From Nannocystis bainbridge (GTDB taxonomy: Bacteria > Myxococcota_A > Polyangia > Nannocystales > Nannocystaceae): a stretch of DNA of 64,000 nt. Shown here in pieces: positions 1 to 64,000 of the stretch. The notes beneath the pieces are model-generated. The model did no database searches and was not told where the DNA came from. It was given only the letters and a program-made list of their open reading frames with translations. Every line of letters begins with the position of its first letter. Positions within the stretch are counted from its first letter, which is position 1. The stretch is from contig NZ_JAQNDL010000003.1 in the NCBI RefSeq assembly GCF_028368995.1, positions 480,001 through 544,000 of the forward strand, given 5' to 3'. A program made the translations under genes and the position numbers.

Positions 1-264
1 CTCGTCCGCGGCGGCCGCGAGATCGCCCTCACCGCCCGCGAGTTCGCCCTGTGCAACCTCCTGTTCCGCCGCGTCGGCGAGGTCCTCACCCGCAGCGAGC
101 TGCTCGCTGCCGTGTGGGGCCCGAGCTTCGACGGCGAGCCCAACGTCCTCGACGTCTACGTCGGCTACCTGCGCACCAAGCTGGCCCAGCTCGGCGACGA
201 TGCCCCCACCATCCGCGCCCAGCGCGGCGTCGGCTTCCGCCTGCTCCCCGGGGGCGAGCGATGA
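1..264 (+). CDS. OmpR/PhoB-family response regulator, C-terminal wHTH (5' truncated by window)
   Basis: Frame 1 reads LTAREFALCNLLFRRVGEVLTRSELLAAVWG...NVLDVYVGYLRTKL...IRAQRGVGFRL, stop TGA 262-264; sits upstream of a histidine kinase. Confidence 0.92.
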   Translation, partial: LVRGGREIALTAREFALCNLLFRRVGEVLTRSELLAAVWGPSFDGEPNVLDVYVGYLRTKLAQLGDDAPTIRAQRGVGFRLLPGGER

Positions 265-271
265 TCGCCTC

Positions 272-349
272 AGGACATGTCCTCGAGGGCATGCCCCATC
301 GGCCATGTCCCTTGCGACATTCCCCGAAAGACATGCCCCCGAGGACAGC
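272..349. repeat. Array of 14-bp-periodic palindromes (TGTCC-n4-GGACA)
   Basis: CATG-like cores at 276, 290, 304, 318, 332, 346. Confidence 0.85.
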
Positions 350-388
350 TATCATCCCCCTCGCCGCTCCCGCCCCGCGAGGCCGCCG

Positions 389-1750
389 ATGACCCTGCGC
401 CGCCGGCTGCTCCTGTTCGGCGCCGTCCTCCCGGCCGCGCTGCTCGCCCTCGCCCTCTTCCTCATCGGCCTCGTGCTCGACCACCTCCTGCTCGAGTCGG
501 TCGATCGCGGCCTCACCTTGCAGGCCGCCAGCGAGTCCGTCAGCCTGTTCGATCGGCCAGGTCAGGACGCCCACCTCCACTTCGGCGACTCCCCGCTGGT
601 CGCCGACCTGCAGCGCCTGCACCACCAGGGCGCCCTCTACGGCCCCGGCGGCGCCCGCCTGCTCGCCTACCCCGCCGACACCTACGCCCCCGCTGCCCTC
701 ACCGCCGCCGACGTCGCCCGCGCCCCCGCCTTGCAGACGCGCGTGCTCGCCAGCGGCGAGCGCGTCCGCGAGCTCTCGCTCGCCATCGACTCCCCGCGCG
801 GCGAACCGCACGCGCTGTGGCTCGCCGTCTCGCTCGCCGCCAACGACGCCGCCCTCACCGCCTACGCCCGCGCCGCCGCCCTCATCGGCGCCGCCGTCAC
901 CCTGCTCATGCTCCTGCTGCAGGTCGCCCACGCCCGCGGCCTCGTCCACCGCGTGCAGCAGCTCCACGCCCACATGCAGCGCCTGCAGGAGGGCGACTTC
1001 TCGACCTTGCCGCCCGCCGATCCTGGCACCGACGTCATCGCCAGCCTGCGCCACGCCATCGCCGACGCCACTGACAAGCTGCGCACCGCCTCCGAGCTGC
1101 AGCACCGCCTCGTCGCCGACGCTGCCCACGAGCTGCGGACCCCGCTGACCGCCATGCGCATGGAGATCGACGTCACCCTGCGGCGCGAGCGGTCGCCCGA
1201 AGAGCTCGTCGACGCGCTCGCCCGCGTGCGCACCGAGGTCGACCGCCTCGGCGAGCTCGCCAGCAAGCTGCTGGCCATGGCCAGCCTGCGCCGGTCCGAG
1301 TGGGAGCGCGTCCCCCTCGACGCCGTCGCCAGCGTGCGCGACGCCCTCGCCAGCCACCGCGCCGTCGCCGAGCGCCGCGCCATCGCCCTCCACCTCCACG
1401 CCCCCGACGCTGCGCCGATCCGCGCCAACCCGGGCCCCCTGCGTCAGGCCGTCGACAACCTGCTCGCCAACGCCATCAAGTTCGCCCCGCCCGGCAGCGC
1501 CGTCGACATCACCGTGCGCGACGACGACACCGCGCTCGAGATCCTCGTCGAGGACCGCGGCCCCGGCGTCCCGCTCGAGCACCGCGAGACCATCTTCACC
1601 CCCTTCCGCCGCCTCCACCGCGGCGTCGACGGGGCAGGCCTCGGCCTCGCCATCGTCCGCGAGGTCGCCGAGGCCCACGGCGGCCGCGCCTGGGTCAGCG
1701 AGCGCCCCGGCGGCGGCGCCTGCTTCCACCTCGTCATCGCCCGCGCGTGA
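389..1750 (+). CDS. Two-component sensor histidine kinase (2 TM, HAMP, HisKA, HATPase_c)
   Basis: H-box ADAAHELRTPL, N-box NLLANAIKF, G1 VEDRGPGV, G2 GAGLGLAIV; start ATG 389 (MTLRRRLL). Confidence 0.95.
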   Translation: MTLRRRLLLFGAVLPAALLALALFLIGLVLDHLLLESVDRGLTLQAASESVSLFDRPGQDAHLHFGDSPLVADLQRLHHQGALYGPGGARLLAYPADTYAPAALTAADVARAPALQTRVLASGERVRELSLAIDSPRGEPHALWLAVSLAANDAALTAYARAAALIGAAVTLLMLLLQVAHARGLVHRVQQLHAHMQRLQEGDFSTLPPADPGTDVIASLRHAIADATDKLRTASELQHRLVADAAHELRTPLTAMRMEIDVTLRRERSPEELVDALARVRTEVDRLGELASKLLAMASLRRSEWERVPLDAVASVRDALASHRAVAERRAIALHLHAPDAAPIRANPGPLRQAVDNLLANAIKFAPPGSAVDITVRDDDTALEILVEDRGPGVPLEHRETIFTPFRRLHRGVDGAGLGLAIVREVAEAHGGRAWVSERPGGGACFHLVIARA

Positions 1751-1764
1751 GCAGCCCGCGCTCC

Positions 1765-1828
1765 GGGACATGTCCACAAGGACATGCCCCATGGAACACT
1801 GTCTTCAAGACATGTTCACAAGGACAGT
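1765..1828. repeat. 14-bp-periodic palindrome array
   Basis: Cores at 1769, 1783, 1797, 1811, 1825. Confidence 0.85.
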
Positions 1829-1972
1829 GCGCCAGACCGGCTGACGCGGAGCTCGAGCAGTCGGGTTGCGACCTCATGGAATATGTCCCCCCGGACAGCT
1901 CGTCCTCCACGTCCGCACGGCGACGTCCGAGCCAGGCGTCCGCGACCGCTGGCCCCCGAGGGGGTCGCGCGT

Positions 1973-2326
1973 TCACCCTTCTGGCGCGACCGTCAGCTCG
2001 GTCTGCAGTTCGACATCCGCGAAGGAGCGGATCGTGATCACGCGACAGGCCCGCACGACCCCGCGCAGGCGGCGGACCTCGCGAGACTCGCTCGACAGCC
2101 CCTCGCTGACATCGAACGGCTCCTTGGGGCGCTTGAAGCCGGGCGTGATGAGCAGTCGATCGGACAGGTACACGATCCCGGTGTCGAGATCGGTGATGAC
2201 CGGCTCATGCGGCCGGTCCTGGCGGCTCTCACCGAACAGCCCGCCGGTCACGCGCTGGTACCACACCACCTCCACGCGATGCCCGACGGGAACCGCCGCC
2301 TGGTAGATGACCACGATCTTCTGCAT
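1973..2326 (-). CDS. Hypothetical protein (117 aa)
   Basis: Globular-looking ORF MQKIVVIYQAAV...; TACCAT -10-like hexamer 7 nt before ATG. Confidence 0.7.
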   Translation of the reverse strand: MQKIVVIYQAAVPVGHRVEVVWYQRVTGGLFGESRQDRPHEPVITDLDTGIVYLSDRLLITPGFKRPKEPFDVSEGLSSESREVRRLRGVVRACRVITIRSFADVELQTELTVAPEG

Positions 2327-2676
2327 GCCGCGGATGGTAGCCCGCCGACCCTCGCGCATGCACGCCCCGAGAGTGACGCCCGCGCAAGACTCACGACCAC
2401 GAGCATGCCCGATGCTCGATCGCGCCTTTGTTTCGAGCGCTCGCCGCGAGTCGAGCGTCGCTCGATCGTGCCCTTGCTTCGAACGCTCGCCGCGAATCAC
2501 GCGTCGCGCTCACTCGCTCCGAGCGACCGCCGCGAGACCTCGGCGCGGCGTGCCCCTCACCGCCTCGCTCTGCGCTTCGGAGCAGCAGCGACCCGCTTCG
2601 AACCGCCCTCTCGCGCTCGTCCATGCGACCCGCACTTTTCGCTTCGCGTGACGCCTCGAGCGCTCCCCTCACCGCC

Positions 2677-5022
2677 TCAACCGTCCGCCCGCGGCGTCTC
2701 GTCGAGCAGCCGCAGCGACCGGTCGGCGCACAGCTCGAAGCGCGGCCATCGCTCGGGCGTCTCGGCCCACAACGCTTCGCCTTCACGGTCGACGAATTCG
2801 CCGCGCAGGAACTCGATCATCGCGAACGCTCCCCACAGCCGCCGCACCCGCCCCGAACCCCACGCCGCGAGCTTCTGCGCCCGCGCGCTCGGCCGCGGCC
2901 ACCCACGTACCTCGACCTGGCTCGCCAGCATGCGAAACTTCTGTGCCTGATGGGCCAGCCGCTCCGGCCGCAGCACCGCCTCCAAAAAAGCACCCGAGCG
3001 CAGGCTCATGCGCGGCAGCCACTGCGCCGCCGTCGCGGGCTCGCGCATCAGCGAGTCATACGCCGCGCGCCCCTCCGCGATCACGTGCCGCACCAGCAGG
3101 TTCAGGTGTTGATGCGTCTCGACGTCGAGCGGCGCCGCCCGCAGCCCCAGGATCGCCCGCAGGCCCCCCGCCACGAACAGCCGCTCGCAGCGGGCCATCC
3201 CCAGCAGCGCGTAGCGGCCGATCAGCCGCTCGAAGCGATCGCGCTGCCCCGCGCTCCAGCGCTCGCGCACCTGCCTCGTCAGCCCTGGCAGCTGCGACCA
3301 GTCCTTGCGATCGGTCGCCGCGAACATCGGCACGAACTCGTCCCACAGCGCGCCCACGTCGTCCGCCGTCAGCTCCGGCGCATGCGAGCACACCAGCGCG
3401 TGCGGGTCCTCGCCGGCCGCCGCGCGGCGCAGCAGCGGCCCCACACGCGAGCGGCGGATCCACGTCCAGTCCTCCGGCGCCCATAGCTCCGGCGGCGGCG
3501 GCCTGCCATCGAGCCACTCGTCGTCCACGCGCGCGCGCGGCAGGTGCGGCCCGACCAGCGTCCTTCGCCACCACGCCCCGCTCGCGCGCTGCTCCGCCGG
3601 CGTCGTCGGCTCCAGCATGTACATGCGCACCCGCGCCGCTCGCGGCGCCCCGCGCTCGCGCGGCAGCGAATCGCCGAAGCACAGCGGCGAGCGCAGCTGC
3701 CCCGCCAGCACCCGCCGCATCAATCGCCCCGCCCCCGAGCAGCGCGCATGCCCGTACGGATCCCAGCGCCCCGTCAAGTTGCGCAGCACGCTGGCCTCGT
3801 GGAACCCCGTCGCCTCGTACACGATCGCGTGGTCGAAGCGCGGGTGATGCGGCGCCACCCACCGAGGCGGCGAGCGCTCGGTCGTCGGCCACCAGCGCGG
3901 CGTCAGCGTGTGCCACTCGACCTCGTCCCACGTCACCTCGAGCGCGGGGCTCATCTTGATCGCCGGCGCCGAGCGGGGCGGAAACACCCCGTACGCGTGC
4001 AGCCACCGCAGCGGCTGCAGCCCCCGGAACACCACGATCGGCCAGCGCAACGCCGCCGGCACCGCCCGCTCCCACCACGGCCACAGCGTCCACGTGAACG
4101 ACGCCCACGTGTTCAGCGGCAGGCACAGCAGCGCCCCGAACGTATGCACCACGATGAGCCCCTGCAGCGCCAGCGTCGACGCCGGCAGCCCCGGCGCGAA
4201 CAGCTGCAGCGGCGCCGAAGCCGTCGCGCTGTCGAAGCACACCCCGCACAGCGCGATCGTCAGCAGGTTGAAGAACCCGTAGTTGCCGGTCGCCGCGATC
4301 GCCAGCATCAGCCCCGCCGTCGCCAGCGCGAACACCACGCTGGCCGGCCCCGGCACGAACACCGCGAACGGCAGCACCACCTCGATCGCAAACAGCAGCA
4401 CCAGCGCGCCCTTGTGCACCCACATCGGCGCGCGGTGGACCAGCCACCCGAGCGGCGTCGGCAGCGGCTGGCGGATCACGAACCCGTGGAGGAATCCCGC
4501 GTCGGCCGGCGTCGAGCCGGCGAACTTTTGCTTGCCGAACCCGAACATCACCCGGAACAGCAGCAGCCGGAACAGCCACGCCAGCGCCGGCGTCGGCGCC
4601 CCGCTGGCCGCGACCTCGGGGGCCCATGCCAGCGCCGGCAGGAACATGGCCCAAAAGCCAGCTTCGAGCAGCAGGCTGTCCCACGGGTACACCAGCACCA
4701 CCGCCCGATCGAGCGACAGATAGAGCGCCCAGCAGGCCAGGAACGCCAGCGGCGTGTGCGGCCCGCCGACGACGATCGTCAGCGCCGCAGCCAGCCCCAG
4801 CCACGGCAGCGCGCGCAGCCAGCGATCGCCGGCGTGCAGCCACAGCAACCCCGGAAAATACAGCCAGCGGCGCGGCGCCGCGAAGTCGCGCCGGATCGCC
4901 GCCATCAGCTCCGCCACCGGCGCCACCCCCTCGCGCCCCGCGAGCGGCACGACCTGGAACGTCAGCGAAGCGAACGCGATCGCGTACACCACCCCGATCC
5001 CGCGCGCCACGAGCCCCCACAC
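2677..5022 (-). CDS. Lipase maturation factor (LMF1) family membrane protein with C-terminal extension
   Basis: YAIAFASL..QVVPLAG, YPWDSLLLEAGF, LLFRVMFGFGKQK, QPLPTPLGW, TGNYGFFNLLT, APHHPRFD motifs; start uncertain. Confidence 0.88.
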   Translation of the reverse strand: MWGLVARGIGVVYAIAFASLTFQVVPLAGREGVAPVAELMAAIRRDFAAPRRWLYFPGLLWLHAGDRWLRALPWLGLAAALTIVVGGPHTPLAFLACWALYLSLDRAVVLVYPWDSLLLEAGFWAMFLPALAWAPEVAASGAPTPALAWLFRLLLFRVMFGFGKQKFAGSTPADAGFLHGFVIRQPLPTPLGWLVHRAPMWVHKGALVLLFAIEVVLPFAVFVPGPASVVFALATAGLMLAIAATGNYGFFNLLTIALCGVCFDSATASAPLQLFAPGLPASTLALQGLIVVHTFGALLCLPLNTWASFTWTLWPWWERAVPAALRWPIVVFRGLQPLRWLHAYGVFPPRSAPAIKMSPALEVTWDEVEWHTLTPRWWPTTERSPPRWVAPHHPRFDHAIVYEATGFHEASVLRNLTGRWDPYGHARCSGAGRLMRRVLAGQLRSPLCFGDSLPRERGAPRAARVRMYMLEPTTPAEQRASGAWWRRTLVGPHLPRARVDDEWLDGRPPPPELWAPEDWTWIRRSRVGPLLRRAAAGEDPHALVCSHAPELTADDVGALWDEFVPMFAATDRKDWSQLPGLTRQVRERWSAGQRDRFERLIGRYALLGMARCERLFVAGGLRAILGLRAAPLDVETHQHLNLLVRHVIAEGRAAYDSLMREPATAAQWLPRMSLRSGAFLEAVLRPERLAHQAQKFRMLASQVEVRGWPRPSARAQKLAAWGSGRVRRLWGAFAMIEFLRGEFVDREGEALWAETPERWPRFELCADRSLRLLDETPRADG

Positions 5023-5307
5023 CAGCTCCGGCGACGCGTGAGCGAGTTGGTCGAGGACCTCGATGCCGGCAGGCTCGCACGGACCCCGCCCACGAGCAAG
5101 CCGGCCATGAGCCCGCCGCCCGGCGCTTCACGACGCCTAAAACCTGTCCTCAAGGACATCTTCTAAAGTAGAACTCGCGAGAGCAGCCTGGCCCCGACCT
5201 CGCCGCCTCCGAAACCTGTCCTCAAGGACATCTCCGTGCCCGCGATGAGCAGGCCGACTCGACCTCGCCGTCTCCCGGACCCCACCTTCACCTGCGATCC
5301 GCCCGCA

Positions 5308-5865
5308 TCACCGCGGAGCGAGACCCAGCGCCTCGGCGATTCGCGTCAGCTCGGCCTGCACCTCCGCCGACGGATCGCCCTCGGCCAGCCACGCCGACAG
5401 CTCCGCGCGCGCCGCCGGCCCGTCCAGCAGCTCGAGCGCGTCGGCCAACGACATCCGCAGCTCCGCATCGGCGTGGCGTCGCGTCACGCGCTGCAGCAGC
5501 GGCTCCGTCACCGCCTGCACCCCGGTATCGCCGAGTGCGTCGATCGCCTCGGCCGGCCCGTCGGCGTCCATGCAGGCCAGCAGCTCGCGCGCGACCGGCT
5601 CCGGGCGTTGCTTCGCCAGGTACTGCAGCAGCATCGCCGCGTCGTTGCCCACGAACCCGTCGAACAGCGACCGACTGCCGCGCAGGTGCCGGATCAGCGT
5701 CACCAGCAGCGGCACCGCCGTCTCGTCCATGCGCGCCGCCAGGGCCGAGTACTGCGCCTCACACTCCGCCAGGCTCGACGGCAGGTCCGCGAACGGCCCG
5801 TGCATCGAGGCCAGCTCCTGGTAGAGCTGTTCCACATCGCGGAAGTGCAGCGGCGTCGCGGTCAT
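5308..5865 (-). CDS. HEAT-repeat-like helical protein
   Basis: AIDALGDTG..AVTEPLL and LRMSLADALELL..PAARAEL HEAT-like units; ATG 5865. Confidence 0.6.
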   Translation of the reverse strand: MTATPLHFRDVEQLYQELASMHGPFADLPSSLAECEAQYSALAARMDETAVPLLVTLIRHLRGSRSLFDGFVGNDAAMLLQYLAKQRPEPVARELLACMDADGPAEAIDALGDTGVQAVTEPLLQRVTRRHADAELRMSLADALELLDGPAARAELSAWLAEGDPSAEVQAELTRIAEALGLAPR

Positions 5866-5985
5866 CGCGCGAGCTTGCCACGGCCGCCGCAAAACGGCCA
5901 AGCCTCCCCGAGACATGTCCCCGGGGACAGGCCCTTTCATGCGCAGCGCGAGCCTCGGCCCGCGCTGTCCTCTATACTCTCGCCG

Positions 5986-7596
5986 ATGCCGAGCGACCTC
6001 GAGCGCGTCCTCGCCTACCACGAGCGCACCGCCCACCGGCCTGGTCGTTACGCCGCCTCGCTCGGCTACCTCGACTGGGCCACCCAGCCCAACCCCTTCC
6101 GCCTCTACGACGGCGCCGAGCGTCACCCGCTCCCGCGCGCCCATCCACATGTCTCCGAGGACAGCCCGACCTGGGCCGACCTGTTCCGCGGCCCCGTGCG
6201 CCCCCCCGCCGCGCTCGACCTCGACCTGCTCGGCTCGCTGTCCTTCCACGCCTTCGCCCTCGCCGCCTGGAAGCAGGCCGGCAGCTCGCGCTGGTCCCTG
6301 CGCGTCAACCCCTCGAGCGGCAACCTCCACCCGACCGAGGTCTACCTGCTCGCTGGCCCGCTCGTCGGCCTGTCCGATCGGCCAGGTCTCTACCACTACA
6401 CCCCCCTGCTCCACGCCCTCGAGCGCCGCGCCGCCCTCGATCCCGACGCATGGCGAGCCCTCGAATTCCCCGGCGTCCTCGTCGGCCTGTCGTCGATCGC
6501 CTGGCGCGAGGCCTGGAAGTACGGCGAGCGGGCCTTCCGCTACTGCAACCACGACGTCGGCCACGCCATCGCCGCGCTCGCCTTCGCCGCCGCGCTCCAC
6601 GGCTGGCGCGCCGTGCTCGTCGATCCGCTGGCCGACGATCGCCTCGCCGCCGTGCTCGGCCTCGCCGACCTCGGCGAAGGCGACGAGGCCGAGCACCCCG
6701 ACTGCCTGCTCGCCCTCCTGCCCGCCGACATCCCGCTGACCCTCGACCCCGCCGCCGTCCTCGACCTCACCCCGGCCGCGCTCACGGGCGTCCCCAACCA
6801 GCTCAGCGAGGGTCACCACGAGTGGCCGATCCTCGCGGAGATCGCCGCCGCCACGACCCACCCCGCCGCCACCCCGCGCCCGTGGCCGCCCCCGCCGCGT
6901 CCCCGCGCGTGCGACCTCGAGGTCCCGGCCGCGCCGTTGATCCGCCGCCGCCGCAGCGCCGTCGCCATGGACGGCCGCACCGGCCTCACCGCGGCTGGCT
7001 TTTACGACATGCTCTTGCGGACATTGCCCGAAGGACAGCCGTTCGCCGCGCTCCCGTGGCGCCCGGCGGTCGACCTGGCGCTGATGGTCCACCGCGTCGC
7101 GGACGTCGAGCCCGGCCTCTACCTGCTCGTCCGCGAGCCCGCCCGCGCCGACCGCTGGCGCGCCGCCCTGCCCGACGCCACGTGGCAGGCCCCGCCCGGG
7201 TGCCCGCCCGAGCTGCCGCTCGTCAGCGTGCGCGCCGGCGACGTCCGCCGCCCCGCCGCCCTCGTCAGCTGCGCCCAGGACATCGCCGCCGACGGGGCCT
7301 TCGCCGCCGCCATGTTCGTCGACCTGCGCGCCGAGCTCGAGCGCGAGGGCCCGGCCCACTACCGGCGCCTGTTCTGGGAGACCGGCGCGATAGGTCAGCT
7401 GCTCTACCTCGAAGCCGAGGCCCTCGGCATCGCCGCCACCGGCATCGGCTGCTTCTTCGACGCGCCCACCCGCGACCTGCTCGGCCTGCCTGAAGCCGAC
7501 GGCCTGCGCAGCCTCTACCACTTCACCGTCGGCGGCCGCGTCGAAGACGACCGCCTGCGCACCCACGACGCCTACCACCACCTCGAGCGATCGTGA
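5986..7596 (+). CDS. SagB/ThcOx-family nitroreductase-like dehydrogenase (two domains)
   Basis: YHERT, LDWATQPNPFR, LRVNPSSGNLHPTEVY, WKYGERAFRY..HDVGH, IRRRRSA, GIGCFFD; TATACT 7 nt upstream of ATG. Confidence 0.92.
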   Translation: MPSDLERVLAYHERTAHRPGRYAASLGYLDWATQPNPFRLYDGAERHPLPRAHPHVSEDSPTWADLFRGPVRPPAALDLDLLGSLSFHAFALAAWKQAGSSRWSLRVNPSSGNLHPTEVYLLAGPLVGLSDRPGLYHYTPLLHALERRAALDPDAWRALEFPGVLVGLSSIAWREAWKYGERAFRYCNHDVGHAIAALAFAAALHGWRAVLVDPLADDRLAAVLGLADLGEGDEAEHPDCLLALLPADIPLTLDPAAVLDLTPAALTGVPNQLSEGHHEWPILAEIAAATTHPAATPRPWPPPPRPRACDLEVPAAPLIRRRRSAVAMDGRTGLTAAGFYDMLLRTLPEGQPFAALPWRPAVDLALMVHRVADVEPGLYLLVREPARADRWRAALPDATWQAPPGCPPELPLVSVRAGDVRRPAALVSCAQDIAADGAFAAAMFVDLRAELEREGPAHYRRLFWETGAIGQLLYLEAEALGIAATGIGCFFDAPTRDLLGLPEADGLRSLYHFTVGGRVEDDRLRTHDAYHHLERS

Positions 7597-7615
7597 GCGA
7601 CGCCCACGACCCCGC

Positions 7616-7760
7616 CACCCTCGACGCCTATCACTGCCGTGAGCGCCCGTGAGCTCGGCGTCGCGCCGGACGATGCCCGGCGCACCCCGACGCCCATCAC
7701 TGCCTCGAGCGCCTGTGAGCTCGGCGGCCGCATCGACGACTCCGCCTGCGCACCCTCGAC
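7616..7760. repeat. Degenerate ~66-bp direct repeat (2 copies), intergenic
   Basis: CGACGCC(T/C)ATCACTGCC..GAGCGCC(C/T)GTGAGCTCGGCG occurs twice. Confidence 0.6.
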
Positions 7761-8019
7761 GTACCGCCGCGCCGACGCCCCGCTTCATACCTTTGACGCC
7801 TGACCATGGCCGCGAACGCCGGCGCCGACGACCACGCCGGCGTCCCCTCGACGCCCGCCAGCGCCTCGAGGGTCTTTCAGCTCGGCGGCCACGCCGATGT
7901 CACCGCCGCTCACCGCGAGCACCCGTAGAGCGCGGCCGCGTCGACGAGACCTACCAGCGCGCAGGCCCTCGATGCCCGCCGCTGCCGCGAGCGCCCCCGC
8001 GCCGGCGGTTCCGGGCCCA

Positions 8020-10326
8020 TCAGGCGGACTGCTCGCGGCTCGTGACGAGCGCATCGCTCGTCACGATACTTTCAGACATGCCCTCAGGAGCATGTCCTTT
8101 AGAGCATGTCTCTTTCGACATATCCTGAAGAACATGCTCGATGCGCCAGGCGTGCCAGCTCTCCCCGCCGAGCACGTCGACCAACCGGACCCGCGCCACC
8201 CACGGCCCCTCGCCGGTGAGCGCGAGCCACCCGCTGTCGGCGTCGAGCTCCCGCCGGTTCCGTGTCCGCGCCGCCGCGAACGCCGGGCGATGCGGCGACT
8301 GTCCCTCGCCGGCCTCCGCGATCGGCCGAGCGACGATGGCCCAGGACGCCGACCCCGCGCCGGCACTCTCCCCGGACGCCAGACCCTCCGGTGCAACCGC
8401 AGCCACCCGCGCCTGCGCCTCGCCGACACTCTCCCCCGATGCAGCCGCAGCCGCCCGCGAAGCCTCGCCCGCCAGCGCCGGCTCCTGCTCCGAAGTCTCC
8501 GCGTCCGCTTGCACTTCGCCGCTGCGAACGCCTCGTGTCGAGGCTTCGCCCGCCGCCGAACAAGCCGCGCCCTCTCCCGCCTCTGACAGTCCCGTCTCGC
8601 CGTCCGCGACGCGAGCCACCGCGCCGATCGCCGGCGACGCCGTCGCAAATTCGACCGACCACGCCTCGACCGCCGCGCGAGCATCCCCCGCCGTCGCCAG
8701 CGCCGCCGTCGCCCGCGTCGGCGCCGAGAACCGCGCCCCCTCCAGAGTCGCCTGCACGCGCAACCCCGGGCCCGCCGCCGCGACCGCGAACGTCACCGCG
8801 ACCACCGGCCGCTCGCTCCACGGCGGCTCCCCGGCGTGCCCGCGCGGGTCGAGCAGGGCGCGCCGCAGCTGCAGGCAGACCACGCTCACGCCTGTCCCTT
8901 CGGCCAGCTCGGTGCCGGCCGGGAAACTCCACGCCCACGCCATCACCTCGAGCTTGCGCAGCCCGAGCCCCGCCGCGCTCGTCGCTGCCGCCGCCACCTC
9001 CGCGGCCGTCACCTCCCCGTCGAGCGGCCCGACCCACACCGCAGTGTCCCCCGCGATCCCCGTCACCCCGCCCGCGGCCGCCGCCCTGGCAGCGTCGCCG
9101 GCGATCTCCATCACTCCGCCGGTTGCCGCCGCCCTGGCAGCGTCCGCCGCGTTCCTCGTCACCCCGCCGGTTGCCGCCGCCCCGGCAGCGTCCCCCGCGT
9201 TCCCCGTCACCCCGCCCGCCGCCTGCGCCCCGCGCAGCCGCAGCACCGCGGCCGGCCACGGATCGGCCTGTCCCGAGAGCCAGATTGCGCGCTCCGCCGG
9301 CCCCAGCCCGGCGCGCACGAACCCGATACCTGGCTTTTCGGCCATGCGCGCGTGGGCCAGCTCGATCGCCGCGGCCGCGCTGTCGCAGCCGATCCATCGC
9401 CGCCCCAGCGCGTGCGCGGCCGCCAGCGTGGTCCCGGCGCCGCAGAAGAAATCGGCCACCAGCCCGCCGGGGTTCGAGCTGGCGGCGACGATCCGGCGCA
9501 GCAGGCTCTCGTTCTTCTGCGTGGCCCAGCCGGTCTTCTCGCGCGAAAAACTCTTGATCTGGATCGAGTCGAGCGAGTCGCCGCCGCGCAGCCGCCACTC
9601 GGCCGGGCTCGCGTTCCACACGTCCTCGACCGGCACGCCGCCCTGCTGGTCGGCCTCGCCCTTGCGCCGCCGGTACTCGCTCGGGTGCGCGTTGACCTGG
9701 CGGTGGAACACGAACCGCTGCGGGTCCTTGACGTAGAAGTAGATGAGGTCGTGGTTGCGGATCCAGTTGTTGGCCCGCGCCTTGAACCCCGAGATCCAGC
9801 CGACCCGCCACACGATCTCGCGCTGGAAACAGCCGGGCCCGAAGATCTCGTCGAGCAGCAGCTTCACCGCGTGACCGACGATCGGGTCGACGTGCACGTA
9901 GAGGCTGCCGTGCGGCGCCAGCAGGCGGTGGATCCGCCGCAGCCGCGGGTCCAGCATCTGCAGCAGCCCCGCGACCCCGCCGGGCCAGCGATCGCTGTAG
10001 GCCCGCGAGCGCAGCTCCGGCCCCTCCGCGTCGGCCCCGACCCGCGTCGTCCGCTCGAACTCGTGGCCGGTCGCGAACGGCGGGTCGATGTACACCAGGT
10101 CGATCGCCCCCGCGTGCGTCGCCATCAGCGCGTCCATCGCCAGCAGGTTGTCGCCGCCGACCAGCAGCCCCGGCGCCCGCGTCGGCTCGGCCTCGACCCC
10201 GCCGATCACCTGCTCGACCTGCAGCCCCAGCGAGCGCGCGGGCACCTCGACGCGCGCGCCGTCAGGCCCGTACTTGCCCGGCCACACCACCTCGACCGCG
10301 CCGCTTGCCGATCGTGGACGCGGCAT
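8020..10326 (-). CDS. Orphan N6/N4 DNA methyltransferase (beta class, Mod-like) with low-complexity C-terminal half
   Basis: GDNL, IDLVYIDPPF, EIVW, TQKNESLLRRIV, VADFFCGAGTT, RRWIGCD; no adjacent Res/REase. Confidence 0.9.
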   Translation of the reverse strand: MPRPRSASGAVEVVWPGKYGPDGARVEVPARSLGLQVEQVIGGVEAEPTRAPGLLVGGDNLLAMDALMATHAGAIDLVYIDPPFATGHEFERTTRVGADAEGPELRSRAYSDRWPGGVAGLLQMLDPRLRRIHRLLAPHGSLYVHVDPIVGHAVKLLLDEIFGPGCFQREIVWRVGWISGFKARANNWIRNHDLIYFYVKDPQRFVFHRQVNAHPSEYRRRKGEADQQGGVPVEDVWNASPAEWRLRGGDSLDSIQIKSFSREKTGWATQKNESLLRRIVAASSNPGGLVADFFCGAGTTLAAAHALGRRWIGCDSAAAAIELAHARMAEKPGIGFVRAGLGPAERAIWLSGQADPWPAAVLRLRGAQAAGGVTGNAGDAAGAAATGGVTRNAADAARAAATGGVMEIAGDAARAAAAGGVTGIAGDTAVWVGPLDGEVTAAEVAAAATSAAGLGLRKLEVMAWAWSFPAGTELAEGTGVSVVCLQLRRALLDPRGHAGEPPWSERPVVAVTFAVAAAGPGLRVQATLEGARFSAPTRATAALATAGDARAAVEAWSVEFATASPAIGAVARVADGETGLSEAGEGAACSAAGEASTRGVRSGEVQADAETSEQEPALAGEASRAAAAASGESVGEAQARVAAVAPEGLASGESAGAGSASWAIVARPIAEAGEGQSPHRPAFAAARTRNRRELDADSGWLALTGEGPWVARVRLVDVLGGESWHAWRIEHVLQDMSKETCSKGHAPEGMSESIVTSDALVTSREQSA
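8073..8138. repeat. 14-bp-periodic palindrome array inside the MTase 3' end
   Basis: Cores at 8077, 8091, 8105, 8119, 8133. Confidence 0.85.
9045..9235 (-). repeat. Intragenic 48-bp (16-aa) tandem repeat, ~4 copies
   Basis: (AAA)(A/T)GGV(T/M)x(N/I)A(G/A)DAA(G/R) repeated in the MTase. Confidence 0.75.
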
Positions 10327-10329
10327 GTC

Positions 10330-10752
10330 TCAAGGGACAGGTGGGGGCGGCGGCAGCTGCAGCTCCGGCTGCGACAGCGAGCGCACGTAGGCGACCAGGA
10401 CCTTGAGGGTCGGCTCGCTGAAGTGCGGGAAGCTCGGCATGGTCGGCGGCCGCCCGCCACGGATCGATCGCCGCAGCCGCTCGTCGCTGAGGGTGCTCAT
10501 GAACCCGGGGTCGGTCAGGTCGCGCACGCCCGCGACCTCCGGCAGCCCCTTGCCGTCATGGCCGTGGCAGCGGGCGCAGTTCTGGGCGAAGATCTTGGCC
10601 CCGGAGATGTCCCGCTCGGGCCCGGTCGGCTCATGACAGCCCGCCAGCAGCCCGGCGAACAACATGGCACTTCGGACATGTCCGAAAAGCCCGCCGCGCG
10701 CCCCGGACGGCGAGGCGGGAGCGTGCGCGCGCGGGTCAGCGGTGGCGGACAT
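10330..10752 (-). CDS. Monoheme c-type cytochrome, probable lipoprotein
   Basis: GAKIFAQNCARCHG heme motif, distal TMPSF, LLAGC lipobox. Confidence 0.9.
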   Translation of the reverse strand: MSATADPRAHAPASPSGARGGLFGHVRSAMLFAGLLAGCHEPTGPERDISGAKIFAQNCARCHGHDGKGLPEVAGVRDLTDPGFMSTLSDERLRRSIRGGRPPTMPSFPHFSEPTLKVLVAYVRSLSQPELQLPPPPPVP

Positions 10753-10925
10753 GCGCGGCGACCTTAGCAGAGTCACCGCCGCAGCGTCCCCACGTTCGAC
10801 CTGCGACCGCGCGTCCCGGGTGACTCACCGACGCTCGGGCCGCGACCGTGACGGGCTCTCCTGGGCCGCTGGCGCGACCCTGCAGCGTCCCCGCGAGTCG
10901 GCGTTCAGCACTGCCTGGGCCCCTG

Positions 10926-11828
10926 TCAGCGCCGCGGCAGCAGCGTCAGCGCTCGCCCCGGCTGCAGCGCGTCGGCGGGCTCCTGGTCCGCGGGCCGCGG
11001 CACCGGCCGGGCGCGGATCCCCGCGTGCTGCGGCGAGGTCGTCGGTGGAAGCTGCGGGGGCGGCGCGCTCGGCGGCGTCGTCATCGGCGGCGCCGTCGTT
11101 TCCGGCGTCGGCGCCGGCGCGTTCGGGCCCGGCGGGCTGGCCGGCGGCGCGATCGTCGGCCCCGGCGCCGGGTACTGCACCGGCCCTTCGACGCGCGTGT
11201 TGCCGTCCTCGGTGAGGATATAGCCCTCGGCGTCGACCGCGGCGTCGGCCGGCGGGATGTAGTCGCCGTTCGGCGTCAGCAGCCCGAGGCGCATGCCCAG
11301 GCTGTCGTTGTAGATGTTGACCGCGCGGGCGTAGCCCGTCTCGGCCCGGCGGTAGAACACGCCGGCGGCGATCGCCAGGCCCACGGTCGCCAGCACGCTG
11401 CCGAGCATCACCGAGTTAGCCCCGTTCAGCTTCTGGAAATCGAAGCCTTCGCGGGCCGTCGCCGCCCCGCTGGCGATGAACAGCAGCCCCGTGACCGCCC
11501 CCAGCGCCGCCAGGATCCGCGAGCGCCGCAGCTCCTTGTAGGGCAGCGCCTCCGAGCTGTTCTTCTCCGAGCGGAGGATCGCGTCGAGCGACTGCCAGCT
11601 GCGCTTGGTCGCCATCGGGTGCAGGCCCTTGGTGTAGCGGGTCCCCTGCGGCTCCTCGTGGCGGAAGATCCAGTTCTCTTTGAGCGCCTTCTCGCGCTCG
11701 GCCCGATCCTTGATCGTCTCGAGCTTGGCGAAGTCGGTCGGCTGCAGCTGCGGCGTCAGCGACATGCACCCGCTCACGCAGAGGCACAGCGCGAGGACCA
11801 GGGGCGAGGGTCGGCGGGCGCGATTCAC
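10926..11828 (-). CDS. Hypothetical lipoprotein with two TM helices and Pro-rich tail
   Basis: Signal ending VSGC, TM pair, RAVNIYND motif. Confidence 0.8.
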   Translation of the reverse strand: MNRARRPSPLVLALCLCVSGCMSLTPQLQPTDFAKLETIKDRAEREKALKENWIFRHEEPQGTRYTKGLHPMATKRSWQSLDAILRSEKNSSEALPYKELRRSRILAALGAVTGLLFIASGAATAREGFDFQKLNGANSVMLGSVLATVGLAIAAGVFYRRAETGYARAVNIYNDSLGMRLGLLTPNGDYIPPADAAVDAEGYILTEDGNTRVEGPVQYPAPGPTIAPPASPPGPNAPAPTPETTAPPMTTPPSAPPPQLPPTTSPQHAGIRARPVPRPADQEPADALQPGRALTLLPRR

Positions 11829-11963
11829 GTCGCTCTCACGCTAGCACGGACCGCCGGCGCTGCTAAGAGCCCCCGCGGGCCGCGCGAGCCTGCCCTGCCG
11901 TCCGCTGGCTGCAGCCACGCACGCCGGAGCGACCCGGAGTTCGGCCCCGGCGACGCATGGGTG

Positions 11964-13985
11964 TCACGACCCCAGGTGCGCAACTCGCTGCGGATCTACG
12001 TCCGGCACCGGTTTGGCGGCGGGCGGCGCTGCCACGGCCTCGGCTTGCCCGGCCGTCCTGGTCCGCCGGGCCCCGGCTTGCGCTGCCGCCTTGCGCAGGC
12101 GACGTCCGATGGCGTTCTGGTGATCGGCCGCCCGCTGCACGAGCTCCGGGTCGCCGGGCGCCTCCAGCGTCCGCGCCATCGTTCGCGCCAGCGCCGGCAT
12201 CGTCAGCACGTCGACGAGGTTGTGGCCGACCACGCGGCGCACCGCCTCGCGCGCCCGGGCCTCGTGGGGCTCGCGCAGCGCCGCCCAGAACACCTCCGGG
12301 ATCGCCCGCCCTGCGATGTCGCCGTCGCGCCGCACCCCCAGCTGCGTCCGCTCGAGCGTCGTCAGGCGGCAATCCGGCCCGCGCCCGCGCCACAGCCGGC
12401 GCGCGACTGGCAGCAGATCGAGGTGCGTCCCGGCCAGCGCGTCGGTCGGCAGCCCGCACCGGCGCAGCCGCCCGCGCAGCAGCGGCAGGTCGAAGCTCGC
12501 CCCGTTGAACGTCACCAGCGGCCCGCCGAGCGCCCGCAGCCGGGCCTCGAGGTCCGCCAGCAGCGCCGCCTCGCCCGACAATTGCGTCAGCAGCCACTGC
12601 TCGATCTGCCACCCGGCCTCGTCCAGCGTCGCCAGCCCGACCACGAACGCCACCGTGCCCGCCCCGTGCCCGAGCCCGGTCGACTCGGTGTCGAGAAACA
12701 CTGGCCTTTTGGACATGTCCTGTTCGCCATGTCCGTAAAGCCATGTAAATGCCTTCTGCCACTCCGCCGGCCCCGGCAGCTCGAGCCCGCGGCCGACCAG
12801 CAGCGGCGGCCTGGCCCCGAGGCACGGCCAGCGCGTGACCTCGCGGACGAACCCCGCCCCCGGCGCGACGCCGGGCAAGGCAGGGGTGGCGCGCTCGCCC
12901 TCGAACCGCCCCATCCGCCGCCAAAGCGCCGGCCGAGTCGGCGCACCGCCGTCCAGCGGGCCCGGCCGCGAGGAGAGCGACACCTCGCGCCCGAGCTCGC
13001 CCGCAACACGAGCCGCGGGGCTCCTGTCCTCATCCTCTCGTCCCGCGACCTCGTCCGCCCGCGTCCGAGCCCCGGCCTCTCGCCCCGCAACTTCGCCAGG
13101 CAACACGGGCGACGGCCTCACCGCTCCGACCCCTCGCTCCCCAACCTCTTCAGGTCGCGCAGGCGATCGCACCAACGCACCTGCCCCTCGCTCCCCAACC
13201 TCCGCAGGCCGTGGCGCCGTCATCCCGCGCCCGCTCTGCCCGCCGAACTCTGCCAGCGGCCCGGCGATCGCAGCGCCGATCCTCTCTCCGACACTGACAG
13301 CCCCGCGACGCTCCGGCGGCGCGACCGTGAAATCGCGTAGATCTTCGGCTCTGCGACGGCTCTCGACCGGACTCGGCCGTGGGTTCGTCCCCGCGGCGAT
13401 GATCTCCCCGTTGGCCGTCACCTTCGAGCGGTTCGGGCGTGCCCGCGACGTCCACAACACGTACGTCCCCGACACCCGCGGATCGATCCGCCGTTCCTCC
13501 GCACCTGCCCCTCCAGACAGCCCGCCTGCGCGGCCCGCCAATGCCGGCGCCCGCTCGCCCGCGCGATTCGTCGGACCTGTCCCTTCAGACAGCCCAGAAT
13601 CTGCCAGCGCCCGCGCGCTCGTGCGTCCTGCCGGCTGCGCGTCGTTCAGAGCTGGCCGGCTCTCGCCCCGAACCTTCTGTCCCGCCGCGACCGGCGCCTC
13701 GCTCCCCGCAGCGCTCCGCGTCATCCCCGCCGAAACCCGCCGATCGCCGCTCCCCCGACCTGCCCCTTCGGACAGCCTACCCTGGCTCATCCCACCCGGC
13801 TGCCCGCTCGTCGCGCGCGACGGACTCGGCGGCCCGTCCGTCCCAACGGAAGAACTCTGCGGCTCGCTCGCCCTCGGCGAGCTCTGTGGCTCGCCTGCCG
13901 CCGTCCCGCCTGCCGGCTCGGAGACGCTGTCCTGCTCGCGGCGCCCGAGCGCCCGCTCGAACCGCCGCAGCAGCGCCGAGCTCAC
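11964..13985 (-). CDS. RNase H-like (YprB/MrfB-type) exonuclease with long disordered N-terminus
   Basis: FLDTESTGL, LVTFNGASFDLP, HLDLL..ARRLW, L..LE, HNLVDV; start overlaps the helicase stop. Confidence 0.88.
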   Translation of the reverse strand: MSSALLRRFERALGRREQDSVSEPAGGTAAGEPQSSPRASEPQSSSVGTDGPPSPSRATSGQPGGMSQGRLSEGAGRGSGDRRVSAGMTRSAAGSEAPVAAGQKVRGESRPALNDAQPAGRTSARALADSGLSEGTGPTNRAGERAPALAGRAGGLSGGAGAEERRIDPRVSGTYVLWTSRARPNRSKVTANGEIIAAGTNPRPSPVESRRRAEDLRDFTVAPPERRGAVSVGERIGAAIAGPLAEFGGQSGRGMTAPRPAEVGERGAGALVRSPARPEEVGERGVGAVRPSPVLPGEVAGREAGARTRADEVAGREDEDRSPAARVAGELGREVSLSSRPGPLDGGAPTRPALWRRMGRFEGERATPALPGVAPGAGFVREVTRWPCLGARPPLLVGRGLELPGPAEWQKAFTWLYGHGEQDMSKRPVFLDTESTGLGHGAGTVAFVVGLATLDEAGWQIEQWLLTQLSGEAALLADLEARLRALGGPLVTFNGASFDLPLLRGRLRRCGLPTDALAGTHLDLLPVARRLWRGRGPDCRLTTLERTQLGVRRDGDIAGRAIPEVFWAALREPHEARAREAVRRVVGHNLVDVLTMPALARTMARTLEAPGDPELVQRAADHQNAIGRRLRKAAAQAGARRTRTAGQAEAVAAPPAAKPVPDVDPQRVAHLGS

Positions 13986-16573
13986 GCAGCCCCTCGCAGG
14001 CGGTCGCGCAGCGCCAGCAGCAGCGCCATCGCATCGGCGCGCAGGCTCTCGCGCGGCTGCGGCGGCCGGGTCACGTGGTTGGCCCCCGGCAGCGACTGCA
14101 TCGCCGCGATCCGGCTCGCCAGCCCCTTGAGCCCTGGCGTCTCGCCGGCCCGCACGACCTCGCCGCCGCCGGTCCCGAGCGGCTCACCCGCTCCTTGCAC
14201 CCCGAGGCACGTCGGGCAGCCGCGCGCGCAGCGGCAGTTCGTCACCGCCGCGATCACCCGCTCGAACAGCTCGGCCCCCAGCGCGTACGCCTGCGACGCC
14301 AGCCCGGCCCCGCCTGGCAGGTTGTCGTAGACCAGCAGGCACGGCGACGCCCCGGCCTGCATCACCGAATCAGTCGACACCCGGCCGCCGCGGCCCGCGA
14401 TCACCGGCGCCCACGAACCGGCCTCGGCCGAGCCCGCCACCACCGCGTGGCCGAGGTCGTGCACGTCACACATCAGCAGCATCGCCGCGCAGTGGTGGAC
14501 CGCGTGGCCGATCGCCAGCGCCGCCGCCGCGCGCCGACCCGGGTCGGGCACCAGCGACAGCGCCCACTCGCCGAACGTGAAGTGGACCGCCAGCGTGTGC
14601 AGCTCGAGGTCCGGCAGGTGCACCGGCCCGGCGCCCACGTTCTCGTGGGTGCGGAAGCGCAGCTTCTTGAAGCCCGGCACCGTGCGGACCAGGTGGGCGT
14701 AGCCGAGCCCGCGGCCGCGCGGCGGATCCGTCGCTATCGGCTCGACCAGGCGGACCTTCACCTGCGAGATCGCCTCGGTGTAGTAGGTCGCCTTGACCTC
14801 GCGGACGTACGCCTTGCGCGGCTGCCAGTCGAGGCGCAGCACCTCGTAGGTCGTGCCCTCGATTGAGTAGATCGCGCCCGGATGGAGGTAGAGCGGCCCG
14901 TCCTCGAAATCGACCTCGGCGAGCAGCCGCCCGTCGCTCGCCAGCCCCGGGGCCACCTCGAGCACCGTGAAGTTCTCCTCGAGCCCGCCGCGCAGGTCGA
15001 CCTTGTCGGCCGGGAACGCGTCGCCGATCGTGAAGTAGCGGGCCGACCCGTCAGCCCCGCGCTCGCCGTGCAGCGCCCCGCGCTCGGCCAGGTACGCCAG
15101 CGCCGGCCCGATCTCGCCCGCCGCGATGCCCGGGTACACCACCGTCTCCGCCGGCGCCTCGCCGGGCGGCATCACGATCGGCAGCTCGTAGGCCGCGCAG
15201 CGCAGGTGCGGGATCAGGATCTCCGGGTTGTCCGGGTCGACCTGCGCCCGCTCGGGCGGCTCGTCGAACAGGAACCCCGGCGTCGCCGCGATGAACTGGT
15301 CGAGCGGGTCGGACGACAGCACCAGCGCCGTCAGCGACGGCGACAGCCGCCGGCCCGCCCGGCCCGCGCGCTGCAGCGTGGCCGCCCGCGTCCCCGGGTA
15401 GCCCGCCAGCACCACCGCGTCGAGCCCGCCGATGTCCATCCCGAGCTCGAGCGCATGCGTCGTCGCCACCACCTGCGCCTCGCCGTCCTGCAGCGCCTGT
15501 TCGACCTCGCGCCGGCGCTCCGGCAGGTAGCCGCCGCGGTAGCCGCGGATCTTCTTCTTCGCCAGCTCCGCGCGGGCCAGGGCCGCCGCGTCGACGCCGA
15601 CCGGCTCGCCCGGCGTCACCCCGGCCTCGTCCTCGCGCAGGTAGCGGGTCAGCAGCTCTACCGCCTTGCGCGTGCGGCAGAACGCCAGCGTCGCCACCCC
15701 CGCCGCGCGGAACACCGAGGTCACCGCGCGCGTGACCTTGAGGTAGTCGCGGCGCACCCCGGTGGCCGGGTCGACGACCTTGGGGTTCAGGACCACGAAC
15801 GTGCGCGTCCCGGTCGGCGCCCCGTCGCGGTCGACCAGCACGAAGTCGGGCCGGCCGGTGACCGCCGCCGCCAGCTCGCGCGGGTTGTGGATCGTCGCCG
15901 AGCAGCAGATGACCGTCGGCCGCGCCCCGTGGTAGGCGCACACCCGCCACAGCCGGCGCAGCACGTTGGCCACGTGGCTGCCGAACACCCCGCGGTACAT
16001 GTGCAGCTCGTCGAGCACGACGTAGCGCAGCTCGGCCAGCAGCGGCCCCCAGCGCTCGTGGTGCGGCAAGATCCCGCGGTGCAGCATGTCCGGGTTGGTC
16101 GCCACCACGTGGGCCCGGGTGCGGGCCGCCTTGCGCTCCTCCGGCGGTGTGTCACCGTCGTAAGCGCCGGCGCCGATGATGCCCGGCCCCACCTCGGCCG
16201 CCAGCGCGCGCAGGCTCCGGACCTGGTCGCGCGCCAGCGCCTTGGTCGGGAACAGCAGCAGCGCCCGCGCCCGCGGGTCGTCGAGCGCCGCCTGGACGAT
16301 CGGCGCGTGAAAACACAGCGACTTGCCCGACGCCGTCGAGGTCGCCAGCACGACATCCTGGCCGCCGCGGGCCGCCGCGATGGCCTCGGCCTGGTGCGTG
16401 TACGGCCGCGTCACGCCGCGCTTGGCCAGCGCAGACAGCAGCCGCTCGTCGAAGCCCGGCGGCCAATCGCCGTAGCTGCCGGCGCGCGCGGCGACTTCGT
16501 GCTCGGCCACGACATCGGCGTGGCGTCCCTGGCAGAGCTGCTCGCGAATCGCGTTCAGCCCGGCGCCATCCAA
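13982..16573 (-). CDS. DEAD/DEAH helicase with DUF1998 (MrfA/YprA/Hrq1-like)
   Basis: TSTASGKS, PTKALARDQ, TNPDMLH, DELH, SAT, LELGMDIG, QRAGRAGRR, C-x-C-x3-C-x2-C tail; start uncertain (frame open to 16759). Confidence 0.93.
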   Translation of the reverse strand: MDGAGLNAIREQLCQGRHADVVAEHEVAARAGSYGDWPPGFDERLLSALAKRGVTRPYTHQAEAIAAARGGQDVVLATSTASGKSLCFHAPIVQAALDDPRARALLLFPTKALARDQVRSLRALAAEVGPGIIGAGAYDGDTPPEERKAARTRAHVVATNPDMLHRGILPHHERWGPLLAELRYVVLDELHMYRGVFGSHVANVLRRLWRVCAYHGARPTVICCSATIHNPRELAAAVTGRPDFVLVDRDGAPTGTRTFVVLNPKVVDPATGVRRDYLKVTRAVTSVFRAAGVATLAFCRTRKAVELLTRYLREDEAGVTPGEPVGVDAAALARAELAKKKIRGYRGGYLPERRREVEQALQDGEAQVVATTHALELGMDIGGLDAVVLAGYPGTRAATLQRAGRAGRRLSPSLTALVLSSDPLDQFIAATPGFLFDEPPERAQVDPDNPEILIPHLRCAAYELPIVMPPGEAPAETVVYPGIAAGEIGPALAYLAERGALHGERGADGSARYFTIGDAFPADKVDLRGGLEENFTVLEVAPGLASDGRLLAEVDFEDGPLYLHPGAIYSIEGTTYEVLRLDWQPRKAYVREVKATYYTEAISQVKVRLVEPIATDPPRGRGLGYAHLVRTVPGFKKLRFRTHENVGAGPVHLPDLELHTLAVHFTFGEWALSLVPDPGRRAAAALAIGHAVHHCAAMLLMCDVHDLGHAVVAGSAEAGSWAPVIAGRGGRVSTDSVMQAGASPCLLVYDNLPGGAGLASQAYALGAELFERVIAAVTNCRCARGCPTCLGVQGAGEPLGTGGGEVVRAGETPGLKGLASRIAAMQSLPGANHVTRPPQPRESLRADAMALLLALRDRLRGAA

Positions 16574-17326
16574 ACCATTCGATAAAACATCAGGCTCCCC
16601 CGCGGCGGTTGAGGTACGTTCTAGACCGCTCGAACGTGCCTCTGTCTGAAGGAGGGAGCGCGCGCGGGGAAAGCCTGAAGAGTGCTCTAGCATCGTTGCC
16701 CAGGAAGCGTTGCACTGAACACTTGCCAGGTAGCTACATCCGTTCAGGATCCGCGTCAAGGACTTTGCAGGCCCGCAGAGCGGCCGCTATGCCGAGCAAA
16801 AAGAGGTTTTGGGCGCGTGCGGCGCTCACGCAAGCGGACTCGGCTCGATCAGCGCAAGGGCCGCAGATCGCAACATGGCCGGGAATCGAGCAGATCTCTC
16901 CCGCATCGGACATGGCGCCGCGAACAGCGCGGGCTTCCGACGCTGTCCCGATGGGCCCTCGATGGAGGCGCTCCCATTGGGGAGCTACTGGCTGATTCGC
17001 GTCGTCTCGTCCGCGCGCCCGTACGCGATGGACCGGGGACCGTGACTGACGCTGCTTCCGACGTCTTGCGCGAGCTTCTGTCCTGCTTCCGCGACTCCCT
17101 TCGAATCTTCTCCGAGCTCTCCGAGCTGCTTCGCGTTGCGTGCCGTCGTCGCGACGGCGACGACGATCGGTGCGCGCGCCGAACGACGACCGCGCCTCGA
17201 AAGGATCGATCACCTCCCGCACTTCGTCAAGTCGCGGCGAAAATTCTCGCGCCGAATTTTCTCGCGACGCGAGCCGCTCGCGAGCGCCGAACCTCGCGAG
17301 CGAGGCCCGACGCTTCTAAAAAGTTT

Positions 17327-19231
17327 CTACAGGTGATCGAGGTCGAGGCCGCCGACGACCCAGTAGCTGCCGAAGTCCTGGAGACCGTAGACGCCGATGC
17401 CGACGCGGTCGCTGCCGAGGATGGTGTGGTTGCCGTCGCCGAGCGGGCCGTCGTCCAGCTTCACGCGGGCCAGCGAGTAGCCGGTCGCACCGATCTGGAC
17501 CGGCGCGACCACCGGCTGGCCGTCGACCGACACGCTCGTCCCGGTCTTGAGGATGATGTCGACGAAGTTGCTCGCCCACGACGGCGGGGCGTGGAACAGG
17601 TAGTCCTTGCGGTACTGCTCGGTGGCGGTGGCCAGCAGCATCGACGGGTCGGCCTCGCCGAAGCCGCCGCCCTGGCCGACCATGTACTGCGCGACCATGA
17701 ACCGCTTGTCGGCCGAGACCTTGAAGCGGGCGGTCGTCGCCGCCAGCTCGACGAAATCACCGGCCTTGGCCAGGACCTTCGGCACCCCCTGGTCGGGCAC
17801 GAAGGTCAGGGTCGTGTTCGCCTCGGCCGCGATAAACCGCACGACCTGGCCGTGGTCGGGCGTCCCGTTGGGCGACTGCCCCGGCGGCACGACGATGTAC
17901 TCCTTCGCCAGCGCCTCGTAGGGGAACATCGCCTCCTCGAGGTGATCGCAGGCGTCGACGTTCGTGGGCACGTTGCTGCACTTGTGTCCGGCGATGACCT
18001 GGACCGGCTTGTCGGCGCTGACCCCGGTGCCGGTGAGGTCGCCGCCCGCCGCGGTGGCGACCTGCAGCACGTCGCCGGCGTTCAGCACGACCACGCCGGT
18101 GCCGTCGGCCGCGACCCCGCCGCCCGCCTGCACCTTGTTGCCGGTCGCCGACGGCGCCAGCGTCACCGTGGTCCCGTCCTCGCGCGCGGTCACGGCGTAG
18201 AAGCCGGGGTAGTTGAGCTGCGGGAAGTGCGGGTACGAGGCGACCACGTAGTCGCCGGTCCAGGCGTTGACCGGCAGCAGCAGCGACGCGTCATTGGTCG
18301 CCGACGCATAAAGAAGATTGTACTGGTAGACCGTGACCGGGCGGTCGCTGCGCAGCCGGTAGGCCCCCTCGGCGACCACGGCCGAGGGCCCGAGCCCCTT
18401 CGTCAGCGCGGGGATCCACGGCAGCGTGATCGCCTTGACGCTCTTGGCCGCGACCATCTCCTCCTTGATCAGCATCGCCCCGCGGGTGACCGTGATCGCC
18501 GCCGGCACGTCGGCGGTGTTGGCGACCACCGCCGCGAACACCTTGGTGCCGCTGTTGTAGCTGTCGTGCTGCAGCGTGATGGTCGGGTAGTAATCGCACC
18601 CGATGTAGTTGAGCTGCAGGTTCTCGATCACGCAGGCGCCGTCGCACAGCCCGATGTCCGGGTTGCAGGTGATGCCCTGCAGCTCGTCGCAGTCCTCGGC
18701 GACCTCGCTCGAGAGCCCGTCGGCGGCGCACTTCATGGCCACGTCGCCCTCGCAGAACGGCGTGTCGGGCACGCACGCGAGGCAGCCGACGCCGGGGCCG
18801 CAGGCCGCCTCGCACGGCTCGCTGCTCTCGAACCCGCCCATCCCGTCGCACACCTTGGCCTCGCCGTCCTCGCACACGATCTCGCCCTGCATGCACGGCG
18901 GCGGCGGCTCGGTTCCGCTCTCGCTGTCGGTCGCGGTCGCCGGCATCGTCGACGACTCGGTCCCCATCGTCGTCGACTCGGTCGCGCCCTCGGTCGTCGT
19001 CGAGGAAGTCGGCGCGCTCGTGCCGGTCATCCCCATCGTCGTGATCGTCTCGGTCCCGGGCTCGGACGTCGGCGGCGGCCCCTCGCTCGTGCCCGTCTCC
19101 GTCGTCGAAGTCGTCAGCTCGACCGTCGTCACCCCGGTCTGCGACGTCGTCGCCGAGGCCATCCCCTCCGGCGTCCCGCACCCCGACACCATCACACCCA
19201 CGCCCACGAGAATCAGCCCAGACCGCAGCAT
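17327..19231 (-). CDS. Lipoprotein with Thr-rich linker, Cys-rich repeats and IgGFc-binding-protein N-terminal domain
   Basis: VSGC lipobox, NDASLLLP, DLTGT..ADKPVQV, CDHLEE, DPSM motifs. Confidence 0.88.
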   Translation of the reverse strand: MLRSGLILVGVGVMVSGCGTPEGMASATTSQTGVTTVELTTSTTETGTSEGPPPTSEPGTETITTMGMTGTSAPTSSTTTEGATESTTMGTESSTMPATATDSESGTEPPPPCMQGEIVCEDGEAKVCDGMGGFESSEPCEAACGPGVGCLACVPDTPFCEGDVAMKCAADGLSSEVAEDCDELQGITCNPDIGLCDGACVIENLQLNYIGCDYYPTITLQHDSYNSGTKVFAAVVANTADVPAAITVTRGAMLIKEEMVAAKSVKAITLPWIPALTKGLGPSAVVAEGAYRLRSDRPVTVYQYNLLYASATNDASLLLPVNAWTGDYVVASYPHFPQLNYPGFYAVTAREDGTTVTLAPSATGNKVQAGGGVAADGTGVVVLNAGDVLQVATAAGGDLTGTGVSADKPVQVIAGHKCSNVPTNVDACDHLEEAMFPYEALAKEYIVVPPGQSPNGTPDHGQVVRFIAAEANTTLTFVPDQGVPKVLAKAGDFVELAATTARFKVSADKRFMVAQYMVGQGGGFGEADPSMLLATATEQYRKDYLFHAPPSWASNFVDIILKTGTSVSVDGQPVVAPVQIGATGYSLARVKLDDGPLGDGNHTILGSDRVGIGVYGLQDFGSYWVVGGLDLDHL

Positions 19232-19257
19232 AGCGGCCACTGTATCACGCCGTTTGC

Positions 19258-19307
19258 ATTTGTACGCGCGTACAAATTCTGCTGGACCCGCTTACACATG
19301 TGTGCAA
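19258..19307. promoter_or_regulatory. Two related palindromes, probable TetR operators
   Basis: Perfect 20-bp ATTTGTACGCGCGTACAAAT (19258-19277) and degenerate TTACACATGTGTGCAA (19292-19307) between divergent genes. Confidence 0.6.
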
Positions 19308-19317
19308 ATTATCTGTA

Positions 19318-19977
19318 GTGCGCGTGAGCAACTCGGGCGAGGCGAAAACCACTCCTGATGGTCGCGAGGAGCGGGGCGACCGAACCGCGCAGGCGCTGCT
19401 CGTCGCAGCGCGCTCGGCGTTCTCGCGCGGCGGCTACGCGGCCGCCTCGGTGCGGGACATCGCGCGCGCCGCGGGCGTCAACCCGGCGCTCGTCCGCTAT
19501 CACTTCGGCAGCAAAGAGGGCCTCTATCGCAAGGTCATCGACGAGGCGATGAGCGGCCTGCGGACCCGGTTGCTGGCGGCCTTCCACCAGGCCGGCGCGC
19601 CGCGCGAGCGGATTCATCGGGTCATCGGCGCCTACCTCGACCACCTCGCGCAGGAGCGCGACTTCCCGCGGCTGATCCAGCGCGCGCTCCTCAACAACGA
19701 CCCGCACCTGCGCCGGGTCGCGCACGAATATCTGCACCCGCTGGTCGACACGCTCAAGCCGTTCGTCGGTCGGCGGGTCGCTGGCACACTCGGCAGCCTC
19801 GAAGAGGTCATCGTCTCGGTGTTCGGGGCCATCATCGCGCCCTTCCTCTACGAGCCGCTGCTCAACGACCTGTTCCGCCGCGACGTGCTGTCGCCCGCCG
19901 CGCTCAAGCGGCGCCGCCGGCACATCGAGGCCCTCGTGGAAATCACCCTGGCCCAGCTGCTCCCGGAAACGGTCTAA
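19318..19977 (+). CDS. TetR/AcrR family regulator
   Basis: AARSAFSRGGYAAASVRDIARAAGVNPALVRYHFGSKEGLY; start approximate. Confidence 0.95.
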   Translation: MRVSNSGEAKTTPDGREERGDRTAQALLVAARSAFSRGGYAAASVRDIARAAGVNPALVRYHFGSKEGLYRKVIDEAMSGLRTRLLAAFHQAGAPRERIHRVIGAYLDHLAQERDFPRLIQRALLNNDPHLRRVAHEYLHPLVDTLKPFVGRRVAGTLGSLEEVIVSVFGAIIAPFLYEPLLNDLFRRDVLSPAALKRRRRHIEALVEITLAQLLPETV

Positions 19978-19981
19978 TTTT

Positions 19982-21352
19982 ATGTCCACCGTCCGCCTCA
20001 CCGACCCTATCGACATCGGCGCGCTCCGCCTGCCCAACCGCCTCTACCGCGCGCCCGTGCTCGAGGGTGCGGGCGGCGCCGACGACCCGGCCGCCGTCTA
20101 CGCCCGCCACTTCGTGCCCAACGCCGCCGCGGGCGTCGGACTCATCATTCAGGGCAACACGATCGTCTGTCCCGAGGGCCGCACCTCGCCGGGCATGTCG
20201 GCGATCGGCGAACGCGAGCGCATGCTCGCCCTCGCCCCGCTGACGCGCGCGGTCCACGACGCGGGCGGCAAGATCGTCACGCAGCTCGGCCACGGCGGCC
20301 TGTTCGCGCTCGAGGGCTGGCACACCAAGTTCGCCCCGGTCCGCAGCTCGCCGCCGTACGCCCCGAGCCCGCTGCCGCTGTGGCTGCGCGCGCTGCATCG
20401 CAGCCAGACGCACGTGCTCACCACCGCGGAGGTCCAACAATTGATCGCCCGCTTCGGCCACGTGGCCGCCTGGGCGCGCGAGGCCGGCTACGACGGCGTG
20501 CAGCTGGCGGCCAGCAACGCCAAGCTGCTGCATCAATTCCTCAGCCCGATCTTCAACCGCCGCCGCGATCGTTACGGCGGCGACATCCACGGGCGCATGA
20601 CCTTCATCCGCGAGATCCGCGAGGCCATCGCCCGCGAGGCCGGGGCCGACTTCCCGGTCCTCCTCAAATACACCGCCGTCGAGCTGACCCCGATCGGCCG
20701 CGGCATCGACCTCGGCGAGGGCGTCGAGATCGCGCGTATGGCCGAGGCCGCCGGCTTCGCCGCGCTGACGCCGGTGATCGCCGACGCGCTGCCCAACACC
20801 TCGATCGCCCGCGGCGAGTTCCCGCGCGCCTCGTTCGACAACCCCGGCCTGCGCCGCCGCCTGCTCGAGGCCACCGGCAGCCGCATGCGCGCCGCCCTGG
20901 TCCACGTCGGCATGTTCCTGTCCTCGCGCAAGTACCCGCTCTCGCCGATGTGGAACCGCGAAGTCTTCCGCGCGATCAAGGCGGCGGTCAGCTTGCCGGT
21001 GTTCGCGGTCGGAGGCATCCGCACGCCCGCCGAGGCGGCCGAGATCCTGGCCCGCGGCGAGGCCGACATGATCGGCATCGGCCGCCCGTTCTACGCCGAG
21101 CCCGACCTGGCCCGCCGCTTCCTCGCCGCCTCCGGCCCGTCCGACACCACCGCCACCGCCTGCGAGAGCTGCAACCGCTGCATCGTCCCGCAGATGCTGG
21201 GGATGCCGGGCGTCTGCTACAACCCCGGTAGCTTGCGCGCGGCGAAGATTCGCTCGCCTTTGCGCGCCGTGCCGGGCGTAGCATCTGCGGTTGGGACTCC
21301 ATCAGATGACTCCATGTCAGGCCCGCGGGAACGGGTCCGTTCTGTCGGCTAG
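19982..21352 (+). CDS. NADH:flavin oxidoreductase (OYE family); last 40 aa supplied by the integrated element
   Basis: LPNRL, QLGHGG, AGYDGVQL, QFLSP..NRRRDRYGG, VGGIR, GRPFYAEPDL, CESCNRC; attL overlaps codons MLGMPGVCYNPG. Confidence 0.93.
   Translation: MSTVRLTDPIDIGALRLPNRLYRAPVLEGAGGADDPAAVYARHFVPNAAAGVGLIIQGNTIVCPEGRTSPGMSAIGERERMLALAPLTRAVHDAGGKIVTQLGHGGLFALEGWHTKFAPVRSSPPYAPSPLPLWLRALHRSQTHVLTTAEVQQLIARFGHVAAWAREAGYDGVQLAASNAKLLHQFLSPIFNRRRDRYGGDIHGRMTFIREIREAIAREAGADFPVLLKYTAVELTPIGRGIDLGEGVEIARMAEAAGFAALTPVIADALPNTSIARGEFPRASFDNPGLRRRLLEATGSRMRAALVHVGMFLSSRKYPLSPMWNREVFRAIKAAVSLPVFAVGGIRTPAEAAEILARGEADMIGIGRPFYAEPDLARRFLAASGPSDTTATACESCNRCIVPQMLGMPGVCYNPGSLRAAKIRSPLRAVPGVASAVGTPSDDSMSGPRERVRSVG
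21195..21230. other. attL: TGCTGGGGATGCCG-GGCGTCTG-CTACAACCCCGGTA
   Basis: Shares TGCTGGGGATG and GCTACAACCCCGG with 61363-61398 at identical spacing. Confidence 0.9.
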
Positions 21353-21492
21353 CAGTGCGAGCGGAGCGCGTCAAGAGTCAAGATCGACACGCGCGTGCAG
21401 GGCCGAGGTCGACGTCGGGCGGCGCGGCGCAGCGGCGCGGCTCGCGGCTCGCCGGAGCTGCGACTCCCCGAAGCTGCGGTAGGATCCGCGTC

Positions 21493-21657
21493 ATGACTCT
21501 CCGCAAGAAGTGTCCCCGGTGCGGCAAGGAAAAGCCGCTCGATGATTTCCACCACTCCGACGACGCCGCGGACCGGCATCAGGGCTACTGCAAAAAATGT
21601 AACAATGAACGGCAGTATGAGCCGGGCGGCGCTGCCTATCCGAAGAAGCGGTCGTAG
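21493..21657 (+). CDS. Small phage-type Zn-ribbon protein (54 aa)
   Basis: KKCPRCGKEKPLDDF...GYCKKC; TAGGAT 7 nt before ATG. Confidence 0.75.
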   Translation: MTLRKKCPRCGKEKPLDDFHHSDDAADRHQGYCKKCNNERQYEPGGAAYPKKRS

Positions 21658-21676
21658 TTCACGCGTCACGTAACGG

Positions 21677-21719
21677 GCGGCGCACGCGCTAGTATGGGCA
21701 CGTGCGCCGCTTCTTTATT
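21677..21719 (+). terminator. Intrinsic terminator
   Basis: GCGGCGCACG/CGTGCGCCGC stem followed by TTCTTTATT. Confidence 0.6.
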
Positions 21720-21787
21720 CGCGGCGGTGGACTCGTGATCGCGCCACCGCTGTGCTGTGTGGTCGGCCTCCGGCGAGGGACGGGAAC

Positions 21788-22108
21788 ATGACCGACACCA
21801 CCCGATCCCCACTACACCTCGCCGAGACTCTCATCGGCGCGGCGCTCGCCTTGTTCATCTCCCTGATCGCACGGACAGGCTGCGACTACCAGGTTGCGGG
21901 CCATGTCCGCGAGGACAGGCCATCGCCGCCGCCGCCGCTCGCCTCTCCATCGCTGCCGGCGCCGCCGGACGCCTCCGGCGCCCTCGGTCCGCGTGAGGAC
22001 GCCGCGCTCGTCCCACGAGGGCGCGTAGGCGGCGACGAGACGCAGCGAGGTAAGCGTCGGCCATATCGGGGCAGGCCCGCCCCGAAACGACTCCACGGGG
22101 CGGGCTAG
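21788..22108 (+). CDS. Small single-TM protein with RTxCxxQVxGH motif
   Basis: MTDTT..LIGAALALFISLIARTGCDYQVAGHVRE; same motif in 29795-30034. Confidence 0.5.
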   Translation: MTDTTRSPLHLAETLIGAALALFISLIARTGCDYQVAGHVREDRPSPPPPLASPSLPAPPDASGALGPREDAALVPRGRVGGDETQRGKRRPYRGRPAPKRLHGAG

Positions 22109-22225
22109 GCCGCGCTGGGGCGGGAACCCCAGCGAAGGCCCGACGACCCGGCTCGCGCTCCGCGTGGGCCGGGTCTTCGACTTCCCGGCGCGCAAGACTC
22201 GCCTGCGGCAGCGACAAGGCACGTT

Positions 22226-22377
22226 CTCGACCTCCTCCACCGGCTCTCCCGTCGTCGACCTCGACGTCCGGCGGCGCCAAGGACAGCGCCGCCGCGAGCA
22301 CCGCCGGCGTCTCGACCTTCGACATGGACCCCGCGCCCAACCTCGGCGATCCGCAGTTCGAGGGGGGCAAGGGCAAG
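22226..22377 (+). pseudogene. Diverged partial copy of the 5' region of the 23200 lipoprotein gene
   Basis: Close match to ~23313-23472 (STSTSGGA.DSAAASTAGVSTFDMDPAP..GDPQ.EG.KGK). Confidence 0.8.
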
Positions 22378-22496
22378 GTAGCCAGCGCAGCGGCGGACGT
22401 GAGCTTCGCAACCGGCGGGCGCGCCGGTGCGTCCGGCGAAATTCCGCGTGCGCGGGGTTGCCAGGCCACCATGCGGCGTGTACGCCTGGCCCAAGT

Positions 22497-23087
22497 ATGT
22501 CGAATCCACCCCGTCTCCCTCAGTCCGAAGCCGAATTCCTGGAAATACTCGGAATTCTAAGCCAATTGACCGCTGATCCGGCCACGCTCGGCGAGCTTGT
22601 TCGTCCGCTGACGCCGGAGGATGAAGCGCTGCTCGCCCTCGATCCGGCGACGCTTCCAGCGGACCAGCGACAGGCGCACGCGAACGCCAGGCTGCGCCAG
22701 CTCTTCCAGGCCCACGTGAACCCGTCGACCGACCTGGGCCCGTCGACGATGCCCGATCTGGGCACGCTGACGATGCCCGACCTGGGCACGCCGACGATGC
22801 CCGACCTGGGCACGCTGACGATGCCCGACCTGGGCACGCCGACGATGCCCGACCTGGGCACGCTGACGATGCCCCACCTCGACCCGCCGACGATGCCCGA
22901 CCTGGGCACGCTGACGATGCCCCACCTCGACCTGCCGGCGATGCCCGACTTCGGCCTGTCCGACCCGGGCCCGCTGACGCCAGAGGATGAAGCGCTGATC
23001 GCCCTCGATCCGGCGACGCTTACGCCGGAACAGAGGCGAGCGCGCGCGCTCGCCATGGCGCGCAAGCTCCTGCGACCGCCCGAGTAG
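22497..23087 (+). CDS. Hypothetical protein with 8-aa tandem repeats flanked by a duplicated module
   Basis: ~9x TMPDLGT(L/P) between two PLTPEDEAL(L/I)ALDPATL copies. Confidence 0.7.
   Translation: MSNPPRLPQSEAEFLEILGILSQLTADPATLGELVRPLTPEDEALLALDPATLPADQRQAHANARLRQLFQAHVNPSTDLGPSTMPDLGTLTMPDLGTPTMPDLGTLTMPDLGTPTMPDLGTLTMPHLDPPTMPDLGTLTMPHLDLPAMPDFGLSDPGPLTPEDEALIALDPATLTPEQRRARALAMARKLLRPPE
22746..22961 (+). repeat. 24-bp tandem repeat, ~9 units, with 48-bp higher-order alternation
   Basis: ACGATGCCCGACCTGGGCACGC(T/C)G. Confidence 0.9.
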
Positions 23088-23108
23088 CCCCGACAGGGCA
23101 CTCGACCG

Positions 23109-23149
23109 AAGGCTCGGCCCGCGCCTGCTGGCCGAGCCTTTGGCTTTTC
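23109..23149 (+). terminator. Probable intrinsic terminator
   Basis: AAGGCTCGGCC/GGCCGAGCCTT stem then TGGCTTTTCT. Confidence 0.55.
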
Positions 23150-23199
23150 TGTCCGGTGATGCGCGAGACAGCGCGCGCCGGCCGGGGTAGACTTGACAC

Positions 23200-24303
23200 A
23201 TGCGCCGCCTTGCGCTGCTCGCCGCCGCTGCCGCCCTCGCGGGCTGCGGCACCGACAACTCGCCGGGGTTCTCCACGGGGCCCGGCGTGACGTCCGTGAC
23301 GACGCTGGGGACCTCGACCTCGTCCACCAGCTCGGCCGGCTCGTCGTCGTCGACCTCGACGTCCGGCGGCGCCGAGGACAGCGCCGCCGCCAGCACCGCC
23401 GGCGTCTCGACGTTCGACATGGACCCCGCGCCCGACGTCGGCGATCCGCAACCCGAGGGGTGCAAGGGCAAGATCGATTTCCTGTTCGTGATCAGCGCCT
23501 TCGGCACGATGCGCCACGAACAAGATCAACTCCTGGCGAGCTACGACGGCTTCGTGGACGTGTTGGCGTCGAAGTTCGCCGACTTCGACCGGCACGTGAT
23601 CAGCGTGAACACGGACGAGTTTTGGCGGGGCACGGGCTGCGAAGAGCCCGAGTTCTGTGGGAACGCGGGTAACTGCGGCCCATACGCGATGGACTACGTC
23701 TGCGGCTCGTACGCCGACACCGTGTTCAAGTGCGACCGGACCCGCGGCGCCGGCCTGCTCTACAACGCCGGCCCGCACGCCACGAACCACGTGTGCGAGC
23801 TCGACGGGGGAAACCGCTACATCATCAACGGCGCGACGGACCCGGACGCGTTCGCCTGCATCGCGCAGGTGGGGACCTTCGGCGCCAATTCACCGATCGC
23901 CGACACGCTCGTCGCGGCTGTGTCCGGCGAGCTCAACGGCCCGGGCGGCTGCAACGAGGGCTTTCTCCGCGACGACGCCCTGCTCGTGTTCGTCCTCATC
24001 ATGGACAACGAGGACGAGCAATCGGTCCTGAGCGCGAAAAAAGTTCATGACGCGGTGGTGGCCGCCAAGGGCGGGGACGAGCACGCGGTCGTCGGCCTGG
24101 CGATCATCCCGCAGCCGCTAGAGGGCGAGCCCGTGCCAGATTGCGTCTACGACGACGGCCTTTGGCAGCAACACCTACGCGAAGTCGTGCAGACCTTCGA
24201 CTACCACCGCGAAGGCAACATCTGCGCCGACAGCTACGACGGGTTCTTCAGCGAGGCCGCCGATCTCGTTCACGAGGCGTGTAACGCGTTCATCCCTCAG
24301 TGA
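23200..24303 (+). CDS. Lipoprotein with Ser/Thr linker and vWA-like domain
   Basis: LAGC lipobox, CKGKIDFLFVIS, CNEGFLRDDALLVFVLIMDNED. Confidence 0.85.
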   Translation: MRRLALLAAAAALAGCGTDNSPGFSTGPGVTSVTTLGTSTSSTSSAGSSSSTSTSGGAEDSAAASTAGVSTFDMDPAPDVGDPQPEGCKGKIDFLFVISAFGTMRHEQDQLLASYDGFVDVLASKFADFDRHVISVNTDEFWRGTGCEEPEFCGNAGNCGPYAMDYVCGSYADTVFKCDRTRGAGLLYNAGPHATNHVCELDGGNRYIINGATDPDAFACIAQVGTFGANSPIADTLVAAVSGELNGPGGCNEGFLRDDALLVFVLIMDNEDEQSVLSAKKVHDAVVAAKGGDEHAVVGLAIIPQPLEGEPVPDCVYDDGLWQQHLREVVQTFDYHREGNICADSYDGFFSEAADLVHEACNAFIPQ

Positions 24304-24310
24304 GCCGCGC

Positions 24311-25966
24311 TCACTGCCGCACGAGCGCCGCCCGGGCGTACTGAACGCCAGCGGTGGTCAGCTCGCCGACCGGGAACACTTGATCCCAGGGGTCGACCGC
24401 GACGCCGTAGACCGCGGACGCCTCCGGGCCGGACGAGAATTTGTGCTCGTACACAAGACCCTTGCGCCCGAGCACAACGCCGCGGAGCAACCCGCCGACC
24501 TTCACCACGCCCCCGGCGATCACCCCGCCATGCGCACTCACGGCGACGCCGGTCCCGTACGCGACATCAGCGGCCGCCTCGGGAACCCACCATAGCCGGG
24601 CCCCGCTGGCGTCGTAAAGCGCCAGCTCGATCCGCTGCGACGTCCCGTCGCCCGTCGCCCCGTAGCCGACGACGACCACGCCGTCCGGATGTGCCGCGGC
24701 GCCGAGATACATCCCTTGCCGCCAGCCGCCGCTTACCTCTTGCACGATCACCGGGTCGAGTCGCGCGCCGGTTTCAAGATCCAGGGGCACGAGGACGCCG
24801 CGTGACTCCGTCCAAATGCCGTTGTGTTCCCCGACGCTCGCGCCGGCGACCCACGCGACGCCGTCCTTGATCACCACGTCGAACGCGAGGTCGTCGAAGG
24901 AGTGTTTAAAGAGCTCGTTGCCGTTCGGGACGTGGTCCCACCCCTTCGCGCTCACGACCGCGACGCCCTCGGCGGTCATGCGCCAGACCTTGATGTCCGT
25001 GTCGCCGTAGCCCGAGGCCCCGAAGCCGACCGCGATGCAGCCGCCCGCGTCGTCGCTGGCGATGCCCCGCACCGTCGACCCCGCATCGGTCGGCATCTCC
25101 ACGCCGGTCTCCTGGCCCTCGGCGTCGAGCAAGACGATCCGCGGCCGCCACTTTTTGTCCGCCTGGCGGACGTTCATAGCGACCCAGATCTCGCCGGACG
25201 GCGTCAGCGCGACCGCATCGACCGCGCCCTCGCGTGAGTCGAGCACGATCGTTCCCTCGGCCCAGATCTCCGCGCCGTCCTCGCCTCGGCGCTTCCGGAT
25301 CGACGGGCGCAGCGCGCCGTCGATCAAGACGGCGCCGACCTCGATCGCGTCCCCCTCGGGGGTGGCGACGATGCGCCGCGAGATCGAGCCGCTCGGCCCG
25401 AGCCTGCCCCACGCGAGATCGCCGGGCGCGGGCGCGGCGACCTCGAACATCACCGGCGGCCACACGTGCGCGAGCGGCCCGCGCGTGGCGGTCACTTCGA
25501 GTACGTGCGCGCCGTTGTCCACGGCGCCGTAGCAGGGCGCGGCGCCGGTCCACACGCCCCCACCCTGGTCGGTGAACGGCTCCAGCTCGGCGCCGTCGAG
25601 CGTGGCGCGCACGAGGCTCGCGCCGCCCTCGGTCGTCACCGTCACCGGCACCGGGCCGGCGAGGTGGACTTTCGCGGGCACGTCGACGTCGAGGATCCGC
25701 GGCGGGACAAACTCGGCGTTGCCGGCCGTGCTGCCGGCCTCGCTCGTGCCCGTCGCGTCCGTCGTGCCCTCGTAGTCGCCGGTCGCCGGGCTCGGCTCGT
25801 CGCTTGTGCTCGCGGGGCCGGTCGTCTCCGCCGCTCCGCCCTCGCTGCTCGTACCTGTCCCGTGGGTCATGTCGTTGGCCAAGAAGTCGGCCCACGACGG
25901 CGCGTGATCGGCACAGGCGCCGAACGCGAAGAGCATGCAGAGGGACAAAGCGCGAGCGCGGTTCAT
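24311..25966 (-). CDS. Lipoprotein with Ig-like domain and beta-propeller-like repeats
   Basis: AFGAC lipobox, GGAGG SD, repeated AV.vA.d..G.i..vG blades. Confidence 0.8.
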   Translation of the reverse strand: MNRARALSLCMLFAFGACADHAPSWADFLANDMTHGTGTSSEGGAAETTGPASTSDEPSPATGDYEGTTDATGTSEAGSTAGNAEFVPPRILDVDVPAKVHLAGPVPVTVTTEGGASLVRATLDGAELEPFTDQGGGVWTGAAPCYGAVDNGAHVLEVTATRGPLAHVWPPVMFEVAAPAPGDLAWGRLGPSGSISRRIVATPEGDAIEVGAVLIDGALRPSIRKRRGEDGAEIWAEGTIVLDSREGAVDAVALTPSGEIWVAMNVRQADKKWRPRIVLLDAEGQETGVEMPTDAGSTVRGIASDDAGGCIAVGFGASGYGDTDIKVWRMTAEGVAVVSAKGWDHVPNGNELFKHSFDDLAFDVVIKDGVAWVAGASVGEHNGIWTESRGVLVPLDLETGARLDPVIVQEVSGGWRQGMYLGAAAHPDGVVVVGYGATGDGTSQRIELALYDASGARLWWVPEAAADVAYGTGVAVSAHGGVIAGGVVKVGGLLRGVVLGRKGLVYEHKFSSGPEASAVYGVAVDPWDQVFPVGELTTAGVQYARAALVRQ

Positions 25967-25990
25967 GGCGACCTCCGAGCGCAAAGCGGC

Positions 25991-26854
25991 TCAGAACGAG
26001 TATACAAAGCCGGCGCCGCCGGCGCGCGCTCTCGCGCGTGAGCCTGCGCGGGTCGGCGCGAACAGGACTGCCGCGCTTGTAATTAGGCTTACACACGCAA
26101 CAGTGAGCAGGGCAGGCCATGTCGCATCGAGCCGGACATAGCGGTCGTTGGCGCCGTGCGCCGCGGCCCGTTCGGCGGCCGTGTACTCGCGGCCTCGCGC
26201 GGCGTCGACGATGGCGCCGAGTTCGGCTTCCGCCTGCTCACGTCGCACGAGGGCGCCGGCCATGCCCCCGAGCAAGCCGAGCCCGATCCCGCCGAGCACG
26301 GAGGCCGCGATCACGCGGCCGCGAGGTCTCCACGGCGGCCTGTCCTTCGCGCCAGGCTCGGGCATGCTGTCCTTCGCGCCAGGTTGCGGCCCCGGTCCTT
26401 CGGCCCGCGGCCCGGTCGTCGGCGTCGGCTCGGTCGTCGACGGCTCGGTCGTCGGCGGCTCGGTCGTCGGCGCCGGCTCGGGCGTCGGCTCGGCCGGCGC
26501 CGACGCGGGGCACTCTGCGTCCGCCTTGTCCACGAGGGACGCGTCGGTCGCTTCGAGCTCGACCCACGCGGCCTCCTCCTTCGGGGTGGCGAAGCCCCCT
26601 CGCGCGACTAAGCCGCGCGCCACGTCGAGAGCTTCGCACAGGTGGGCGACGTCCCCCGTCGTGCGGTAGAGCGCGCGCAGGCTGTCGTGGACGCCATAGA
26701 GCGCCGTGGGAGCGTGGACACCCGGGGCGGCGGCTCGCTCGCGGTGCAGCTTCAACGCGAGCTCCAGCTTGCCCTCGTTGAAGGCCGCGACGGCCTCGGC
26801 CTCCGAGGGCGGCGGGACGAGCATGGTCGACACCAGGACGAGGCGGAGCAACAT
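25991..26854 (-). CDS. Exported TPR-like protein with Pro/Thr linker and C-terminal TM pair
   Basis: AVAAFNEGKLELAL helix, PTTE repeats, TM segments; GGAGG SD. Confidence 0.75.
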   Translation of the reverse strand: MLLRLVLVSTMLVPPPSEAEAVAAFNEGKLELALKLHRERAAAPGVHAPTALYGVHDSLRALYRTTGDVAHLCEALDVARGLVARGGFATPKEEAAWVELEATDASLVDKADAECPASAPAEPTPEPAPTTEPPTTEPSTTEPTPTTGPRAEGPGPQPGAKDSMPEPGAKDRPPWRPRGRVIAASVLGGIGLGLLGGMAGALVRREQAEAELGAIVDAARGREYTAAERAAAHGANDRYVRLDATWPALLTVACVSLITSAAVLFAPTRAGSRARARAGGAGFVYSF

Positions 26855-26863
26855 GGCGACCTC

Positions 26864-28471
26864 CTACCGAGGGAAAAACGTGTGTTGCCGCTGCCCTTTG
26901 GCGACGCGAAGATCGAAGTGATCCAGGGCCTCGCGGATACACCCCGTCTCGGGCGAGCCCGAGGCGAGACCTCGAACGCTGGGCGGCTCGTCGGCGGCGA
27001 TGGTCGTCAAGAGCGGCTCGGGTTCGATCTTCGCGCGCTTCAGGCAAGCCCGTGCGCGAGCCTCGGCCCGCCGCATGCGCTTCGCCCACGGCTCGGGCCG
27101 CGGCAGCTCGGGCGACTCGACGACCGCGCTCGCGGCCGCAGGCTCGACGACCTCGGGCGACTCGACGGCCGCGCTCGCGGCTGCGAACTCGATGACCGCG
27201 CTCGCGGCCGCGGGCTCGACGACCGCGCTCGCGGCCGCGGGCTCGACGACCCGCGGCGGCTCGGGCGACCCGACGACCGCGCTCGCGGCCGCAGGCTCGA
27301 CGACGGGAGGCGCGACGACCCGCGGCTCGGCGGCGGGCGACTCGACGACCGCCGGCTCGCTCGGCGCGGCCGCCCACAGGAGAGCCACGGTCGCGCCGAC
27401 GCCAAGGGCGAACGATGCGAGGGAGGCCCCGAGGACGAACGGCAGCGATGGTCGCTTCGCCGGCGCCGCCAGGCGCGACTGCACGATCTCGAGTGCCCGG
27501 ACCAGCTCGGCCATGCTGCGGTGGCGCTCCGCTACACGCGACACGCCGCGCCGAAGCTCCACGACCAGCGGCCCGAGCTCGGGCGCAAACTCCTCCGCTC
27601 GGATCTCGCGGTGGCGCCACACCTCCCGCGCATACAAACGCCGCCCGGTGATCATCTCGTAGAGGACGACGCAGACCGAGAACACGTCCGTACCTGGCGA
27701 GACCTTGCCCTCGTTGACCCACTGCGGGCACATGTACGCCGGATTCCCGATCCACTCCATCTCCGCCGTCCGCCAGCGCTTGCCGGCCTCGGTCGGATCG
27801 CGTAGGTGCGGCTGCTCGTAGTAGTCCGCGGTCAAAAGTGCCGCACCGAAGTCGATCAGGCGCACGCGCTCGCCTTCGAGGATCACATTGTCCGGCTTCA
27901 CGTCGCGATGGATCACGCCGGCGTTGTGAACCGCCGCGAGCACACGGCCGAGGTCGATCGCCAGCGCGAGCGCTCGCGCGGGCGGTATCGTCGTCTCACG
28001 GCGCAAGCGGTCGCGGATCGTCTCGCCCGAAATGATCTGCATGGCGAAGTAAGGCTCGCCCTCGGTCTCTCCGATGTCGTAGATCGCCGGGACGCCCGAG
28101 TGCCCGATCGCCGCGAGCGCTCGGTATTCCCGCCGAAAGCGCTCCGTGAAGCTCGTGTCCGCATAGCTCGGCTTGATCCGCTTGATCGCCACGTTGCGAC
28201 AGGCGACGCGATCGTATGCGAGCTGAACGACGCCCATTCCGCCCACGCCGAGCGTTCGCAGCAGCGTGTATCGCCCGGCGAAGGGACCGAGCGGCAGGCC
28301 GGCCGCTTCCACCGGAGGCGCGTCGTCGTCGTCGTCGCCGAAGCCCGCGTCGAGCACCGGACTCACGTCGATCGGCGGATCGAGCAGGCCGAAGGTCAAC
28401 TCCCGCGGGGCCGGACGGGTGATATCGGCGGGGTCGAGCGGCGGGAACGGGCTATCCGCGAGGACGGTCAA
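26864..28471 (-). CDS. Hanks-type Ser/Thr protein kinase with TM and VVEPAAASA repeats
   Basis: LGVGGMGVV, VAIK, HRDVKPDNV, DFG, DVFS; TTG start with AAGGAG SD. Confidence 0.93.
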   Translation of the reverse strand: MTVLADSPFPPLDPADITRPAPRELTFGLLDPPIDVSPVLDAGFGDDDDDAPPVEAAGLPLGPFAGRYTLLRTLGVGGMGVVQLAYDRVACRNVAIKRIKPSYADTSFTERFRREYRALAAIGHSGVPAIYDIGETEGEPYFAMQIISGETIRDRLRRETTIPPARALALAIDLGRVLAAVHNAGVIHRDVKPDNVILEGERVRLIDFGAALLTADYYEQPHLRDPTEAGKRWRTAEMEWIGNPAYMCPQWVNEGKVSPGTDVFSVCVVLYEMITGRRLYAREVWRHREIRAEEFAPELGPLVVELRRGVSRVAERHRSMAELVRALEIVQSRLAAPAKRPSLPFVLGASLASFALGVGATVALLWAAAPSEPAVVESPAAEPRVVAPPVVEPAAASAVVGSPEPPRVVEPAAASAVVEPAAASAVIEFAAASAAVESPEVVEPAAASAVVESPELPRPEPWAKRMRRAEARARACLKRAKIEPEPLLTTIAADEPPSVRGLASGSPETGCIREALDHFDLRVAKGQRQHTFFPR

Positions 28472-28484
28472 GGCGCGCTCCTTC

Positions 28485-29291
28485 TCACTTGGGGGCCGGC
28501 AGCGGGGCGAAGATGACCTCGTACTCCTGGCGCCGCGAGGACGTGACGGGCGTGTCGCCCGCGAGATCGTCGCGCTCCGGCCAGGTGATGAAGCCGTGCT
28601 CCACGGCGCTTGCGAGGCGATTCTCGCAGCGACAGGGGTTCTCGGGATCCACGTGCTCGCAGACGTAGTCGAGATATTCGCCCAGGTCTTGACGCGCGCG
28701 TGTGTAGGCAGTGTTCGCGCCGGTCGCGGTGCCGAAAATCGCAGACACCTCGTCGCGCGAGAGCCCGAGAATGACACGCAAGATGAATGCGGCGCGCGGG
28801 GCCGCGGACAGGTTCATCAGGACGGTCGTCAGGCACTTGCGCTGTACCTCGTGCTGGAGCACGTACAGCCGCCGCGGGTCGCCGCGGATCAACGGGTGTC
28901 CCATTCCGAGCTTGGTCGTCCCGTCGAACCGCCCGAGGCTCTCGTCGAGGTTGAACCCGTGAACCCGGTGGCGAGCGGAGAACAAGCGGATGACCTGCCG
29001 GAGGCGCCCGAACAAGTCGGCCGCGGGCTCGGCGATCGGCTCTCCCTGTAAACGCCTCGCGCCCGGCCGCTTGTATTCGTGCTGACGCAGGCCCGGGCGC
29101 TTGTACGCGCCGGGCGGGTGGCCAGGCAGCACGTCTGGGGCATCCGGCTGGAGCATCGCCATGCCCGCCTCACGCGAGCCTGCCATCCAGGTAGCGAACA
29201 ACACCACGAGCGGGTGTTCGGCGGGCGGCCGCTCGGCGGGGGAGTCTTGTTGTGCGGCGGAGCCCGAGGATTCAGGGGTCGGGGTGGCCAT
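28485..29291 (-). CDS. Divergent ECF-type sigma factor with C-terminal Cys motif
   Basis: Region 4 LMNLSAAPRAAFILRVILGLSRDEVSAIFG..TRARQDL then CEHVDPENPCRC; region 2 not clearly recognisable. Confidence 0.7.
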   Translation of the reverse strand: MATPTPESSGSAAQQDSPAERPPAEHPLVVLFATWMAGSREAGMAMLQPDAPDVLPGHPPGAYKRPGLRQHEYKRPGARRLQGEPIAEPAADLFGRLRQVIRLFSARHRVHGFNLDESLGRFDGTTKLGMGHPLIRGDPRRLYVLQHEVQRKCLTTVLMNLSAAPRAAFILRVILGLSRDEVSAIFGTATGANTAYTRARQDLGEYLDYVCEHVDPENPCRCENRLASAVEHGFITWPERDDLAGDTPVTSSRRQEYEVIFAPLPAPK

Positions 29292-29794
29292 CGACGTCCG
29301 ATGTTGCAGCGGAAGCGCGCTTCCGTCCAGCCGGCCGACGGGCCGGAGGGCGGACGCGCGCCCTGGCCAGGCCAGGAGCGGCTATCCTCTGTCTATCATA
29401 TGCCCATCCTCTGGATCAATGCTTGTTTGCGCGCACCGCGGCATGCGCGCGGCAAAACGCCACCTCCGCTCACCCGTACCTCGCGAATTTTGCAAAGGCG
29501 GCGCGCCGCATCCGACCTATCTCCTGTGACCTTCAACGGGCGTTCCGGTTCGGCTGAGGAGTGCCGACCGGGTCGGCAGCGGCGCGCCCCTGCCGAGATA
29601 CGCGACCGCCGTATCTCCTGTTCAAAGGGGTCACGGATCGCCTCGTAACGGCATCTGACGCCCCGTCTAGCCGTTCGGCGGCCCCGTTGGCCCCCTCGCT
29701 CCCTCCAGAATAGGGCGGCGTCCCTCGGTCGCCTCGCAACGAGGTCAGTAGCCTCGCACTGCGGCACCGACATCCCGCCGCGGAGTTCAACCCC

Positions 29795-30034
29795 ATGCAG
29801 ACCTCGATCCGTGTCCTCCCGACGCAGCCCCAGCTCCTCGTCCTCCCGACGCAGACCCCGATTCAGAACCCGACGTCCGCCCCCGTCTTCCGCGTCGTCC
29901 CCGCCACGGCGGCGGCCGTGTTCTGGGTGCTGCTGACGCTCCTGCCGTCCCTGCTGCTCCGGACTTCCTGTGGCTGCCAGGTTGGCGGACACATCAGCGA
30001 GGCGCCGCGCTTCGTGAAGCCTGGACCTCGTTAG
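29795..30034 (+). CDS. Small single-TM protein with RTxCxxQVxGH motif
   Basis: GGAG SD; AAVFWVLLTLLPSLLLRTSCGCQVGGHISE. Confidence 0.65.
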   Translation: MQTSIRVLPTQPQLLVLPTQTPIQNPTSAPVFRVVPATAAAVFWVLLTLLPSLLLRTSCGCQVGGHISEAPRFVKPGPR

Positions 30035-30041
30035 GCCCCCG

Positions 30042-30563
30042 TCAAACGTCCATCACGGGTCGGACCTCGTAGTCGGTCCGCCCCAGGTGCTTCCGAGCCC
30101 ACTCGGTCGCTTCGCCCGGGGTCCGGAACATCCCGCGGGTGAGCACGGAGAACGGGCCCGACGCCTCGGTCGGGTGCCACATCGTGCGGCCCGTCTTGGT
30201 GTACGGGATCACGACCGTGTAATAGGCCGGCGCTTCGCCCCCGCGCCCGCTCCCGCGGGCGGCCTCCGCCGCCATCTCCAGGCCCGTCGCCAGGGCGTCG
30301 GCGAGGTCGTCGGTCTGATAGCCCTCGTCCTCGGAGCCGCCGGCGACGGCGACGCGGTAGTCGTTCCCATCGTACTCGAGTGTAACCCCGACCGCTTCGA
30401 GCTGCGCGCGGGCGCGGTCCGCCGTCAGCCGAGCGGCCCGCGTTGCCGACCTCGCCGACGACTTCGCCCGCTTCGCCGGCGACTTCGCCCGCCTCGCGGC
30501 GGACTGGCGCTTCTTTCCCAAGGTCTTGACGGCGGCGCGGCGGGCGGCGTTCGTGCGAGGCAT
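30042..30563 (-). CDS. Hypothetical protein with histone-like basic N-terminus
   Basis: AARRAKSPAKRAKSSARS followed by two small globular segments; GCCATAT motif upstream. Confidence 0.75.
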   Translation of the reverse strand: MPRTNAARRAAVKTLGKKRQSAARRAKSPAKRAKSSARSATRAARLTADRARAQLEAVGVTLEYDGNDYRVAVAGGSEDEGYQTDDLADALATGLEMAAEAARGSGRGGEAPAYYTVVIPYTKTGRTMWHPTEASGPFSVLTRGMFRTPGEATEWARKHLGRTDYEVRPVMDV

Positions 30564-30749
30564 CGGCCGATATGGCGCGAGATGTCCTTGTGGCGCCGGC
30601 CGAGCACGATGGCGAACCCCGCGCGCCGCAACCGGCCAGGCTGCGGCCCGGGCGGTGCCAGCCGCGAAGGATCGGCGCGAGCTCGAGGACGCGGCCTTCG
30701 GCCTCCGTCCAGCCCGCGCAGATGCCGGCTCGCTGCGCCTGCCTGACCC

Positions 30750-31478
30750 TCAAGCCCAAGCGGTCCGCCAGGATGCGGGGATCGCCATGCCGCCCGTGTA
30801 ATGCCAATCCGCGCCGCCGTCCTTCAGCCCGAGCTGATTTATCGCGTACTCCCCGATCGACCTCCAAAGATCGGGACCCGGGCAATTGCTCTTTTTCGCT
30901 TCCCACTGACGATGCGCGTACACGTGCGTGATCGACGGGTAAAGCTGCCGGAGGCCGGCGATCAGCCTCCGGCCCGCGTTGACCTGCTGGGGTGCATCCT
31001 GCAGGTGATTCGCCCCGAAAGCCTCGGGCTTCCACCATTTTCCGTCCGCGCTTGGATAGTTGCCTTCAAACTCGATCGTGATCGAAAACGGGTTCGCCAG
31101 CGACGAGCCAAACCGCATTTGCTGGATCGGGTCGAAGTTCATCACGACGGAGCCGTCGCGCCTCACGACGAAGTGCGCGCGAACCTCGGCCCATTTCGGA
31201 TTGCTGGGCTGCCAGGTGAAACCCGTCTGATGCAGGACGAGCGCCCGGACATCCGAGGGCGAGCGCCGGCGGCGAATGTATGATTTCGGCGCCTTGCCGC
31301 GGAGGTCGACCAGCGCGACGGGGAGGTCGAGCGGGTTGGGCGCGTCGTCGTCGGGGGCGGGCGCTTGCGGCCCCGGCTGCGGCGTGGGCCCCGGCTTGGG
31401 CGTGGTCTTCTGCGGCGGGCCCGCGAGGGCGAGGACGACCGCCAGGGCGACGGCGAAGCCGACGAGCGAGCGAGACAC
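30750..31478 (-). CDS. N-acetylmuramoyl-L-alanine amidase (Amidase_2) with N-terminal signal/anchor
   Basis: LVLHQT, AHFVVRRDG, SITIEFEG, HVYAHRQ, SNCPG Zn-amidase motifs. Confidence 0.9.
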   Translation of the reverse strand: MSRSLVGFAVALAVVLALAGPPQKTTPKPGPTPQPGPQAPAPDDDAPNPLDLPVALVDLRGKAPKSYIRRRRSPSDVRALVLHQTGFTWQPSNPKWAEVRAHFVVRRDGSVVMNFDPIQQMRFGSSLANPFSITIEFEGNYPSADGKWWKPEAFGANHLQDAPQQVNAGRRLIAGLRQLYPSITHVYAHRQWEAKKSNCPGPDLWRSIGEYAINQLGLKDGGADWHYTGGMAIPASWRTAWA

Positions 31479-31558
31479 GCCCGATATGGCCGGCGCGGAC
31501 GCCGGCGCGCCGCTAGGCTAGGAGCTTGCGCACGAATCCATGCGACGCGGGTTGAGCG

Positions 31559-32434
31559 TCAACGAACAGCGGCGAGGAAGCGCAGGGCGCGTTGGGACGC
31601 ATCTATCTCCGCCGCCATCACCTTCCGCAAGAATGAGGGCAACCCATCCATGGTGACGACGTGGACGAACGTGTCCTTCTCGGGATAGTGCGCGCTACCC
31701 ACGGTAAAGCGGACTAGGGCGTGGTCCACTGGCTCGAGCTTCAGCCCGTCGGGTCCGTCTACGGCGGCGAGCAAGTTTCCGTCGAGCACGATCAGCGGCA
31801 CGACGACGGCGAATATCCTCACCTCTGTCTTTTTGTCGCCCTCGACGACGCATAAGGGTTGGATCTCGGCGGACGCCTTCGCCACCTTCACTGCGGCCTC
31901 AAACCAGGCATCCGCTGCCTTGTCGGTTCTGTGTTGATGGATCGAGGTAGACAGATGCTGGGGGACCAACGACATGCCACAGAAGGCGTCGTCGAGAGCG
32001 AGGACGTCACCCTTTGTGTCGCGAGGGTGAGCCCCACCGACCGGAATTTTCGCCAGTTCCCGGTCGAACCACTCCGGAAGTTCCGACTCGATGGTCCCCC
32101 GAGGGTCGAACATGTCTGGCGGCAATTTGTCCCCGAGGATCCATATATAGCCGCTCTTCACTTCTCCGACGATTTGGTGGTGGAACTCTCGAGCGTCCTT
32201 CAGACCGCCTATGCGCTGGGCAAAGATGTCCACCTCTCGGGTCGTACCGCCATTGGCGCCATCCCGATCCAGGTAGTAGAAAGCCCAGCTCTCGAAGCCC
32301 TCATTCGCGAAGATCTTGCGGGCCCTCAGTTCAGAGCCGAATCCGCCCTCGCTCAGCTCATTAAGAATTTGTAGGCGCTCTCCGTCGGCCATGTCCGCCC
32401 ACCGGGCGGGTTTGGGCCTTTTGGGTTTGTTCAT
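31559..32434 (-). CDS. PD-(D/E)xK restriction-endonuclease-like protein (lower-GC cargo)
   Basis: GFGSELRARKIF...YLD...REVDIFA...VGEVKS. Confidence 0.7.
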   Translation of the reverse strand: MNKPKRPKPARWADMADGERLQILNELSEGGFGSELRARKIFANEGFESWAFYYLDRDGANGGTTREVDIFAQRIGGLKDAREFHHQIVGEVKSGYIWILGDKLPPDMFDPRGTIESELPEWFDRELAKIPVGGAHPRDTKGDVLALDDAFCGMSLVPQHLSTSIHQHRTDKAADAWFEAAVKVAKASAEIQPLCVVEGDKKTEVRIFAVVVPLIVLDGNLLAAVDGPDGLKLEPVDHALVRFTVGSAHYPEKDTFVHVVTMDGLPSFLRKVMAAEIDASQRALRFLAAVR

Positions 32435-32548
32435 GGCGGGAGGACACCACGAGAAGTTCTCGCCAGCGACCGGCGCATCGGCGCCTCCGCGTGAGGTACA
32501 TCATTCCTTTCACCCGAGGTGGGCTCGGGCGAAAGTTGCTTCCCCAGC

Positions 32549-32743
32549 CTATCTCACCAGGGCGCCCCGGGGCCCCGTGAAGCGTTCCCGGGGAAGGGCC
32601 TGGCAGGCGAGCACCGCGACTCGCTCCGACGCGCTCGTCGGCCGGCGCCACCACGTTTCGCCCGGTCGCCACACCTGCCAGCCGTGAACGTCGTCGCCGG
32701 CGCCCCATTGGGCCGCCGCGCCGCGGTAGCGGACGCGCATCAC
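32549..32743 (-). CDS. Small hypothetical protein
   Basis: Start overlaps the stop of the upstream gene; Trp-rich, 64 aa. Confidence 0.4.
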   Translation of the reverse strand: MMRVRYRGAAAQWGAGDDVHGWQVWRPGETWWRRPTSASERVAVLACQALPRERFTGPRGALVR

Positions 32744-33717
32744 GGCGGCATCGGCGGCATGTCCTCGCCGCGGTCGAGGCGCTCGGCCAGCGCGGTCAGC
32801 TCACAGTCGCCGTCGAGGATCTGGAGCGCGAGCGTCGCCCCTTGCGCCACGCCGCTCGCCGGGTAGTTGGCGCACAGGCGATGAATCGCCGCGAGCCGGT
32901 CGCGGTACTGCCCGCCGTGGATCAGCATGGCTTTCGCGGCGTCCTCGGGGGTGATCGGCTGGCCGAAGACCTTGGAGAGCTTGGCCGTGACCCCCGCGGA
33001 GAGGCCGAACCCGATCACGCGTCCGATCGGGGAGTCGAGCGCCTCGCCAATGAACGCGCGAGCTTCCTTGATGGTCGAGCCCCAAGAGTCCGCAACGAGC
33101 AACTGGTCGAGCGCCTGGCGGGTCTGCACAATCGCCTGGGCTCCACCGGCGAGGCTGTCGAGCGTCTGGCGGCGATAGTCCGTCGCCCGGGCATCAAGCT
33201 CCCACGCCGCCGTAAGCTGGGCCGATGCGTGGTCTTGACATTTCTTGACGATCCCGATCGTCCGGTCGACGCATACTTCCTCGACCTTCGAGAGCTTGTC
33301 CCATTCGCTATTGCGGCGAGCGCGGAGTGAGCGCAGTTCCTCGCGGGCCTCGGCGATCTGCGCGTCGAGGCGCCCGAGCTCGGCGCGGGCGCTGGCCACG
33401 TCGGGCGCCCCGGCCTCGCCGACAATCTCGACCGCGCTCGCGCTGCCGTCGTCGTCGTCGTCGCCGGCCTGCCCCTCGCAGTACCGGTCGCCGACGTACA
33501 GACGCGGCCGCCCGGCGCGGTGCCGCCGGTTGTGCGAGCGCAGGGTCTTTTCCAGGCGCAGCGCGTCGTCGGGCGTCGTTTCCCAGGTGAGCATGCGCCG
33601 GCCGACGATCGGGCTTCCCGCCTGCGCCGCCTCCCTGCGCCCGGGCTGCGGGATCGTGACGGTGATCCAGACCCGCTCTTCGGCCTCGGCGTCGATCGGC
33701 TCGTCGTGGTCGCTCAC
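32740..33717 (-). CDS. Hypothetical coiled-coil protein
   Basis: VASARAELGRLDAQIAEAREELRSL heptads; GCCATAG 6 nt before GTG 33717. Confidence 0.75.
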   Translation of the reverse strand: MSDHDEPIDAEAEERVWITVTIPQPGRREAAQAGSPIVGRRMLTWETTPDDALRLEKTLRSHNRRHRAGRPRLYVGDRYCEGQAGDDDDDGSASAVEIVGEAGAPDVASARAELGRLDAQIAEAREELRSLRARRNSEWDKLSKVEEVCVDRTIGIVKKCQDHASAQLTAAWELDARATDYRRQTLDSLAGGAQAIVQTRQALDQLLVADSWGSTIKEARAFIGEALDSPIGRVIGFGLSAGVTAKLSKVFGQPITPEDAAKAMLIHGGQYRDRLAAIHRLCANYPASGVAQGATLALQILDGDCELTALAERLDRGEDMPPMPP

Positions 33718-34123
33718 CGGCAACTATGGCCGCCGGCAACGTTGCTGCGCCGGCGCCCCGCCGCCCAACGGGCGGGGCGCCGCCGTCTGCGAGCGTAGGA
33801 CGCTCTTCGTTAACTAGTTAATTCCGTAAAGCAGATCGCGCGCGCGCGGTCAGACCGCCGCGGCCGTGGACGCGAGCTTCCGGCGCCGGTGACGTCGCAA
33901 CACTCCAGGAACGCGGGCCACGCCGCGATCTGATGTCGCAGGTTCGTGGACGCGCGCTCTGGGCAGGGGTCGCAGTGCGGGCCGAGCCGCAGTCAACCCC
34001 CACGCGGGGCCCGGGAGCGGACCGCCGGTCGCGACACCTCACGGCCCACGGCCACCGGTGCGATCTCCCTGCGCAAGCCGGAACCCTTGCGGTAGCGGCG
34101 ACGCGTCCGGTACCGTCCGCGCG

Positions 34124-34384
34124 GTGTCCTTCCCCCTTACAACCGAGGATTTGGCGAAATTGGCCAATCTCAGCATACCCACCATTCGGGAATGGCGGAC
34201 GCTCGGGCTATTCGTCGGGGTCAAGACGACGAAGAAGGGCGGAAGCGGTGGGGTGCGGATCTTGTGGGCGGCCTCGGCTGCGGACAGGGTGGCGGAGATC
34301 GTGAAGCTCAAGGGCGAGGGCTGGGGTAACGACGCCCTGCGCGAGAAATTCGAGGCAGAGGCGAAAGCGCAGCAGAACGGCTAG
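34124..34384 (+). CDS. MerR/Xis-like HTH protein
   Basis: LTTEDLAKLANLSIPTIREWRTLGL; TACCGT 7 nt before GTG. Confidence 0.8.
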   Translation: MSFPLTTEDLAKLANLSIPTIREWRTLGLFVGVKTTKKGGSGGVRILWAASAADRVAEIVKLKGEGWGNDALREKFEAEAKAQQNG

Positions 34385-34633
34385 TTACCCCGCGTTCGGC
34401 GGCAGCCGGCGCTCGACCTCACACCGAGGCCAGCCGGACGCAACAGCCGCAGGACGCGCTCGCCCATGTGGCGCTCGTCCGACAGGACGGCGAGCTCGAC
34501 GCTCGAGTCGGCCTCGCCGCGCGTCGATCGTCAGCGGCCGAGGCGCCACACGCGCACGCCGCGCGCCAATTCGCGCAAGGGTGCATGCCCTCCGCTTGGC
34601 ACCTCGTAGAGGCTCAGTTATCCTGTGCAAACG

Positions 34634-34837
34634 ATGCCGAAGCCGCCGGACAGATTGCTGACAAGAGTCAAAGAGGTCATTGGGGACCACCAACCGATCG
34701 GTATGTTGGAAATCCTCCGCGCGATCACCCCTACTCCAGAACAGGAGACCCGAGCTGCGATCGAGCACTTGGTCCAGCGTGGTGAAATCGGGTTCGACGT
34801 TCAAATGAAATTGCGGGCAGATTCAGCCAGCCGGTAG
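34634..34837 (+). CDS. Small winged-helix-like protein directly upstream of the dGTPase
   Basis: PIGMLEILRAI...ETRAAIEHLVQRGEI; same lower-GC composition as the dGTPase. Confidence 0.55.
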   Translation: MPKPPDRLLTRVKEVIGDHQPIGMLEILRAITPTPEQETRAAIEHLVQRGEIGFDVQMKLRADSASR

Positions 34838-34845
34838 GATTGCCA

Positions 34846-36093
34846 ATGCGCAATGGTCGATTCTCCAACGCGGCCGGCCAGGACCAACGGAAGGACTTCG
34901 CCCGCGATCGGGACCGCATCCTTTACTGCAGTGCCTTTCGTCGTCTCGCGGGGGTCACTCAAGTGGCCAGCGCGTCCGAAGGTGTCCTGTTTCACAATAG
35001 GATGATCCATAGCCTCAAGGTGGGACAAATTGCGCGTCGGCTTGTTGAGCAGGCGCTGGAGCAGAATAAAGCGCTAGATATCGATCCAGAGGTCGCCGAA
35101 GCCGCTGGGCTGGCTCACGACCTTGGCCATCCACCCTTTGGCCATATCGGAGAGGAGACCCTTAGCGAGCTACTAAAGGAACTCGGAGATCCTGAGGGCT
35201 ATGAAGGTAATCCTCAGTCCTTCCGAATTCTTGTGCGACTAGCCATCCGTTTCGACGATACGCCCGGCCTGGACCTCACGAGGGCTACCCTGGCCGCCGT
35301 CATGAAATACCCGTGGCTACACAAGAAGGATGATCCGAAGAAAGGGCGCAAATGGGCAGCGTACCACTCGGACGAACCAATGTTCAAGTTCGCGCGTGAA
35401 GGGCACGAGGCAGATCGCCCCACGCTTGAGGCCCAGATTATGGATTGGGCAGATGATATTGCCTACTCCGTGCATGATCTCGAGGATTTTCACCGAGCAG
35501 GGATGATTCACTGGTCGCAGATTCAAGAGAAGCTAGAGCTTGAAGCAATCATCAGCGGGGCTCGCGCCAAGTGGCCCGATGCTCCAACAGACGCGGTCAA
35601 ACGACTTGAGGACGCAGCCCAACGGCTCTTCGCCATACTTCCAAGCCAAATGCGGGAGCCATTCGTAGGTAATGCAGATCAAAGACGAAAGCTCCGTTGG
35701 TGGACATCGACGTTGATTGGTCGGTACGTGCAACAAACCAGTGTAGAGGAAAAGCGGGTCACTAAACCTCCGGAATTCGAGGACGAGGTTCGCTTCCTCA
35801 AGCAAATTACATGGCGCTACGTGATCGAGAACACAGCCCTCGCTGGCCAGCAATTCGGCCAGCGAAAGATACTCAGCGAATTATTCCATGATCTCCACGA
35901 GATAGCCCGGTCGCCCAAACTGCGTAATGCCTTTCCTCATCGTAGCCGACATCTTCTCTCAGAGGAGGGAATTCAATACCCTCGTGCTGTGGCCGATGCG
36001 CTAGCGAGCATGACTGAAGCCGAGGTCGTGGCGTTGCATATGCGCTTGCGCGGAATCGATGGCGGTACGGTGCTGAACCCTATCGTTCGTTGA
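34846..36093 (+). CDS. dgt: Deoxyguanosinetriphosphate triphosphohydrolase (dGTPase, HD domain)
   Basis: RDRDRILY..AFRRL..VTQV, HNRMIHSLKV, LAHDLGHPPFGH.GE, EGNPQSFRI, KYPW, MDWADDIAYSVHDLED. Confidence 0.95.
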   Translation: MRNGRFSNAAGQDQRKDFARDRDRILYCSAFRRLAGVTQVASASEGVLFHNRMIHSLKVGQIARRLVEQALEQNKALDIDPEVAEAAGLAHDLGHPPFGHIGEETLSELLKELGDPEGYEGNPQSFRILVRLAIRFDDTPGLDLTRATLAAVMKYPWLHKKDDPKKGRKWAAYHSDEPMFKFAREGHEADRPTLEAQIMDWADDIAYSVHDLEDFHRAGMIHWSQIQEKLELEAIISGARAKWPDAPTDAVKRLEDAAQRLFAILPSQMREPFVGNADQRRKLRWWTSTLIGRYVQQTSVEEKRVTKPPEFEDEVRFLKQITWRYVIENTALAGQQFGQRKILSELFHDLHEIARSPKLRNAFPHRSRHLLSEEGIQYPRAVADALASMTEAEVVALHMRLRGIDGGTVLNPIVR

Positions 36094-36152
36094 GAGCGCC
36101 TGCGAGAGTTTGCCGCGCCTAAGCGCGACGACCGCGCCGCGGCCTGCCCGCG

Positions 36153-36857
36153 CTACACAAGCCGCGGCTCGCGGCGATGGCCGCGAAGCGCGGCCCGGAC
36201 GAGAGCGTCGTCGGGAGGCAGCGCCACCCGCAGATCCAGGATCAGCGAACCGGCCTCGCCCTTGGCCGAGCGGATGCCGCGGCCGCGCAGGCGCAGCGGC
36301 CGAAGGGGGGCGTGAGGCTGGCCCGGCAGCCGGACCGCCACGTCGCCCCACGGGGTCGGCGTCGTGATCTCCGCCTCCGTGATCACGTCATACAAGCTCA
36401 CCTCCAGCTCCCCGCGCAAGTCGAGCCCGTCCCGGCGCCACGGACTGTAATCGACCTCCACGACGATCGCCGGCGCCCGCCCGCCTCCCCGGTCGAGCTC
36501 GACCGGCAACACGTCGCCCACGTTGACCCCGGGCGGCACGCGGACGACCCCGCCGAACCCGCCATAGTCCACCAGCATCGAACCGCCGCGCCACGCCGCC
36601 GGGCCCGACAGGCGCAGATTTACGATCCGCGTCGCCCGCGAGGGAGGCGGCGGAGCGGGGGCCGGCGGCTCCGGTTGCTCGAAGAGCGCAAGGGCCTGTG
36701 ACAGGCGGCGGGCTTCCTCGGCCGCCGCGGCGTCATGCGGCCGCCGGTCCGGGTGAACCGCGGCGATCCGTCGCCGGAAGGCTCGGCGCCCCTCCTCGGG
36801 GGAGGCGTCGACGGGGATCCCCAGAATCCCCGCGGCCCATGCACGATCATTCGTCAT
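36153..36857 (-). CDS. DnaJ/CbpA-like protein (J-domain plus DnaJ C-terminal domain)
   Basis: ILGIPVDAS.EE.RRAFRR....HPD; RRDGLDL..ELEVSL; LRLRGRGI. Confidence 0.85.
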   Translation of the reverse strand: MTNDRAWAAGILGIPVDASPEEGRRAFRRRIAAVHPDRRPHDAAAAEEARRLSQALALFEQPEPPAPAPPPPSRATRIVNLRLSGPAAWRGGSMLVDYGGFGGVVRVPPGVNVGDVLPVELDRGGGRAPAIVVEVDYSPWRRDGLDLRGELEVSLYDVITEAEITTPTPWGDVAVRLPGQPHAPLRPLRLRGRGIRSAKGEAGSLILDLRVALPPDDALVRAALRGHRREPRLV

Positions 36858-37119
36858 AGGCCCCCCGAAACAGTGCGAGCAATCGGAGCCCCCGCGACCG
36901 CGCCCGATCCAGCACCGCCGACAGATCGACGCCGCGCGCGCTGGCCAGTAGCAGGGCGAGATACACCTCGCGGACGAGGCCCCGCGCCTCGCGCCGCCCC
37001 GCTTCGAGCCTGCTCACCGTGCAGCGGTCGAGCCCGAGCAGGTCGGCGAGCTCGCGTTGCGACAACGGACCCCCGCGCCCGAGCCGAGCGCGAGCCCGGC
37101 GAATGTCATTAGGCTGCAT
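36847..37119 (-). CDS. XRE-family HTH protein
   Basis: LSQRELADLLGLDRCTVSRLEAGRR. Confidence 0.88.
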   Translation of the reverse strand: MQPNDIRRARARLGRGGPLSQRELADLLGLDRCTVSRLEAGRREARGLVREVYLALLLASARGVDLSAVLDRARSRGLRLLALFRGAYDE

Positions 37120-37127
37120 CCGCGGCG

Positions 37128-37191
37128 ATATGGCGCCGCAGGGTGCGACTGTGCCGCCCGCACGGCCGTCCGCGCGGCGCGCTCGCCAGAT
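37128..37191. promoter_or_regulatory. Back-to-back pair of GCCA(T/G)AT putative late promoters
   Basis: GCCATAT (-) at 37128-37134 and GCCAGAT (+) at 37185-37191, each 8 nt before an ATG. Confidence 0.65.
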
Positions 37192-37199
37192 CCGGCGAA

Positions 37200-37625
37200 A
37201 TGGCTGCCGCAGCAGGAACCAAGTCCGAGCAGATCGAGAAGTGGCGCGATAAGTACCACGACGCGCGCAAGGCGGCGGAAGAGACCATCGCCGAATACAA
37301 GAAGAAGGCGGCGCGCTTCTGGAAAGAGGACATGCCGACCGTCGCCAAGTACGGCGGTGCGGGCGCGCTGCTCGGCTTGTGGGCCGGCTCCTACCTTTAC
37401 GACAAGATGGCCGAATGGTTCGGCGCTGATTCGTATCTGGCCCTCTACGGGACCGCCGCGCTCGGCGTGGTCGTCGTGGCCTTCGCGCCGAAGATCGTCC
37501 GCGGTGCGGTGAGGAAGACCGAACAGCAGGGTCCTGCGATTGCCGCCCTTTCGGGCTTTGGCGTCGGTCTGGCGGGCATTGGGGCCTGGCGGGCTTGGCA
37601 GGACTACAGCGCGACGAACGCCTGA
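37200..37625 (+). CDS. Three-TM membrane protein, candidate virion membrane protein
   Basis: Charged N-terminal helix and three Gly-rich hydrophobic segments; first gene of the + strand module. Confidence 0.8.
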   Translation: MAAAAGTKSEQIEKWRDKYHDARKAAEETIAEYKKKAARFWKEDMPTVAKYGGAGALLGLWAGSYLYDKMAEWFGADSYLALYGTAALGVVVVAFAPKIVRGAVRKTEQQGPAIAALSGFGVGLAGIGAWRAWQDYSATNA

Positions 37626-37653
37626 TTTTCGCTGGTGATTGGAGATAACATCA

Positions 37654-38634
37654 ATGTCGGCACCGATTGACATTCCGGCAATTGCGGCGCAACTCCAGGC
37701 GCAGGGTTACAACGACGCCGCGCGGATTCTCCTCGCCGGCGGCGAGGGTGCGCGGGCAATCTGCGCCCTTCTCGGGAACGGCGCGTCGCCCACGCCGTCG
37801 CTTTCCAACGCACTCGCGGCGGGCGGCAACACGGCGAGCATGCAGCAGCAGCAGCCGGCCGCGCCCGCTGGGGGCTGCGGCTGCGGCCCCCGCGGTGGCG
37901 GTGGCGGCTGCGGTGGCGGTGCGTGCGGCCTCAAGGGGCCCTGCGTCACCACGGATTCCTACGTGTGCGCGACGCCGCCGGCGACGCAGCCGTCGACGGC
38001 TCCTGTGCCCGGCGCTCCGTCCGCGGTCCCCGTCGTCGTCCCGCCGTCGGTGGGAAGCTGGAATTGCGAGACCGTGCGGCCGGATCTGGCGCCTTGCGAG
38101 GTCGGCCGCATCCGCCGCGAGGACAAGCTCATCACCGTCAGCGAGGCCACGCTCGCCGGTCCGCTCGCCGCCGGCGACACGATCGGAACGATCATCGCGG
38201 AGGTCGGCATTTCGCACAATCTCTGCGTCGACTCCCTGGCGGTGGAGATCGAGACCAACGGCGTTCGCGTCCCGGTCACGATCGGCCAGGTCATGCTACA
38301 GGGCGAGCGCATCGCCCAGGACCCCCAGGGGCCCTACGTGCATGTCTGGGAGTGGTCCGAGCCGGAGCGTCCGGACTACGTCGGGATCACCGACTCGCGC
38401 TGCGCCTGCAAGGAGCTTTGCGTGTGCGTGCCCGCCGAGGGCCGCGCGCGGCTCACGTTCGATCTGCCGAGCGCCGTCGCGGGCGGCTCTACGCTCGTCG
38501 TGACCGTCTGGGGCCGCCGTACGTGCTGGCTCACCTCCTGCGGTCCCTGCCCGCCGTGCCAGATCTGCGGCCAGGCGACGATCACGCCGGCCGAGGACGC
38601 GCTGGCGCCGAACACCCTCTACGCGGTCGCGTAA
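37654..38634 (+). CDS. Cys-rich protein with beta-sandwich-like C-terminal domain; candidate jelly-roll capsid protein
   Basis: GGAG SD, 19 Cys, alternating beta pattern ending TLVVTVWGRR, downstream hairpin; ORF is solid, function inferred. Confidence 0.6.
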   Translation: MSAPIDIPAIAAQLQAQGYNDAARILLAGGEGARAICALLGNGASPTPSLSNALAAGGNTASMQQQQPAAPAGGCGCGPRGGGGGCGGGACGLKGPCVTTDSYVCATPPATQPSTAPVPGAPSAVPVVVPPSVGSWNCETVRPDLAPCEVGRIRREDKLITVSEATLAGPLAAGDTIGTIIAEVGISHNLCVDSLAVEIETNGVRVPVTIGQVMLQGERIAQDPQGPYVHVWEWSEPERPDYVGITDSRCACKELCVCVPAEGRARLTFDLPSAVAGGSTLVVTVWGRRTCWLTSCGPCPPCQICGQATITPAEDALAPNTLYAVA

Positions 38635-38673
38635 TCCACGGGCCCGCCGCCGGGCCCGCGTGAGGTAATAGCA

Positions 38674-39342
38674 ATGACTCCGATTGTGATTGGCGGCCTC
38701 TTGCTGTTCCTCTTGTTCGGGGGTCAGAAAAAGGCGGGCAATACCGTGAAGCCGGACCCCGGCTTCGCGCCGCGGCCCGAGCTCGAAACGCTCGCCTGTG
38801 CCGACGTGCTGGCCACGCGGCCGGAGGTTCATGCCGGGCTCGCACGCGGGCTGATCCCCTGGCGCGATTGGCTCGTCGCCGTCGCGTTCAACCGGGTTTA
38901 TGGCGTGTGGCCCGATCCGGGGAACGCGGCGCACGATGCTCGCGCGAAGCTCCTGGGGACCTGCGTAGATGCCGGCCTCGACGACGCGCCGCCGCCGCCC
39001 AACTCGGATCCGGAGCTTCCGGAAATCAGCCCGGCGCCGACGCCGGGATCGTTCTACGCGATCAAGGGCGGCGACGTGCTCTTCGCTATCTCGTCGGCCG
39101 CGTACGGGACGAAGTCGGGCACGCCGGCCAACTATCAGGCCGCGAAGAAGATCAACGACGACCCCTATAACGCCCGCTTCAAGCGGCCGATCGCGGAGGT
39201 CGCCCCGAACGAAAAAGGGCTGTGGTCGGCGCGGATCACCTTCAAGCCCGTTTTCGGGTCGTTCTTGCAGCAGTACGCCGACGCGGCGGACGGCAGCCAG
39301 GGCGACGGCGGCAACTTCGCAATCCTCAAGATCCCGGAGTAA
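38674..39342 (+). CDS. N-terminally anchored protein with LysM-like domain
   Basis: MTPIVIGGLLLFLLFG anchor; FYAIKGGDVLFAISSAAYG...ILKIP. Confidence 0.7.
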   Translation: MTPIVIGGLLLFLLFGGQKKAGNTVKPDPGFAPRPELETLACADVLATRPEVHAGLARGLIPWRDWLVAVAFNRVYGVWPDPGNAAHDARAKLLGTCVDAGLDDAPPPPNSDPELPEISPAPTPGSFYAIKGGDVLFAISSAAYGTKSGTPANYQAAKKINDDPYNARFKRPIAEVAPNEKGLWSARITFKPVFGSFLQQYADAADGSQGDGGNFAILKIPE

Positions 39343-39347
39343 CGGCC

Positions 39348-40004
39348 GTGGCGCTGCTTCCAGTCGACAAGGCCGCATATGCCGTCGTGCGCACGATGAT
39401 CGCCGCGGGCGCTGCGGCGTGGGACGCGTGGGCGAAGAGCGGCGAAGCGAAGTGGCCGGACTCGAAGCCACACACGCGCGAGCTCGCGGACACGATCTTT
39501 CGCTACGTCCCGCGCATGGCGGTGCAAATCCCCGCGGGCGAAGACAACTGCCCGACCGAGCAGGACCGAGCCACCGGCACCTGCACGGCGATGCGCTACG
39601 ACCGCGTTTTCTCGCCGCAGAACCGCCACCGGCTGATCGCGGCGCTCGACGCCCGTAGCAGCGTCGAGGTGCGCGCGGCATTCGCCGCGGTGCCCACGGA
39701 CGGCGGCGATCTCGAGTGGTGGGCCACGGCGCTCGCCGCCGGAGCCTTGATCGCGATCGGCGGCCTCCCGTTCGCCGGCGCCGTCGTGGTCAAGGTCGCG
39801 GGGTTCTTGCTGGCCGCATGGGCGGCCTATGGGTTTGTGACGCCCAAGACGCCGAACGGGCAGTCGCTCGCGCAGAAATACGCAGCCCTCGTCGGTGACG
39901 GCCTCGAAGCCATCCTCGCCGGGGCGAACTCGGTCCTGCAAGTCGCACTCGTCGCCGCAGGCGGATATTTCCTCTACCAGCTCTTCTTTTCGGGGTCGCG
40001 GTGA
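39348..40004 (+). CDS. Membrane protein with C-terminal anchor
   Basis: TM hairpin plus terminal VALVAAGGYFLYQLFF. Confidence 0.75.
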   Translation: MALLPVDKAAYAVVRTMIAAGAAAWDAWAKSGEAKWPDSKPHTRELADTIFRYVPRMAVQIPAGEDNCPTEQDRATGTCTAMRYDRVFSPQNRHRLIAALDARSSVEVRAAFAAVPTDGGDLEWWATALAAGALIAIGGLPFAGAVVVKVAGFLLAAWAAYGFVTPKTPNGQSLAQKYAALVGDGLEAILAGANSVLQVALVAAGGYFLYQLFFSGSR

Positions 40005-40816
40005 GCCTCATCCTGTGGGGGCTCGGCCTGGCCGTGGTCGCGACCATGGCCACGCCGCCGGCGAAGGCGGCCTCCGTCCCGCAGGCGCCCGCCGGGCCGC
40101 CGCTCGCGCCGCCGTCCGGCTGGGACGACGCGCTGCCGCTTCCCACCGCGGCCGACGTCCAGGGTTTCGACCTCCTGACCAACTGGGGCGCGACTCCCGA
40201 ATCGTTGCGGCCGTTGTTCGCGCTCGTGGAAATCAAGTCGCGGATCGCCGGCGCCGCGCGCTTCCTCGCGCTCGCCGCCCGCCGCGAGAGCGCGTTCGTT
40301 CTCACCGCGCACAACAAGAGCTCCGGCGAGCGCACGGCGAGCGCGAACGCCTACAGCAACAACAAGGCCAAGCGGCCCCCGCTCGTGTACGGCGCAGCGG
40401 CGGCGGCGTGGGGGTCGGGCGGCCTCTTCGGCCTCCTGGGGCCTTATTTCCTGTGGACGGGGATCCAGGAATTGGGCGGTGCGGCGCCCCTCCTGGGCTC
40501 GCCGCCGGAGATCATGTTCCTCCCGCGGGTCGCGGCCTTCGCCGGCGCCGTGTACATGCAGCGGATCCTGGCGAATTACCGCGTCGACGACGTGGCCGAC
40601 ATCAAGGTCGGCTGGGCGTCCCCCTCGCTGCTCGGCAACGGCCGGGGCGGCGCCACGTACAAAAAGGTTCGCGCCCGGTTCCTCGAGGACTCCGCGAAGC
40701 TGGGGATCAAGCTGAATGCGCCGCCGACGCTCCCCCCGAAATTGAGCGCCGCAGCGTGGCCAGGTGTCGCTGCCGTCTTCGAGGGCGTCGTCGGCACACC
40801 GCCGCGGCTCGCATGA
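40001..40816 (+). CDS. Membrane-anchored lysozyme/SLT-like protein
   Basis: N-terminal TM; FLALAARRESAF (catalytic ES) and GGLFGL resembling the SLT GLMQ motif; GTGA overlap. Confidence 0.6.
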   Translation: MSLILWGLGLAVVATMATPPAKAASVPQAPAGPPLAPPSGWDDALPLPTAADVQGFDLLTNWGATPESLRPLFALVEIKSRIAGAARFLALAARRESAFVLTAHNKSSGERTASANAYSNNKAKRPPLVYGAAAAAWGSGGLFGLLGPYFLWTGIQELGGAAPLLGSPPEIMFLPRVAAFAGAVYMQRILANYRVDDVADIKVGWASPSLLGNGRGGATYKKVRARFLEDSAKLGIKLNAPPTLPPKLSAAAWPGVAAVFEGVVGTPPRLA

Positions 40817-40840
40817 GGCGCGCGCGCGCCATATCCGGCC

Positions 40841-43429
40841 GTGCCGCCCGCGAAGCTGAAGGGATACCCGAAGGTCTACAGCGTCGGCCGCTGGCGCGGC
40901 GCCGCCGCGGTACGCCGCGAGCACGGCGGCCAGGGAACGCTTACCGAGTTCTCGATCCAGCTCGCCCCCGACAGCGAGCCGCGGAAATTCGTGGGGCGGG
41001 GGCCGACGCCTGGCCACCGGCGGACGGATGCGATCCGCCAGGCACGCGAGGCCGCCGGCTTGCCCGCCCTGCCGCTGCGGCCTCGCAAGCCCCGCCAGCC
41101 GGGGCCGAGCGTCGCGGCGGCGTTGCAGGCCCCGGAGCGAGCGGAGACGCGGCGCCGGCTGGTCAACCGCGTGCGGGAGGTCGACGCCGACCACGCCCTC
41201 GCACTGGACCTCGAGGGCGCGGCCTGGCACCTGCTGGCGGACGCTGGCGACCTCGTCCTCGTCGGCGACGACGGGGAGCAGGTCGAGCGCTACCCCGGCC
41301 CGGAGAGCGCCGCCGACGAATTGCTGCGGCGCTTCGGCCCGGCGGTCGTCGACGCCGCCCGCGTGCGTCGTTTCTTCAACGCGCACGAGAAGGCCTATCC
41401 CCGCGGGTGGATCAAGCGAGCCGCGGAAGACCGCGCGCGCCAGCGCGACCGCGACCGCGACCGCGACGACCTCTTGCGGCGCATCGTCGACGCGCTCGCG
41501 GCCGGGCCGAAAAACGAGAGCGTGCTCGGGTGGACCTTGAAAGCGGACACCCGGGACGTGATGGACGCGATCCGGCTCGGCCTGGGTCGGAGCGTGCTGC
41601 GCTACGCGCCTACGTTCAGCGCGGGGGGCGGCGACCAATTCGAGCGCAACGATCAACCGTGGGGCCCCGGGCCCCGCGGCCACTACCCCTCCGGGCCGCA
41701 GCCGCCGCCGCGCTCGGCGCCCGAGGTTCAAGGCTCGGACGCACCGGCGGAAGCCCGCGCGGCGCGGAAGAAGTCGGCGAAGCGAAAGAAGCCGTCCAAG
41801 CGGAAGAAACCGGCGAAGCGAAAGAAGCCGGCCACGCGGAAGCCGAAGCCCCGGCCTCGCTGCGCGGGCTCGGTGCGGGCGGTGGTCGAGCGGGCCGAGA
41901 AGCTGAAAGCCCGCTATGACAACCTGGTCGCCGAACGGGCGGCCCGTCTAACAACGCGCCAGGCAAACCAGCGCGATGGGCTGATCGCGCGGCAGGCCGA
42001 GCGCGAGAAGCACCTGGCGGCCCTGGTGACGGGTCCGAAGAGCCCAGGGGCCCGGCGCCTGGCCGAGGCCGAAAAACGCCATGGGAGCCGCCTGCGCGCG
42101 CTGGAGGCCAAGCACAAAGCGGCCCTGGCCGCGCTGCCGCGCGCGGTCGAGTGCGAGATCCTCGGCGGAGCGCGGGCGCGGCGGGCCGTCGTTCGCGGCT
42201 GCGCCGACCTGTGCGGCCTCAACGTGGCCGGCGGCGTCGGCGGCGACGCCACGACGATCGCATTGCCGTCCGCGCGCGGGACTCCGCGTGTGTTGCCCGC
42301 GCGCTTCGTGCTCGTAGACGCCGAGACGCTGCGCCCGAGTCACGACCCGATCAGCTTTGAGCCGCGCGCCGACTACCCCGACGAGACGCAAGAACGGCGG
42401 TACGAGGATGACCCGGCCGAAAAATACAAGGTCGACATGATCGGCCAGAACATGATCCCCGGGTTGGTGCAGAACACCAACTCCGGCGCCGTGGACGGGA
42501 CGCCGATCATCACGATCGACAAGATCGTCTTGAGCGGCAACGGGCGGGCCATGGGCGTGATCCGGCACTACCGCCGCGGGCGCACGGTGCTTTCCGACTT
42601 CCTGCGCATACAGATTCAGATCTTCGGCATCGACCCCCGCGCGCTCGCCCGCGTGAAAAACCCTGTGGTCGTGCGCGTGATCGACGTGCCCGCCGCGGAC
42701 CGGGCGAGGCTCGTCCGCGACTTCAATACGGGCCTCACGCAGCAAATGTCGGCCGCGGACGAAGCCGCCGCGCTCGCCCGCCAGCTCCCCCCGGACCTAC
42801 CGGCGATGCTGCGCGCCGGCGGGGCCGACGAGGGGCTCGGACCCTACCTCGCGAGCAAGGCGAGCGCGCCCCTCGTGGGCGCCTTGGAGCGGTCGGGCTT
42901 CATCAACCGCGCAAACCGGGCGCGCCTGATCAGCGACGACGGCCTGCTCACCCAAGAGGCGCGTGACGACGTGGCGCGGATGCTCGTCGCCGCTGTGTTG
43001 CCGCTCGACCTCGCGGAGCGAAGCCCCGAGCTCGCCCGCGCTGCCGAGCGGTCGGCCGCGGCCTGGCTCGTCGCCGCGGGCGCTGGCTCGGCCTGGGATG
43101 TCCGCCCGACGCTGGCCGCCGCCGGCCGAGACTATCTGTCCCTTCGGGCATCCGGCGCGTGTCTCTCGCGTTGGCGGGAGCAAGGGAGCATGGAGCCGCG
43201 GCAGGCAACGGGCCCCATGGCAAGCACCATGCTCGAGATCCTCGACCTCGCCGCGTCACGCCCCGTCGTCTTCTCGAAGATCGCGGCCGCCTACGCCAAG
43301 GCGAGCCGCGCGGGCGGTCTCTTCGGACAGGCGGATCCCGGCGAAGCACTGCGCCAGGCCGCGGCCGACAACCACGTCGACCCGGCGAGCGCCAACAGTC
43401 GGCGTCGCTGCGCACGCAAGGCGGCCTGA
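40841..43429 (+). CDS. Large protein with K/R-rich linker, coiled coil and DdrB-like ParB-superfamily domain
   Basis: FVLVDAETLRPSHD, YPDETQER, GTPII..DKIVLSGNGR, FGID, NPVVVR, DFN. Confidence 0.8.
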   Translation: MPPAKLKGYPKVYSVGRWRGAAAVRREHGGQGTLTEFSIQLAPDSEPRKFVGRGPTPGHRRTDAIRQAREAAGLPALPLRPRKPRQPGPSVAAALQAPERAETRRRLVNRVREVDADHALALDLEGAAWHLLADAGDLVLVGDDGEQVERYPGPESAADELLRRFGPAVVDAARVRRFFNAHEKAYPRGWIKRAAEDRARQRDRDRDRDDLLRRIVDALAAGPKNESVLGWTLKADTRDVMDAIRLGLGRSVLRYAPTFSAGGGDQFERNDQPWGPGPRGHYPSGPQPPPRSAPEVQGSDAPAEARAARKKSAKRKKPSKRKKPAKRKKPATRKPKPRPRCAGSVRAVVERAEKLKARYDNLVAERAARLTTRQANQRDGLIARQAEREKHLAALVTGPKSPGARRLAEAEKRHGSRLRALEAKHKAALAALPRAVECEILGGARARRAVVRGCADLCGLNVAGGVGGDATTIALPSARGTPRVLPARFVLVDAETLRPSHDPISFEPRADYPDETQERRYEDDPAEKYKVDMIGQNMIPGLVQNTNSGAVDGTPIITIDKIVLSGNGRAMGVIRHYRRGRTVLSDFLRIQIQIFGIDPRALARVKNPVVVRVIDVPAADRARLVRDFNTGLTQQMSAADEAAALARQLPPDLPAMLRAGGADEGLGPYLASKASAPLVGALERSGFINRANRARLISDDGLLTQEARDDVARMLVAAVLPLDLAERSPELARAAERSAAAWLVAAGAGSAWDVRPTLAAAGRDYLSLRASGACLSRWREQGSMEPRQATGPMASTMLEILDLAASRPVVFSKIAAAYAKASRAGGLFGQADPGEALRQAAADNHVDPASANSRRRCARKAA

Positions 43430-43663
43430 GTGCCCGAGGTCGCCGTCGCCGTCGCGCTCCTGGTCGCGCTCGTCTTCTTCCTCGGCGGCGTCGCGGCCCT
43501 CGTCGCCGTGCTCCGCGTGTTGCCGCGGCGCGTGGTGGCGCCGTTGTGCGCGGCGATCGACCGCGCGGGCGAGCGGCTCGACTCGCTGGAGCGGCGCCAC
43601 GGCGAGCGCCTCGACGCGCTGGAGCGAGACGCGCGCGCGTGTGCTGGCCGCACGCCGCCGTAA
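43430..43663 (+). CDS. Small TM plus coiled-coil protein (holin-like candidate)
   Basis: Long hydrophobic N-terminus, then ERLDSLERRHGERLDALE. Confidence 0.6.
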   Translation: MPEVAVAVALLVALVFFLGGVAALVAVLRVLPRRVVAPLCAAIDRAGERLDSLERRHGERLDALERDARACAGRTPP

Positions 43664-43686
43664 GGGTCCCGCGCGCCAGATCGGCC

Positions 43687-44172
43687 ATGCTTCGCGGACC
43701 GTTTAACGTGTATGTCGACGAGGCCGGCAATCAGAGCCTCAAGCCGGCCGTGTCGGGCGGCGGCGGTCCGCCGCGGTCGCTGCTCCAGTCGCTGGAGAGC
43801 AACATCCGGATCGTGATCGCCCGCTCGGCGATCGAGTACGTGTCCGGCTACTTCGCCGACCTCACCGCAGCCGGCAACGACGACGACATTTACATCCCCG
43901 CACCGATCACCGGGGCCCTCACGTCGATCCGGATCGTCGCCGGGTTCCAACCGTCCGCGAACATGCCGATCCAGGCGGCGATCGGCGGGACGAACGTCAC
44001 CGACGGCCTCGTCACCATCCTCTCGACCGATGGCGCGGGCACCGTCCGCAGCGCCAGCCCGACCGGCCAGAATGCGGTCACGGCAGGCACCACCGCAATC
44101 CGGCTGCGTCACAACGCGACGAACACAGTCGCCGGTCACGCCTGGGTCGTTCTCGGCTTCTCGCACGGGTGA
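43687..44172 (+). CDS. Putative virion vertex/spike protein A
   Basis: Paralog of the next gene; Gly hinge then beta-rich domain; GCCAGAT upstream. Confidence 0.7.
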   Translation: MLRGPFNVYVDEAGNQSLKPAVSGGGGPPRSLLQSLESNIRIVIARSAIEYVSGYFADLTAAGNDDDIYIPAPITGALTSIRIVAGFQPSANMPIQAAIGGTNVTDGLVTILSTDGAGTVRSASPTGQNAVTAGTTAIRLRHNATNTVAGHAWVVLGFSHG

Positions 44173-44176
44173 CGCC

Positions 44177-44641
44177 ATGTCGGGGCATTTTCAGGTCTTC
44201 ATCGACGAGGGCGGAGCTTCGGTCCTCAAGCCCGCGGCGGCCGGCGGCGGCGGCGGTCCTTCGGCGGCGACGATGCGCGCGCTGAACGCCAGCGTAGCGA
44301 CCGCCGTTGCGCGGTCGGTCGAGTGGGTCGGCGGGTTCCTGCCGAATCTCACCCTTGGCTTTTCGACGGCGCGCATCTTGCCTCCGCGGAATTCGACCAT
44401 CGTCGCGTGCAACATGGCGATCGACTTCAACCCGACCGGGTCCATCCGGCTCTCGTTCCGGGTCGGGCTGACGATCTTCGGACAGGTGGTCTTTACGGCG
44501 TCGGACACGGCTGGCACCGTCAAGCCGGTCGATCTGGCGCCCGGCACCACGATCGCCGGGCTCCAGAGCATCGAAGTTATCGACAGCGGAATCGCCAACA
44601 CCAGCGCCGGACACGGACACGTGTTTTTCGGGTTCGCGTAG
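44177..44641 (+). CDS. Putative virion vertex/spike protein B
   Basis: Shares GxFxVx(V/I)DExG...LKPA..GGGG, (V/I)ARS.E, D.AGTV, AGH..V..GF with the previous gene. Confidence 0.7.
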   Translation: MSGHFQVFIDEGGASVLKPAAAGGGGGPSAATMRALNASVATAVARSVEWVGGFLPNLTLGFSTARILPPRNSTIVACNMAIDFNPTGSIRLSFRVGLTIFGQVVFTASDTAGTVKPVDLAPGTTIAGLQSIEVIDSGIANTSAGHGHVFFGFA

Positions 44642-44683
44642 GTGCCCGCGGCACAAGCGGGGGGACAGCGGCCATATGCGCCG

Positions 44684-45061
44684 ATGCTCCCCCGCCGCCT
44701 CGCGTTGTTGCTCCCCAACGCGCTCACCCTGATCGGTCTCGTCCTCGGCCTCGCCGGCGCGCTCGCTCTCCAAAGGGGGGAGGTCGCGGGCGCCGCCAGC
44801 CTCTTGGTTGGTGGCCAGGTCGCGGACGTGCTCGACGGGGTGGCCGCGCGTCGGTTCAACGCGAGCACGGCGGCGGGGGCGCTCTTTGACTGGCACGCCG
44901 ACTGCGCCGTCGCGGCTGCCGTCGCGTTCGCAGCCGGCGTCGCGTGGGCGATCCCGGTGTTCGTGCTCGTGCAGGCTTGGGCGCGCGTGCATGACGAGCG
45001 CGTGAGCGGCCGAACCGCCGCCATGCTCGGCGTCGTGGGGCTGGCGCTGGGGGCGTGGTGA
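44684..45061 (+). CDS. Minimal CDP-alcohol phosphatidyltransferase
   Basis: PNALT and the full signature DxxDGxxAR-x8-GxxxDxxxD (DVLDGVAARRFNASTAAGALFDWHAD). Confidence 0.88.
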   Translation: MLPRRLALLLPNALTLIGLVLGLAGALALQRGEVAGAASLLVGGQVADVLDGVAARRFNASTAAGALFDWHADCAVAAAVAFAAGVAWAIPVFVLVQAWARVHDERVSGRTAAMLGVVGLALGAW

Positions 45062-45156
45062 TGGAGCGGCCCGGCCCTTGGGAAGCGGTAGCGGAGGGTG
45101 CGATCTTCGCGTTCGCTATCTTCATCCTCCTCGGCTACGTGCTCGCCGGCGCATGA
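45061..45156 (+). CDS. 31-aa single-TM peptide
   Basis: MERPGPWEAVAEGAIFAFAIFILLGYVLAGA; start and stop overlap the neighbours (TGATG, ATGA). Confidence 0.55.
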   Translation: MERPGPWEAVAEGAIFAFAIFILLGYVLAGA

Positions 45157-45674
45157 CGACCCTCGACGCGCACCCCCGGCCCGCGCCGCCCTGGCTGGCC
45201 GCGATCGCAATGGCCGTCGCGGCGTATGTCGGCGCGGACCGCTGCGTCATGGCGCAGGCGGAGCCGGCGCCCGTTGACACGCGCGAGTCGAGCACCGACA
45301 ACCGGGACGCCATGAGCTTCCCCCTCGCCGCCGCCCTGGTGTCGCTGCTCCTGCCGTTCGCCCTCCTCTCCGCATGCCGCGAGCCCGAGCCGGTCGAGCT
45401 GCCGAAGGACGGCGAATCCTGCAAGGTGGTCGACGACGGCGACGCGCCGTGCGCCGAGGGCCTGACGTGCAACACCGGCGACGGCTACCTCGGCAAGGAC
45501 GGCCACTGCGCGACCGCCTGCGAGGGCGACGGCGAGTGCGAGGACGGGCAATTCTGCAACGACGAGGGCGCTTGCACGTGGACATGCAAGGCCGAGGTCG
45601 ACTCCTGCCCGGTGGCGTCCGTCGAGCTCTTCTGCACGGCTGACGAGGGCGGCTTCTGCGTCGGCGCGGTCTGA
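45153..45674 (+). CDS. Cys-rich lipoprotein (alternative start 45312)
   Basis: LLSAC lipobox followed by disulfide-rich repeats. Confidence 0.75.
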   Translation: MTTLDAHPRPAPPWLAAIAMAVAAYVGADRCVMAQAEPAPVDTRESSTDNRDAMSFPLAAALVSLLLPFALLSACREPEPVELPKDGESCKVVDDGDAPCAEGLTCNTGDGYLGKDGHCATACEGDGECEDGQFCNDEGACTWTCKAEVDSCPVASVELFCTADEGGFCVGAV

Positions 45675-45757
45675 GCGTCGGCACGGTGTGAGCGACGCGG
45701 CGTCCGCGGCGTCGCGTCCGAGCGACGCAGCGAACGCCGGCCGTGCCATATCCGGCC

Positions 45758-47239
45758 GTGAGCGTCCTCGACCTCGTCCGCGAAGAGACGGGCCTCGACC
45801 TGTCCAACGCAAAATTGACGGTCGACAAGCTCGCGCCGGCGTTCGCCGAGCGGATCGACGTGGTCCTGCACGACCTGGATCGCGCGCTCGAGATCAGCCG
45901 GAAGATCATGGACGCGTATCGGATGCTCCTGGTCGCGCCCTCCCCGGTGGCCGCGATTGGCGTGGCGTACAACGCGATCAAGAGCGCCTGGGGTTACTTG
46001 CAGGGCGAGGCCAACAAGAAGGCCGCCGAGAACCTCGAACGCCGCGCCGCCACGCGCGCCGCCTTCGTCGCCAGGTACTACACCCGCGGCGCCTGGTCGC
46101 AGGTGTGCATGAGCTCGAAAGCACCGACGCCCAAGGCGCTCGACTTGACCAAGGGGACGAAGAAGGCCGGGGCCCACCTGAGCCAGTACGACCCCTATTA
46201 CGTGTGGCACGCGAGCCGCGTCGCGCAGTCCCAGATCCTCATGCCCACGTGGTCGGGGCCGCCATACGACGAGCCGGTCGTGCAGCCCGACCTGTGGGAA
46301 AAGGGTTTTTCTTGGCCGGAGCCGACGTTGCTCGGGGGGTTTCGCGGCCTCGCCTGCGGCGAGCCGCCGGGTGTGAAGCAGCCGAACGAGCCTTGCGCAC
46401 TTGAGGTCTGGTGGGACAAGCCGGCGCCCGTGGGCCCGATCCCTGGGGCCTACGTTGAGAAGTATTGGGGCAACGCGCCGAACAAGGGCTCGCCGGACGC
46501 GGCCAACGTGCTCGACGCTTCGGTCCTGGTGAGGGGCTACGCGCCGCCGCCGGGGTACACGTATCTTTTTTCGTGGGGCACGTACCCCTGGAGCGGCTGG
46601 CAAGGCCCTCCGGGTGGCTCGTCCGGGTCTCCGATCTTCGACAAGTCCGCGGACATGGCGGCTCTCGCCGCGGCGATTCACAGCCTCACGCCGCTTCACG
46701 CACAAATCCCGTGGGACGATGTCGCCCGGGCCTATCGCCACTTCGTGCAGGTCAGCGGGTGGCGCAAACTGAAGCCGCTTCCGGACAAGCAAGTCGACGC
46801 CGGCGTCTACCTGGACGCGGAGCGCCTGCCGACCTCGACCTCGGCGCTGCCGCTCCCGATCCCTGAGACGGGATATCCGTGGGAGGTCATCCGAGAGATC
46901 GAGCTCTTGTTCCGTAGCTTCTTCCGGATCCGGCGAGCGGCCATCTACCAGTGGGCGTTCACCTCTGACCAGTTTAAGGCCGCCTGCAAGACTTCGCGCG
47001 ATCCTCTCCTGCGCACGCTGGCCAACGGCGCCGAGCCCCCCGAACACGGCCCCTGGAAAGCGTGGGACCCCCTCGGCGAGGGGTGGGACGGCGGCATGAC
47101 CGAGCCCGCGCCGCAGGCGGGCAAGCCCCCCGGGCCGGGGGTGTGGGGCAGCCCGAAGAACCTGACCGCAGGCCCGGGTCCCGGCGAGGTCGTCGCCGTC
47201 GCCGCCGGCGGTTATCTGCTCTACCGGCTGTTCCTTTGA
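45758..47239 (+). CDS. Large Trp/Pro-rich protein with C-terminal membrane anchor
   Basis: Ends VVAVAAGGYLLYRLFL; GCCATAT 6 nt before GTG 45758. Confidence 0.8.
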   Translation: MSVLDLVREETGLDLSNAKLTVDKLAPAFAERIDVVLHDLDRALEISRKIMDAYRMLLVAPSPVAAIGVAYNAIKSAWGYLQGEANKKAAENLERRAATRAAFVARYYTRGAWSQVCMSSKAPTPKALDLTKGTKKAGAHLSQYDPYYVWHASRVAQSQILMPTWSGPPYDEPVVQPDLWEKGFSWPEPTLLGGFRGLACGEPPGVKQPNEPCALEVWWDKPAPVGPIPGAYVEKYWGNAPNKGSPDAANVLDASVLVRGYAPPPGYTYLFSWGTYPWSGWQGPPGGSSGSPIFDKSADMAALAAAIHSLTPLHAQIPWDDVARAYRHFVQVSGWRKLKPLPDKQVDAGVYLDAERLPTSTSALPLPIPETGYPWEVIREIELLFRSFFRIRRAAIYQWAFTSDQFKAACKTSRDPLLRTLANGAEPPEHGPWKAWDPLGEGWDGGMTEPAPQAGKPPGPGVWGSPKNLTAGPGPGEVVAVAAGGYLLYRLFL

Positions 47240-47241
47240 CC

Positions 47242-47652
47242 ATGCGCGCCGCCTCCGCTCTCGTCCTCTTGCTCGCCTGCGGCCCGACGCCGCCGGCGAC
47301 CTCGGCCACCAGCTCGGGCACGACCTCGGGCACGACCTCGACCAGCTCGGGCACGACCTCGACCAGCTCGGGCACGACCTCGACCAGCTCGGGCACGACC
47401 TCGGCGACGTCGATGGACGCGCCCACGACCGGCTGCGGCGAGCCGACCGCGGGCTTTTGTGAAGAGCACCCTTGGGGCCGGCCGACGTGCGGCAAGCCCG
47501 TCAGCGCGGCCGCCTGCGTAGAGCTTTGGGACGCGCTGACCGGCTGTGTGGACGCGTGCGCTTACATCGCATGTGCCGACGCGCTTATCGCCGCGCCGTG
47601 CGGCGAGCGCCCCTCGATCTGCGACCCGCTGATCGCGTGCCCTCCTGAGTGA
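47242..47652 (+). CDS. Small lipoprotein with TSSGTTS repeats and Cys-rich C-terminus
   Basis: LLLAC lipobox; 21-bp repeats ACCAGCTCGGGCACGACCTCG at 47308-47403. Confidence 0.8.
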   Translation: MRAASALVLLLACGPTPPATSATSSGTTSGTTSTSSGTTSTSSGTTSTSSGTTSATSMDAPTTGCGEPTAGFCEEHPWGRPTCGKPVSAAACVELWDALTGCVDACAYIACADALIAAPCGERPSICDPLIACPPE

Positions 47653-47707
47653 ACGCATGGCCGAGCCGCAGCCGCAGCCGACCAGCCTGACTCCGCCGCA
47701 GCGACCT

Positions 47708-47860
47708 CCCGAGCCCGTCGCGCAGCGTCAGGAGTTCCCGTTCCTCCATCGTCTTGACGCGCGTCGACGCCAGGAACGCGGCGCTGGCGGCCTGTTCGCG
47801 CGGCGGGAGTGCGGCCAGCGTGCCGCTCAGCCGCGGCAAGGGCGACTCGCCGAGGCGTCG
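47708..47860 (-). pseudogene. Internally deleted remnant of the gene starting at 54473
   Basis: LSGTLAALPPREQ..AAFLASTRV.TMEERELL.LRDGLG matches ~54126-54340. Confidence 0.8.
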
Positions 47861-48300
47861 AGGGTCAGCGCGGCGGCGGCCGAGCGGAGCCGTGGGCCAC
47901 GCTGAGCGGGTGTGTGGACGCCTGCAGCTACATCGCTTAGTGGCCTCCAATCTGGACCCATTGTTCGCGTTCCTACCGGACTGAACGCTTGGCGGGACCC
48001 GCTGATCGCGTGCGAACGCTTGGCGGACAAGTGCCCAAGCCCGAACGTCGACCCAGGCGAACTCTGACGCAATTCTCGCAGGCGCTCGGACATATGTCCA
48101 TGTGACTTGGACGATTGCCCGGTTCATCCGAACACATGTCCGGAACTCGGAGCGCATCCGAGCGAACCTAACATCCGTAGAGTGCGCATCTGCAGACAAG
48201 TCTTCGAAATCACTTCCCTCAACAAACTGGGGAGTCGCCGAAGTGGCGCCCGGAGCGCCGCATGCAGAACGCCATTCTCGTGCACCATTCAGCCAATCCC

Positions 48301-49641
48301 ATGTATCCCTCTCGCACCATCTCCACGTTTGCTACCGTGCTCCTCATGCTCGCGGCCTGCAAGCATCCCACGCCCGGTGACCTGCCACCGACGTCCGCCA
48401 CGGAGGGCGACACGAATCCCACGGCCCCTCCGATGTCCTCCTCCGACCCGACGCTGCCCACCACCTCGCTGCCCACCACGGGGGGCGGAGACGACCCTGT
48501 ATGGGAGGGCTGTCTGGGCACCGCCGACGGCGTGAATTCCGCCTTCGTGCACCAGTGCGCGGGCACCGGGACCGCAATCGTCCGGTTCGACGTCGAAGTC
48601 TCGGGAAACCCAGTCGTGATCCCCCCCTTCCCGCCGCGGCCGGTCACCTTCGGGCCCGGGGTGGAGGGCGAAAGCTACGAAGAGCCCAAGGTGATGGCGT
48701 GCTGCGCTCCGGCGTTCGATGATGAGGAAGACATGGTGCTCCAGCCACACTACATGGCCTGTTACCGTGACCTCGCGGAACAAGCGTGCAGGTCCCTCTG
48801 GTCGCAAATCCTCGCCCTCAAAGACAATCCGGACGTCCCTAACGTCGCGAATCCGCAACTCCAGAACCTGGCGGACTGGGTCGCGGAACATCAGCTGGAG
48901 TGCTTCACGGAGCTCTGGAAGAATTCCGGCGCCATCGACCATGAGCCGCAGAACGCCACCGACTTCTTCACTCTGAACCGTACCTGGGTGCTGGGCGAGG
49001 GTGCCGATACGCTCAATATCAAAAACGTCGAGTTCGAAATCCAGGATGCCGAGGTCAGCGACATCTTTATTCCGGCAAATGCCGCCACATGGGGCCTCTG
49101 CCGCAGCGCCAGCGACAACAACGACTTCCACTTCCTCGAGGTCGACCCGTCGGACGGGTACGTCTTCACGCTCTTCGAAGGAGATGCCGAACTGCTCGGG
49201 CCAGGCACTCCCGCCTACGAGGGCTCCGCCGAATTCTCCGCGAACTCGTTTATCTCCACTCATGATTCGGAGGTCGGAGTGTGGATCGATGCGCTGCAGC
49301 TCGACACGGCAGAACCTGCAGTGATTACGAACGGCACGACTTCCACGACAGTGGACCGCGCCCGCGTCGCCTTGCTGCATGCAGTGCACGCGACCCCGGT
49401 TGGCACCTTCCTGTTCGAGATCGATCCCGGTGGCGCCCAGTTCTTTGTCTCCGGGTTCGCGGATGGGGAAGCCAGCGTCGAAACGGTCTACAACGCGTCG
49501 ACGATCGAGATTGATCGCGCGCCTCCGATGCTCGTGGATCCGGAATACGTGTGGACGGTTTCCCCGTTCGACCTCGTGTATGAGGACGCCAACGAGGATG
49601 AGTGGACCCTCGCGATCGGGACGCTTATCTTCAGCCCCTGA
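48301..49641 (+). CDS. Acidic lipoprotein, cargo
   Basis: MLAAC lipobox, P/T linker, Cys-containing domain; lower GC. Confidence 0.82.
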   Translation: MYPSRTISTFATVLLMLAACKHPTPGDLPPTSATEGDTNPTAPPMSSSDPTLPTTSLPTTGGGDDPVWEGCLGTADGVNSAFVHQCAGTGTAIVRFDVEVSGNPVVIPPFPPRPVTFGPGVEGESYEEPKVMACCAPAFDDEEDMVLQPHYMACYRDLAEQACRSLWSQILALKDNPDVPNVANPQLQNLADWVAEHQLECFTELWKNSGAIDHEPQNATDFFTLNRTWVLGEGADTLNIKNVEFEIQDAEVSDIFIPANAATWGLCRSASDNNDFHFLEVDPSDGYVFTLFEGDAELLGPGTPAYEGSAEFSANSFISTHDSEVGVWIDALQLDTAEPAVITNGTTSTTVDRARVALLHAVHATPVGTFLFEIDPGGAQFFVSGFADGEASVETVYNASTIEIDRAPPMLVDPEYVWTVSPFDLVYEDANEDEWTLAIGTLIFSP

Positions 49642-49661
49642 GCCCACGGAGTCGCCTCACA

Positions 49662-50804
49662 ATGCTCCCCGCCAGCCCACCACGCTCGTGCATCTTACTC
49701 TTGGCCGGTCTCCTCGTGGTGGGCGGCGGATGCCGTGACCGGGAGCGTCCGCCGATCGTCTGGGCCGGGGAGCACGTCCAAGTCGGCACCGACCTGGACC
49801 TCGACGCCTGGTGTCCGGGAACGTTGACGCTGCTGGACAGTCACACAGCTCTGCTGAAAGAGATGTTCGACGCCCCGGCGGACCATGTCGTGACATACTA
49901 TCTGTACCCTTCTCCCATCAGCGATCGTATCTGCCCAAAGCCCAGTACGGCTTGCTACCTCCCGGATGAGGGCGCAGCGGTCACGACCGATCTCTTCAAT
50001 CTCCACGAGATCGTGCATGCTGTCCAGTGGGCCCACGGCGGCATGCCTCATGTTTTTGACGAGGGTGCCGCGACCTATTGGGGGGGAAGAGGGCATGGCG
50101 CAGGCGCAGAGGACGCTCGTGGCCTCCAATTCCGCTCTTTGATAGATAACGCGTGGTCTGAGGGCCTCGGAAGTAGGGGATACTGGCTCGCCGCGAAATT
50201 CACGTCTTACCTGATCCACGCCAACGGCTTGGAGTCGTACGTCGCGCTCTTGAAGGCGACCTCATGGGACCAGTCTCGCGCGAATTTCGAGAAGACGTTC
50301 GATCAAGCCATGGGGATGACGCTGGACGACGCGATAAGCGACTACGAGGCGGAGTTGGAGTGGTGGTACTGCGATGCACCCGCCACGCAGTACTGGTTTC
50401 ATGGGTGCGCGCAACCAGGCGACGTGCTTCCAACCGGCGAGACGACACACTTCGATCTGGACATTTCCTGTGCCGATCCCGAAGTCGTTGGACCATCGTC
50501 GCACGCATCTCCCGATGGTACCCTGAGGATCTGGCGAGACATCACCCTCGAACTCACGAGCACGGACCAGTTCATCACATTTGACGCCCCCCAGGACGGT
50601 GAACCCAGCACCGTGCTGGTGGAGCTCAAGCCCTGCACTACGGATTGTTCCCTGGCGCTAACCGAAACGGTGCGCTTGAACCCGGGTCCGGACGGTACCG
50701 AGTTCAGCCCTTCCGTGCTGCCTGGCCGCTACGTCCTGCGCGTGAGCCGCGCTGCCGAGGACCCGGGCCCTGTCCAAATTCGCTGGCTTCAAGCCGGGTC
50801 ATGA
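49662..50804 (+). CDS. Lipoprotein with gluzincin-like HExxH motif
   Basis: VGGGC lipobox; LHEIVHAV...FDEGAATY. Confidence 0.8.
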   Translation: MLPASPPRSCILLLAGLLVVGGGCRDRERPPIVWAGEHVQVGTDLDLDAWCPGTLTLLDSHTALLKEMFDAPADHVVTYYLYPSPISDRICPKPSTACYLPDEGAAVTTDLFNLHEIVHAVQWAHGGMPHVFDEGAATYWGGRGHGAGAEDARGLQFRSLIDNAWSEGLGSRGYWLAAKFTSYLIHANGLESYVALLKATSWDQSRANFEKTFDQAMGMTLDDAISDYEAELEWWYCDAPATQYWFHGCAQPGDVLPTGETTHFDLDISCADPEVVGPSSHASPDGTLRIWRDITLELTSTDQFITFDAPQDGEPSTVLVELKPCTTDCSLALTETVRLNPGPDGTEFSPSVLPGRYVLRVSRAAEDPGPVQIRWLQAGS

Positions 50805-50892
50805 TCGAGCTGTTCACCCATCCGTCGCTTCCGCCAGCATCGCGCCGGTGCTGACCGGCTTCGCGTACGAGATCCGACCGAGCAAACGGAGC

Positions 50893-51231
50893 CTACTCCT
50901 CTGGGGTAAAGGCGTCGACGTGGGCCATCCGTAACAGCGCCTCCACGGCGAGTTCGACCAGTTCGGTATGCAGCACGGCGGGCAGTGCGAGCTGTTCACG
51001 CCGCCGACGCTTCAAGCGGCGATGCAGGCGCGGCCACTCCACGAGCAACGCGCGCTCCCCCGCGGCGGCGGCCTCGGCGAAGGTGGCGGCGTCGAGCTCG
51101 ACAGCCGGCCCGCCGCGGCCGGACACGTTGAAGCGCCCGGCCCGCGTCAGCTCGATCGAGACGTGGGCCGCGTCGGTACCGAGGATCCACACCCCCGGCC
51201 TGACCTCGTCCCACGAGGGCTTTTTCTTCAC
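50893..51231 (-). CDS. Hypothetical protein (112 aa), last gene of the replication operon
   Basis: GTG start overlaps the reconstructed TGA of the IS-interrupted gene. Confidence 0.65.
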   Translation of the reverse strand: MKKKPSWDEVRPGVWILGTDAAHVSIELTRAGRFNVSGRGGPAVELDAATFAEAAAAGERALLVEWPRLHRRLKRRRREQLALPAVLHTELVELAVEALLRMAHVDAFTPEE

Positions 51232-51529
51232 CGCTTCGCGCTCCGGCGCTCGCGGCGTAAGCGTCCGGCGAGCTACGTCGTGACGAGGAGCCAGCCGAGG
51301 ACCTACAAGAGGGCCTCGGAGGCTGAATGTCGAAAGAGAGTGATGAAGATCGTGATGACCGTGGCGCGGTCGTGCTGCAGCCCGAGCCGCCGGCGCGAGG
51401 GACGTTCGCGCTGCTGATCCCGAGCGACATGTCGTGGCAGGCGAGCTCGTTCGGCGGTGCGCTGCGGCTGGACTTCCGACCGATGCGGCCGAGAGACCGG
51501 GCGGCCCGAGCGCGGGCGAAGGTCAAGCC

Positions 51530-51862
51530 ATGAGCACGGCGACGGAGGCGACGTGGCGCAAGCGGGTCGACGGCTGGATCGCCAGCGGTCAGACCTGCAA
51601 GGAGTACGCGGCGCGCATCCGGGTCAATCCACACACGCTGGGATGGTGGAAATGGCGCCTGCATGCGGCGCGGGCCGATGCATGCGACCAGGGCGCGGGC
51701 GAGGCCGGCTTCGTCGAGGTGACGCAGGAGGTCGGTGCCTTGCTGACGACCGAGCCCGGCGTGCTCGAGCTCGAGGTCGGGTGCGTGGTGCTCCGGATCC
51801 GTGGCCATGTCGAGGCCGACATGCTCGGGCGCGTGCTCGATGTGCTGGAGGGGCGACGATGA
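51530..51862 (+). CDS. tnpA: IS66 accessory protein TnpA
   Basis: WRKRVDGWIASGQTCKEYA...TLGWWKWRL, FVEV. Confidence 0.88.
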   Translation: MSTATEATWRKRVDGWIASGQTCKEYAARIRVNPHTLGWWKWRLHAARADACDQGAGEAGFVEVTQEVGALLTTEPGVLELEVGCVVLRIRGHVEADMLGRVLDVLEGRR

Positions 51863-52200
51863 TCCCGGCGTCGGTGCGGATCTTCGTATGCACCGAGCCG
51901 CAGGACATGCGGCGCGGGTTCGATGCGCTCGCGCTCACCGTGCGGCAGGTGATCGGCGAGGACCCGCGCGGCGGGGCGGTCTTCGTGTTCGCCAGTCGCA
52001 GGTCCGATCGCGTGAAGGTGCTGTGGTGGGACCGTAACGGCTACTGCCTGATGTACAAGCGGCTGCATCGAGCGCTGTTCCGCGTACCGGCGACGGACGA
52101 GCCGTCGCAGCGCTCGGTGGTCGTCGACACGAAGGACTTCGCGGAGCTGCTGCGGGGCGTCGAGCGAGCCCCACGCCGCGAGGGTCGAAATCGCTCTTGA
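51859..52200 (+). CDS. tnpB: IS66 accessory protein TnpB
   Basis: PQDMRRGFDAL, VFVF..RR.DRVKVLWWDRNG..L.YKRL. Confidence 0.95.
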   Translation: MIPASVRIFVCTEPQDMRRGFDALALTVRQVIGEDPRGGAVFVFASRRSDRVKVLWWDRNGYCLMYKRLHRALFRVPATDEPSQRSVVVDTKDFAELLRGVERAPRREGRNRS

Positions 52201-52230
52201 CGTGAATGCTCAAAAGCGTACGTAGGAGGC

Positions 52231-53901
52231 GTGACCGAGGTCGAGCTCGTCCGCCATGAACTCGAGAGCCGCATGCGCGAGCATGCGGACACGATCGACA
52301 AGCTGACCGCCGAGCGCGAGCGGTACAAGACGCTGTACATGGAGCTGCTCGAGCGCTGCAAGCTGCTCGAGAAGGGCATCGTGGTCGGCAAGAAGGCCGA
52401 GCGCTTCACCGCCGGCGACGATCCGCAGCTCGCCCTGCAGATCCTCGAGATGATGCTCGCCGGCCGCGACGTCGTCGTGGAGCAGGTCGAGGAAGAGCTC
52501 GAGCTCGACGACGCCGAGGATGAAGACGCCCACGACAACGAGGTCGATCGTCCTGCGTCTACCCGGCGACGCTCTCGCGGCCGTCGGCCCCTTCCCGAGA
52601 ATCTCCCGCGGGTCGAGATCGAGGTCCTGCCGCCCGAGGTCGTGCGCGAGGGCCTCGACGCGTTCCAGCGGATCGGCCAGGTCGTCAGCGAGGTCGTCGA
52701 ACGTCGACCGGCCTCGCTCGTCGTCGCGCGGATCGTCCGGCCGAAGTTTGTCCGCAAGGGTGAGGCGCCGGGCACGGTCGAGGACCAGGCGATCGAGGCA
52801 CCGGCGGTGCAGATTGCCGAGCGGCTGGAGCTGCCGATCGAGCGCGGCCTCGCCGGCCCCGGGCTGCTCGCCGACACGATCGTCCATCGCTGGCAAGACC
52901 ACCTGCCCGCGAACCGCCTCGAGGCGCTCTACGCCCGCGACGGGCTGCAGCTCGCGCGCTCGACGATCTGCGGCTGGCACGAGCAACTCGCGGATCTCGT
53001 CGAGCCGCTCGTTGAGGCGATGTTTGCCGACGCCTTCACGCAGCCCTATCTCTGCACTGACGCGACCGGCGTCCTCGTGCAGGCAAAGGAGCAGTGCCAG
53101 CGCGCCCACTTCTGGGTGCTCGTGGCGCCGGAGCGCCACGTCCTCTTCCGCTTCTCGCCGGCCCACGACAGCGAGGCCGTCGATCGGCTGCTGAAGGGCT
53201 ACACGGGCTATCTCGTCGCCGACGCCCACGCGGTCTACGATCATTTGTACGCGAGCGGCGATGTCGTCGAGGTCGGCTGCTGGGCCCACTGCAGGAGGTA
53301 CTTCTTCAAGTGCCTCGGTTCGGAGCCAGAGCTGGCCCGGCACGCGCTGTCGCTGATCAAGGCGCTCTTCAAGATCGAGCGCGCGCTGGCGACGGCGCCC
53401 CGCAAGAAGCGAGAGTCGGTCCGCCAGGCGAAGTCGAGACCGATCGTCGACGCCTTCTTCCTCTGGTGCGACCAGCAGGCCGCGCTCGCCCTCGATGGTA
53501 CGCCGCTCGCCAAAGCCCTCGGCTACGCCCGCAATCAGCGGATCGCCCTGCAGCGCTTCCTTGGCGACGGCCGGCTGCCCCTCGAGAACAACATCTCCGA
53601 GCGCAACCTCCGGCGCGAGGTCATCGGCCGCAAGAACTGGCTGTTCCTCGGCAGCGAGGAGGGCGCCCGCGCCAACACACTCTTCGTGTCGCTCCTGGCG
53701 AGCTGCCAGCTCCACCGGATCGAGCCCTGGGCATACCTCCGCGACCTGCTGTGCCTGCTCCCGTCGTGGCCCCGGCGCCGCGTCCTCGAGCTCGCACCGG
53801 CCTTCTGGCAGGAGACTCTGAAACAGGAGGACACTCAGCAGCGGCTCGCCACCAACGTCTTCCGCGGCGTGTCCCTCGGGAAGCATACGAGCGAGGTGTA
53901 G
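52231..53901 (+). CDS. tnpC: IS66 DDE transposase TnpC
   Basis: LPENLPRVE, DHLP.NR, TDATG, ADAHAVY, CWAHCRR, ENNISER.LR..VIGRKNWLF. Confidence 0.96.
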   Translation: MTEVELVRHELESRMREHADTIDKLTAERERYKTLYMELLERCKLLEKGIVVGKKAERFTAGDDPQLALQILEMMLAGRDVVVEQVEEELELDDAEDEDAHDNEVDRPASTRRRSRGRRPLPENLPRVEIEVLPPEVVREGLDAFQRIGQVVSEVVERRPASLVVARIVRPKFVRKGEAPGTVEDQAIEAPAVQIAERLELPIERGLAGPGLLADTIVHRWQDHLPANRLEALYARDGLQLARSTICGWHEQLADLVEPLVEAMFADAFTQPYLCTDATGVLVQAKEQCQRAHFWVLVAPERHVLFRFSPAHDSEAVDRLLKGYTGYLVADAHAVYDHLYASGDVVEVGCWAHCRRYFFKCLGSEPELARHALSLIKALFKIERALATAPRKKRESVRQAKSRPIVDAFFLWCDQQAALALDGTPLAKALGYARNQRIALQRFLGDGRLPLENNISERNLRREVIGRKNWLFLGSEEGARANTLFVSLLASCQLHRIEPWAYLRDLLCLLPSWPRRRVLELAPAFWQETLKQEDTQQRLATNVFRGVSLGKHTSEV

Positions 53902-53945
53902 CCGAACGGCGGGTCAGCCGGCAACGTAGCTCGCCGGACGCATAC

Positions 53946-54473
53946 CTCGCGGCGGCCAGGCGCCGCGGCGGGCGTGTGGGGCGGCTCGTCGCGCGGCGGT
54001 GCCTCGAGACGGCGATCGGTCTCGACCTGCCCGTCGCGCAGCCCGTCAGCGTCGGCCATCGCGCGCGACAGCGCCGCCGACGTGAGCGCCCCGATCGCAT
54101 GCGCCCGGCTCCACCGCGGCGGACTCCCGAGCCCGTCCCGGAGCGCCAGGAGTTCGCGTTCCTCCATCGTCTCGACGCGCGTCGACGCCAAGAACGCCGC
54201 CACGGCAGCAGCCCGCAGCGGGGTCTGTTCGCGCGGCGGGAGGGCGGCCAGCGTGCCGCTCAACTCCGCGGCGAGGCCGGCGGACAGCCGCTCGACGACC
54301 TCGGCGCCTTTGAGCGGCGACGGCTCGCCGAGAGCGTCGGCGTAGGCGCGCTGGTTCTGCGCCTGCGCGCGCACTTCGGCGAGGGCTGCTTCGAGGCCGC
54401 TGGCCTGCTCTTCGAGGTCGATCGCGATCTGCAACGCCGCGGCGTGCTCAGGGTTCGTTTGTGCGGTGGTCAT
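53946..54473 (-). pseudogene. Hypothetical protein interrupted by IS66 six codons before its stop
   Basis: ATGA overlap with dnaB; removing the IS restores ...GRRE-RRSAKR* (51228-51248). Confidence 0.75.
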
Positions 54474-55828
54474 GCTGCTCTCCGTTCCAAGGGTGCAAAG
54501 CGGGTCTGTTGGGCAATCCATGCAAGCTTGATCAGGTCCTCGGGGCCGTGGCGATTCTTCGCGACGCGCAACTCGGCGAGCCCGGCTGCGGCGGCCCGCT
54601 TGTCGGCGGTCGCATCGACGGTCAGCGTCAGCTCGGGCCGGTGCAGCAGCCCGACGAAATCCGCCTCCGCCTCGATGTCTCCGCCCTCGCGCAGATCTTC
54701 GAGCGTGGGCCGCTGATCGGCCCGTCCCGCCGCCATGCGGTTGACCTGCGCCAACGCGAGGACAGGCGCTTCCGCGGCCTTCGCAAGATCCTTGAGGGCC
54801 CGCGCGATGTCCCCGATCTCCGTGTATCGCTGCTCGCGCCGGTCGCTGCGCGCCTTTTGCAGGTAGTCGATCACGATCAACGGTGGGACTTGTTGGTCGA
54901 CGGCGGTCGCGCGGAAGGCCATGGCCCGGCTGCGGATCTCGGCGACATCGCGGGTGCGATCGTCGATCCAGAACGGCGCGAGCCCCAGCCGACACCAGCC
55001 GTCCGCGAGGGCCTGCCGCGCGTGTTCGGGCGGCGTCTGGGACCGCACCGCGGCGAGGTCGCAGCGGCTCTCGCGGGCAAGGGCGCGCTCGATCAATTGC
55101 GTAGCCGTCATTTCGAGCGAGAAGAAGAGAACGGGCCGCAACGGCCGCTCGCCGGCGACGACCTGGCGCGAGCGCGGGACGGCGAGGTCGCACGCGATTC
55201 CGATCGCTAGCGCCGTCTTGCCTACGCGCGGCCTGGCCCCGAGGACATATAGATTCCCGGGCTCCATCCCGCCGCCGAGCACCTTGTCGAGCTCGGGGAA
55301 GCCGAACGGGACCCGCGGCGGGGGCCCAGCGGCCCAGCGCTCGCCGAGGTGTTGCAGCACGTCGCGGGCGCAGGTCGGGCCCTCGGCAGCGACGGCCGGC
55401 GCATCGCGCCCGATCTCGGCGAGCAGTTCTTCGACGGCCGCCGGCTCCGCCTCCGGGTCCCGCGCCGCCTCGGCCACGCGGAGCGCGGCTTCGCGGACCC
55501 GCCTGATGCGCGCGCGCCTGCGGATCTCTGCGGCATAGCGCCGCAAGATCGGCGCCGCGCGGGTGGCCTCCTCGCCGAGCCGGGCAAGTGAGCGCCCCGC
55601 GAGCTTGTGCTCGCCGCGGCCCCGGATCTCGTCCTCGACGGAAAGCACGTCGATCGGGACGCCCCGCGCCGCAAGCTCCAGCACGGCCCCCCAGATCTCC
55701 CGGTGGCCCTGGCCGTCCTCGAAGTCGTCCACGCGCAGCCATGCGACTTGCGCGAGCAGGCCGGAGAACACCAGCACCGACGCCAACACTACGCGCTCCG
55801 CCTCTTGCGCCGGGCGACTTGCGTTCAT
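54470..55828 (-). CDS. dnaB: DnaB-like replicative helicase
   Basis: EAERVVLA, GARPRVGKT, FFSLEM, VIDYLQ, LAQVNR, DLREGGDIEAEAD, VAKNRHG. Confidence 0.96.
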   Translation of the reverse strand: MNASRPAQEAERVVLASVLVFSGLLAQVAWLRVDDFEDGQGHREIWGAVLELAARGVPIDVLSVEDEIRGRGEHKLAGRSLARLGEEATRAAPILRRYAAEIRRRARIRRVREAALRVAEAARDPEAEPAAVEELLAEIGRDAPAVAAEGPTCARDVLQHLGERWAAGPPPRVPFGFPELDKVLGGGMEPGNLYVLGARPRVGKTALAIGIACDLAVPRSRQVVAGERPLRPVLFFSLEMTATQLIERALARESRCDLAAVRSQTPPEHARQALADGWCRLGLAPFWIDDRTRDVAEIRSRAMAFRATAVDQQVPPLIVIDYLQKARSDRREQRYTEIGDIARALKDLAKAAEAPVLALAQVNRMAAGRADQRPTLEDLREGGDIEAEADFVGLLHRPELTLTVDATADKRAAAAGLAELRVAKNRHGPEDLIKLAWIAQQTRFAPLERRAA

Positions 55829-55832
55829 CCGT

Positions 55833-55886
55833 TCACCATGTGTCTAAATGGTCCTGTTCTATAGGTCATGTCTGTTCGGACATGGC
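55833..55886. repeat. Degenerate 14-bp-periodic array inside the element
   Basis: Cores at 55853, 55867, 55881 (plus 55837, off phase). Confidence 0.55.
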
Positions 55887-55887
55887 C

Positions 55888-56403
55888 TTAGCGCGACTCG
55901 GTGCGGCGCCGGATCCGTTCGCACGCGCGCCGCCAACGCGAGCGGACCTGCTGCGGGCGCAGCCCCGGGTCGCTATCGTGCAGACGCGCCAGGATCACTT
56001 GCCGCTGCGCGTCCGTGACCAGGTCCAGGCAAGCCCGCAGCCTGCGCCCCGCGTCCTTGGCGTCGGGCTCGTCCCGCGCGACCAACCCGGCCACGCCGTC
56101 CCCGATGAAGACGATCCGCCCGGCCTGCCGTTGGAGTTTCCTGCACACCGTTTGAATCCCCCAGCGCAGGTGGGTCGCGAATCGCACGCTGCGGCCGAGG
56201 TCGAACGAGCGGACCCGGTCGACCAGCACGGCGCCGACCTCGGCCTCGACCTCGTCCGCGTCGACGCGCGCGGCGGCGGCCAGGGTGCGAGCCAGGGCCC
56301 TCGCATACGGCAGAAATGCCCGCATGATCGCGGCCTCGTCGCGGGCCTCGAACATGCGGCGCTCGTCCTCGGCGTCGACGAACTGGGCGCTACAGCGGCT
56401 CAC
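55888..56403 (-). CDS. Miniature sigma-70-family factor (171 aa)
   Basis: Region 2 FLPYARALAR...RVRSFDLGRSVRFATHLRWGI; shortened region 4 LDLVTDAQRQVILAR..QQVRSRWRRACERIR. Confidence 0.8.
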   Translation of the reverse strand: MSRCSAQFVDAEDERRMFEARDEAAIMRAFLPYARALARTLAAAARVDADEVEAEVGAVLVDRVRSFDLGRSVRFATHLRWGIQTVCRKLQRQAGRIVFIGDGVAGLVARDEPDAKDAGRRLRACLDLVTDAQRQVILARLHDSDPGLRPQQVRSRWRRACERIRRRTESR

Positions 56404-56612
56404 GGGCGCCTCTCCCTGGCGAGCGCGACGACCTCGGGCGGAAGGCCGCCCCGATCGGCAGCACGAAGGAGCGGCGCGAGCTTGGCGGCGCGTTCGCGGT
56501 CGAGCCGCTCGGCCTGGTCGCGGCACTCGGCGGCGACGGCGAGGTAGGCGCGCGCCGCTCCCCGAAGCCTGCCCGTTTCGACCTGTCTCCCAGGACATGC
56601 CACGCGAGTCAC
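56400..56612 (-). CDS. Small hypothetical protein
   Basis: GTGA overlaps at both ends; helical, 70 aa. Confidence 0.55.
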   Translation of the reverse strand: MTRVACPGRQVETGRLRGAARAYLAVAAECRDQAERLDRERAAKLAPLLRAADRGGLPPEVVALARERRP

Positions 56613-57181
56613 GGAGTACCCCCGATCCAGCGCGGCGCAGGCAGCGGCGACGGGCGAGGCCGCGGCCGCGGCCGGGTGGGCCTCGGCGGCATCGACAGCG
56701 GCAGGCCAGGGGCGGCCCCGGCGAGCATCGGGACCCAGCGGGCCTTGTGCTCCCGTGCGCGCGAAATCTGAGCGTGCCCCGCAAGGGTGAGGCGCCAGCC
56801 GCGGCGCGTGTGCCAGTCGATCCGCGGGGCGTCGGCGAGAGCGGCCCGGACCAGCTCGACCCCGTAGCGCTCGACGATGCGGGCGGCGCGGACGCGCTCG
56901 ACCGGCCGCACAGGTGCGAGGGCGCCGGCGGCCCCGCGCACAGGATCGGCAGGCGCGAGCGTCCAGCCGGTCCGCAAGTGGCCCTCGACGCGCCGGCGCT
57001 CGCGGTGGATCGCGCCGGCCTCTTCGAGACGGCGCAGGTGGCGATACACCGTCGCGCGGTGAAGGCCGGACAGCGCGGCGAGCCGATCGGCGCTCGGGCA
57101 GGCCCACCCGCCCGCGAGCTCGCGCCGCAGCACGTCCAACAAGGGCCTCGCCTGCTCATTCAGACAGCTATTTTCCGCCAT
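56609..57181 (-). CDS. wHTH protein resembling phage replication-initiator N-termini
   Basis: CPSADRLAALSGLHRATVYRHLRRLEEAGAIHR. Confidence 0.78.
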   Translation of the reverse strand: MAENSCLNEQARPLLDVLRRELAGGWACPSADRLAALSGLHRATVYRHLRRLEEAGAIHRERRRVEGHLRTGWTLAPADPVRGAAGALAPVRPVERVRAARIVERYGVELVRAALADAPRIDWHTRRGWRLTLAGHAQISRAREHKARWVPMLAGAAPGLPLSMPPRPTRPRPRPRPSPLPAPRWIGGTP

Positions 57182-57182
57182 G

Positions 57183-58070
57183 TTAGCGACCCTCCCGGCG
57201 CTGCTCAGCCTCCCAGCGCGCGAGCCTGGCGACTTCGTGGCGAAGCACGTCAATCCGTCCCCGCATGTCGTCGGCCAAGTTCTCCCGCATGGTCTTGATC
57301 GCCGCCGCCTCCTCGGAGAGGCGGACCGCTTCCGCAGCGAGGCGAGCCGCGTCCTCCCGCACCCGAGTCTCAAGGCCCGCGCTCGCGGCCATCTCCTCGC
57401 GGAAGCGGTCCTCCAAGCCGCTGATCAGGGCTTCGAGCTCGCGCACGCGCGGATTCACCGTGGGCCCGAAGGCGGCGTCGCGGTAAAAGGCCACCGTCCC
57501 CACGTCGAGACGGGTCTTGCCGGCGATCGCCTCGTCGCTCCATCCCTCCGTATAGAGCCCCGTCTCGACCTGGAAGTGAGCGTCCAGAAGATCGTACATG
57601 TCCCGCAGGGCGCGTGCGGCCTCGGGCGAGGGGCGGCCTCCTGCGTCGAGCGCCGGCGAGGGCTCCGGCTGCGACGTTGCGGACACCGGCGGCGTTACCG
57701 GCCGCGGGGCGGACGGCGGCGTCGTGGGCGGCCGCGCGATGCTGTGTGCGGGGTGCTGAATGACCTTCGCGTCGTCGCCGTGCTTACCTGTCGCTTCCTC
57801 GCTGTGTTTACGCATGTTCTTTGATTCCTGGCACTTTGGACAGGTTGCTTTCTCGCCGTCGCGCACGACAGCCCACCCGAGCCGCGTCCATCGCTGCGTG
57901 ACGGCGATCGGGTTGATCTGCGGCTTGAAGGTTGCGAAGTCGCGGCGCTCGCAGGCTCCGCACACGATCCACATGCCCGTGCGCCCGTGTTCATCGCGAC
58001 CAAAGACGAGGGCGTGCTTTCCCTCGAATTGGGACGGCCGGGTCTTGCTCTCGCTGCAGCGGATCAGCAC
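57183..58070 (-). CDS. Phage-type protein: Zn ribbon, HTH-like segment, coiled coil
   Basis: CGAC...CPKC; YTEGWSDEAIA...V..YRDAAFGP. Confidence 0.75.
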   Translation of the reverse strand: MLIRCSESKTRPSQFEGKHALVFGRDEHGRTGMWIVCGACERRDFATFKPQINPIAVTQRWTRLGWAVVRDGEKATCPKCQESKNMRKHSEEATGKHGDDAKVIQHPAHSIARPPTTPPSAPRPVTPPVSATSQPEPSPALDAGGRPSPEAARALRDMYDLLDAHFQVETGLYTEGWSDEAIAGKTRLDVGTVAFYRDAAFGPTVNPRVRELEALISGLEDRFREEMAASAGLETRVREDAARLAAEAVRLSEEAAAIKTMRENLADDMRGRIDVLRHEVARLARWEAEQRREGR

Positions 58071-59221
58071 GCGGCCGCCTCCGCGTCGATCTCAAGCTCG
58101 CGCTGCTCCCAGGGCGAGCGGGCGCCGGCGGCCCGCGCCAACATCTCGGCGAGCAAGTGTGCGCCCTCGCGGCAGGTCGCGTCGTACCGCGGAAGCGCAA
58201 CCAGCCGGCGCTGCCACGCGGGCGAGCTGACCTCCACTTCCCACGGGGGCCCCTTGATCCGAAGCGTCGCGCCGGCCCATGTCGCGGTGTACGTGTCCCA
58301 AAGGACACCATGCGGATCGTCGTGGGCGAGGTCGGGTGCCCAACCCGCGCCCGGCCGCGAGCCTGGCCAAGCCACACCCGCCGCAAACAGTTGCCGCCAT
58401 GCGGCGCCGAGGTGATGAAGCCGGTCCGCCGCGTGCTCGGGTCCGATGTTCCCGGCCTCGACCCACCGGCGACAGGCTTCTGCGGCCAACTCCCCGGGCA
58501 GCCGCCGCCGGCCGCGAGCATCGAGCGCGGCCGACACGAGCGTCGCGGCGGTGCGCGCGTTGTCGGCCAGGTCGACTTGTCCCTTGCGCGCGCGAGGCCA
58601 TGGCACGGCGCGCGCCGTGGCCGCTTCGGCCGCGCGGACGAGGTCGTCGACGGCCGGGGCAACCCCCGCGGCCCGCGCCAGCATCCCGAGCGCGTCGCCG
58701 ACGATCACCACGTGACGAGCCCGGAGACGCGACAGAGCGTCTCGGGCGCTGTCGTCGTTGAGCGCCAGCGTCTCAAACGTGCCGAGCAGAGAGTCGAGCC
58801 CAGGGAGGCGGACGAGCCGGGCGAGCTGCTCGCCCGCCGCGCTCTCAAAGGCCCGCGGTCCCCAGGTGCCCGCGGCGGCAGTCAACGGGCCGACAAGCAG
58901 CGGGCGCACGCCGTCGGGGATCGGGAGGGCCACCGGGCGCCCGTCGAGCTCCGCCCACGCCAGGCCGGCCAGCGAGGCCGCAGCGCCAGGGGCACGGAGC
59001 GACGCGCGCGACTTGTCGAGTTCGAGCGCGGCCGCGAGGGCCGGACCGAGGTCGAGCCGCCGATACTCCGCGCCGGCCGCCGGCCACTGGCCAAGCGGGC
59101 CCGCCACCACGCGCCCCTCGTCGAGCCCGACGATCCACCAGCCGCGGACCGTGACAGGACGCCGGCCGCGAGCAGGCATCAACGCGACGGCGGTCTGTAA
59201 CGCTTGATCAACTTCACCCAT
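58064..59221 (-). CDS. Hypothetical protein (385 aa)
   Basis: Tightly packed in the minus-strand operon, GAGG SD. Confidence 0.7.
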   Translation of the reverse strand: MGEVDQALQTAVALMPARGRRPVTVRGWWIVGLDEGRVVAGPLGQWPAAGAEYRRLDLGPALAAALELDKSRASLRAPGAAASLAGLAWAELDGRPVALPIPDGVRPLLVGPLTAAAGTWGPRAFESAAGEQLARLVRLPGLDSLLGTFETLALNDDSARDALSRLRARHVVIVGDALGMLARAAGVAPAVDDLVRAAEAATARAVPWPRARKGQVDLADNARTAATLVSAALDARGRRRLPGELAAEACRRWVEAGNIGPEHAADRLHHLGAAWRQLFAAGVAWPGSRPGAGWAPDLAHDDPHGVLWDTYTATWAGATLRIKGPPWEVEVSSPAWQRRLVALPRYDATCREGAHLLAEMLARAAGARSPWEQRELEIDAEAAAC

Positions 59222-59230
59222 TGCTGAACC

Positions 59231-59488
59231 TCATGCGCGAGCGGCGAGCCCGAGGCGGGCCGCCCTCTCGCACAGCCAAAGGGCCGTCGTGCTCGCGGCC
59301 TCTACGCGCACGGGCCTCCGCCGCCGGGGCCGACGGCCGGCGACCTTCGCCACCTGCTCCCGCACGATCAGATCGAACGACAGGCGGGCCACAAACATCG
59401 CGCCATAGAGCGCACTCGGGCCGCCGCACGCGGCGGCCTCTGCGGGTGTGTAGTTCATAGACATGTCTCTCGGGTCGGGCTCTCTCAC
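59231..59488 (-). CDS. Small hypothetical protein
   Basis: GTGA overlap with the upstream gene. Confidence 0.55.
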   Translation of the reverse strand: MREPDPRDMSMNYTPAEAAACGGPSALYGAMFVARLSFDLIVREQVAKVAGRRPRRRRPVRVEAASTTALWLCERAARLGLAARA

Positions 59489-59700
59489 GGGAGCAAGTCC
59501 GCCTCGTAGATGAACACCAGCAATGAACGGACGCGGTAGCGAAGGACCTCGCCGCTTGGCGCGTAGACAAACGCCGTGAGGGACGCCGAGGCACCGACGC
59601 GATCGGCGGCCTCCTCGGCGGCCTCCTCGGGCGATGCGGCGTCGATCTCGATCTCCTCCGCGTGGCCCGAGATCCGGACATGGTACTTGGGACAGGTCAC
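59485..59700 (-). CDS. Small hypothetical protein (71 aa)
   Basis: Overlaps the integrase stop; IEIDAASPEEAAEEA motif common in phage small proteins. Confidence 0.65.
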   Translation of the reverse strand: MTCPKYHVRISGHAEEIEIDAASPEEAAEEAADRVGASASLTAFVYAPSGEVLRYRVRSLLVFIYEADLLP

Positions 59701-61247
59701 ATCGCCCCCCCGGTCGCGTGAGCGAGGCGGCCCGAAAGCGCGTTCGACCCAGGACGCTCCGCCCCTTCGCCGTAGATCTCGCGGGTCATCTTGGGGTCAT
59801 GGCCAAGCGCCCACGCGATGTCATCGATCGGCGCGCCCTCCTCCATGCTCAGGTGGACGAAGCTGTGGCGGAGGTCGTGCGGATGCGGCCACGGCTTCGG
59901 CAGGCCGGCCAGGATTACAGCCTCCCGCATCACACGCCACACGGCGGTCTTGAGGCTTTCGGGATCATGGGTCCCGAAGAGCGGGCCGCGGACGCGGGGG
60001 CCCCACGTCCCTTGCTTCCCGAACATCAGCTCGATCTGCTTCGCGGCGACCCGAGCGGCATCGTCGTCAACGGCGATCTTCCGCTCCTTGCCCGACTTCG
60101 TGCGGACCAACTTGATCTTGTTCCCGCGGATGTCGCCGGCGTCGACGCGCGCCATCTCGTCGATGCGCGTCCCGGAGAGAAGCAGCATGCGAAAGAGCGT
60201 GTGCGGTGCCGTGTGATGCGCGAGGTCCTGGCCTTCGAGCCGACGCCGACTCCCGTCCTCGACGCGCGCGTCGTACAGGTCCGCCGCGACGGCCCGCAGG
60301 TCTCGCATTTCCTCAGACGTGATCGGCCGCGGAGGCTTGCGGCGATGCTTGGCCCGGACCCCGTAGTCCGGATCGCACTGGATCACGCCGCGGGCGCGCG
60401 CGAAGCGAAGCAGGTTCCGCAAGCGAGCTAGACAAGCCTTCGCAGCCGAGCTCCCCGCGTTCTTGCAAAGCCCCTTGTACCAGGCATCGATGATCTCGGC
60501 GGTGAGGTCGACGGCGCGGAACTCGGCGAGCGCCGGCCGCTCCGTCCCGGTGTGCTCGGGCTTCTGCGCGCGCTCCCGGAGCTTGGTGCGCAGGTACCGA
60601 TACGCGCGCACCGACTTCGGCCGCAGGTGGCCGAGCGCCTCTTGCTCGATCTTGTCGGCGAGCCAGTGATCGGCGACGAGCTGCACCGTCGCCTCCGGAG
60701 TGAGGGGAGCGAGCGCCGCGCTGTCGATCGTCTCTTCGGGCTTGCGCTTCCGCTTGGAAGTCCGCGGGACGACTTCGTGCGTCGGCTGGCCGGTCGTCTC
60801 GCCGACCCTGCGCAGGTGGGCGAGCAGGCGGCCCAAGCACTTGACGAGCTTGCGGGCGACAGGCTCGTGGTAGGACTTGCAGAGTTCGGCGAACCAGGCG
60901 CGCACGACCGGCGGATGCAACGCGGTGGTCGGCAACGCAGCGAGCGACCCGAGACGGCGCAAGAGCATCGCGGCGTCCGTGTGCCCGCGAAACCCGAGGT
61001 CGCCGTCCCGCTCCCTGGCCTTCAGGTGTTCGAGCCAATCCCGCGCGGCGGCCTCGACCGAACCAGCCGGCGGCCCCGCAGGGTCGAGGCCAGGGAACGC
61101 GACCTCATGGGCACGCGCGTGATTCAGGATCGAGGTCAGCGAGCGCCGCGCGGTCGCGGCAACGCTCGGGGTGTAAGCGTGCGCAACCGTCGACACCCAT
61201 TGCTCGATCGTCTCGGGGGTGAGCTTGCTTGCCCGTACGTCACGCAA
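59697..61247 (-). CDS. Tyrosine recombinase/integrase with repeated core-binding domains
   Basis: SGTRIDE (R), RTKSGK (K), HDLRHS, LGHD, IYG (Y); start uncertain (frame open across attR to 61418). Confidence 0.93.
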   Translation of the reverse strand: MRDVRASKLTPETIEQWVSTVAHAYTPSVAATARRSLTSILNHARAHEVAFPGLDPAGPPAGSVEAAARDWLEHLKARERDGDLGFRGHTDAAMLLRRLGSLAALPTTALHPPVVRAWFAELCKSYHEPVARKLVKCLGRLLAHLRRVGETTGQPTHEVVPRTSKRKRKPEETIDSAALAPLTPEATVQLVADHWLADKIEQEALGHLRPKSVRAYRYLRTKLRERAQKPEHTGTERPALAEFRAVDLTAEIIDAWYKGLCKNAGSSAAKACLARLRNLLRFARARGVIQCDPDYGVRAKHRRKPPRPITSEEMRDLRAVAADLYDARVEDGSRRRLEGQDLAHHTAPHTLFRMLLLSGTRIDEMARVDAGDIRGNKIKLVRTKSGKERKIAVDDDAARVAAKQIELMFGKQGTWGPRVRGPLFGTHDPESLKTAVWRVMREAVILAGLPKPWPHPHDLRHSFVHLSMEEGAPIDDIAWALGHDPKMTREIYGEGAERPGSNALSGRLAHATGGAM

Positions 61248-61362
61248 GCCGCCGACCTGGGATCGGCTCGCTCGGCTCGACCGACCTCCGCGGCAAGTCG
61301 AGGGCGGTCGCGCTCGCGCTCGCTTGCTCGCCGACGCGACGCTCGGAGCGCTCGGCGGAAGG

Positions 61363-61398
61363 TGCTGGGGATGTCGGAAGCTCGCTACAACCCCGGCA
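61363..61398. other. attR: TGCTGGGGATGTCG-GAAGCTCG-CTACAACCCCGGCA
   Basis: Matches the attL arms; adjacent to the integrase. Confidence 0.9.
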
Positions 61399-61457
61399 TC
61401 CACAAGCTGCGCCGCCACGCCAGCGGCCCGAGCGCCGCGGCGAAGAACGTCGCCTGA
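61386..61457 (+). pseudogene. Displaced native 3' end of the flavin oxidoreductase gene
   Basis: YNPG-IHKLRRHASGPSAAAKNVA* continues in frame from the shared core. Confidence 0.85.
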
Positions 61458-61462
61458 TCGAA

Positions 61463-61526
61463 CAGACCTGCTGTAAAGGACATGCTCTCGAAGTCATGTC
61501 CCTTCACACATGCTCCGAGGGCCACG
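61463..61526. repeat. 14-bp-periodic palindrome array
   Basis: Cores at 61467, 61481, 61495, 61509, 61523. Confidence 0.85.
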
Positions 61527-61675
61527 CGATTCGCCGGGCTCGGGCCCGGCGATCGCGAGCACCAGCGGCGGCCACCCAGCGGCCACCCAGGCCGGCGAGC
61601 TCGCGCTGCGACGACAAACCCCGGCGCCGGGAGCCCATCGGAAATAAACGCATGGGGCCGAAGTGTTGTCGTGCC

Positions 61676-62656
61676 ATGCGTTCGGGCTGGCTCGCGCTGG
61701 CGCTCGCGGGCTGCGCGGCGCGCTCGACCTCGACGGTCCCATCGGCGACCGAGCCCGAGCGCGTGAGCGCGGCGGTCCCGGCGGGCGCTGCCGTCTTCGT
61801 CGACCCACCGCCTCCGCCGTGTCCCGCCTCCGGGTGGCTCACGGCCGAGGTGTTGATTGGGCCGTGGAGCATCCGCTACGGATCTGCCCGGGGCACGCAC
61901 ACGCTGATGCAGCACGCGAAGCGCGACGATTACCTGGCCGATGGGACAGTTCACGGCGTGCGCCTGGTCCGTCCCGTGTCCTACCGCGATCGCTGGCAGG
62001 TGAGCGGCGGCAGCATGCTCGCGCTGCCGGACCAGGAACAGCGCAGCGAGCTCACGGGCTCCTGGCACGTCGACGAGACCGGCCTGCTCGAGCTGCGCTG
62101 GATCGGGCCGCAGCGGACCGAGATGACACGAGGGCGGGTGTGGGTCGACATCGAGGCCGGACCCCAACCCCACGCGCGGCTGCACCGACACCCGCTGACG
62201 CGCGGCGCCGACGAGGTGTGGCGCAGCGAGGTCTTTACCGAGGTCACGGAGGCCGGCGTGACCCGCGGCTTCACCAGCCGGATCGAGCTGCGCTTCGAGC
62301 CGCCGTTGCAGTCGAGCCCGTCGTCGTGCGGGGTGGAGATCCGCCGTGAGCTCGCGGTCTGGGGCGGCGGCCCGCCTGCCACGTGGAAAGACCGCGCGCG
62401 CGGCCTGTGCACTGTCGAGGGCCGCCAGGTTCGCATCGAGCCGGACGAGCGCCGACCCGGACGCTGGCCGGAACACGACGCTCGGCTACAGGGCGCCTAC
62501 GCGCCGCTCGAGTTCGGCAGCTACGCGTGGATCGCCGCCGATATCCTCGTCGGCGGCCACGACTGGGAACCACACTCCCGCGGCCGCCCCGTGGAGCCGC
62601 CGATCCTTTGGCACGACGCCGCAGGCCGCGGCTGGTGCACGCCGGGACGTCCATAA
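61676..62656 (+). CDS. Hypothetical lipoprotein
   Basis: MRSGWLALALAGC lipobox, beta-rich body. Confidence 0.78.
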   Translation: MRSGWLALALAGCAARSTSTVPSATEPERVSAAVPAGAAVFVDPPPPPCPASGWLTAEVLIGPWSIRYGSARGTHTLMQHAKRDDYLADGTVHGVRLVRPVSYRDRWQVSGGSMLALPDQEQRSELTGSWHVDETGLLELRWIGPQRTEMTRGRVWVDIEAGPQPHARLHRHPLTRGADEVWRSEVFTEVTEAGVTRGFTSRIELRFEPPLQSSPSSCGVEIRRELAVWGGGPPATWKDRARGLCTVEGRQVRIEPDERRPGRWPEHDARLQGAYAPLEFGSYAWIAADILVGGHDWEPHSRGRPVEPPILWHDAAGRGWCTPGRP

Positions 62657-62692
62657 GATGTCCTTGAAGACATGTCCCTAGGCACATGTCCT
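62655..62692. repeat. 14-bp-periodic palindrome array
   Basis: Cores at 62657, 62671, 62685. Confidence 0.8.
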
Positions 62693-62719
62693 GGGGTCGG
62701 GCGTTCGCCGCCCCTGGCC

Positions 62720-63205
62720 TCAGCGCCGGCGCCGGCGCAGCAGCCCGACGAGCCCGAGCAGCCCGAGGGCCGCGCCCGGCGACGCGTCGCTGCGGCAGCC
62801 GCAGCCCTCCTCCTTCTTCGGCGACGTCCCGTCGCTGGTCCCGCCGTCGCTGGTCGCACCGCCGGTGGTGCTCGAGCTCCCGGCCGTCTCGCCCGTCACT
62901 CCGGCCGTCGCGCCCGTCGTCCCGCCCGTCTCGCCCGTCGACCCCGTGGTCCCCGTCGTCCCCGTGCCCGTGGCGGTGGTCGTCGCCGTCCCCATCGGAT
63001 CGCAGTAGCCGCATTTCTTGCCGGGCTCCCCGGGGCAGTCCTTCTCGACGCAGTACCCGTCGCCCAGGTCCGAATAACAGGACGACCCCAGCTCCTGGTC
63101 CAGGCAGGCCATGTAAGGATCGGGGTCGGGCGCGACGTCGGCGCGGGCCGTGGTGCCGACGAGGAGCAGCGGGGACGCGAACAGGAGCACGAGAGCAGAG
63201 CGCAT
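62720..63205 (-). CDS. MYXO-CTERM-sorted Cys-rich surface protein
   Basis: Signal peptide ARA-DVAP; C-terminal EEGCGCR..AALGLLGLVGLLRRRRR. Confidence 0.9.
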   Translation of the reverse strand: MRSALVLLFASPLLLVGTTARADVAPDPDPYMACLDQELGSSCYSDLGDGYCVEKDCPGEPGKKCGYCDPMGTATTTATGTGTTGTTGSTGETGGTTGATAGVTGETAGSSSTTGGATSDGGTSDGTSPKKEEGCGCRSDASPGAALGLLGLVGLLRRRRR

Positions 63206-63363
63206 GGCCGGCAAGATAGCGGATCGGCGCTCGTCTCGGAATCACCGCCGCTCATGGGACGCCGCCGATCGATGTCGAGCGCCCCGCTCGGATTGGGGTC
63301 CGCCGCCGACGCGGGATCGCGCACCCATGGCCCCTCGGTCGCCAGGGCCTCATCTCGTGCGCA

Positions 63364-63429
63364 TCGCATGTCCTTGAGGACATGCCTAAAACATCATGTT
63401 CATACGAACATGCCCCTCGGGGCATGTCG
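63364..63429. repeat. 14-bp-periodic palindrome array
   Basis: CATG at 63367, 63381, 63395, 63409, 63423. Confidence 0.9.
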
Positions 63430-63435
63430 AAAATT

Positions 63436-64000
63436 TCACCGCACGAGCTGGCCCACGAACCTCGCCGTCGCCGCCAGCGTCTCCTCGGGCCGCTCGCGGT
63501 ACGGGCTGTGTCCGCACCCCGCAAGCAGCAGCGTCTCGACCGGCCCGGCCACCCCGCCGGCGATCGCCTGCACCTGCGCGATCGTCCCGTACGCGTCGTC
63601 TTCGCCCTGGATCACCAGCGTCGGCGCCGTCACCTGCGGCAGGTAGCCCTCGAGGTTCCAGCGCCGGAACGCCGGGTCGAGCCACGCCTCGCACCAGCCG
63701 CGGAACGCCGCCTCCACGTTTTCGCCATGGTGCCGCTGCAGGCGCGCCCGCAGCTCGCCCGCCTCGTACTCGCGCTTCGCCGCCGCGATGCTGCGCACCG
63801 ACACCTCCTCGCAGAACACGTGCGGCGCCATCAGCACCAGCCCGGCCACCCGTTCGCGCCCGGCCGTCGCCGCGTGGACCAGCGCGATCGACCCGCCGTC
63901 GCTGTGCCCGACCAGGATCGCCGAGCGCACCCCCGCCGCGTCGAGCACCGCGCCGACCACCGCCTCGCCCTCGCGCTGCATGTAGTCGAGCGGCCGCGGC
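63436..64000 (-). CDS. Alpha/beta hydrolase (5' truncated by window)
   Basis: GHSDGG nucleophile elbow, LVIQGEDDAYG, CGHSP. Confidence 0.92.
   Translation of the reverse strand, partial: PRPLDYMQREGEAVVGAVLDAAGVRSAILVGHSDGGSIALVHAATAGRERVAGLVLMAPHVFCEEVSVRSIAAAKREYEAGELRARLQRHHGENVEAAFRGWCEAWLDPAFRRWNLEGYLPQVTAPTLVIQGEDDAYGTIAQVQAIAGGVAGPVETLLLAGCGHSPYRERPEETLAATARFVGQLVR

Follow-up and report, generated by a model that had tools for sequence, protein, structure and literature searches.

A heptamer, GCCA(T/G)A(T/G), was found at nine places in an integrated mobile element of Nannocystis bainbridge, each time co-oriented with a codon (ATG or GTG) 5-8 nt downstream, and the best-supported reading of this arrangement is an element-private -10-like element joined to starts that lack a Shine-Dalgarno (SD) sequence. 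The more specific proposal, in which the boxes would be element-private promoters read by the element's own sigma factor and giving mRNAs whose 5′ ends coincide with the start codon or adjoin it, is held with about even confidence. Such boxes would be a new example of known gene control and bring no new principle; there is precedent both for sigma factors that phages encode and that read private boxes, and for phage messages without a leader.

The DNA analysed (the window) is a stretch of 64,000 nt from an 11.05-Mb genome (assembly GCF_028368995.1, contig NZ_JAQNDL010000003.1, positions 480,001-544,000 of the forward strand), and the nine boxes lie within 15.2 kb of it (window positions 30,564-45,757). 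The carrier, marked as integrated by a tyrosine integrase gene (59697..61493, minus strand), is a mobile element that fits no described kind; no recognisable virion genes were found in it.

Box-start units

The coordinates, orientation and 5-8-nt spacing of all nine boxes, as given in a first-pass annotation of the same DNA, were confirmed. The distances from the end of the box to the start codon were 5, 5, 6, 6, 6, 6, 6, 8 and 8 nt (mode, 6 nt), the start codons were five ATG and four GTG, and the ORFs behind the boxes encoded 90-862 aa. None of the nine spacers contained GGAG, GAGG or AGGA, in agreement with the annotation's description of the starts as SD-less.

On the minus strand, unit 1 (30561..30598; upstream box 30592-30598, GCCATAT 30570-30576, 6 nt, ATG 30563) opens the gene of a 173-aa basic protein (pI 10.0), unit 2 (31476..31512; upstream box 31506-31512, GCCATAT 31484-31490, 5 nt, GTG 31478) that of an Amidase_2 protein with a hydrophobic segment at its N-terminus, and unit 3 (33715..33752; upstream box 33746-33752, GCCATAG 33724-33730, 6 nt, GTG 33717) that of a 325-aa coiled-coil protein with 29% identity to its counterpart in a sister element described below. 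A TTG at 33723 directly adjoins the box of unit 3. Unit 4 (37117..37156, minus strand; upstream box 37150-37156, GCCATAT 37128-37134, 8 nt, ATG 37119) begins with a 90-aa XRE-type protein consisting of a single HTH domain, followed by a DnaJ-like gene. On the plus strand, unit 5 (37163..37202; upstream box 37163-37169, GCCAGAT 37185-37191, 8 nt, ATG 37200) opens the gene of a 141-aa membrane protein, and unit 6 (40806..40843; upstream box 40806-40812, GCCATAT 40828-40834, 6 nt, GTG 40841) that of an 862-aa ddrB-ParB protein, residues 489-717 of which are 29% identical to phage P1 DdrB. Unit 7 (43653..43689, plus strand; upstream box 43653-43659, GCCAGAT 43675-43681, 5 nt, ATG 43687) encodes a 161-aa protein, unit 8 (44649..44686, plus strand; upstream box 44649-44655, GCCATAT 44671-44677, 6 nt, ATG 44684) a 125-aa CDP-alcohol phosphatidyltransferase-like protein, and unit 9 (45723..45760, plus strand; upstream box 45723-45729, GCCATAT 45745-45751, 6 nt, GTG 45758) a 493-aa protein. 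No family was found for the products of units 7 and 9, and the names spike A and large anchor protein that had been given to them are without family support. The description of the set as a late regulon is likewise unsupported, and the set takes in the XRE regulator and the ParB/DdrB-like protein.

A GC-rich upstream box, CGGCrCA, was found in a fixed register 15 nt before the heptamer, with about 16 bp between the two boxes. C, G, G and C were conserved at -22, -21, -20 and -19 from the box, respectively, with G at -21 in all nine sites, and the information summed over six columns was 3.74 bits versus a null mean of 2.0-2.2; in two resamplings of 5000 random sets each, 3.74 bits came up 0 times and once, respectively (P <= 2e-4). 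The annotation's remark that no conserved -35 was evident therefore does not stand.

The XRE and membrane-protein genes diverge from a gap of 80 bp, in which two boxes lie back to back, 50 bp apart. Neither TAnnnT nor a match to the sigma-70 consensus was found in this gap, and in 29.5-47.5 kb the sigma-70 consensus had only two matches, both in the low-GC HD-gene area. The gap must hold two promoters, and the two boxes are the sole distinctive features there.

Frequency and register of the box

As a bare word, the heptamer was not enriched (23 copies in the window versus 26.2 ± 5.1 in shuffles; 13.7-16.9 per 64 kb genome-wide). The 15.2-kb region contained 15 copies, and the six of these that lay away from gene starts were near the background of about 3.9. 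The box followed after 5-8 nt by ATG or GTG gave 243 raw matches on both strands of the 11.05-Mb genome, nine of them in the 15.2-kb stretch versus about 0.32-0.33 expected (Poisson P = 7.7e-11; about 6e-8 when corrected for about 727 windows), and the best other window of the genome held four. GCCATAT with the same spacing before RTG occurred 12 times genome-wide, six times in the stretch. Under a stricter filter, which demanded that the upstream stretch be non-coding and that the ORF be coding-like and no shorter than 60 aa, 39 sites were retained genome-wide and eight of them were in the element stretch; the XRE site is lost at the coding score, owing to the shortness of its ORF.

As an unbiased set, 417 host starts with an unambiguous start position were used. 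The box stood 5-8 nt before two of them, both belonging to genes of the window's element, and before none of the 415 unambiguous starts outside it. Nine of the 11 best matches to the position weight matrix (PWM) genome-wide were the element's own sites, and the other two open no gene.

Leaderless geometry of host starts

Leaderless genes whose -10 element is TANNNT, placed 6-7 nt ahead of the start, are known from Actinobacteria and Deinococcus-Thermus. Of the 417 unambiguous host starts, 56 (13%) were preceded by TAnnnT at a distance of exactly 6 nt, versus 0-1 at the neighbouring registers of -11 to -6, and TAnnnT stood at the same register before 10 starts within the window (e.g., 21493, 23200 and, on the minus strand, 19231), as had been noted earlier for host and cargo genes. 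Nannocystis appears able to translate leaderless mRNAs, and a literature search found no report of widespread leaderless initiation in myxobacteria or their phylum. In mycobacteria, a 5′-terminal ATG or GTG is enough for leaderless translation (PMC4633059).

By its sequence register, the geometry of the element box is that of the host leaderless promoters: the box mostly ends in T at the host register (-7 when the spacing is 6), and the distance to the start, the lack of an SD sequence and the ATG or GTG starts are shared with TANNNT leaderless genes. In contrast to these, GCCAKAT, though it retains the final T, shows CC at the position of the expected TA, and the element hexamers CCATAT, CCAGAT and CCATAG fail TANNNT, which host genes fit. 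A different reader is proposed because of this CC in place of TA.

Candidate sigma factor and proposed mechanism

The candidate reader is a 171-aa sigma-70-family-like protein (55888..56403, minus strand), the gene of which lies immediately upstream of that of the DnaB-like replicative helicase of the element (54470..55843, minus strand), and the neighbourhood has its equivalent in the sister element. The protein matched Pfam Sigma70_r2 at E 1.6e-3 and NCBIfam TIGR02989 and TIGR02937 at 5e-4 and 4.4e-3, respectively, all of these below the curated cut-offs. Its identity to the syntenic sister protein, which passes the sigma70-ECF cut-off (TIGR02937; 49 bits vs 42.9), amounts to 38% over 82 aa (E 2e-8). 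An exhaustive phmmer search gave 11 non-self matches at E <= 1e-3, all 11 of which match sigma models and seven of which pass the TIGR02937 cut-off. The nearest sequence relatives had their best region-2 scores against FliA/WhiG models, and for the protein alone the best (and only) PDB sequence match was WhiG at a weak E of 0.42.

In the AlphaFold model, residues 11-93 (region 2) had pLDDT >93. The 49 rows listed by Foldseek (ranks 1-50) were all sigma-factor entries, none at E <= 1e-3 among the matches listed, and the N-terminal domain of SigE superposed with TM 0.81 and rmsd 1.9 Å, a fold match that is not independent because the input alignment of the model includes true sigma factors. Regions 2 and 4 are separated by only about 20 residues, which leaves no room for region 3 and indicates an ECF-type (group 4) build. 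The region-4-like tail is about 24 residues shorter in the alignment and has pLDDT 43-69; as modelled, so short a tail would fit awkwardly with a conserved upstream box.

We infer a promoter role of the box, its reading by the 171-aa sigma factor and an mRNA start at the start codon, and the mechanism would be as follows. The heptamer would serve as the -10 element and form the promoter core together with CGGCrCA upstream, and host RNA polymerase core carrying the small sigma factor of the element (55888-56403, minus strand) would bind this promoter. Transcription would start 5-8 nt past the box, at the ATG or GTG or no more than a couple of bases from it, and the nine transcription units would open with leaderless or nearly leaderless mRNAs, with ordinary SD-like sites or coupling serving the genes inside the units. 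Sigma-70-family factors flip out an A at -11. When the T is set at -7, position -11 of the box is occupied by C instead of A; when the first A is set at -11, the start is expected 1-2 nt inside the start codon at spacings of 5-6. Since the spacing varies from 5 to 8 nt, the nine mRNAs cannot all begin exactly on the start codon.

Sister element

A sister element lies on a different contig of the same genome (contig 3, about 1.536-1.553 Mb). Seven of its gene starts are preceded by GGCGAG[G/T] at 7-9 nt and, another 13 nt upstream, by TGGGCGC, and GCCAKAK precedes none of these seven. Five of the seven box-bearing genes are homologous to box-bearing genes of the window (XRE, membrane protein, coiled-coil protein, ParB-like protein and CDP-alcohol transferase), and the start codons of the two elements agree for XRE (M1 on M1), the coiled-coil protein, the CDP-alcohol transferase and the membrane protein. 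Of the 417 host starts, only two, both of sister-element genes, carried GGCGAG[G/T], and its raw count is unexceptional (8 in 14.5 kb vs a genome maximum of 9). An SD-like GAGG is contained in the sister box in four of seven cases, and GGCGAGG could be partly an ordinary ribosome-binding site.

A different box together with a diverged sigma factor at homologous genes suggests that box and sigma co-vary, as judged from one pair of elements. The core reading of the first-pass annotation, a private -10 element producing leaderless mRNAs, is partly supported, and is strengthened by the match to host geometry, by the sigma-like gene and by the sister box with its diverged sigma factor.

Alternative explanations

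The boxes might instead be sites for a regulator of the element, most obviously the central XRE protein, which would silence or gate the units in a stoperator-like manner and set element-specific immunity; this we regard as unlikely. In favour of this reading, the sites are asymmetric, recur in many copies at gene junctions and point in the direction of transcription; the two elements have XRE proteins of only 53% identity, with several differences in the presumed recognition helix, while their boxes differ too; and the box of the XRE gene itself would permit autoregulation. A tight distance of 5-8 nt to the start codon, however, is predicted by a start-site signal and not by a roadblock, and a specific repressor would be expected to recognise more than seven conserved bases. 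A 90-aa protein with a single HTH domain is expected to bind as a dimer to a two-fold symmetric site. The units would, moreover, still need promoters, of which no canonical one is present, whereas a sigma-like gene is. In cluster A mycobacteriophages, stoperators are numerous repressor sites spread over the phage genome (PMC9283540), and the element boxes are similarly many, asymmetric, private and spread over the element; stoperators differ in stopping elongation, and a fixed 5-8 nt to the start is not among their stated features.

Promoters for short-leader or leaderless mRNAs read by a host alternative sigma factor, not by the sigma-like protein of the element, would have the same geometry and statistics as the preferred reading by the element's own sigma, and are judged quite improbable. 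A large myxobacterial genome with many regulators offers candidates, the sigma-like protein of the window is below family cut-offs with a shortened C-terminal domain, and a second sigma-related ORF is present on the left side of the element beside a Ser/Thr kinase (28485-29291; Sigma70_r4_2, E 1.2e-5, 25.3 bits vs a cut-off of 25.7). No host regulon is visible, however, neither among the unambiguous starts outside the element nor among the top PWM matches, and the sister element lacks a counterpart of the 28485-29291 protein, although it has the same layout with another box.

An action of the box on RNA (ribosome recruitment, a protein-bound translational operator, or an endonuclease site at which polycistronic RNA is trimmed to leaderless messages) is very doubtful, for although the box stands in the place of an SD, 5-8 nt before starts without one, the sister box has its GAGG, and the boxes at 40828 and 43675 lie in gaps of 23-24 nt after the preceding gene where read-through is likely, GCCAUAU has no complementarity to the anti-SD, the fixed-register second box and the back-to-back divergent pair better fit DNA recognition by polymerase, and the proteins common to both elements yielded no candidate for RNA binding or nuclease activity.

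Comparison with known systems

The sigma-28 (FliA/WhiG) class of promoters was considered and rejected. Its -10 region is given as (-15)GCCGATAA(-8) (PMC12784957), and the element box resembles it in having GCC followed by an A/T-rich core. One consensus G is missing (GCCATAT vs GCCGATA), the upstream box is CGGCrCA and not a TAAA-type -35, the register to the start is shifted by 1-2 nt, and the protein is without region 3.

Closer is the case of phages phiEco32 and 7-11, whose own sigma factors gp36 and gp47 read late/middle promoters; the sigmas are diverged and the promoters dissimilar at similar genome positions, transcription is reported to start 6-9 bp from the box, and one sigma lacks region 4 and has a one-piece box while the other has a two-part box with a 16-bp spacer (PMC8948821). 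As in these phages, a mobile genome carries a candidate sigma-70-family protein with a short private box before several gene clusters, and related elements have a diverged sigma and dissimilar boxes. The Nannocystis carrier differs in being an integrated myxobacterial element without recognisable virion genes; its box abuts the start codon and the messages would be leaderless, and both sister systems share one genome.

More tentatively, with somewhat less than even confidence, a considerable fraction of the genes of Nannocystis may be translated from leaderless mRNAs, and rare elements may exploit this by means of minimal sigma factors of their own, start-fused promoters and mutually exclusive pairs. 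If so, GCCAKAT and GGCGAGK with their sigma factors would be natural orthogonal switches, each element firing without cross-activating the other, and a compact promoter/sigma pair for a high-GC myxobacterium, joined by another pair from the sister that does not overlap with it, would be of use as orthogonal expression parts where genetic tools are few, as in this group. The boxes would also allow the transcription units to be delimited in an element of no described kind, and the TAnnnT register would be a pointer to widespread leaderless initiation in Nannocystis.

A possible tenth unit (22038..22066, plus strand) consists of a GACGCA-type upstream box and GCCATAT at 22060-22066, with a PWM score of 17.8, below those of the nine; no start codon follows 5-8 nt past this box, and two strong hairpins stand there instead.

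Boxes at the start codons

The heptamer GCCA(T/G)A(T/G), hereafter the box, was found before all nine genes between 30570 and 45751 for which the first-pass annotation had claimed it, on the strands given there, and the starts that follow are SD-less as described, with an SD core in 0 of the 9 spacers. Box and start codon are separated by 5, 5, 6, 6, 6, 6, 6, 8, and 8 nt, the start codons are ATG (five) or GTG (four), and the ORFs so opened encode 90-862 aa. All four sites on the minus strand are to the left of 37134, and all five on the plus strand are to the right of 37185.

The bare heptamer is not enriched in the window (23 copies vs 26.2 +/- 5.1 in shuffles), and 6 of the 15 copies in the region lie away from gene starts, near background. 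The box followed after 5-8 nt by ATG or GTG gave 243 raw matches genome-wide (0.33 per 15.2 kb), with nine in the element region and at most four in any other window (Poisson 7.7e-11). For the form GCCATAT, the same search gave 12 sites genome-wide, half of them (6/12) in the element. When the full box also had to have non-coding sequence before it and a coding-like ORF after it, 39 sites were left in the genome, 8 of them in the element; the XRE site drops out of this set on account of a short ORF below the score filter. Outside the element, GCCATAT is in many cases part of a recurring word, ACATGTCC-N4-GGCCATAT (for example, at C1:945318, C1:3111173, C1:1304157, and C2:1475298; C1 and C2 are contigs).

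To keep upstream sequence from influencing the choice of starts, a set of 417 unambiguous starts was compiled from the whole genome, each being the first ATG or GTG within 45 nt of an in-frame stop, with no further start candidate for 30 codons and with good coding potential. An equal frequency of the box before host genes was not seen in this set: the box stands at 5-8 nt in 2 of the 417 starts, both of element genes, and in 0 of the 415 host starts outside the element. Likewise, 9 of the best 11 PWM matches genome-wide are the element's own sites. Chance is excluded as the cause of the clustering, and the observation of nine start-codon boxes stands confirmed, with very strong statistical support.

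The start-codon choices are backed by agreement with homologues in the sister element, a related element on contig 3 of the same genome. The XRE proteins of the two elements align M1 with M1, the coiled-coil and CDP-transferase proteins start within 1-2 residues of their sister homologues in the alignment, and the membrane protein begins with MAAAA in both. GTG 33717 was preferred over the abutting TTG 33723 because, in the available text of a study of mycobacteria, a 5'-terminal ATG or GTG suffices for leaderless translation and TTG and CTG do not (PMC4633059); on the same grounds, the GTG starts are no obstacle to a leaderless reading.

Upstream box

The annotation had reported no conserved -35, and this does not hold, since a second conserved box sits upstream of the heptamer. 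Columns -22 to -17 from the heptamer hold C in 8/9, G in 9/9, G in 6/9, C in 8/9, G in 5/9, and C in 7/9 sites, followed by A or C. The information sum of these six columns (3.74 bits) was matched by 0 of 5000 random sets from the element and by 1 of 5000 sets taken upstream of other genomic heptamer copies. With about 16 bp between them, the two boxes are spaced as in promoters of the sigma-70 family. Searching with a loose two-box pattern was uninformative (137 matches), since the upstream box is ordinary GC-rich sequence. A sigma-54 arrangement (GG-N10-GC) was rejected, because the spacing from the recurrent upstream GG to the GC of the box is 9 nt instead of 10 and this GG occurs at some sites only. 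Upstream hairpins, considered as terminators or structured promoters, were also set aside; the folds are strong but usual at 70% GC, and they have no common shape.

A tenth two-box site, very like that of unit 9 (the ninth box gene), occurs at 22038-22066 (plus), with no start codon at 5-8 nt. Two strong GC hairpins come after it (22038-22140, plus), and a search of Rfam gave no match there. This site might serve as the promoter of a small RNA encoded by the element.

Sigma-like protein

A 171-aa ORF (55888-56403, minus) directly upstream of the gene for a DnaB-like helicase (54470-55843, minus) matched Pfam Sigma70_r2 (E 1.6e-3), TIGR02989 (5e-4), and TIGR02937 (4.4e-3), all three under the curated cut-offs. 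A word-indexed protein search returned nothing beyond the protein itself. Exhaustive phmmer against 1.84 billion representatives gave 11 other matches (E 5.7e-6 to 3.7e-4), all of which match sigma-factor models, seven above the TIGR02937 cut-off; in their region 2, FliA/WhiG models are often top-scoring. In the AlphaFold model, which is not independent evidence because its alignment includes true sigma factors, residues 11-93 (four helices) have pLDDT >93 and the C-terminal three helices 43-69. A Foldseek search with this model gave no match at E <= 1e-3; sigma-factor entries made up 49 of the 49 matches listed (ranks 1-50), and the SigE N-terminal domain was aligned with TM 0.81 and 1.9 A. 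Among solved structures, the protein alone retrieved only WhiG (E 0.42), and its region-4-like part is about 24 residues short in the alignment. The 171-aa protein is a candidate reader of the box, although its assignment as a sigma factor is indirect.

The sigma-like gene is itself preceded by a degenerate box, GCCAGGG (within 56404-56450, minus), after which a good SD follows. The left flank of unit 5 shares 12 bases with this copy, which could reflect weak self-activation or coincidence. Elsewhere in the window, a protein matching Sigma70_r4_2 only, just below the cut-off, is encoded directly upstream of a Ser/Thr kinase gene (26864-29291, minus); a 66-aa fragment of it, 80% identical, lies at C2:~792.3-792.5 kb, and no counterpart was found in the sister element.

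Sister element

The sister element occupies about 1.536-1.570 Mb of contig 3 (loci L003 and L004), with gene order and orientation as in the window. The homologues are the coiled-coil protein (29-31% identity), DnaJ-like protein (41%), XRE (53%), membrane protein (28%), 331-aa protein (41-47%), 222-aa protein (41%), ParB-like protein (57-58% over the C-terminal two thirds), CDP-transferase (44%), and DnaB helicase (39-40%). Adjoining the sister DnaB gene is that of a 229-aa protein above the sigma70-ECF cut-off (49 bits vs 42.9, E 5e-13), which is 38% identical to the 171-aa protein over 82 region 2 residues (E 2e-8).

The heptamer GCCAKAK was not found before sister-element genes. Instead, GGCGAG[G/T] stands 7-9 nt before seven gene starts, five of which belong to homologues of box genes (XRE, membrane, coiled-coil, and ParB-like proteins and CDP-transferase). 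The final base is T in three leftward genes and G in four rightward genes, and a moderately conserved TGGGCGC lies 13 nt upstream of this box. By raw count, the sister box does not stand out (8 in 14.5 kb vs a genome maximum of 9, the word being common in coding sequence), so that its support comes from the unambiguous-start test only, where it stood at 7-9 nt in just 2 of the 417 starts, both of sister-element genes. The copies with GAGG (4/7) could double as ribosome-binding sites.

Leaderless layout of the host

Host and cargo genes had been said to carry TAnnnT at the position of the box, and this is right; in the window it applies to 21493, 23200, 19231(-), 10752(-), 2326(-), and 63205(-). 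Genome-wide, 56 of the 417 unambiguous starts (13%) are preceded by TAnnnT, mostly as TAGnnT, at a distance of exactly 6 nt, and registers one to six bases closer to the start hold 0-1 cases. The excess of TAG may partly stem from the nearby in-frame stop demanded in start selection; the peak is nevertheless taken as real because the in-frame register 3 nt closer holds just 1 case. T is enriched near -35 in the 56 TAnnnT starts, and position -1 is C in 69% of all 417. With SD-like cores before 107 of the 417, the host appears from its sequence to use SD-led and leaderless starts alike. The available portions of the literature on leaderless transcription start sites in Myxococcus yielded no report of leaderless genes in myxobacteria.

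Reading of the boxes

On the simplest account of these sequences, each sister element would have a sigma factor and a two-part promoter of its own, and transcription would start at or adjoining the start codon. This account is favored by the box-to-start distance, which equals the host -10-to-start distance for leaderless genes, and by the 80-bp divergent gap between the XRE and membrane-protein genes, which must hold two promoters and has no TAnnnT and no sigma-70 consensus match, only two boxes set back to back; no canonical sigma-70 promoters were found in the element core. It is also favored by SD-like sites, which are frequent before genes internal to the units (38674 and 39348, for instance), and by the published pattern of phages phiEco32 and 7-11, in which, according to the accessible part of the report, diverged sigmas use dissimilar promoters at the same genome positions, with the start 6-9 bp from the box (PMC8948821). 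The earlier interpretation finds partial support: the element-private box at SD-less starts is kept and gains a candidate reader and a sister contrast, the missing -35 is given up, and the late label is unsupported. Weaknesses of the account are that, with its T placed at -7, the box has C at -11, usually the flipped position, and that the box-to-start spacing varies by 3 nt; the co-variation of sigma and box comes from one pair of elements.

That the boxes are stoperator-like sites for the XRE protein is unlikely. Such sites would be asymmetric, oriented, and element-specific, and the XRE recognition helix does differ between the sister elements, but the fixed distance to start codons speaks against this and the units would still need promoters. 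Reading by an alternative sigma factor of the host is distinctly unlikely, as no host regulon is visible, either among the unambiguous host starts or among the top PWM matches. A signal acting in the RNA at the SD position is very unlikely given the fixed upstream box and the divergent box pair.

The element box can be likened to the sigma-28 -10 region (-15)GCCGATAA(-8), as given in the accessible part of PMC12784957, with one G missing. A sigma-28 system as such was rejected, since the upstream box bears no resemblance to TAAA and the 171-aa protein is without room for region 3. The principle of private sigma/box promoters is already published; the modest added interest lies in two sister elements that share one genome and have mutually exclusive boxes, and in the host's own leaderless layout.

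The element and its range

The genome comprises 11.05 Mb in 5 contigs with a GC content of 71.5%. From ~16 kb to ~62 kb of the window, GC is below that of the left flank, and this stretch encodes a tyrosine integrase (59697-61493, minus), the DnaB-like helicase, an Amidase_2 protein, an XRE-type regulator followed by a DnaJ-like gene, a low-GC HD-domain gene, a short CDP-alcohol phosphatidyltransferase-like protein, and an IS66 insertion. It also encodes an 862-aa ddrB-ParB protein (40841-43429, plus), residues 489-717 of which are 29% identical to DdrB of phage P1 and P1-like plasmids and whose N-terminal third is entirely different between the two elements. The stretch is a mobile element in integrated form and may be a prophage; Pfam and PHROGs searches found no capsid, portal, or terminase families in it, and neither a tRNA nor clear att repeats were found.

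Elements of this family are rare. Searches for the 331-aa protein gave no match in 72 other genomes of the order or 400 sampled genomes of the phylum, and among 5.8 billion proteins they gave two relatives besides the protein itself, encoded on contigs of 2.1 and 9.9 kb. The ParB-like protein gave matches in only 2 of 72 other family genomes, both partial, and no related locus was found in genome-contig and viral-contig collections. A locus in another genome (G035) was rejected as a relative, having only pieces in common and no recurring box, and is a different element. A third, unrelated element of this host (C2:806-831 kb, loci L005 and L006) has one protein in common with window 40001-40816 (63% identity) and uses ordinary AGGAG/GGAGG ribosome-binding sites, so private boxes are not general among the elements of this host.

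Several repeats lie within the window. Direct repeats of 107 nt, 84% identical, at 47685-47791 and 54103-54209 enclose a 6.4-kb stretch of low-GC cargo ORFs and an IS66 set (TnpB-like gene and transposase), and may be a duplication or insertion scar inside the element. The ORF at 22164-23087 contains a 24-nt unit repeated nine times in tandem (22681-22968), which encodes an MPDLGT-type peptide repeat, and a 128-nt repeat, 93% identical, occurs at 22250-22377 and 23345-23472, the second copy lying within the next gene.

Follow-up and report, generated by a model that had tools for sequence, protein, structure and literature searches.

The T4 sigma factor gp55 acts from a -10-type element, leaving the -35 box unread, and it is coupled to replication through its need for gp33 and the sliding clamp. 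Together with SPO1 gp28/gp34, it is among the phage sigmas that turn the core polymerase of the host towards classes of phage genes, as outlined in earlier work (PMC9429907). Likewise, phiEco32 gp36 and the phage 7-11 sigma are presented in the excerpted text of two further papers as phage-encoded, distant homologues of sigma-70 (PMC12276001; PMC8948821). According to the same excerpts, gp36 uses the promoter word AATGTA, centred at -11.5, its N-terminal domain lies on the clamp helices of the polymerase, and its weak C-terminal domain needs the phage partner gp79 (PMC12276001).

We analysed a stretch of 64,000 nt of Nannocystis DNA (the window), in which an integrated element carries a gene for a 171-aa sigma-like protein, P0001. 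As far as gp36 and the 7-11 sigma are portrayed in those excerpts, P0001 resembles them in being small, encoded by a mobile genome, distant from the host sigmas and associated with a single short word in what would be the -10 region, here GCCATAT. Unlike them, it resides within the replication operon of an integrated myxobacterial element, its helix-turn-helix (HTH) is internally deleted, and no sequence relationship to them is detectable. Indeed, a PHROGs search with P0001 matched no family, an absence of matches that is compatible with distant kinship to proteins of the gp55 type. P0001 also parts from T4 gp55 in keeping a remnant of region 4, and no sliding clamp or gp33-like family was recognised among the 33 proteins of its element. 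In a limited search of the Nannocystis and prophage literature, we found no description of a sigma factor of myxobacterial elements.

Gene structure and genomic setting

The reading frame of P0001 is a real gene. The preliminary description had seen it hidden inside a longer ORF, and its coordinates were confirmed: a maximal ORF (55888-57159, 423 aa) encloses it, and codon-position GC is of the coding type in the P0001 frame only (GC3 about 0.92, GC2 about 0.50), from 55920 to about 56300. Upstream of about 56300 this pattern passes to other frames, and the upstream portion of the 423-aa ORF is noncoding by the same measure. We consider the start supported because the GTG overlaps the TGA of the preceding 70-codon ORF (GTGA, 56400-56403) and a Shine-Dalgarno-like run, GGGAGAGG, lies 6 nt ahead of it. 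Additionally, the ESM Atlas contains an identical 171-aa form beginning at residue 1. Under an alternative gene call, the protein would begin at M17 and be 155 aa long. The gene product was earlier called miniature, a term we have dropped, given that a two-domain sigma of 171 aa is nothing out of the ordinary and that relatives of 146 aa exist.

The placement of the gene in a replication operon holds, as it is chained between the genes of a phage-O-like initiator and a DnaB helicase (Table 1). The longer, 235-aa frame of the 70-codon ORF matched no family in Pfam, NCBIfam or PHROGs. We considered this ORF as a frameshifted tail of the initiator and rejected the idea, tblastn with two related initiators giving no supporting match in frame. 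Inspection of 53.8-61.4 kb revealed no evident iterons or repeats of an origin-like kind, a scan of 54-62 kb for sigma-70-type promoters returned 0 sites, and neither a tRNA gene nor a clear att direct repeat was found. The proposal that the sigma couples replication to transcription went further than our data, in which co-transcription is the sole link seen.

Two related elements, one on contig 3 of the same genome and one in a genome of the same genus (G010), have the order initiator, sigma and DnaB with overlapping stop and start codons; in all three elements seen, the sigma gene stands between a phage-O-like initiator and DnaB. The sigma gene overlaps dnaB in the relatives, whereas P0001 is set off by a 59-nt gap that bears a palindrome. 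A search of 73 genomes of the order with the initiator as query found no closer element, its matches being confined to 2 of the 73, the window's own genome and G010; the 862-aa protein as query also gave 2 of 73, in a stricter first look from which weak matches may be missing. P0001 itself is a singleton, which counts against the explanation we favour below: a word-indexed search of 5.8e9 proteins returned the self match only, phmmer among 1.84e9 proteins found no orthologue except itself, and no match at E <= 0.001 was obtained among 60 relatives. The related sigmas are complete two-domain proteins. On TIGR02937 those of contig 3 and G010 score 49.2 and 48.8 bits, above the cut-off of 42.9, and the relatives pass the superfamily model only, with no FliA or SigBFG model passed. 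The contig-3 sigma is only about 29% identical to P0001. On sequence evidence, P0001 is one of a small clade of sigmas that are encoded by elements and restricted to Nannocystis.

Table 1. Positions, in the window, of P0001, its domains, neighbouring genes and the motif sites that head genes.
Feature	Position	Strand	Remarks
Sigma-like gene P0001, 171 aa	55888..56403	-	GTG start (56403-56401), TAA stop (55890-55888); coding GC3 in frame; region-2 homologues
Sigma-2 domain, residues about 11-96	56116..56373	-	Region-1.2-like helix and regions 2.1-2.4, including FDLGRSVRFATHLRWGI
Region-4 remnant, residues about 115-170, three helices not four	55894..56061	-	Alignments A3 and A6, AF2 helices
Deletion site, residues DPGL 146-149	55957..55968	-	8/8 aligned relatives have 7-8 extra residues
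70-codon ORF	56400..56612	-	GTGA overlaps chain it to initiator upstream and sigma downstream
Replication initiator, phage-O-like, winged HTH	56609..57181	-	Pfam HTH_36 1.9e-8; phrog_270 1.2e-7 (PHROG replication-initiation families)
DnaB-family replicative helicase	54470..55828	-	Pfam DnaB_C 7.6e-61; TIGR00665 3.3e-75; phrog_19
Inverted repeat CATGTC-N6-GACATG	55866..55883	.	Within the 59-nt gap, sigma stop to dnaB start
Tyrosine integrase, head of element	59697..61247	-	Pfam Phage_integrase 1e-14; phrog_1 8.5e-42
GCCATAT-6 nt-ATG, 173-codon ORF	30570..30576	-	
GCCATAT-5 nt-GTG, amidase gene (242 aa)	31484..31490	-	
Variant GCCATAG-6 nt-GTG, 325-codon ORF	33724..33730	-	
GCCATAT-8 nt-ATG, 90-aa HTH_3 (Cro/CI-type) regulator	37128..37134	-	
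GCCATAT-6 nt-GTG, 862-aa ddrB-ParB-domain protein	40828..40834	+	
GCCATAT-6 nt-ATG, 125-aa protein	44671..44677	+	
GCCATAT-6 nt-GTG, 493-aa protein	45745..45751	+	

Sigma-2 domain, region 4 and predicted polymerase contact

P0001 is very probably a sigma-family protein, and here the preliminary description was borne out. A phmmer search against 1.84 billion representative proteins gave 11 non-self matches (E 5.7e-6 to 3.7e-4), 10 of which carry Pfam Sigma70_r2 above the gathering score; the similarity of the P0001 sequence to sigma-70 region 2 exceeds chance. Curated cut-offs are not reached by P0001 when it is scored by itself, a point against our favoured explanation: Pfam Sigma70_r2 (PF04542) covers residues 27-96 at 18.6 bits, under the cut-off of 24, and TIGR02937 gives 16.7 bits (cut-off 42.9) with the region-4 part of the profile unmatched. 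A family profile of 8 sequences (A5), from which the full-length sigma P0021 was excluded, had 60 matches in PDB at E <= 0.01, namely 59 sigma factors and one FixJ. The best of these were RpoS (3.3e-10) and RpoH (1.4e-8), the latter match spanning region 2 to region 4. With P0001 as a single query, WhiG and RpoS were the sole PDB matches. The string resembling region 2.3 aligns with RpoS FDPERGFRFSTYATWWI (8/17 identical, a hand count from the printed alignment), and the residues F, RF, T and W of regions 2.3/2.4, which serve sigmas at the -10 strand, are retained in part.

The sigma-2 fold, on which the preliminary description had staked its proposal, is present in the AF2 model, in which residues 11-93 have pLDDT 88-97. 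The two domains of the model float relative to each other, and the sigma-2 domain alone was therefore taken to VIA-align. It superposed on domain 2 of sigma-70, sigma-S and sigma-32 with Z 10-12 and an rmsd of 2.1-3.3 A over 87-92 residues, at identities of 15-20% to the solved sigmas; among the matches listed, 50/50 were sigma chains or sigma-domain complexes. Additionally, the N-terminal helix superposes on region 1.2. P0001 thus has a sigma-2 domain homologous to region 2, as a member of the sigma-70 family should. With the whole model as query, Foldseek matches in PDB and BFVD all fell short of E <= 0.001 (best 0.028 and 0.0072). The named rows of this output are sigma factors.

P0001 is also predicted to bind the beta-prime clamp helices of core polymerase. 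We modelled it, as suggested earlier, with host beta-prime residues 1-420 and also ran three controls, and region 2 was placed on the clamp helices with a score of 0.67 against 0.00 for the best of the 3 controls; of 157 solved complexes 116 attain the mark for this score, as do 2 of 215 mismatched pairs, and because sigma-core complexes have already been solved, the pass may reflect likeness to them. Runs shared at least 53% of their contacts, partner pLDDT was 71 or higher, and in the modelled interface P0001 residues 23-31 and 48-61 meet the clamp coiled-coil (beta-prime 256-299). We see slightly better than an even chance that P0001 still acts as an initiation factor.

Among known sigma classes, P0001 is like group 3 and RpoS in that RpoS, RpoH, SigA, SigF and FliA are matched by its family profile, and these are the best PDB sequence matches. 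The earlier view of region 2 as group-3-like is consistent with the PDB searches, in which this region stands nearer to groups 1-3 than to ECF sigmas. Unlike group 3 (FliA/WhiG/SigB-F-G/RpoH), P0001 is missing region 3, as had been noticed from the start: there is no match to Pfam Sigma70_r3, and the linker between sigma-2 and region 4 counts 18 residues, with pLDDT below 50 at residues 101-114. With ECF sigmas it shares the two-domain layout (sigma-2 and sigma-4) and a similar size. It differs from them in its region-1.2-like helix, and no ECF sigma occurs among the 60 PDB matches of the family profile. TIGR02989 and TIGR02937 are its best NCBIfam rows (TIGR02989 at 20 bits, cut-off 124.55). 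Neither the ECF models nor an adjoining anti-sigma place it in the ECF class (group 4), no anti-sigma family being matched by its neighbours (initiator, 70-aa ORF and DnaB).

The region-4 HTH is indeed shortened, as first described. AF2 draws helices at residues 115-128, 131-143 and 150-170 (pLDDT 65-73), and the 7-8 residues missing from P0001 (PSQMAPRL or LRAAGERL in relatives) form the first HTH helix, a deletion that P0001 alone shows among 9 aligned family members. The region-4 model by itself gave 5 Foldseek matches (E 3.5-9, TM 0.30-0.45) and no superposition on sigma-4, an outcome that speaks neither for nor against a sigma-4 fold. Homology to region 4 can be seen in the alignments, but the intact HTH expected in the sigma-4 of the sigma-70 family is not found. 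The deletion could leave region 4 useless, which counts against our favoured explanation. It is conceivable, if unlikely, that P0001 is a decaying relic, descended from a working element sigma, nonfunctional after the loss of the HTH helix and housed in a defective, IS-interrupted element, with GCCATAT being read by something else. Such decay would agree with the deletion being unique in the family, with 16.7 bits on TIGR02937 against 49 in relatives, with a singleton that has no orthologue and with the palindrome-bearing gap to dnaB where relatives overlap; moreover, the element holds an IS66 insertion (51530-53901), given which it may itself be decaying, again to the detriment of our favoured explanation. 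Nevertheless, all 171 codons are open and GC3 stays at about 0.92 as far as the C-terminus, neither the overlap for translational coupling nor the Shine-Dalgarno-like run is damaged, confidence in the sigma-2 model is very high and the predicted core interface is canonical. Since the nearest kin are only about 29% identical, the deletion need not be recent.

The GCCATAT motif and its possible readers

The window contains 8 copies of GCCATAT where 1.57 would be expected, with 0 of 100 shuffles attaining 8, and in 30-46 kb the word is the top-enriched 7-mer (7 copies against 0.14 expected from the genome frequency). The whole genome holds 96 copies, which rank 179/630 among 7-mers of the same composition, so the word is under-average in the host. 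Searching the window for GCCATA[TG]-N5-8-[AG]TG gave 8 matches, 7 of which head co-oriented genes supported by GC3 (Table 1). These seven sites lie 5-8 nt ahead of start codons, with the motif at -13 to -7 from the start codon and in fixed orientation. Two of the 8 GCCATAT copies, at 22060 and 35141, head no gene, and by our own reading the word misfits TAnnnT; both points count against the favoured explanation. We also considered GCCATAT as a palindromic operator and rejected this, as the sequence on its right is not constant (cgg, ccg, gcg, cgc) and 7/7 sites are co-oriented with their genes.

A weak -35-like block stands ahead of 4 of the 7 sites, a further difference from T4 gp55. Since it consists of G and C and the genome has 72% G+C, it carries little information, again a point against the favoured explanation. 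The combined pattern GGC[AG]C[AG]-N15-GCCATA[TG] has 5 genomic matches, of which the P0001 element contributes 4. The sigma-28 consensus is TAAA-N15-GCCGATAA, and GGCACA-N15-GCCATAT is like it in spacing and in the GCC..ATA core. GCCATAT is missing from the two related elements, which have other sigmas. Instead of a GCCATAT cluster, the contig-3 element has TGGGCG-N13-CGGCGAGG (13 genomic copies, 4 within the element itself), and 3 of these copies lie 7 nt before the starts of genes homologous or positionally equivalent to GCCATAT-headed ones. A different sigma with a different motif is compatible with a sigma-motif link, without being proof of it. The second block of the sister element, CGGCGAGG, could however be no -10 box at all but a ribosome-binding site, in which case the parallel would be weaker, another point against the favoured explanation.

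We tentatively regard GCCATAT as the -10 element of P0001, an assignment to which we give somewhat less than an even chance. Of the earlier claim that the sigma reads GCCATAT, what stands is an element-specific, oriented motif placed like a -10 box; that P0001, rather than another factor, would be its reader is plausible from sequence and unproven. Given that a -10-like box would here lie 5-8 nt before the start codon, we infer that the motif-headed genes would give leaderless mRNAs. The word "late", which had been attached to this transcription, found no support: among the genes of the element none was recognised as structural or late, and a regulator of the Cro/CI type stands behind one of the GCCATAT sites, which fits poorly with a purely late class and counts against the favoured explanation.

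P0001 might also be a working sigma that serves other sites, for instance transcription at the replication origin, while GCCATAT is read by the host holoenzyme or by an ECF-like sigma (28485-29207), or acts in translation, as a signal in mRNAs that lack a Shine-Dalgarno sequence. We hold this to be rather improbable. The rarity of GCCATAT in the host, its lack in the two related elements with other sigmas, and the fixed orientation and distance from the start codon, which suit a -10 box, all speak for another reading, and by our own inspection the word has no anti-Shine-Dalgarno complementarity. On the other hand, the ECF-like sigma gene does adjoin the element at its edge, together with a kinase partner, and counts against our favoured explanation; five GCCATAT sites outside the element show the same start-codon distance ahead of ORFs of at least 60 codons (two of which, from contig 1 and contig 5, are plausible as genes), and the constant position of the sigma gene, with the initiator on one side and the helicase on the other in three elements, hints at a link with replication.

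Proposed role and significance

On balance, we favour the explanation that P0001 is a divergent element sigma with an intact sigma-2 domain and a clipped region 4, serving the GCCATAT promoters of its element. Most likely, P0001 would be produced in step with the replication proteins as soon as the integrase-proximal operon is active. It would then dock via region 2 on the beta-prime clamp helices of the host core polymerase, and the polymerase would be redirected to the element's own promoters, with GCCATAT as the -10-like box. P0001 thereby probably turns on the element's own genes. Very improbable is an RNA-polymerase-binding modulator, whose sigma-2 domain on the clamp helices displaces host sigmas (as host shut-off or decoy) and whose crippled region 4 no longer reads DNA: sigma-2 alone takes part in the predicted interface, region 4 is without an intact HTH, and a viral cluster auto-named "putative RNA polymerase-binding protein" is among the nearest ESM Atlas clusters (a lead only), but the -10-strand residues F, RF, T and W are partly retained, the relatives are complete two-domain sigmas and the element-specific motif at the -10 position needs a reader.

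The explanation of P0001 as a divergent element sigma could be extended to a genus-specific family of elements, each with a private, fast-evolving sigma in the replication operon and a co-evolved two-block promoter, although we see this as something of a long shot. In our case P0001, without its first HTH helix, would be mainly -10-dependent and produce leaderless mRNAs from GCCATAT, perhaps helped by the chained 70-aa protein as a gp79/gp33-like partner. Alternatively, it might also direct the polymerase to the origin, one operon switching on both replication and element transcription.

Phage and plasmid sigmas are already a known route to the takeover of host transcription, and P0001 is an unusual member. 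The locus offers a compact pair, in which a single orphan sigma is set beside seven promoter-like sites that are nearly identical and lie directly on start codons, and the sister element of the same genome, with another sigma and another motif, is usable as a natural orthogonality control. Should the link between sigma and motif fail, P0001 would simply be a divergent or decaying element sigma. If the link is true, the pair would provide an orthogonal sigma/promoter set for high-GC myxobacteria and a natural case of how far region 4 can shrink.

The sigma-like gene and its element

The sigma-like gene is part of a minus-strand operon downstream of a tyrosine integrase, within an integrated mobile element of a genome assigned to Nannocystis by the names of database relatives. 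It runs from a GTG at 56403 to a TAA ending at 55888, encodes 171 aa (P0001) and forms the 3' part of a maximal ORF of 423 codons (55888-57159). Between about 55920 and 56300, the coding GC pattern by codon position (GC3 about 0.92 and GC2 about 0.50, in a genome of 72% G+C) matches the sigma-like frame solely; 5' of this frame, two other frames take on the pattern one after another. The GTG shares GTGA (56400-56403) with the TGA of a 70-codon ORF, and a GGGAGAGG run sits 6 nt 5' of the start. An identical 171-aa form is present in the ESM Atlas, while an alternative gene call begins at M17. The limits and nature of the ORF as given in the preliminary description are borne out.

Integrase and replication genes around the sigma-like gene
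Feature	Position in window	Strand	Remarks
Tyrosine integrase	59697-61247	-	ahead of the replication operon genes
Two proteins without known function (371-385 aa and 295 aa)		-	next after the integrase
Phage-O-like initiator	56609-57181	-	HTH_36, 1.9e-8; PHROG replication-initiation families
70-codon ORF	56400-56612	-	between initiator and sigma-like gene; no family match
Sigma-like gene	55888-56403	-	followed by a 59-nt gap before the DnaB helicase gene
DnaB helicase	54470-55828	-	DnaB_C, 7.6e-61

The 70-codon ORF is linked by GTGA overlaps on both sides, its own GTG overlapping the initiator's TGA (56609-56612). It has no counterpart in two related elements, one on contig 3 of the same genome and a more distant one in a second genome of the genus (G010), and its product might partner either the sigma or the initiator. 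The gap between the sigma-like gene and dnaB, which neither related element has, holds an inverted repeat directly 3' of the stop codon (CATGTC-N6-GACATG, 55866-55883; minus-strand core TGTCC-GAAC-AGACA). The coupling of replication to transcription proposed earlier is not supported beyond co-transcription and translational chaining, the only ties to replication seen.

The element also carries an amidase, a ddrB-ParB-domain protein, a Cro/CI-type HTH gene and an inserted IS66. The complete IS66-family unit (51530-53901; TnpB-like Orf2 and a 556-aa DDE transposase) separates the plus-strand genes from the replication operon. Its region is flanked by a 107-nt direct repeat, 84% identical (47685-47791 and 54103-54209), perhaps left by duplication of part of a gene or by a rearrangement. 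A dGTPase-like HD-domain phosphohydrolase (34846-36093, phrog_21998; G+C 60% against 72% around it) is probably recently acquired cargo, and one GCCATAT copy falls within this patch. A 173-aa ORF contains, at 22681-22968, a tandem array of nine units with a 24-nt period that encodes repeats of a PDLGT(L/P)TM-like peptide. Because the genes beside this array (23200-25984) have homologues inside the contig-3 element, the element or its cargo may extend down to about 22 kb.

Sequence, fold and predicted polymerase contact of P0001

Searched alone, P0001 matches Pfam Sigma70_r2 over positions 2-70 of 71 (E 1.6e-3, 18.6 bits, cut-off 24), scores 16.7 bits with TIGR02937 (cut-off 42.9) and has no family match in PHROGs. 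Among PDB sequences only WhiG (E 0.42) and RpoS (E 1.9) were matched, with FDLGRSVRFATHLRWGI of P0001 paired with RpoS FDPERGFRFSTYATWWI. Run exhaustively against 1.84e9 representatives, phmmer found 11 proteins other than P0001 itself (E 5.7e-6 to 3.7e-4), aligned over its residues 10-125 or so, and 10 of the 11 carry Sigma70_r2 above the Pfam cut-off.

A second, weak match in the same genome (E 6e-5) led to the related contig-3 element (about 1536000-1572000), which has the same gene order; identity to the window element is 31% for the integrase, 53-55% for the initiator, 34% for the 385-aa protein and 39% for DnaB. The stop codon of its 220-aa sigma-like gene overlaps the dnaB start, and in the G010 element initiator, 146-aa sigma and DnaB follow one another through ATGA overlaps. 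A profile of these three sigmas added six proteins: four of 219-228 aa, one of 146 aa from another Nannocystis, and a 246-aa sigma with regions 2, 3 and 4. One 146-aa protein is named a sigma-70-family factor by NCBI, and TIGR02937 accepts both the 220-aa and the 146-aa relative, with alignments along almost its full length (49.2 and 48.8 bits). With a family profile built without the one full-length sigma, 60 PDB sequences matched at E <= 0.01, 59 of them sigma factors and none ECF sigmas; the best scores were RpoS (3.3e-10) and RpoH (1.4e-8, across regions 2 to 4). With P0001 as query, the other 59 relatives gave no member of the family; with the initiator, 73 genomes within the order were searched and 71 gave none.

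The AF2 model (17-row alignment, mean pLDDT 78.5) has four helices at residues 11-93 (pLDDT 88-97), a disordered stretch at 101-114 and C-terminal helices at 115-128, 131-143 and 150-170 (pLDDT 65-73). VIA-align superposes residues 6-96, approximately, on domain 2 of sigma-70, sigma-S and sigma-32 (Z 10-12, rmsd 2.1-3.3 Å, 87-92 residues), maps the first helix to region 1.2 and lists sigma entries in 50 of 50 rows; since helical bundles can give Z below about 13 from their common arrangement, these scores count only jointly with the sequence evidence. P0001 has no region 3, and its HTH is shortened, both as first read. Its region-4.1 helices and recognition helix (PQQVRSRWRRACERIRRR) match those of the family in the alignment, but it lacks 7-8 residues between them, where all eight aligned relatives have PSQMAPRL or LRAAGERL. 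Judged by the alignment, this deletion is peculiar to P0001 among the members aligned. Modelled separately, residues 111-171 again form three helices (pLDDT 70.9), and Foldseek found just five weak matches (E 3.5-9); sigma-4 is present in four of the matched chains (TM 0.30-0.45).

The preliminary description had proposed modelling P0001 against the beta-prime clamp helices. The complex with the host beta-prime subunit, cut to residues 1-420, scored 0.67, against 0.00 for the highest of three controls; this mark is reached in 116 of 157 solved complexes and in 2 of 215 mismatched pairs. Contact agreement between runs was at least 53% and partner pLDDT at least 71. The confident predicted interface joins the clamp coiled-coil (beta-prime 256-299) to sigma residues 23-31 and 48-61, corresponding to regions 2.1 and 2.2. 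Because holoenzyme structures abound, the prediction points to a likeness of P0001 to a binding-competent sigma-2, and is not a demonstration of binding.

GCCATAT and a possible counterpart in the related element

GCCATAT, proposed earlier as the motif read by P0001, occurs 8 times in the window (1.57 expected; reached in 0 of 100 shuffles). Genome-wide (11 Mb) there are 96 copies, whereas the median 7-mer of equal base composition has 182.5. Seven of the window copies fall between 30 and 46 kb (0.14 expected), where it is the top-enriched 7-mer. The pattern GCCATA[TG]-N5-8-[AG]TG has eight window matches, seven of which precede, and point the same way as, genes supported by GC3; their spacings are N6 (five), N5 (one) and N8 (one). 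The eighth, at 26693, was dropped, as its 71-codon ORF lies inside an opposite-strand gene; the plain GCCATAT copies at 22060 and 35141 do not head a gene. No Shine-Dalgarno-like run lies between motif and start codon, and the motif occupies -13 to -7 from the first base of the latter, the position expected for the -10 box if transcripts were leaderless. A weak G+C block, cGGCrCa, is found 15 nt 5' of the motif, and four of the five genomic copies of GGC[AG]C[AG]-N15-GCCATA[TG] are in the window element. One unit, a 90-aa HTH_3 regulator diverging from a plus-strand operon, would be leaderless, as lambda cI is. Nothing marks the GCCATAT genes as the late class they were taken for, and no phage structural genes were recognised by Pfam (51 proteins) or PHROGs (33 proteins).

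An ECF-like sigma (Sigma70_r4_2 match only) followed by a Ser/Thr protein kinase, on the minus strand at the element edge (26864-29207), could be an alternative reader of GCCATAT. A role as operator is unlikely because the motif is not palindromic. Three host sites (C1:1455138, C1:2176579 and C2:245729) have aCATGTC(c/t)(t)Tt..GCCATAT in common and lie in surroundings richer in A+T; the frames downstream do not look coding, and the sites may be small-RNA promoters or a small repeat.

Neither the contig-3 nor the G010 element has a GCCATAT cluster. In the former, TGGGCG-N13-CGGCGAGG-N7-start precedes three genes homologous or positionally equivalent to GCCATAT-headed ones (two are homologous to the 862-aa and 125-aa genes, and the third is the large gene that follows); of the 13 copies of TGGGCG-N13-CGGCGAGG in the genome, 4 lie in this element. 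In both elements the first block starts 34 nt 5' of the start codon. The two sigmas are about 29% identical and the upstream words at matching genes differ, which is what a private sigma-promoter pair would predict, in two cases only; CGGCGAGG might instead be a ribosome-binding site.

Relation to sigma factors of mobile elements

Phage-encoded sigma factors are well known as a class, and the BFVD matches of the P0001 model that bear a name are phage sigma factors (best E only 0.0072). T4 gp55 and SPO1 gp28/gp34 are named as such in PMC9429907. PMC12276001 describes phiEco32 gp36 as a remote homologue of sigma; its promoters have one word in common, AATGTA at -11.5, and gp79 stabilises its C-terminal domain. 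By likeness, P0001 would act as these sigmas do. The gene or element may be decaying, since an IS66 is inserted in the element and P0001 is a singleton. As for membership in the sigma-70 family, P0001 has the sigma-2 domain, but neither an intact sigma-4 nor scores above the curated cut-offs. We therefore file it as a divergent mobile-element sigma, of a known kind, with an unusual region 4.
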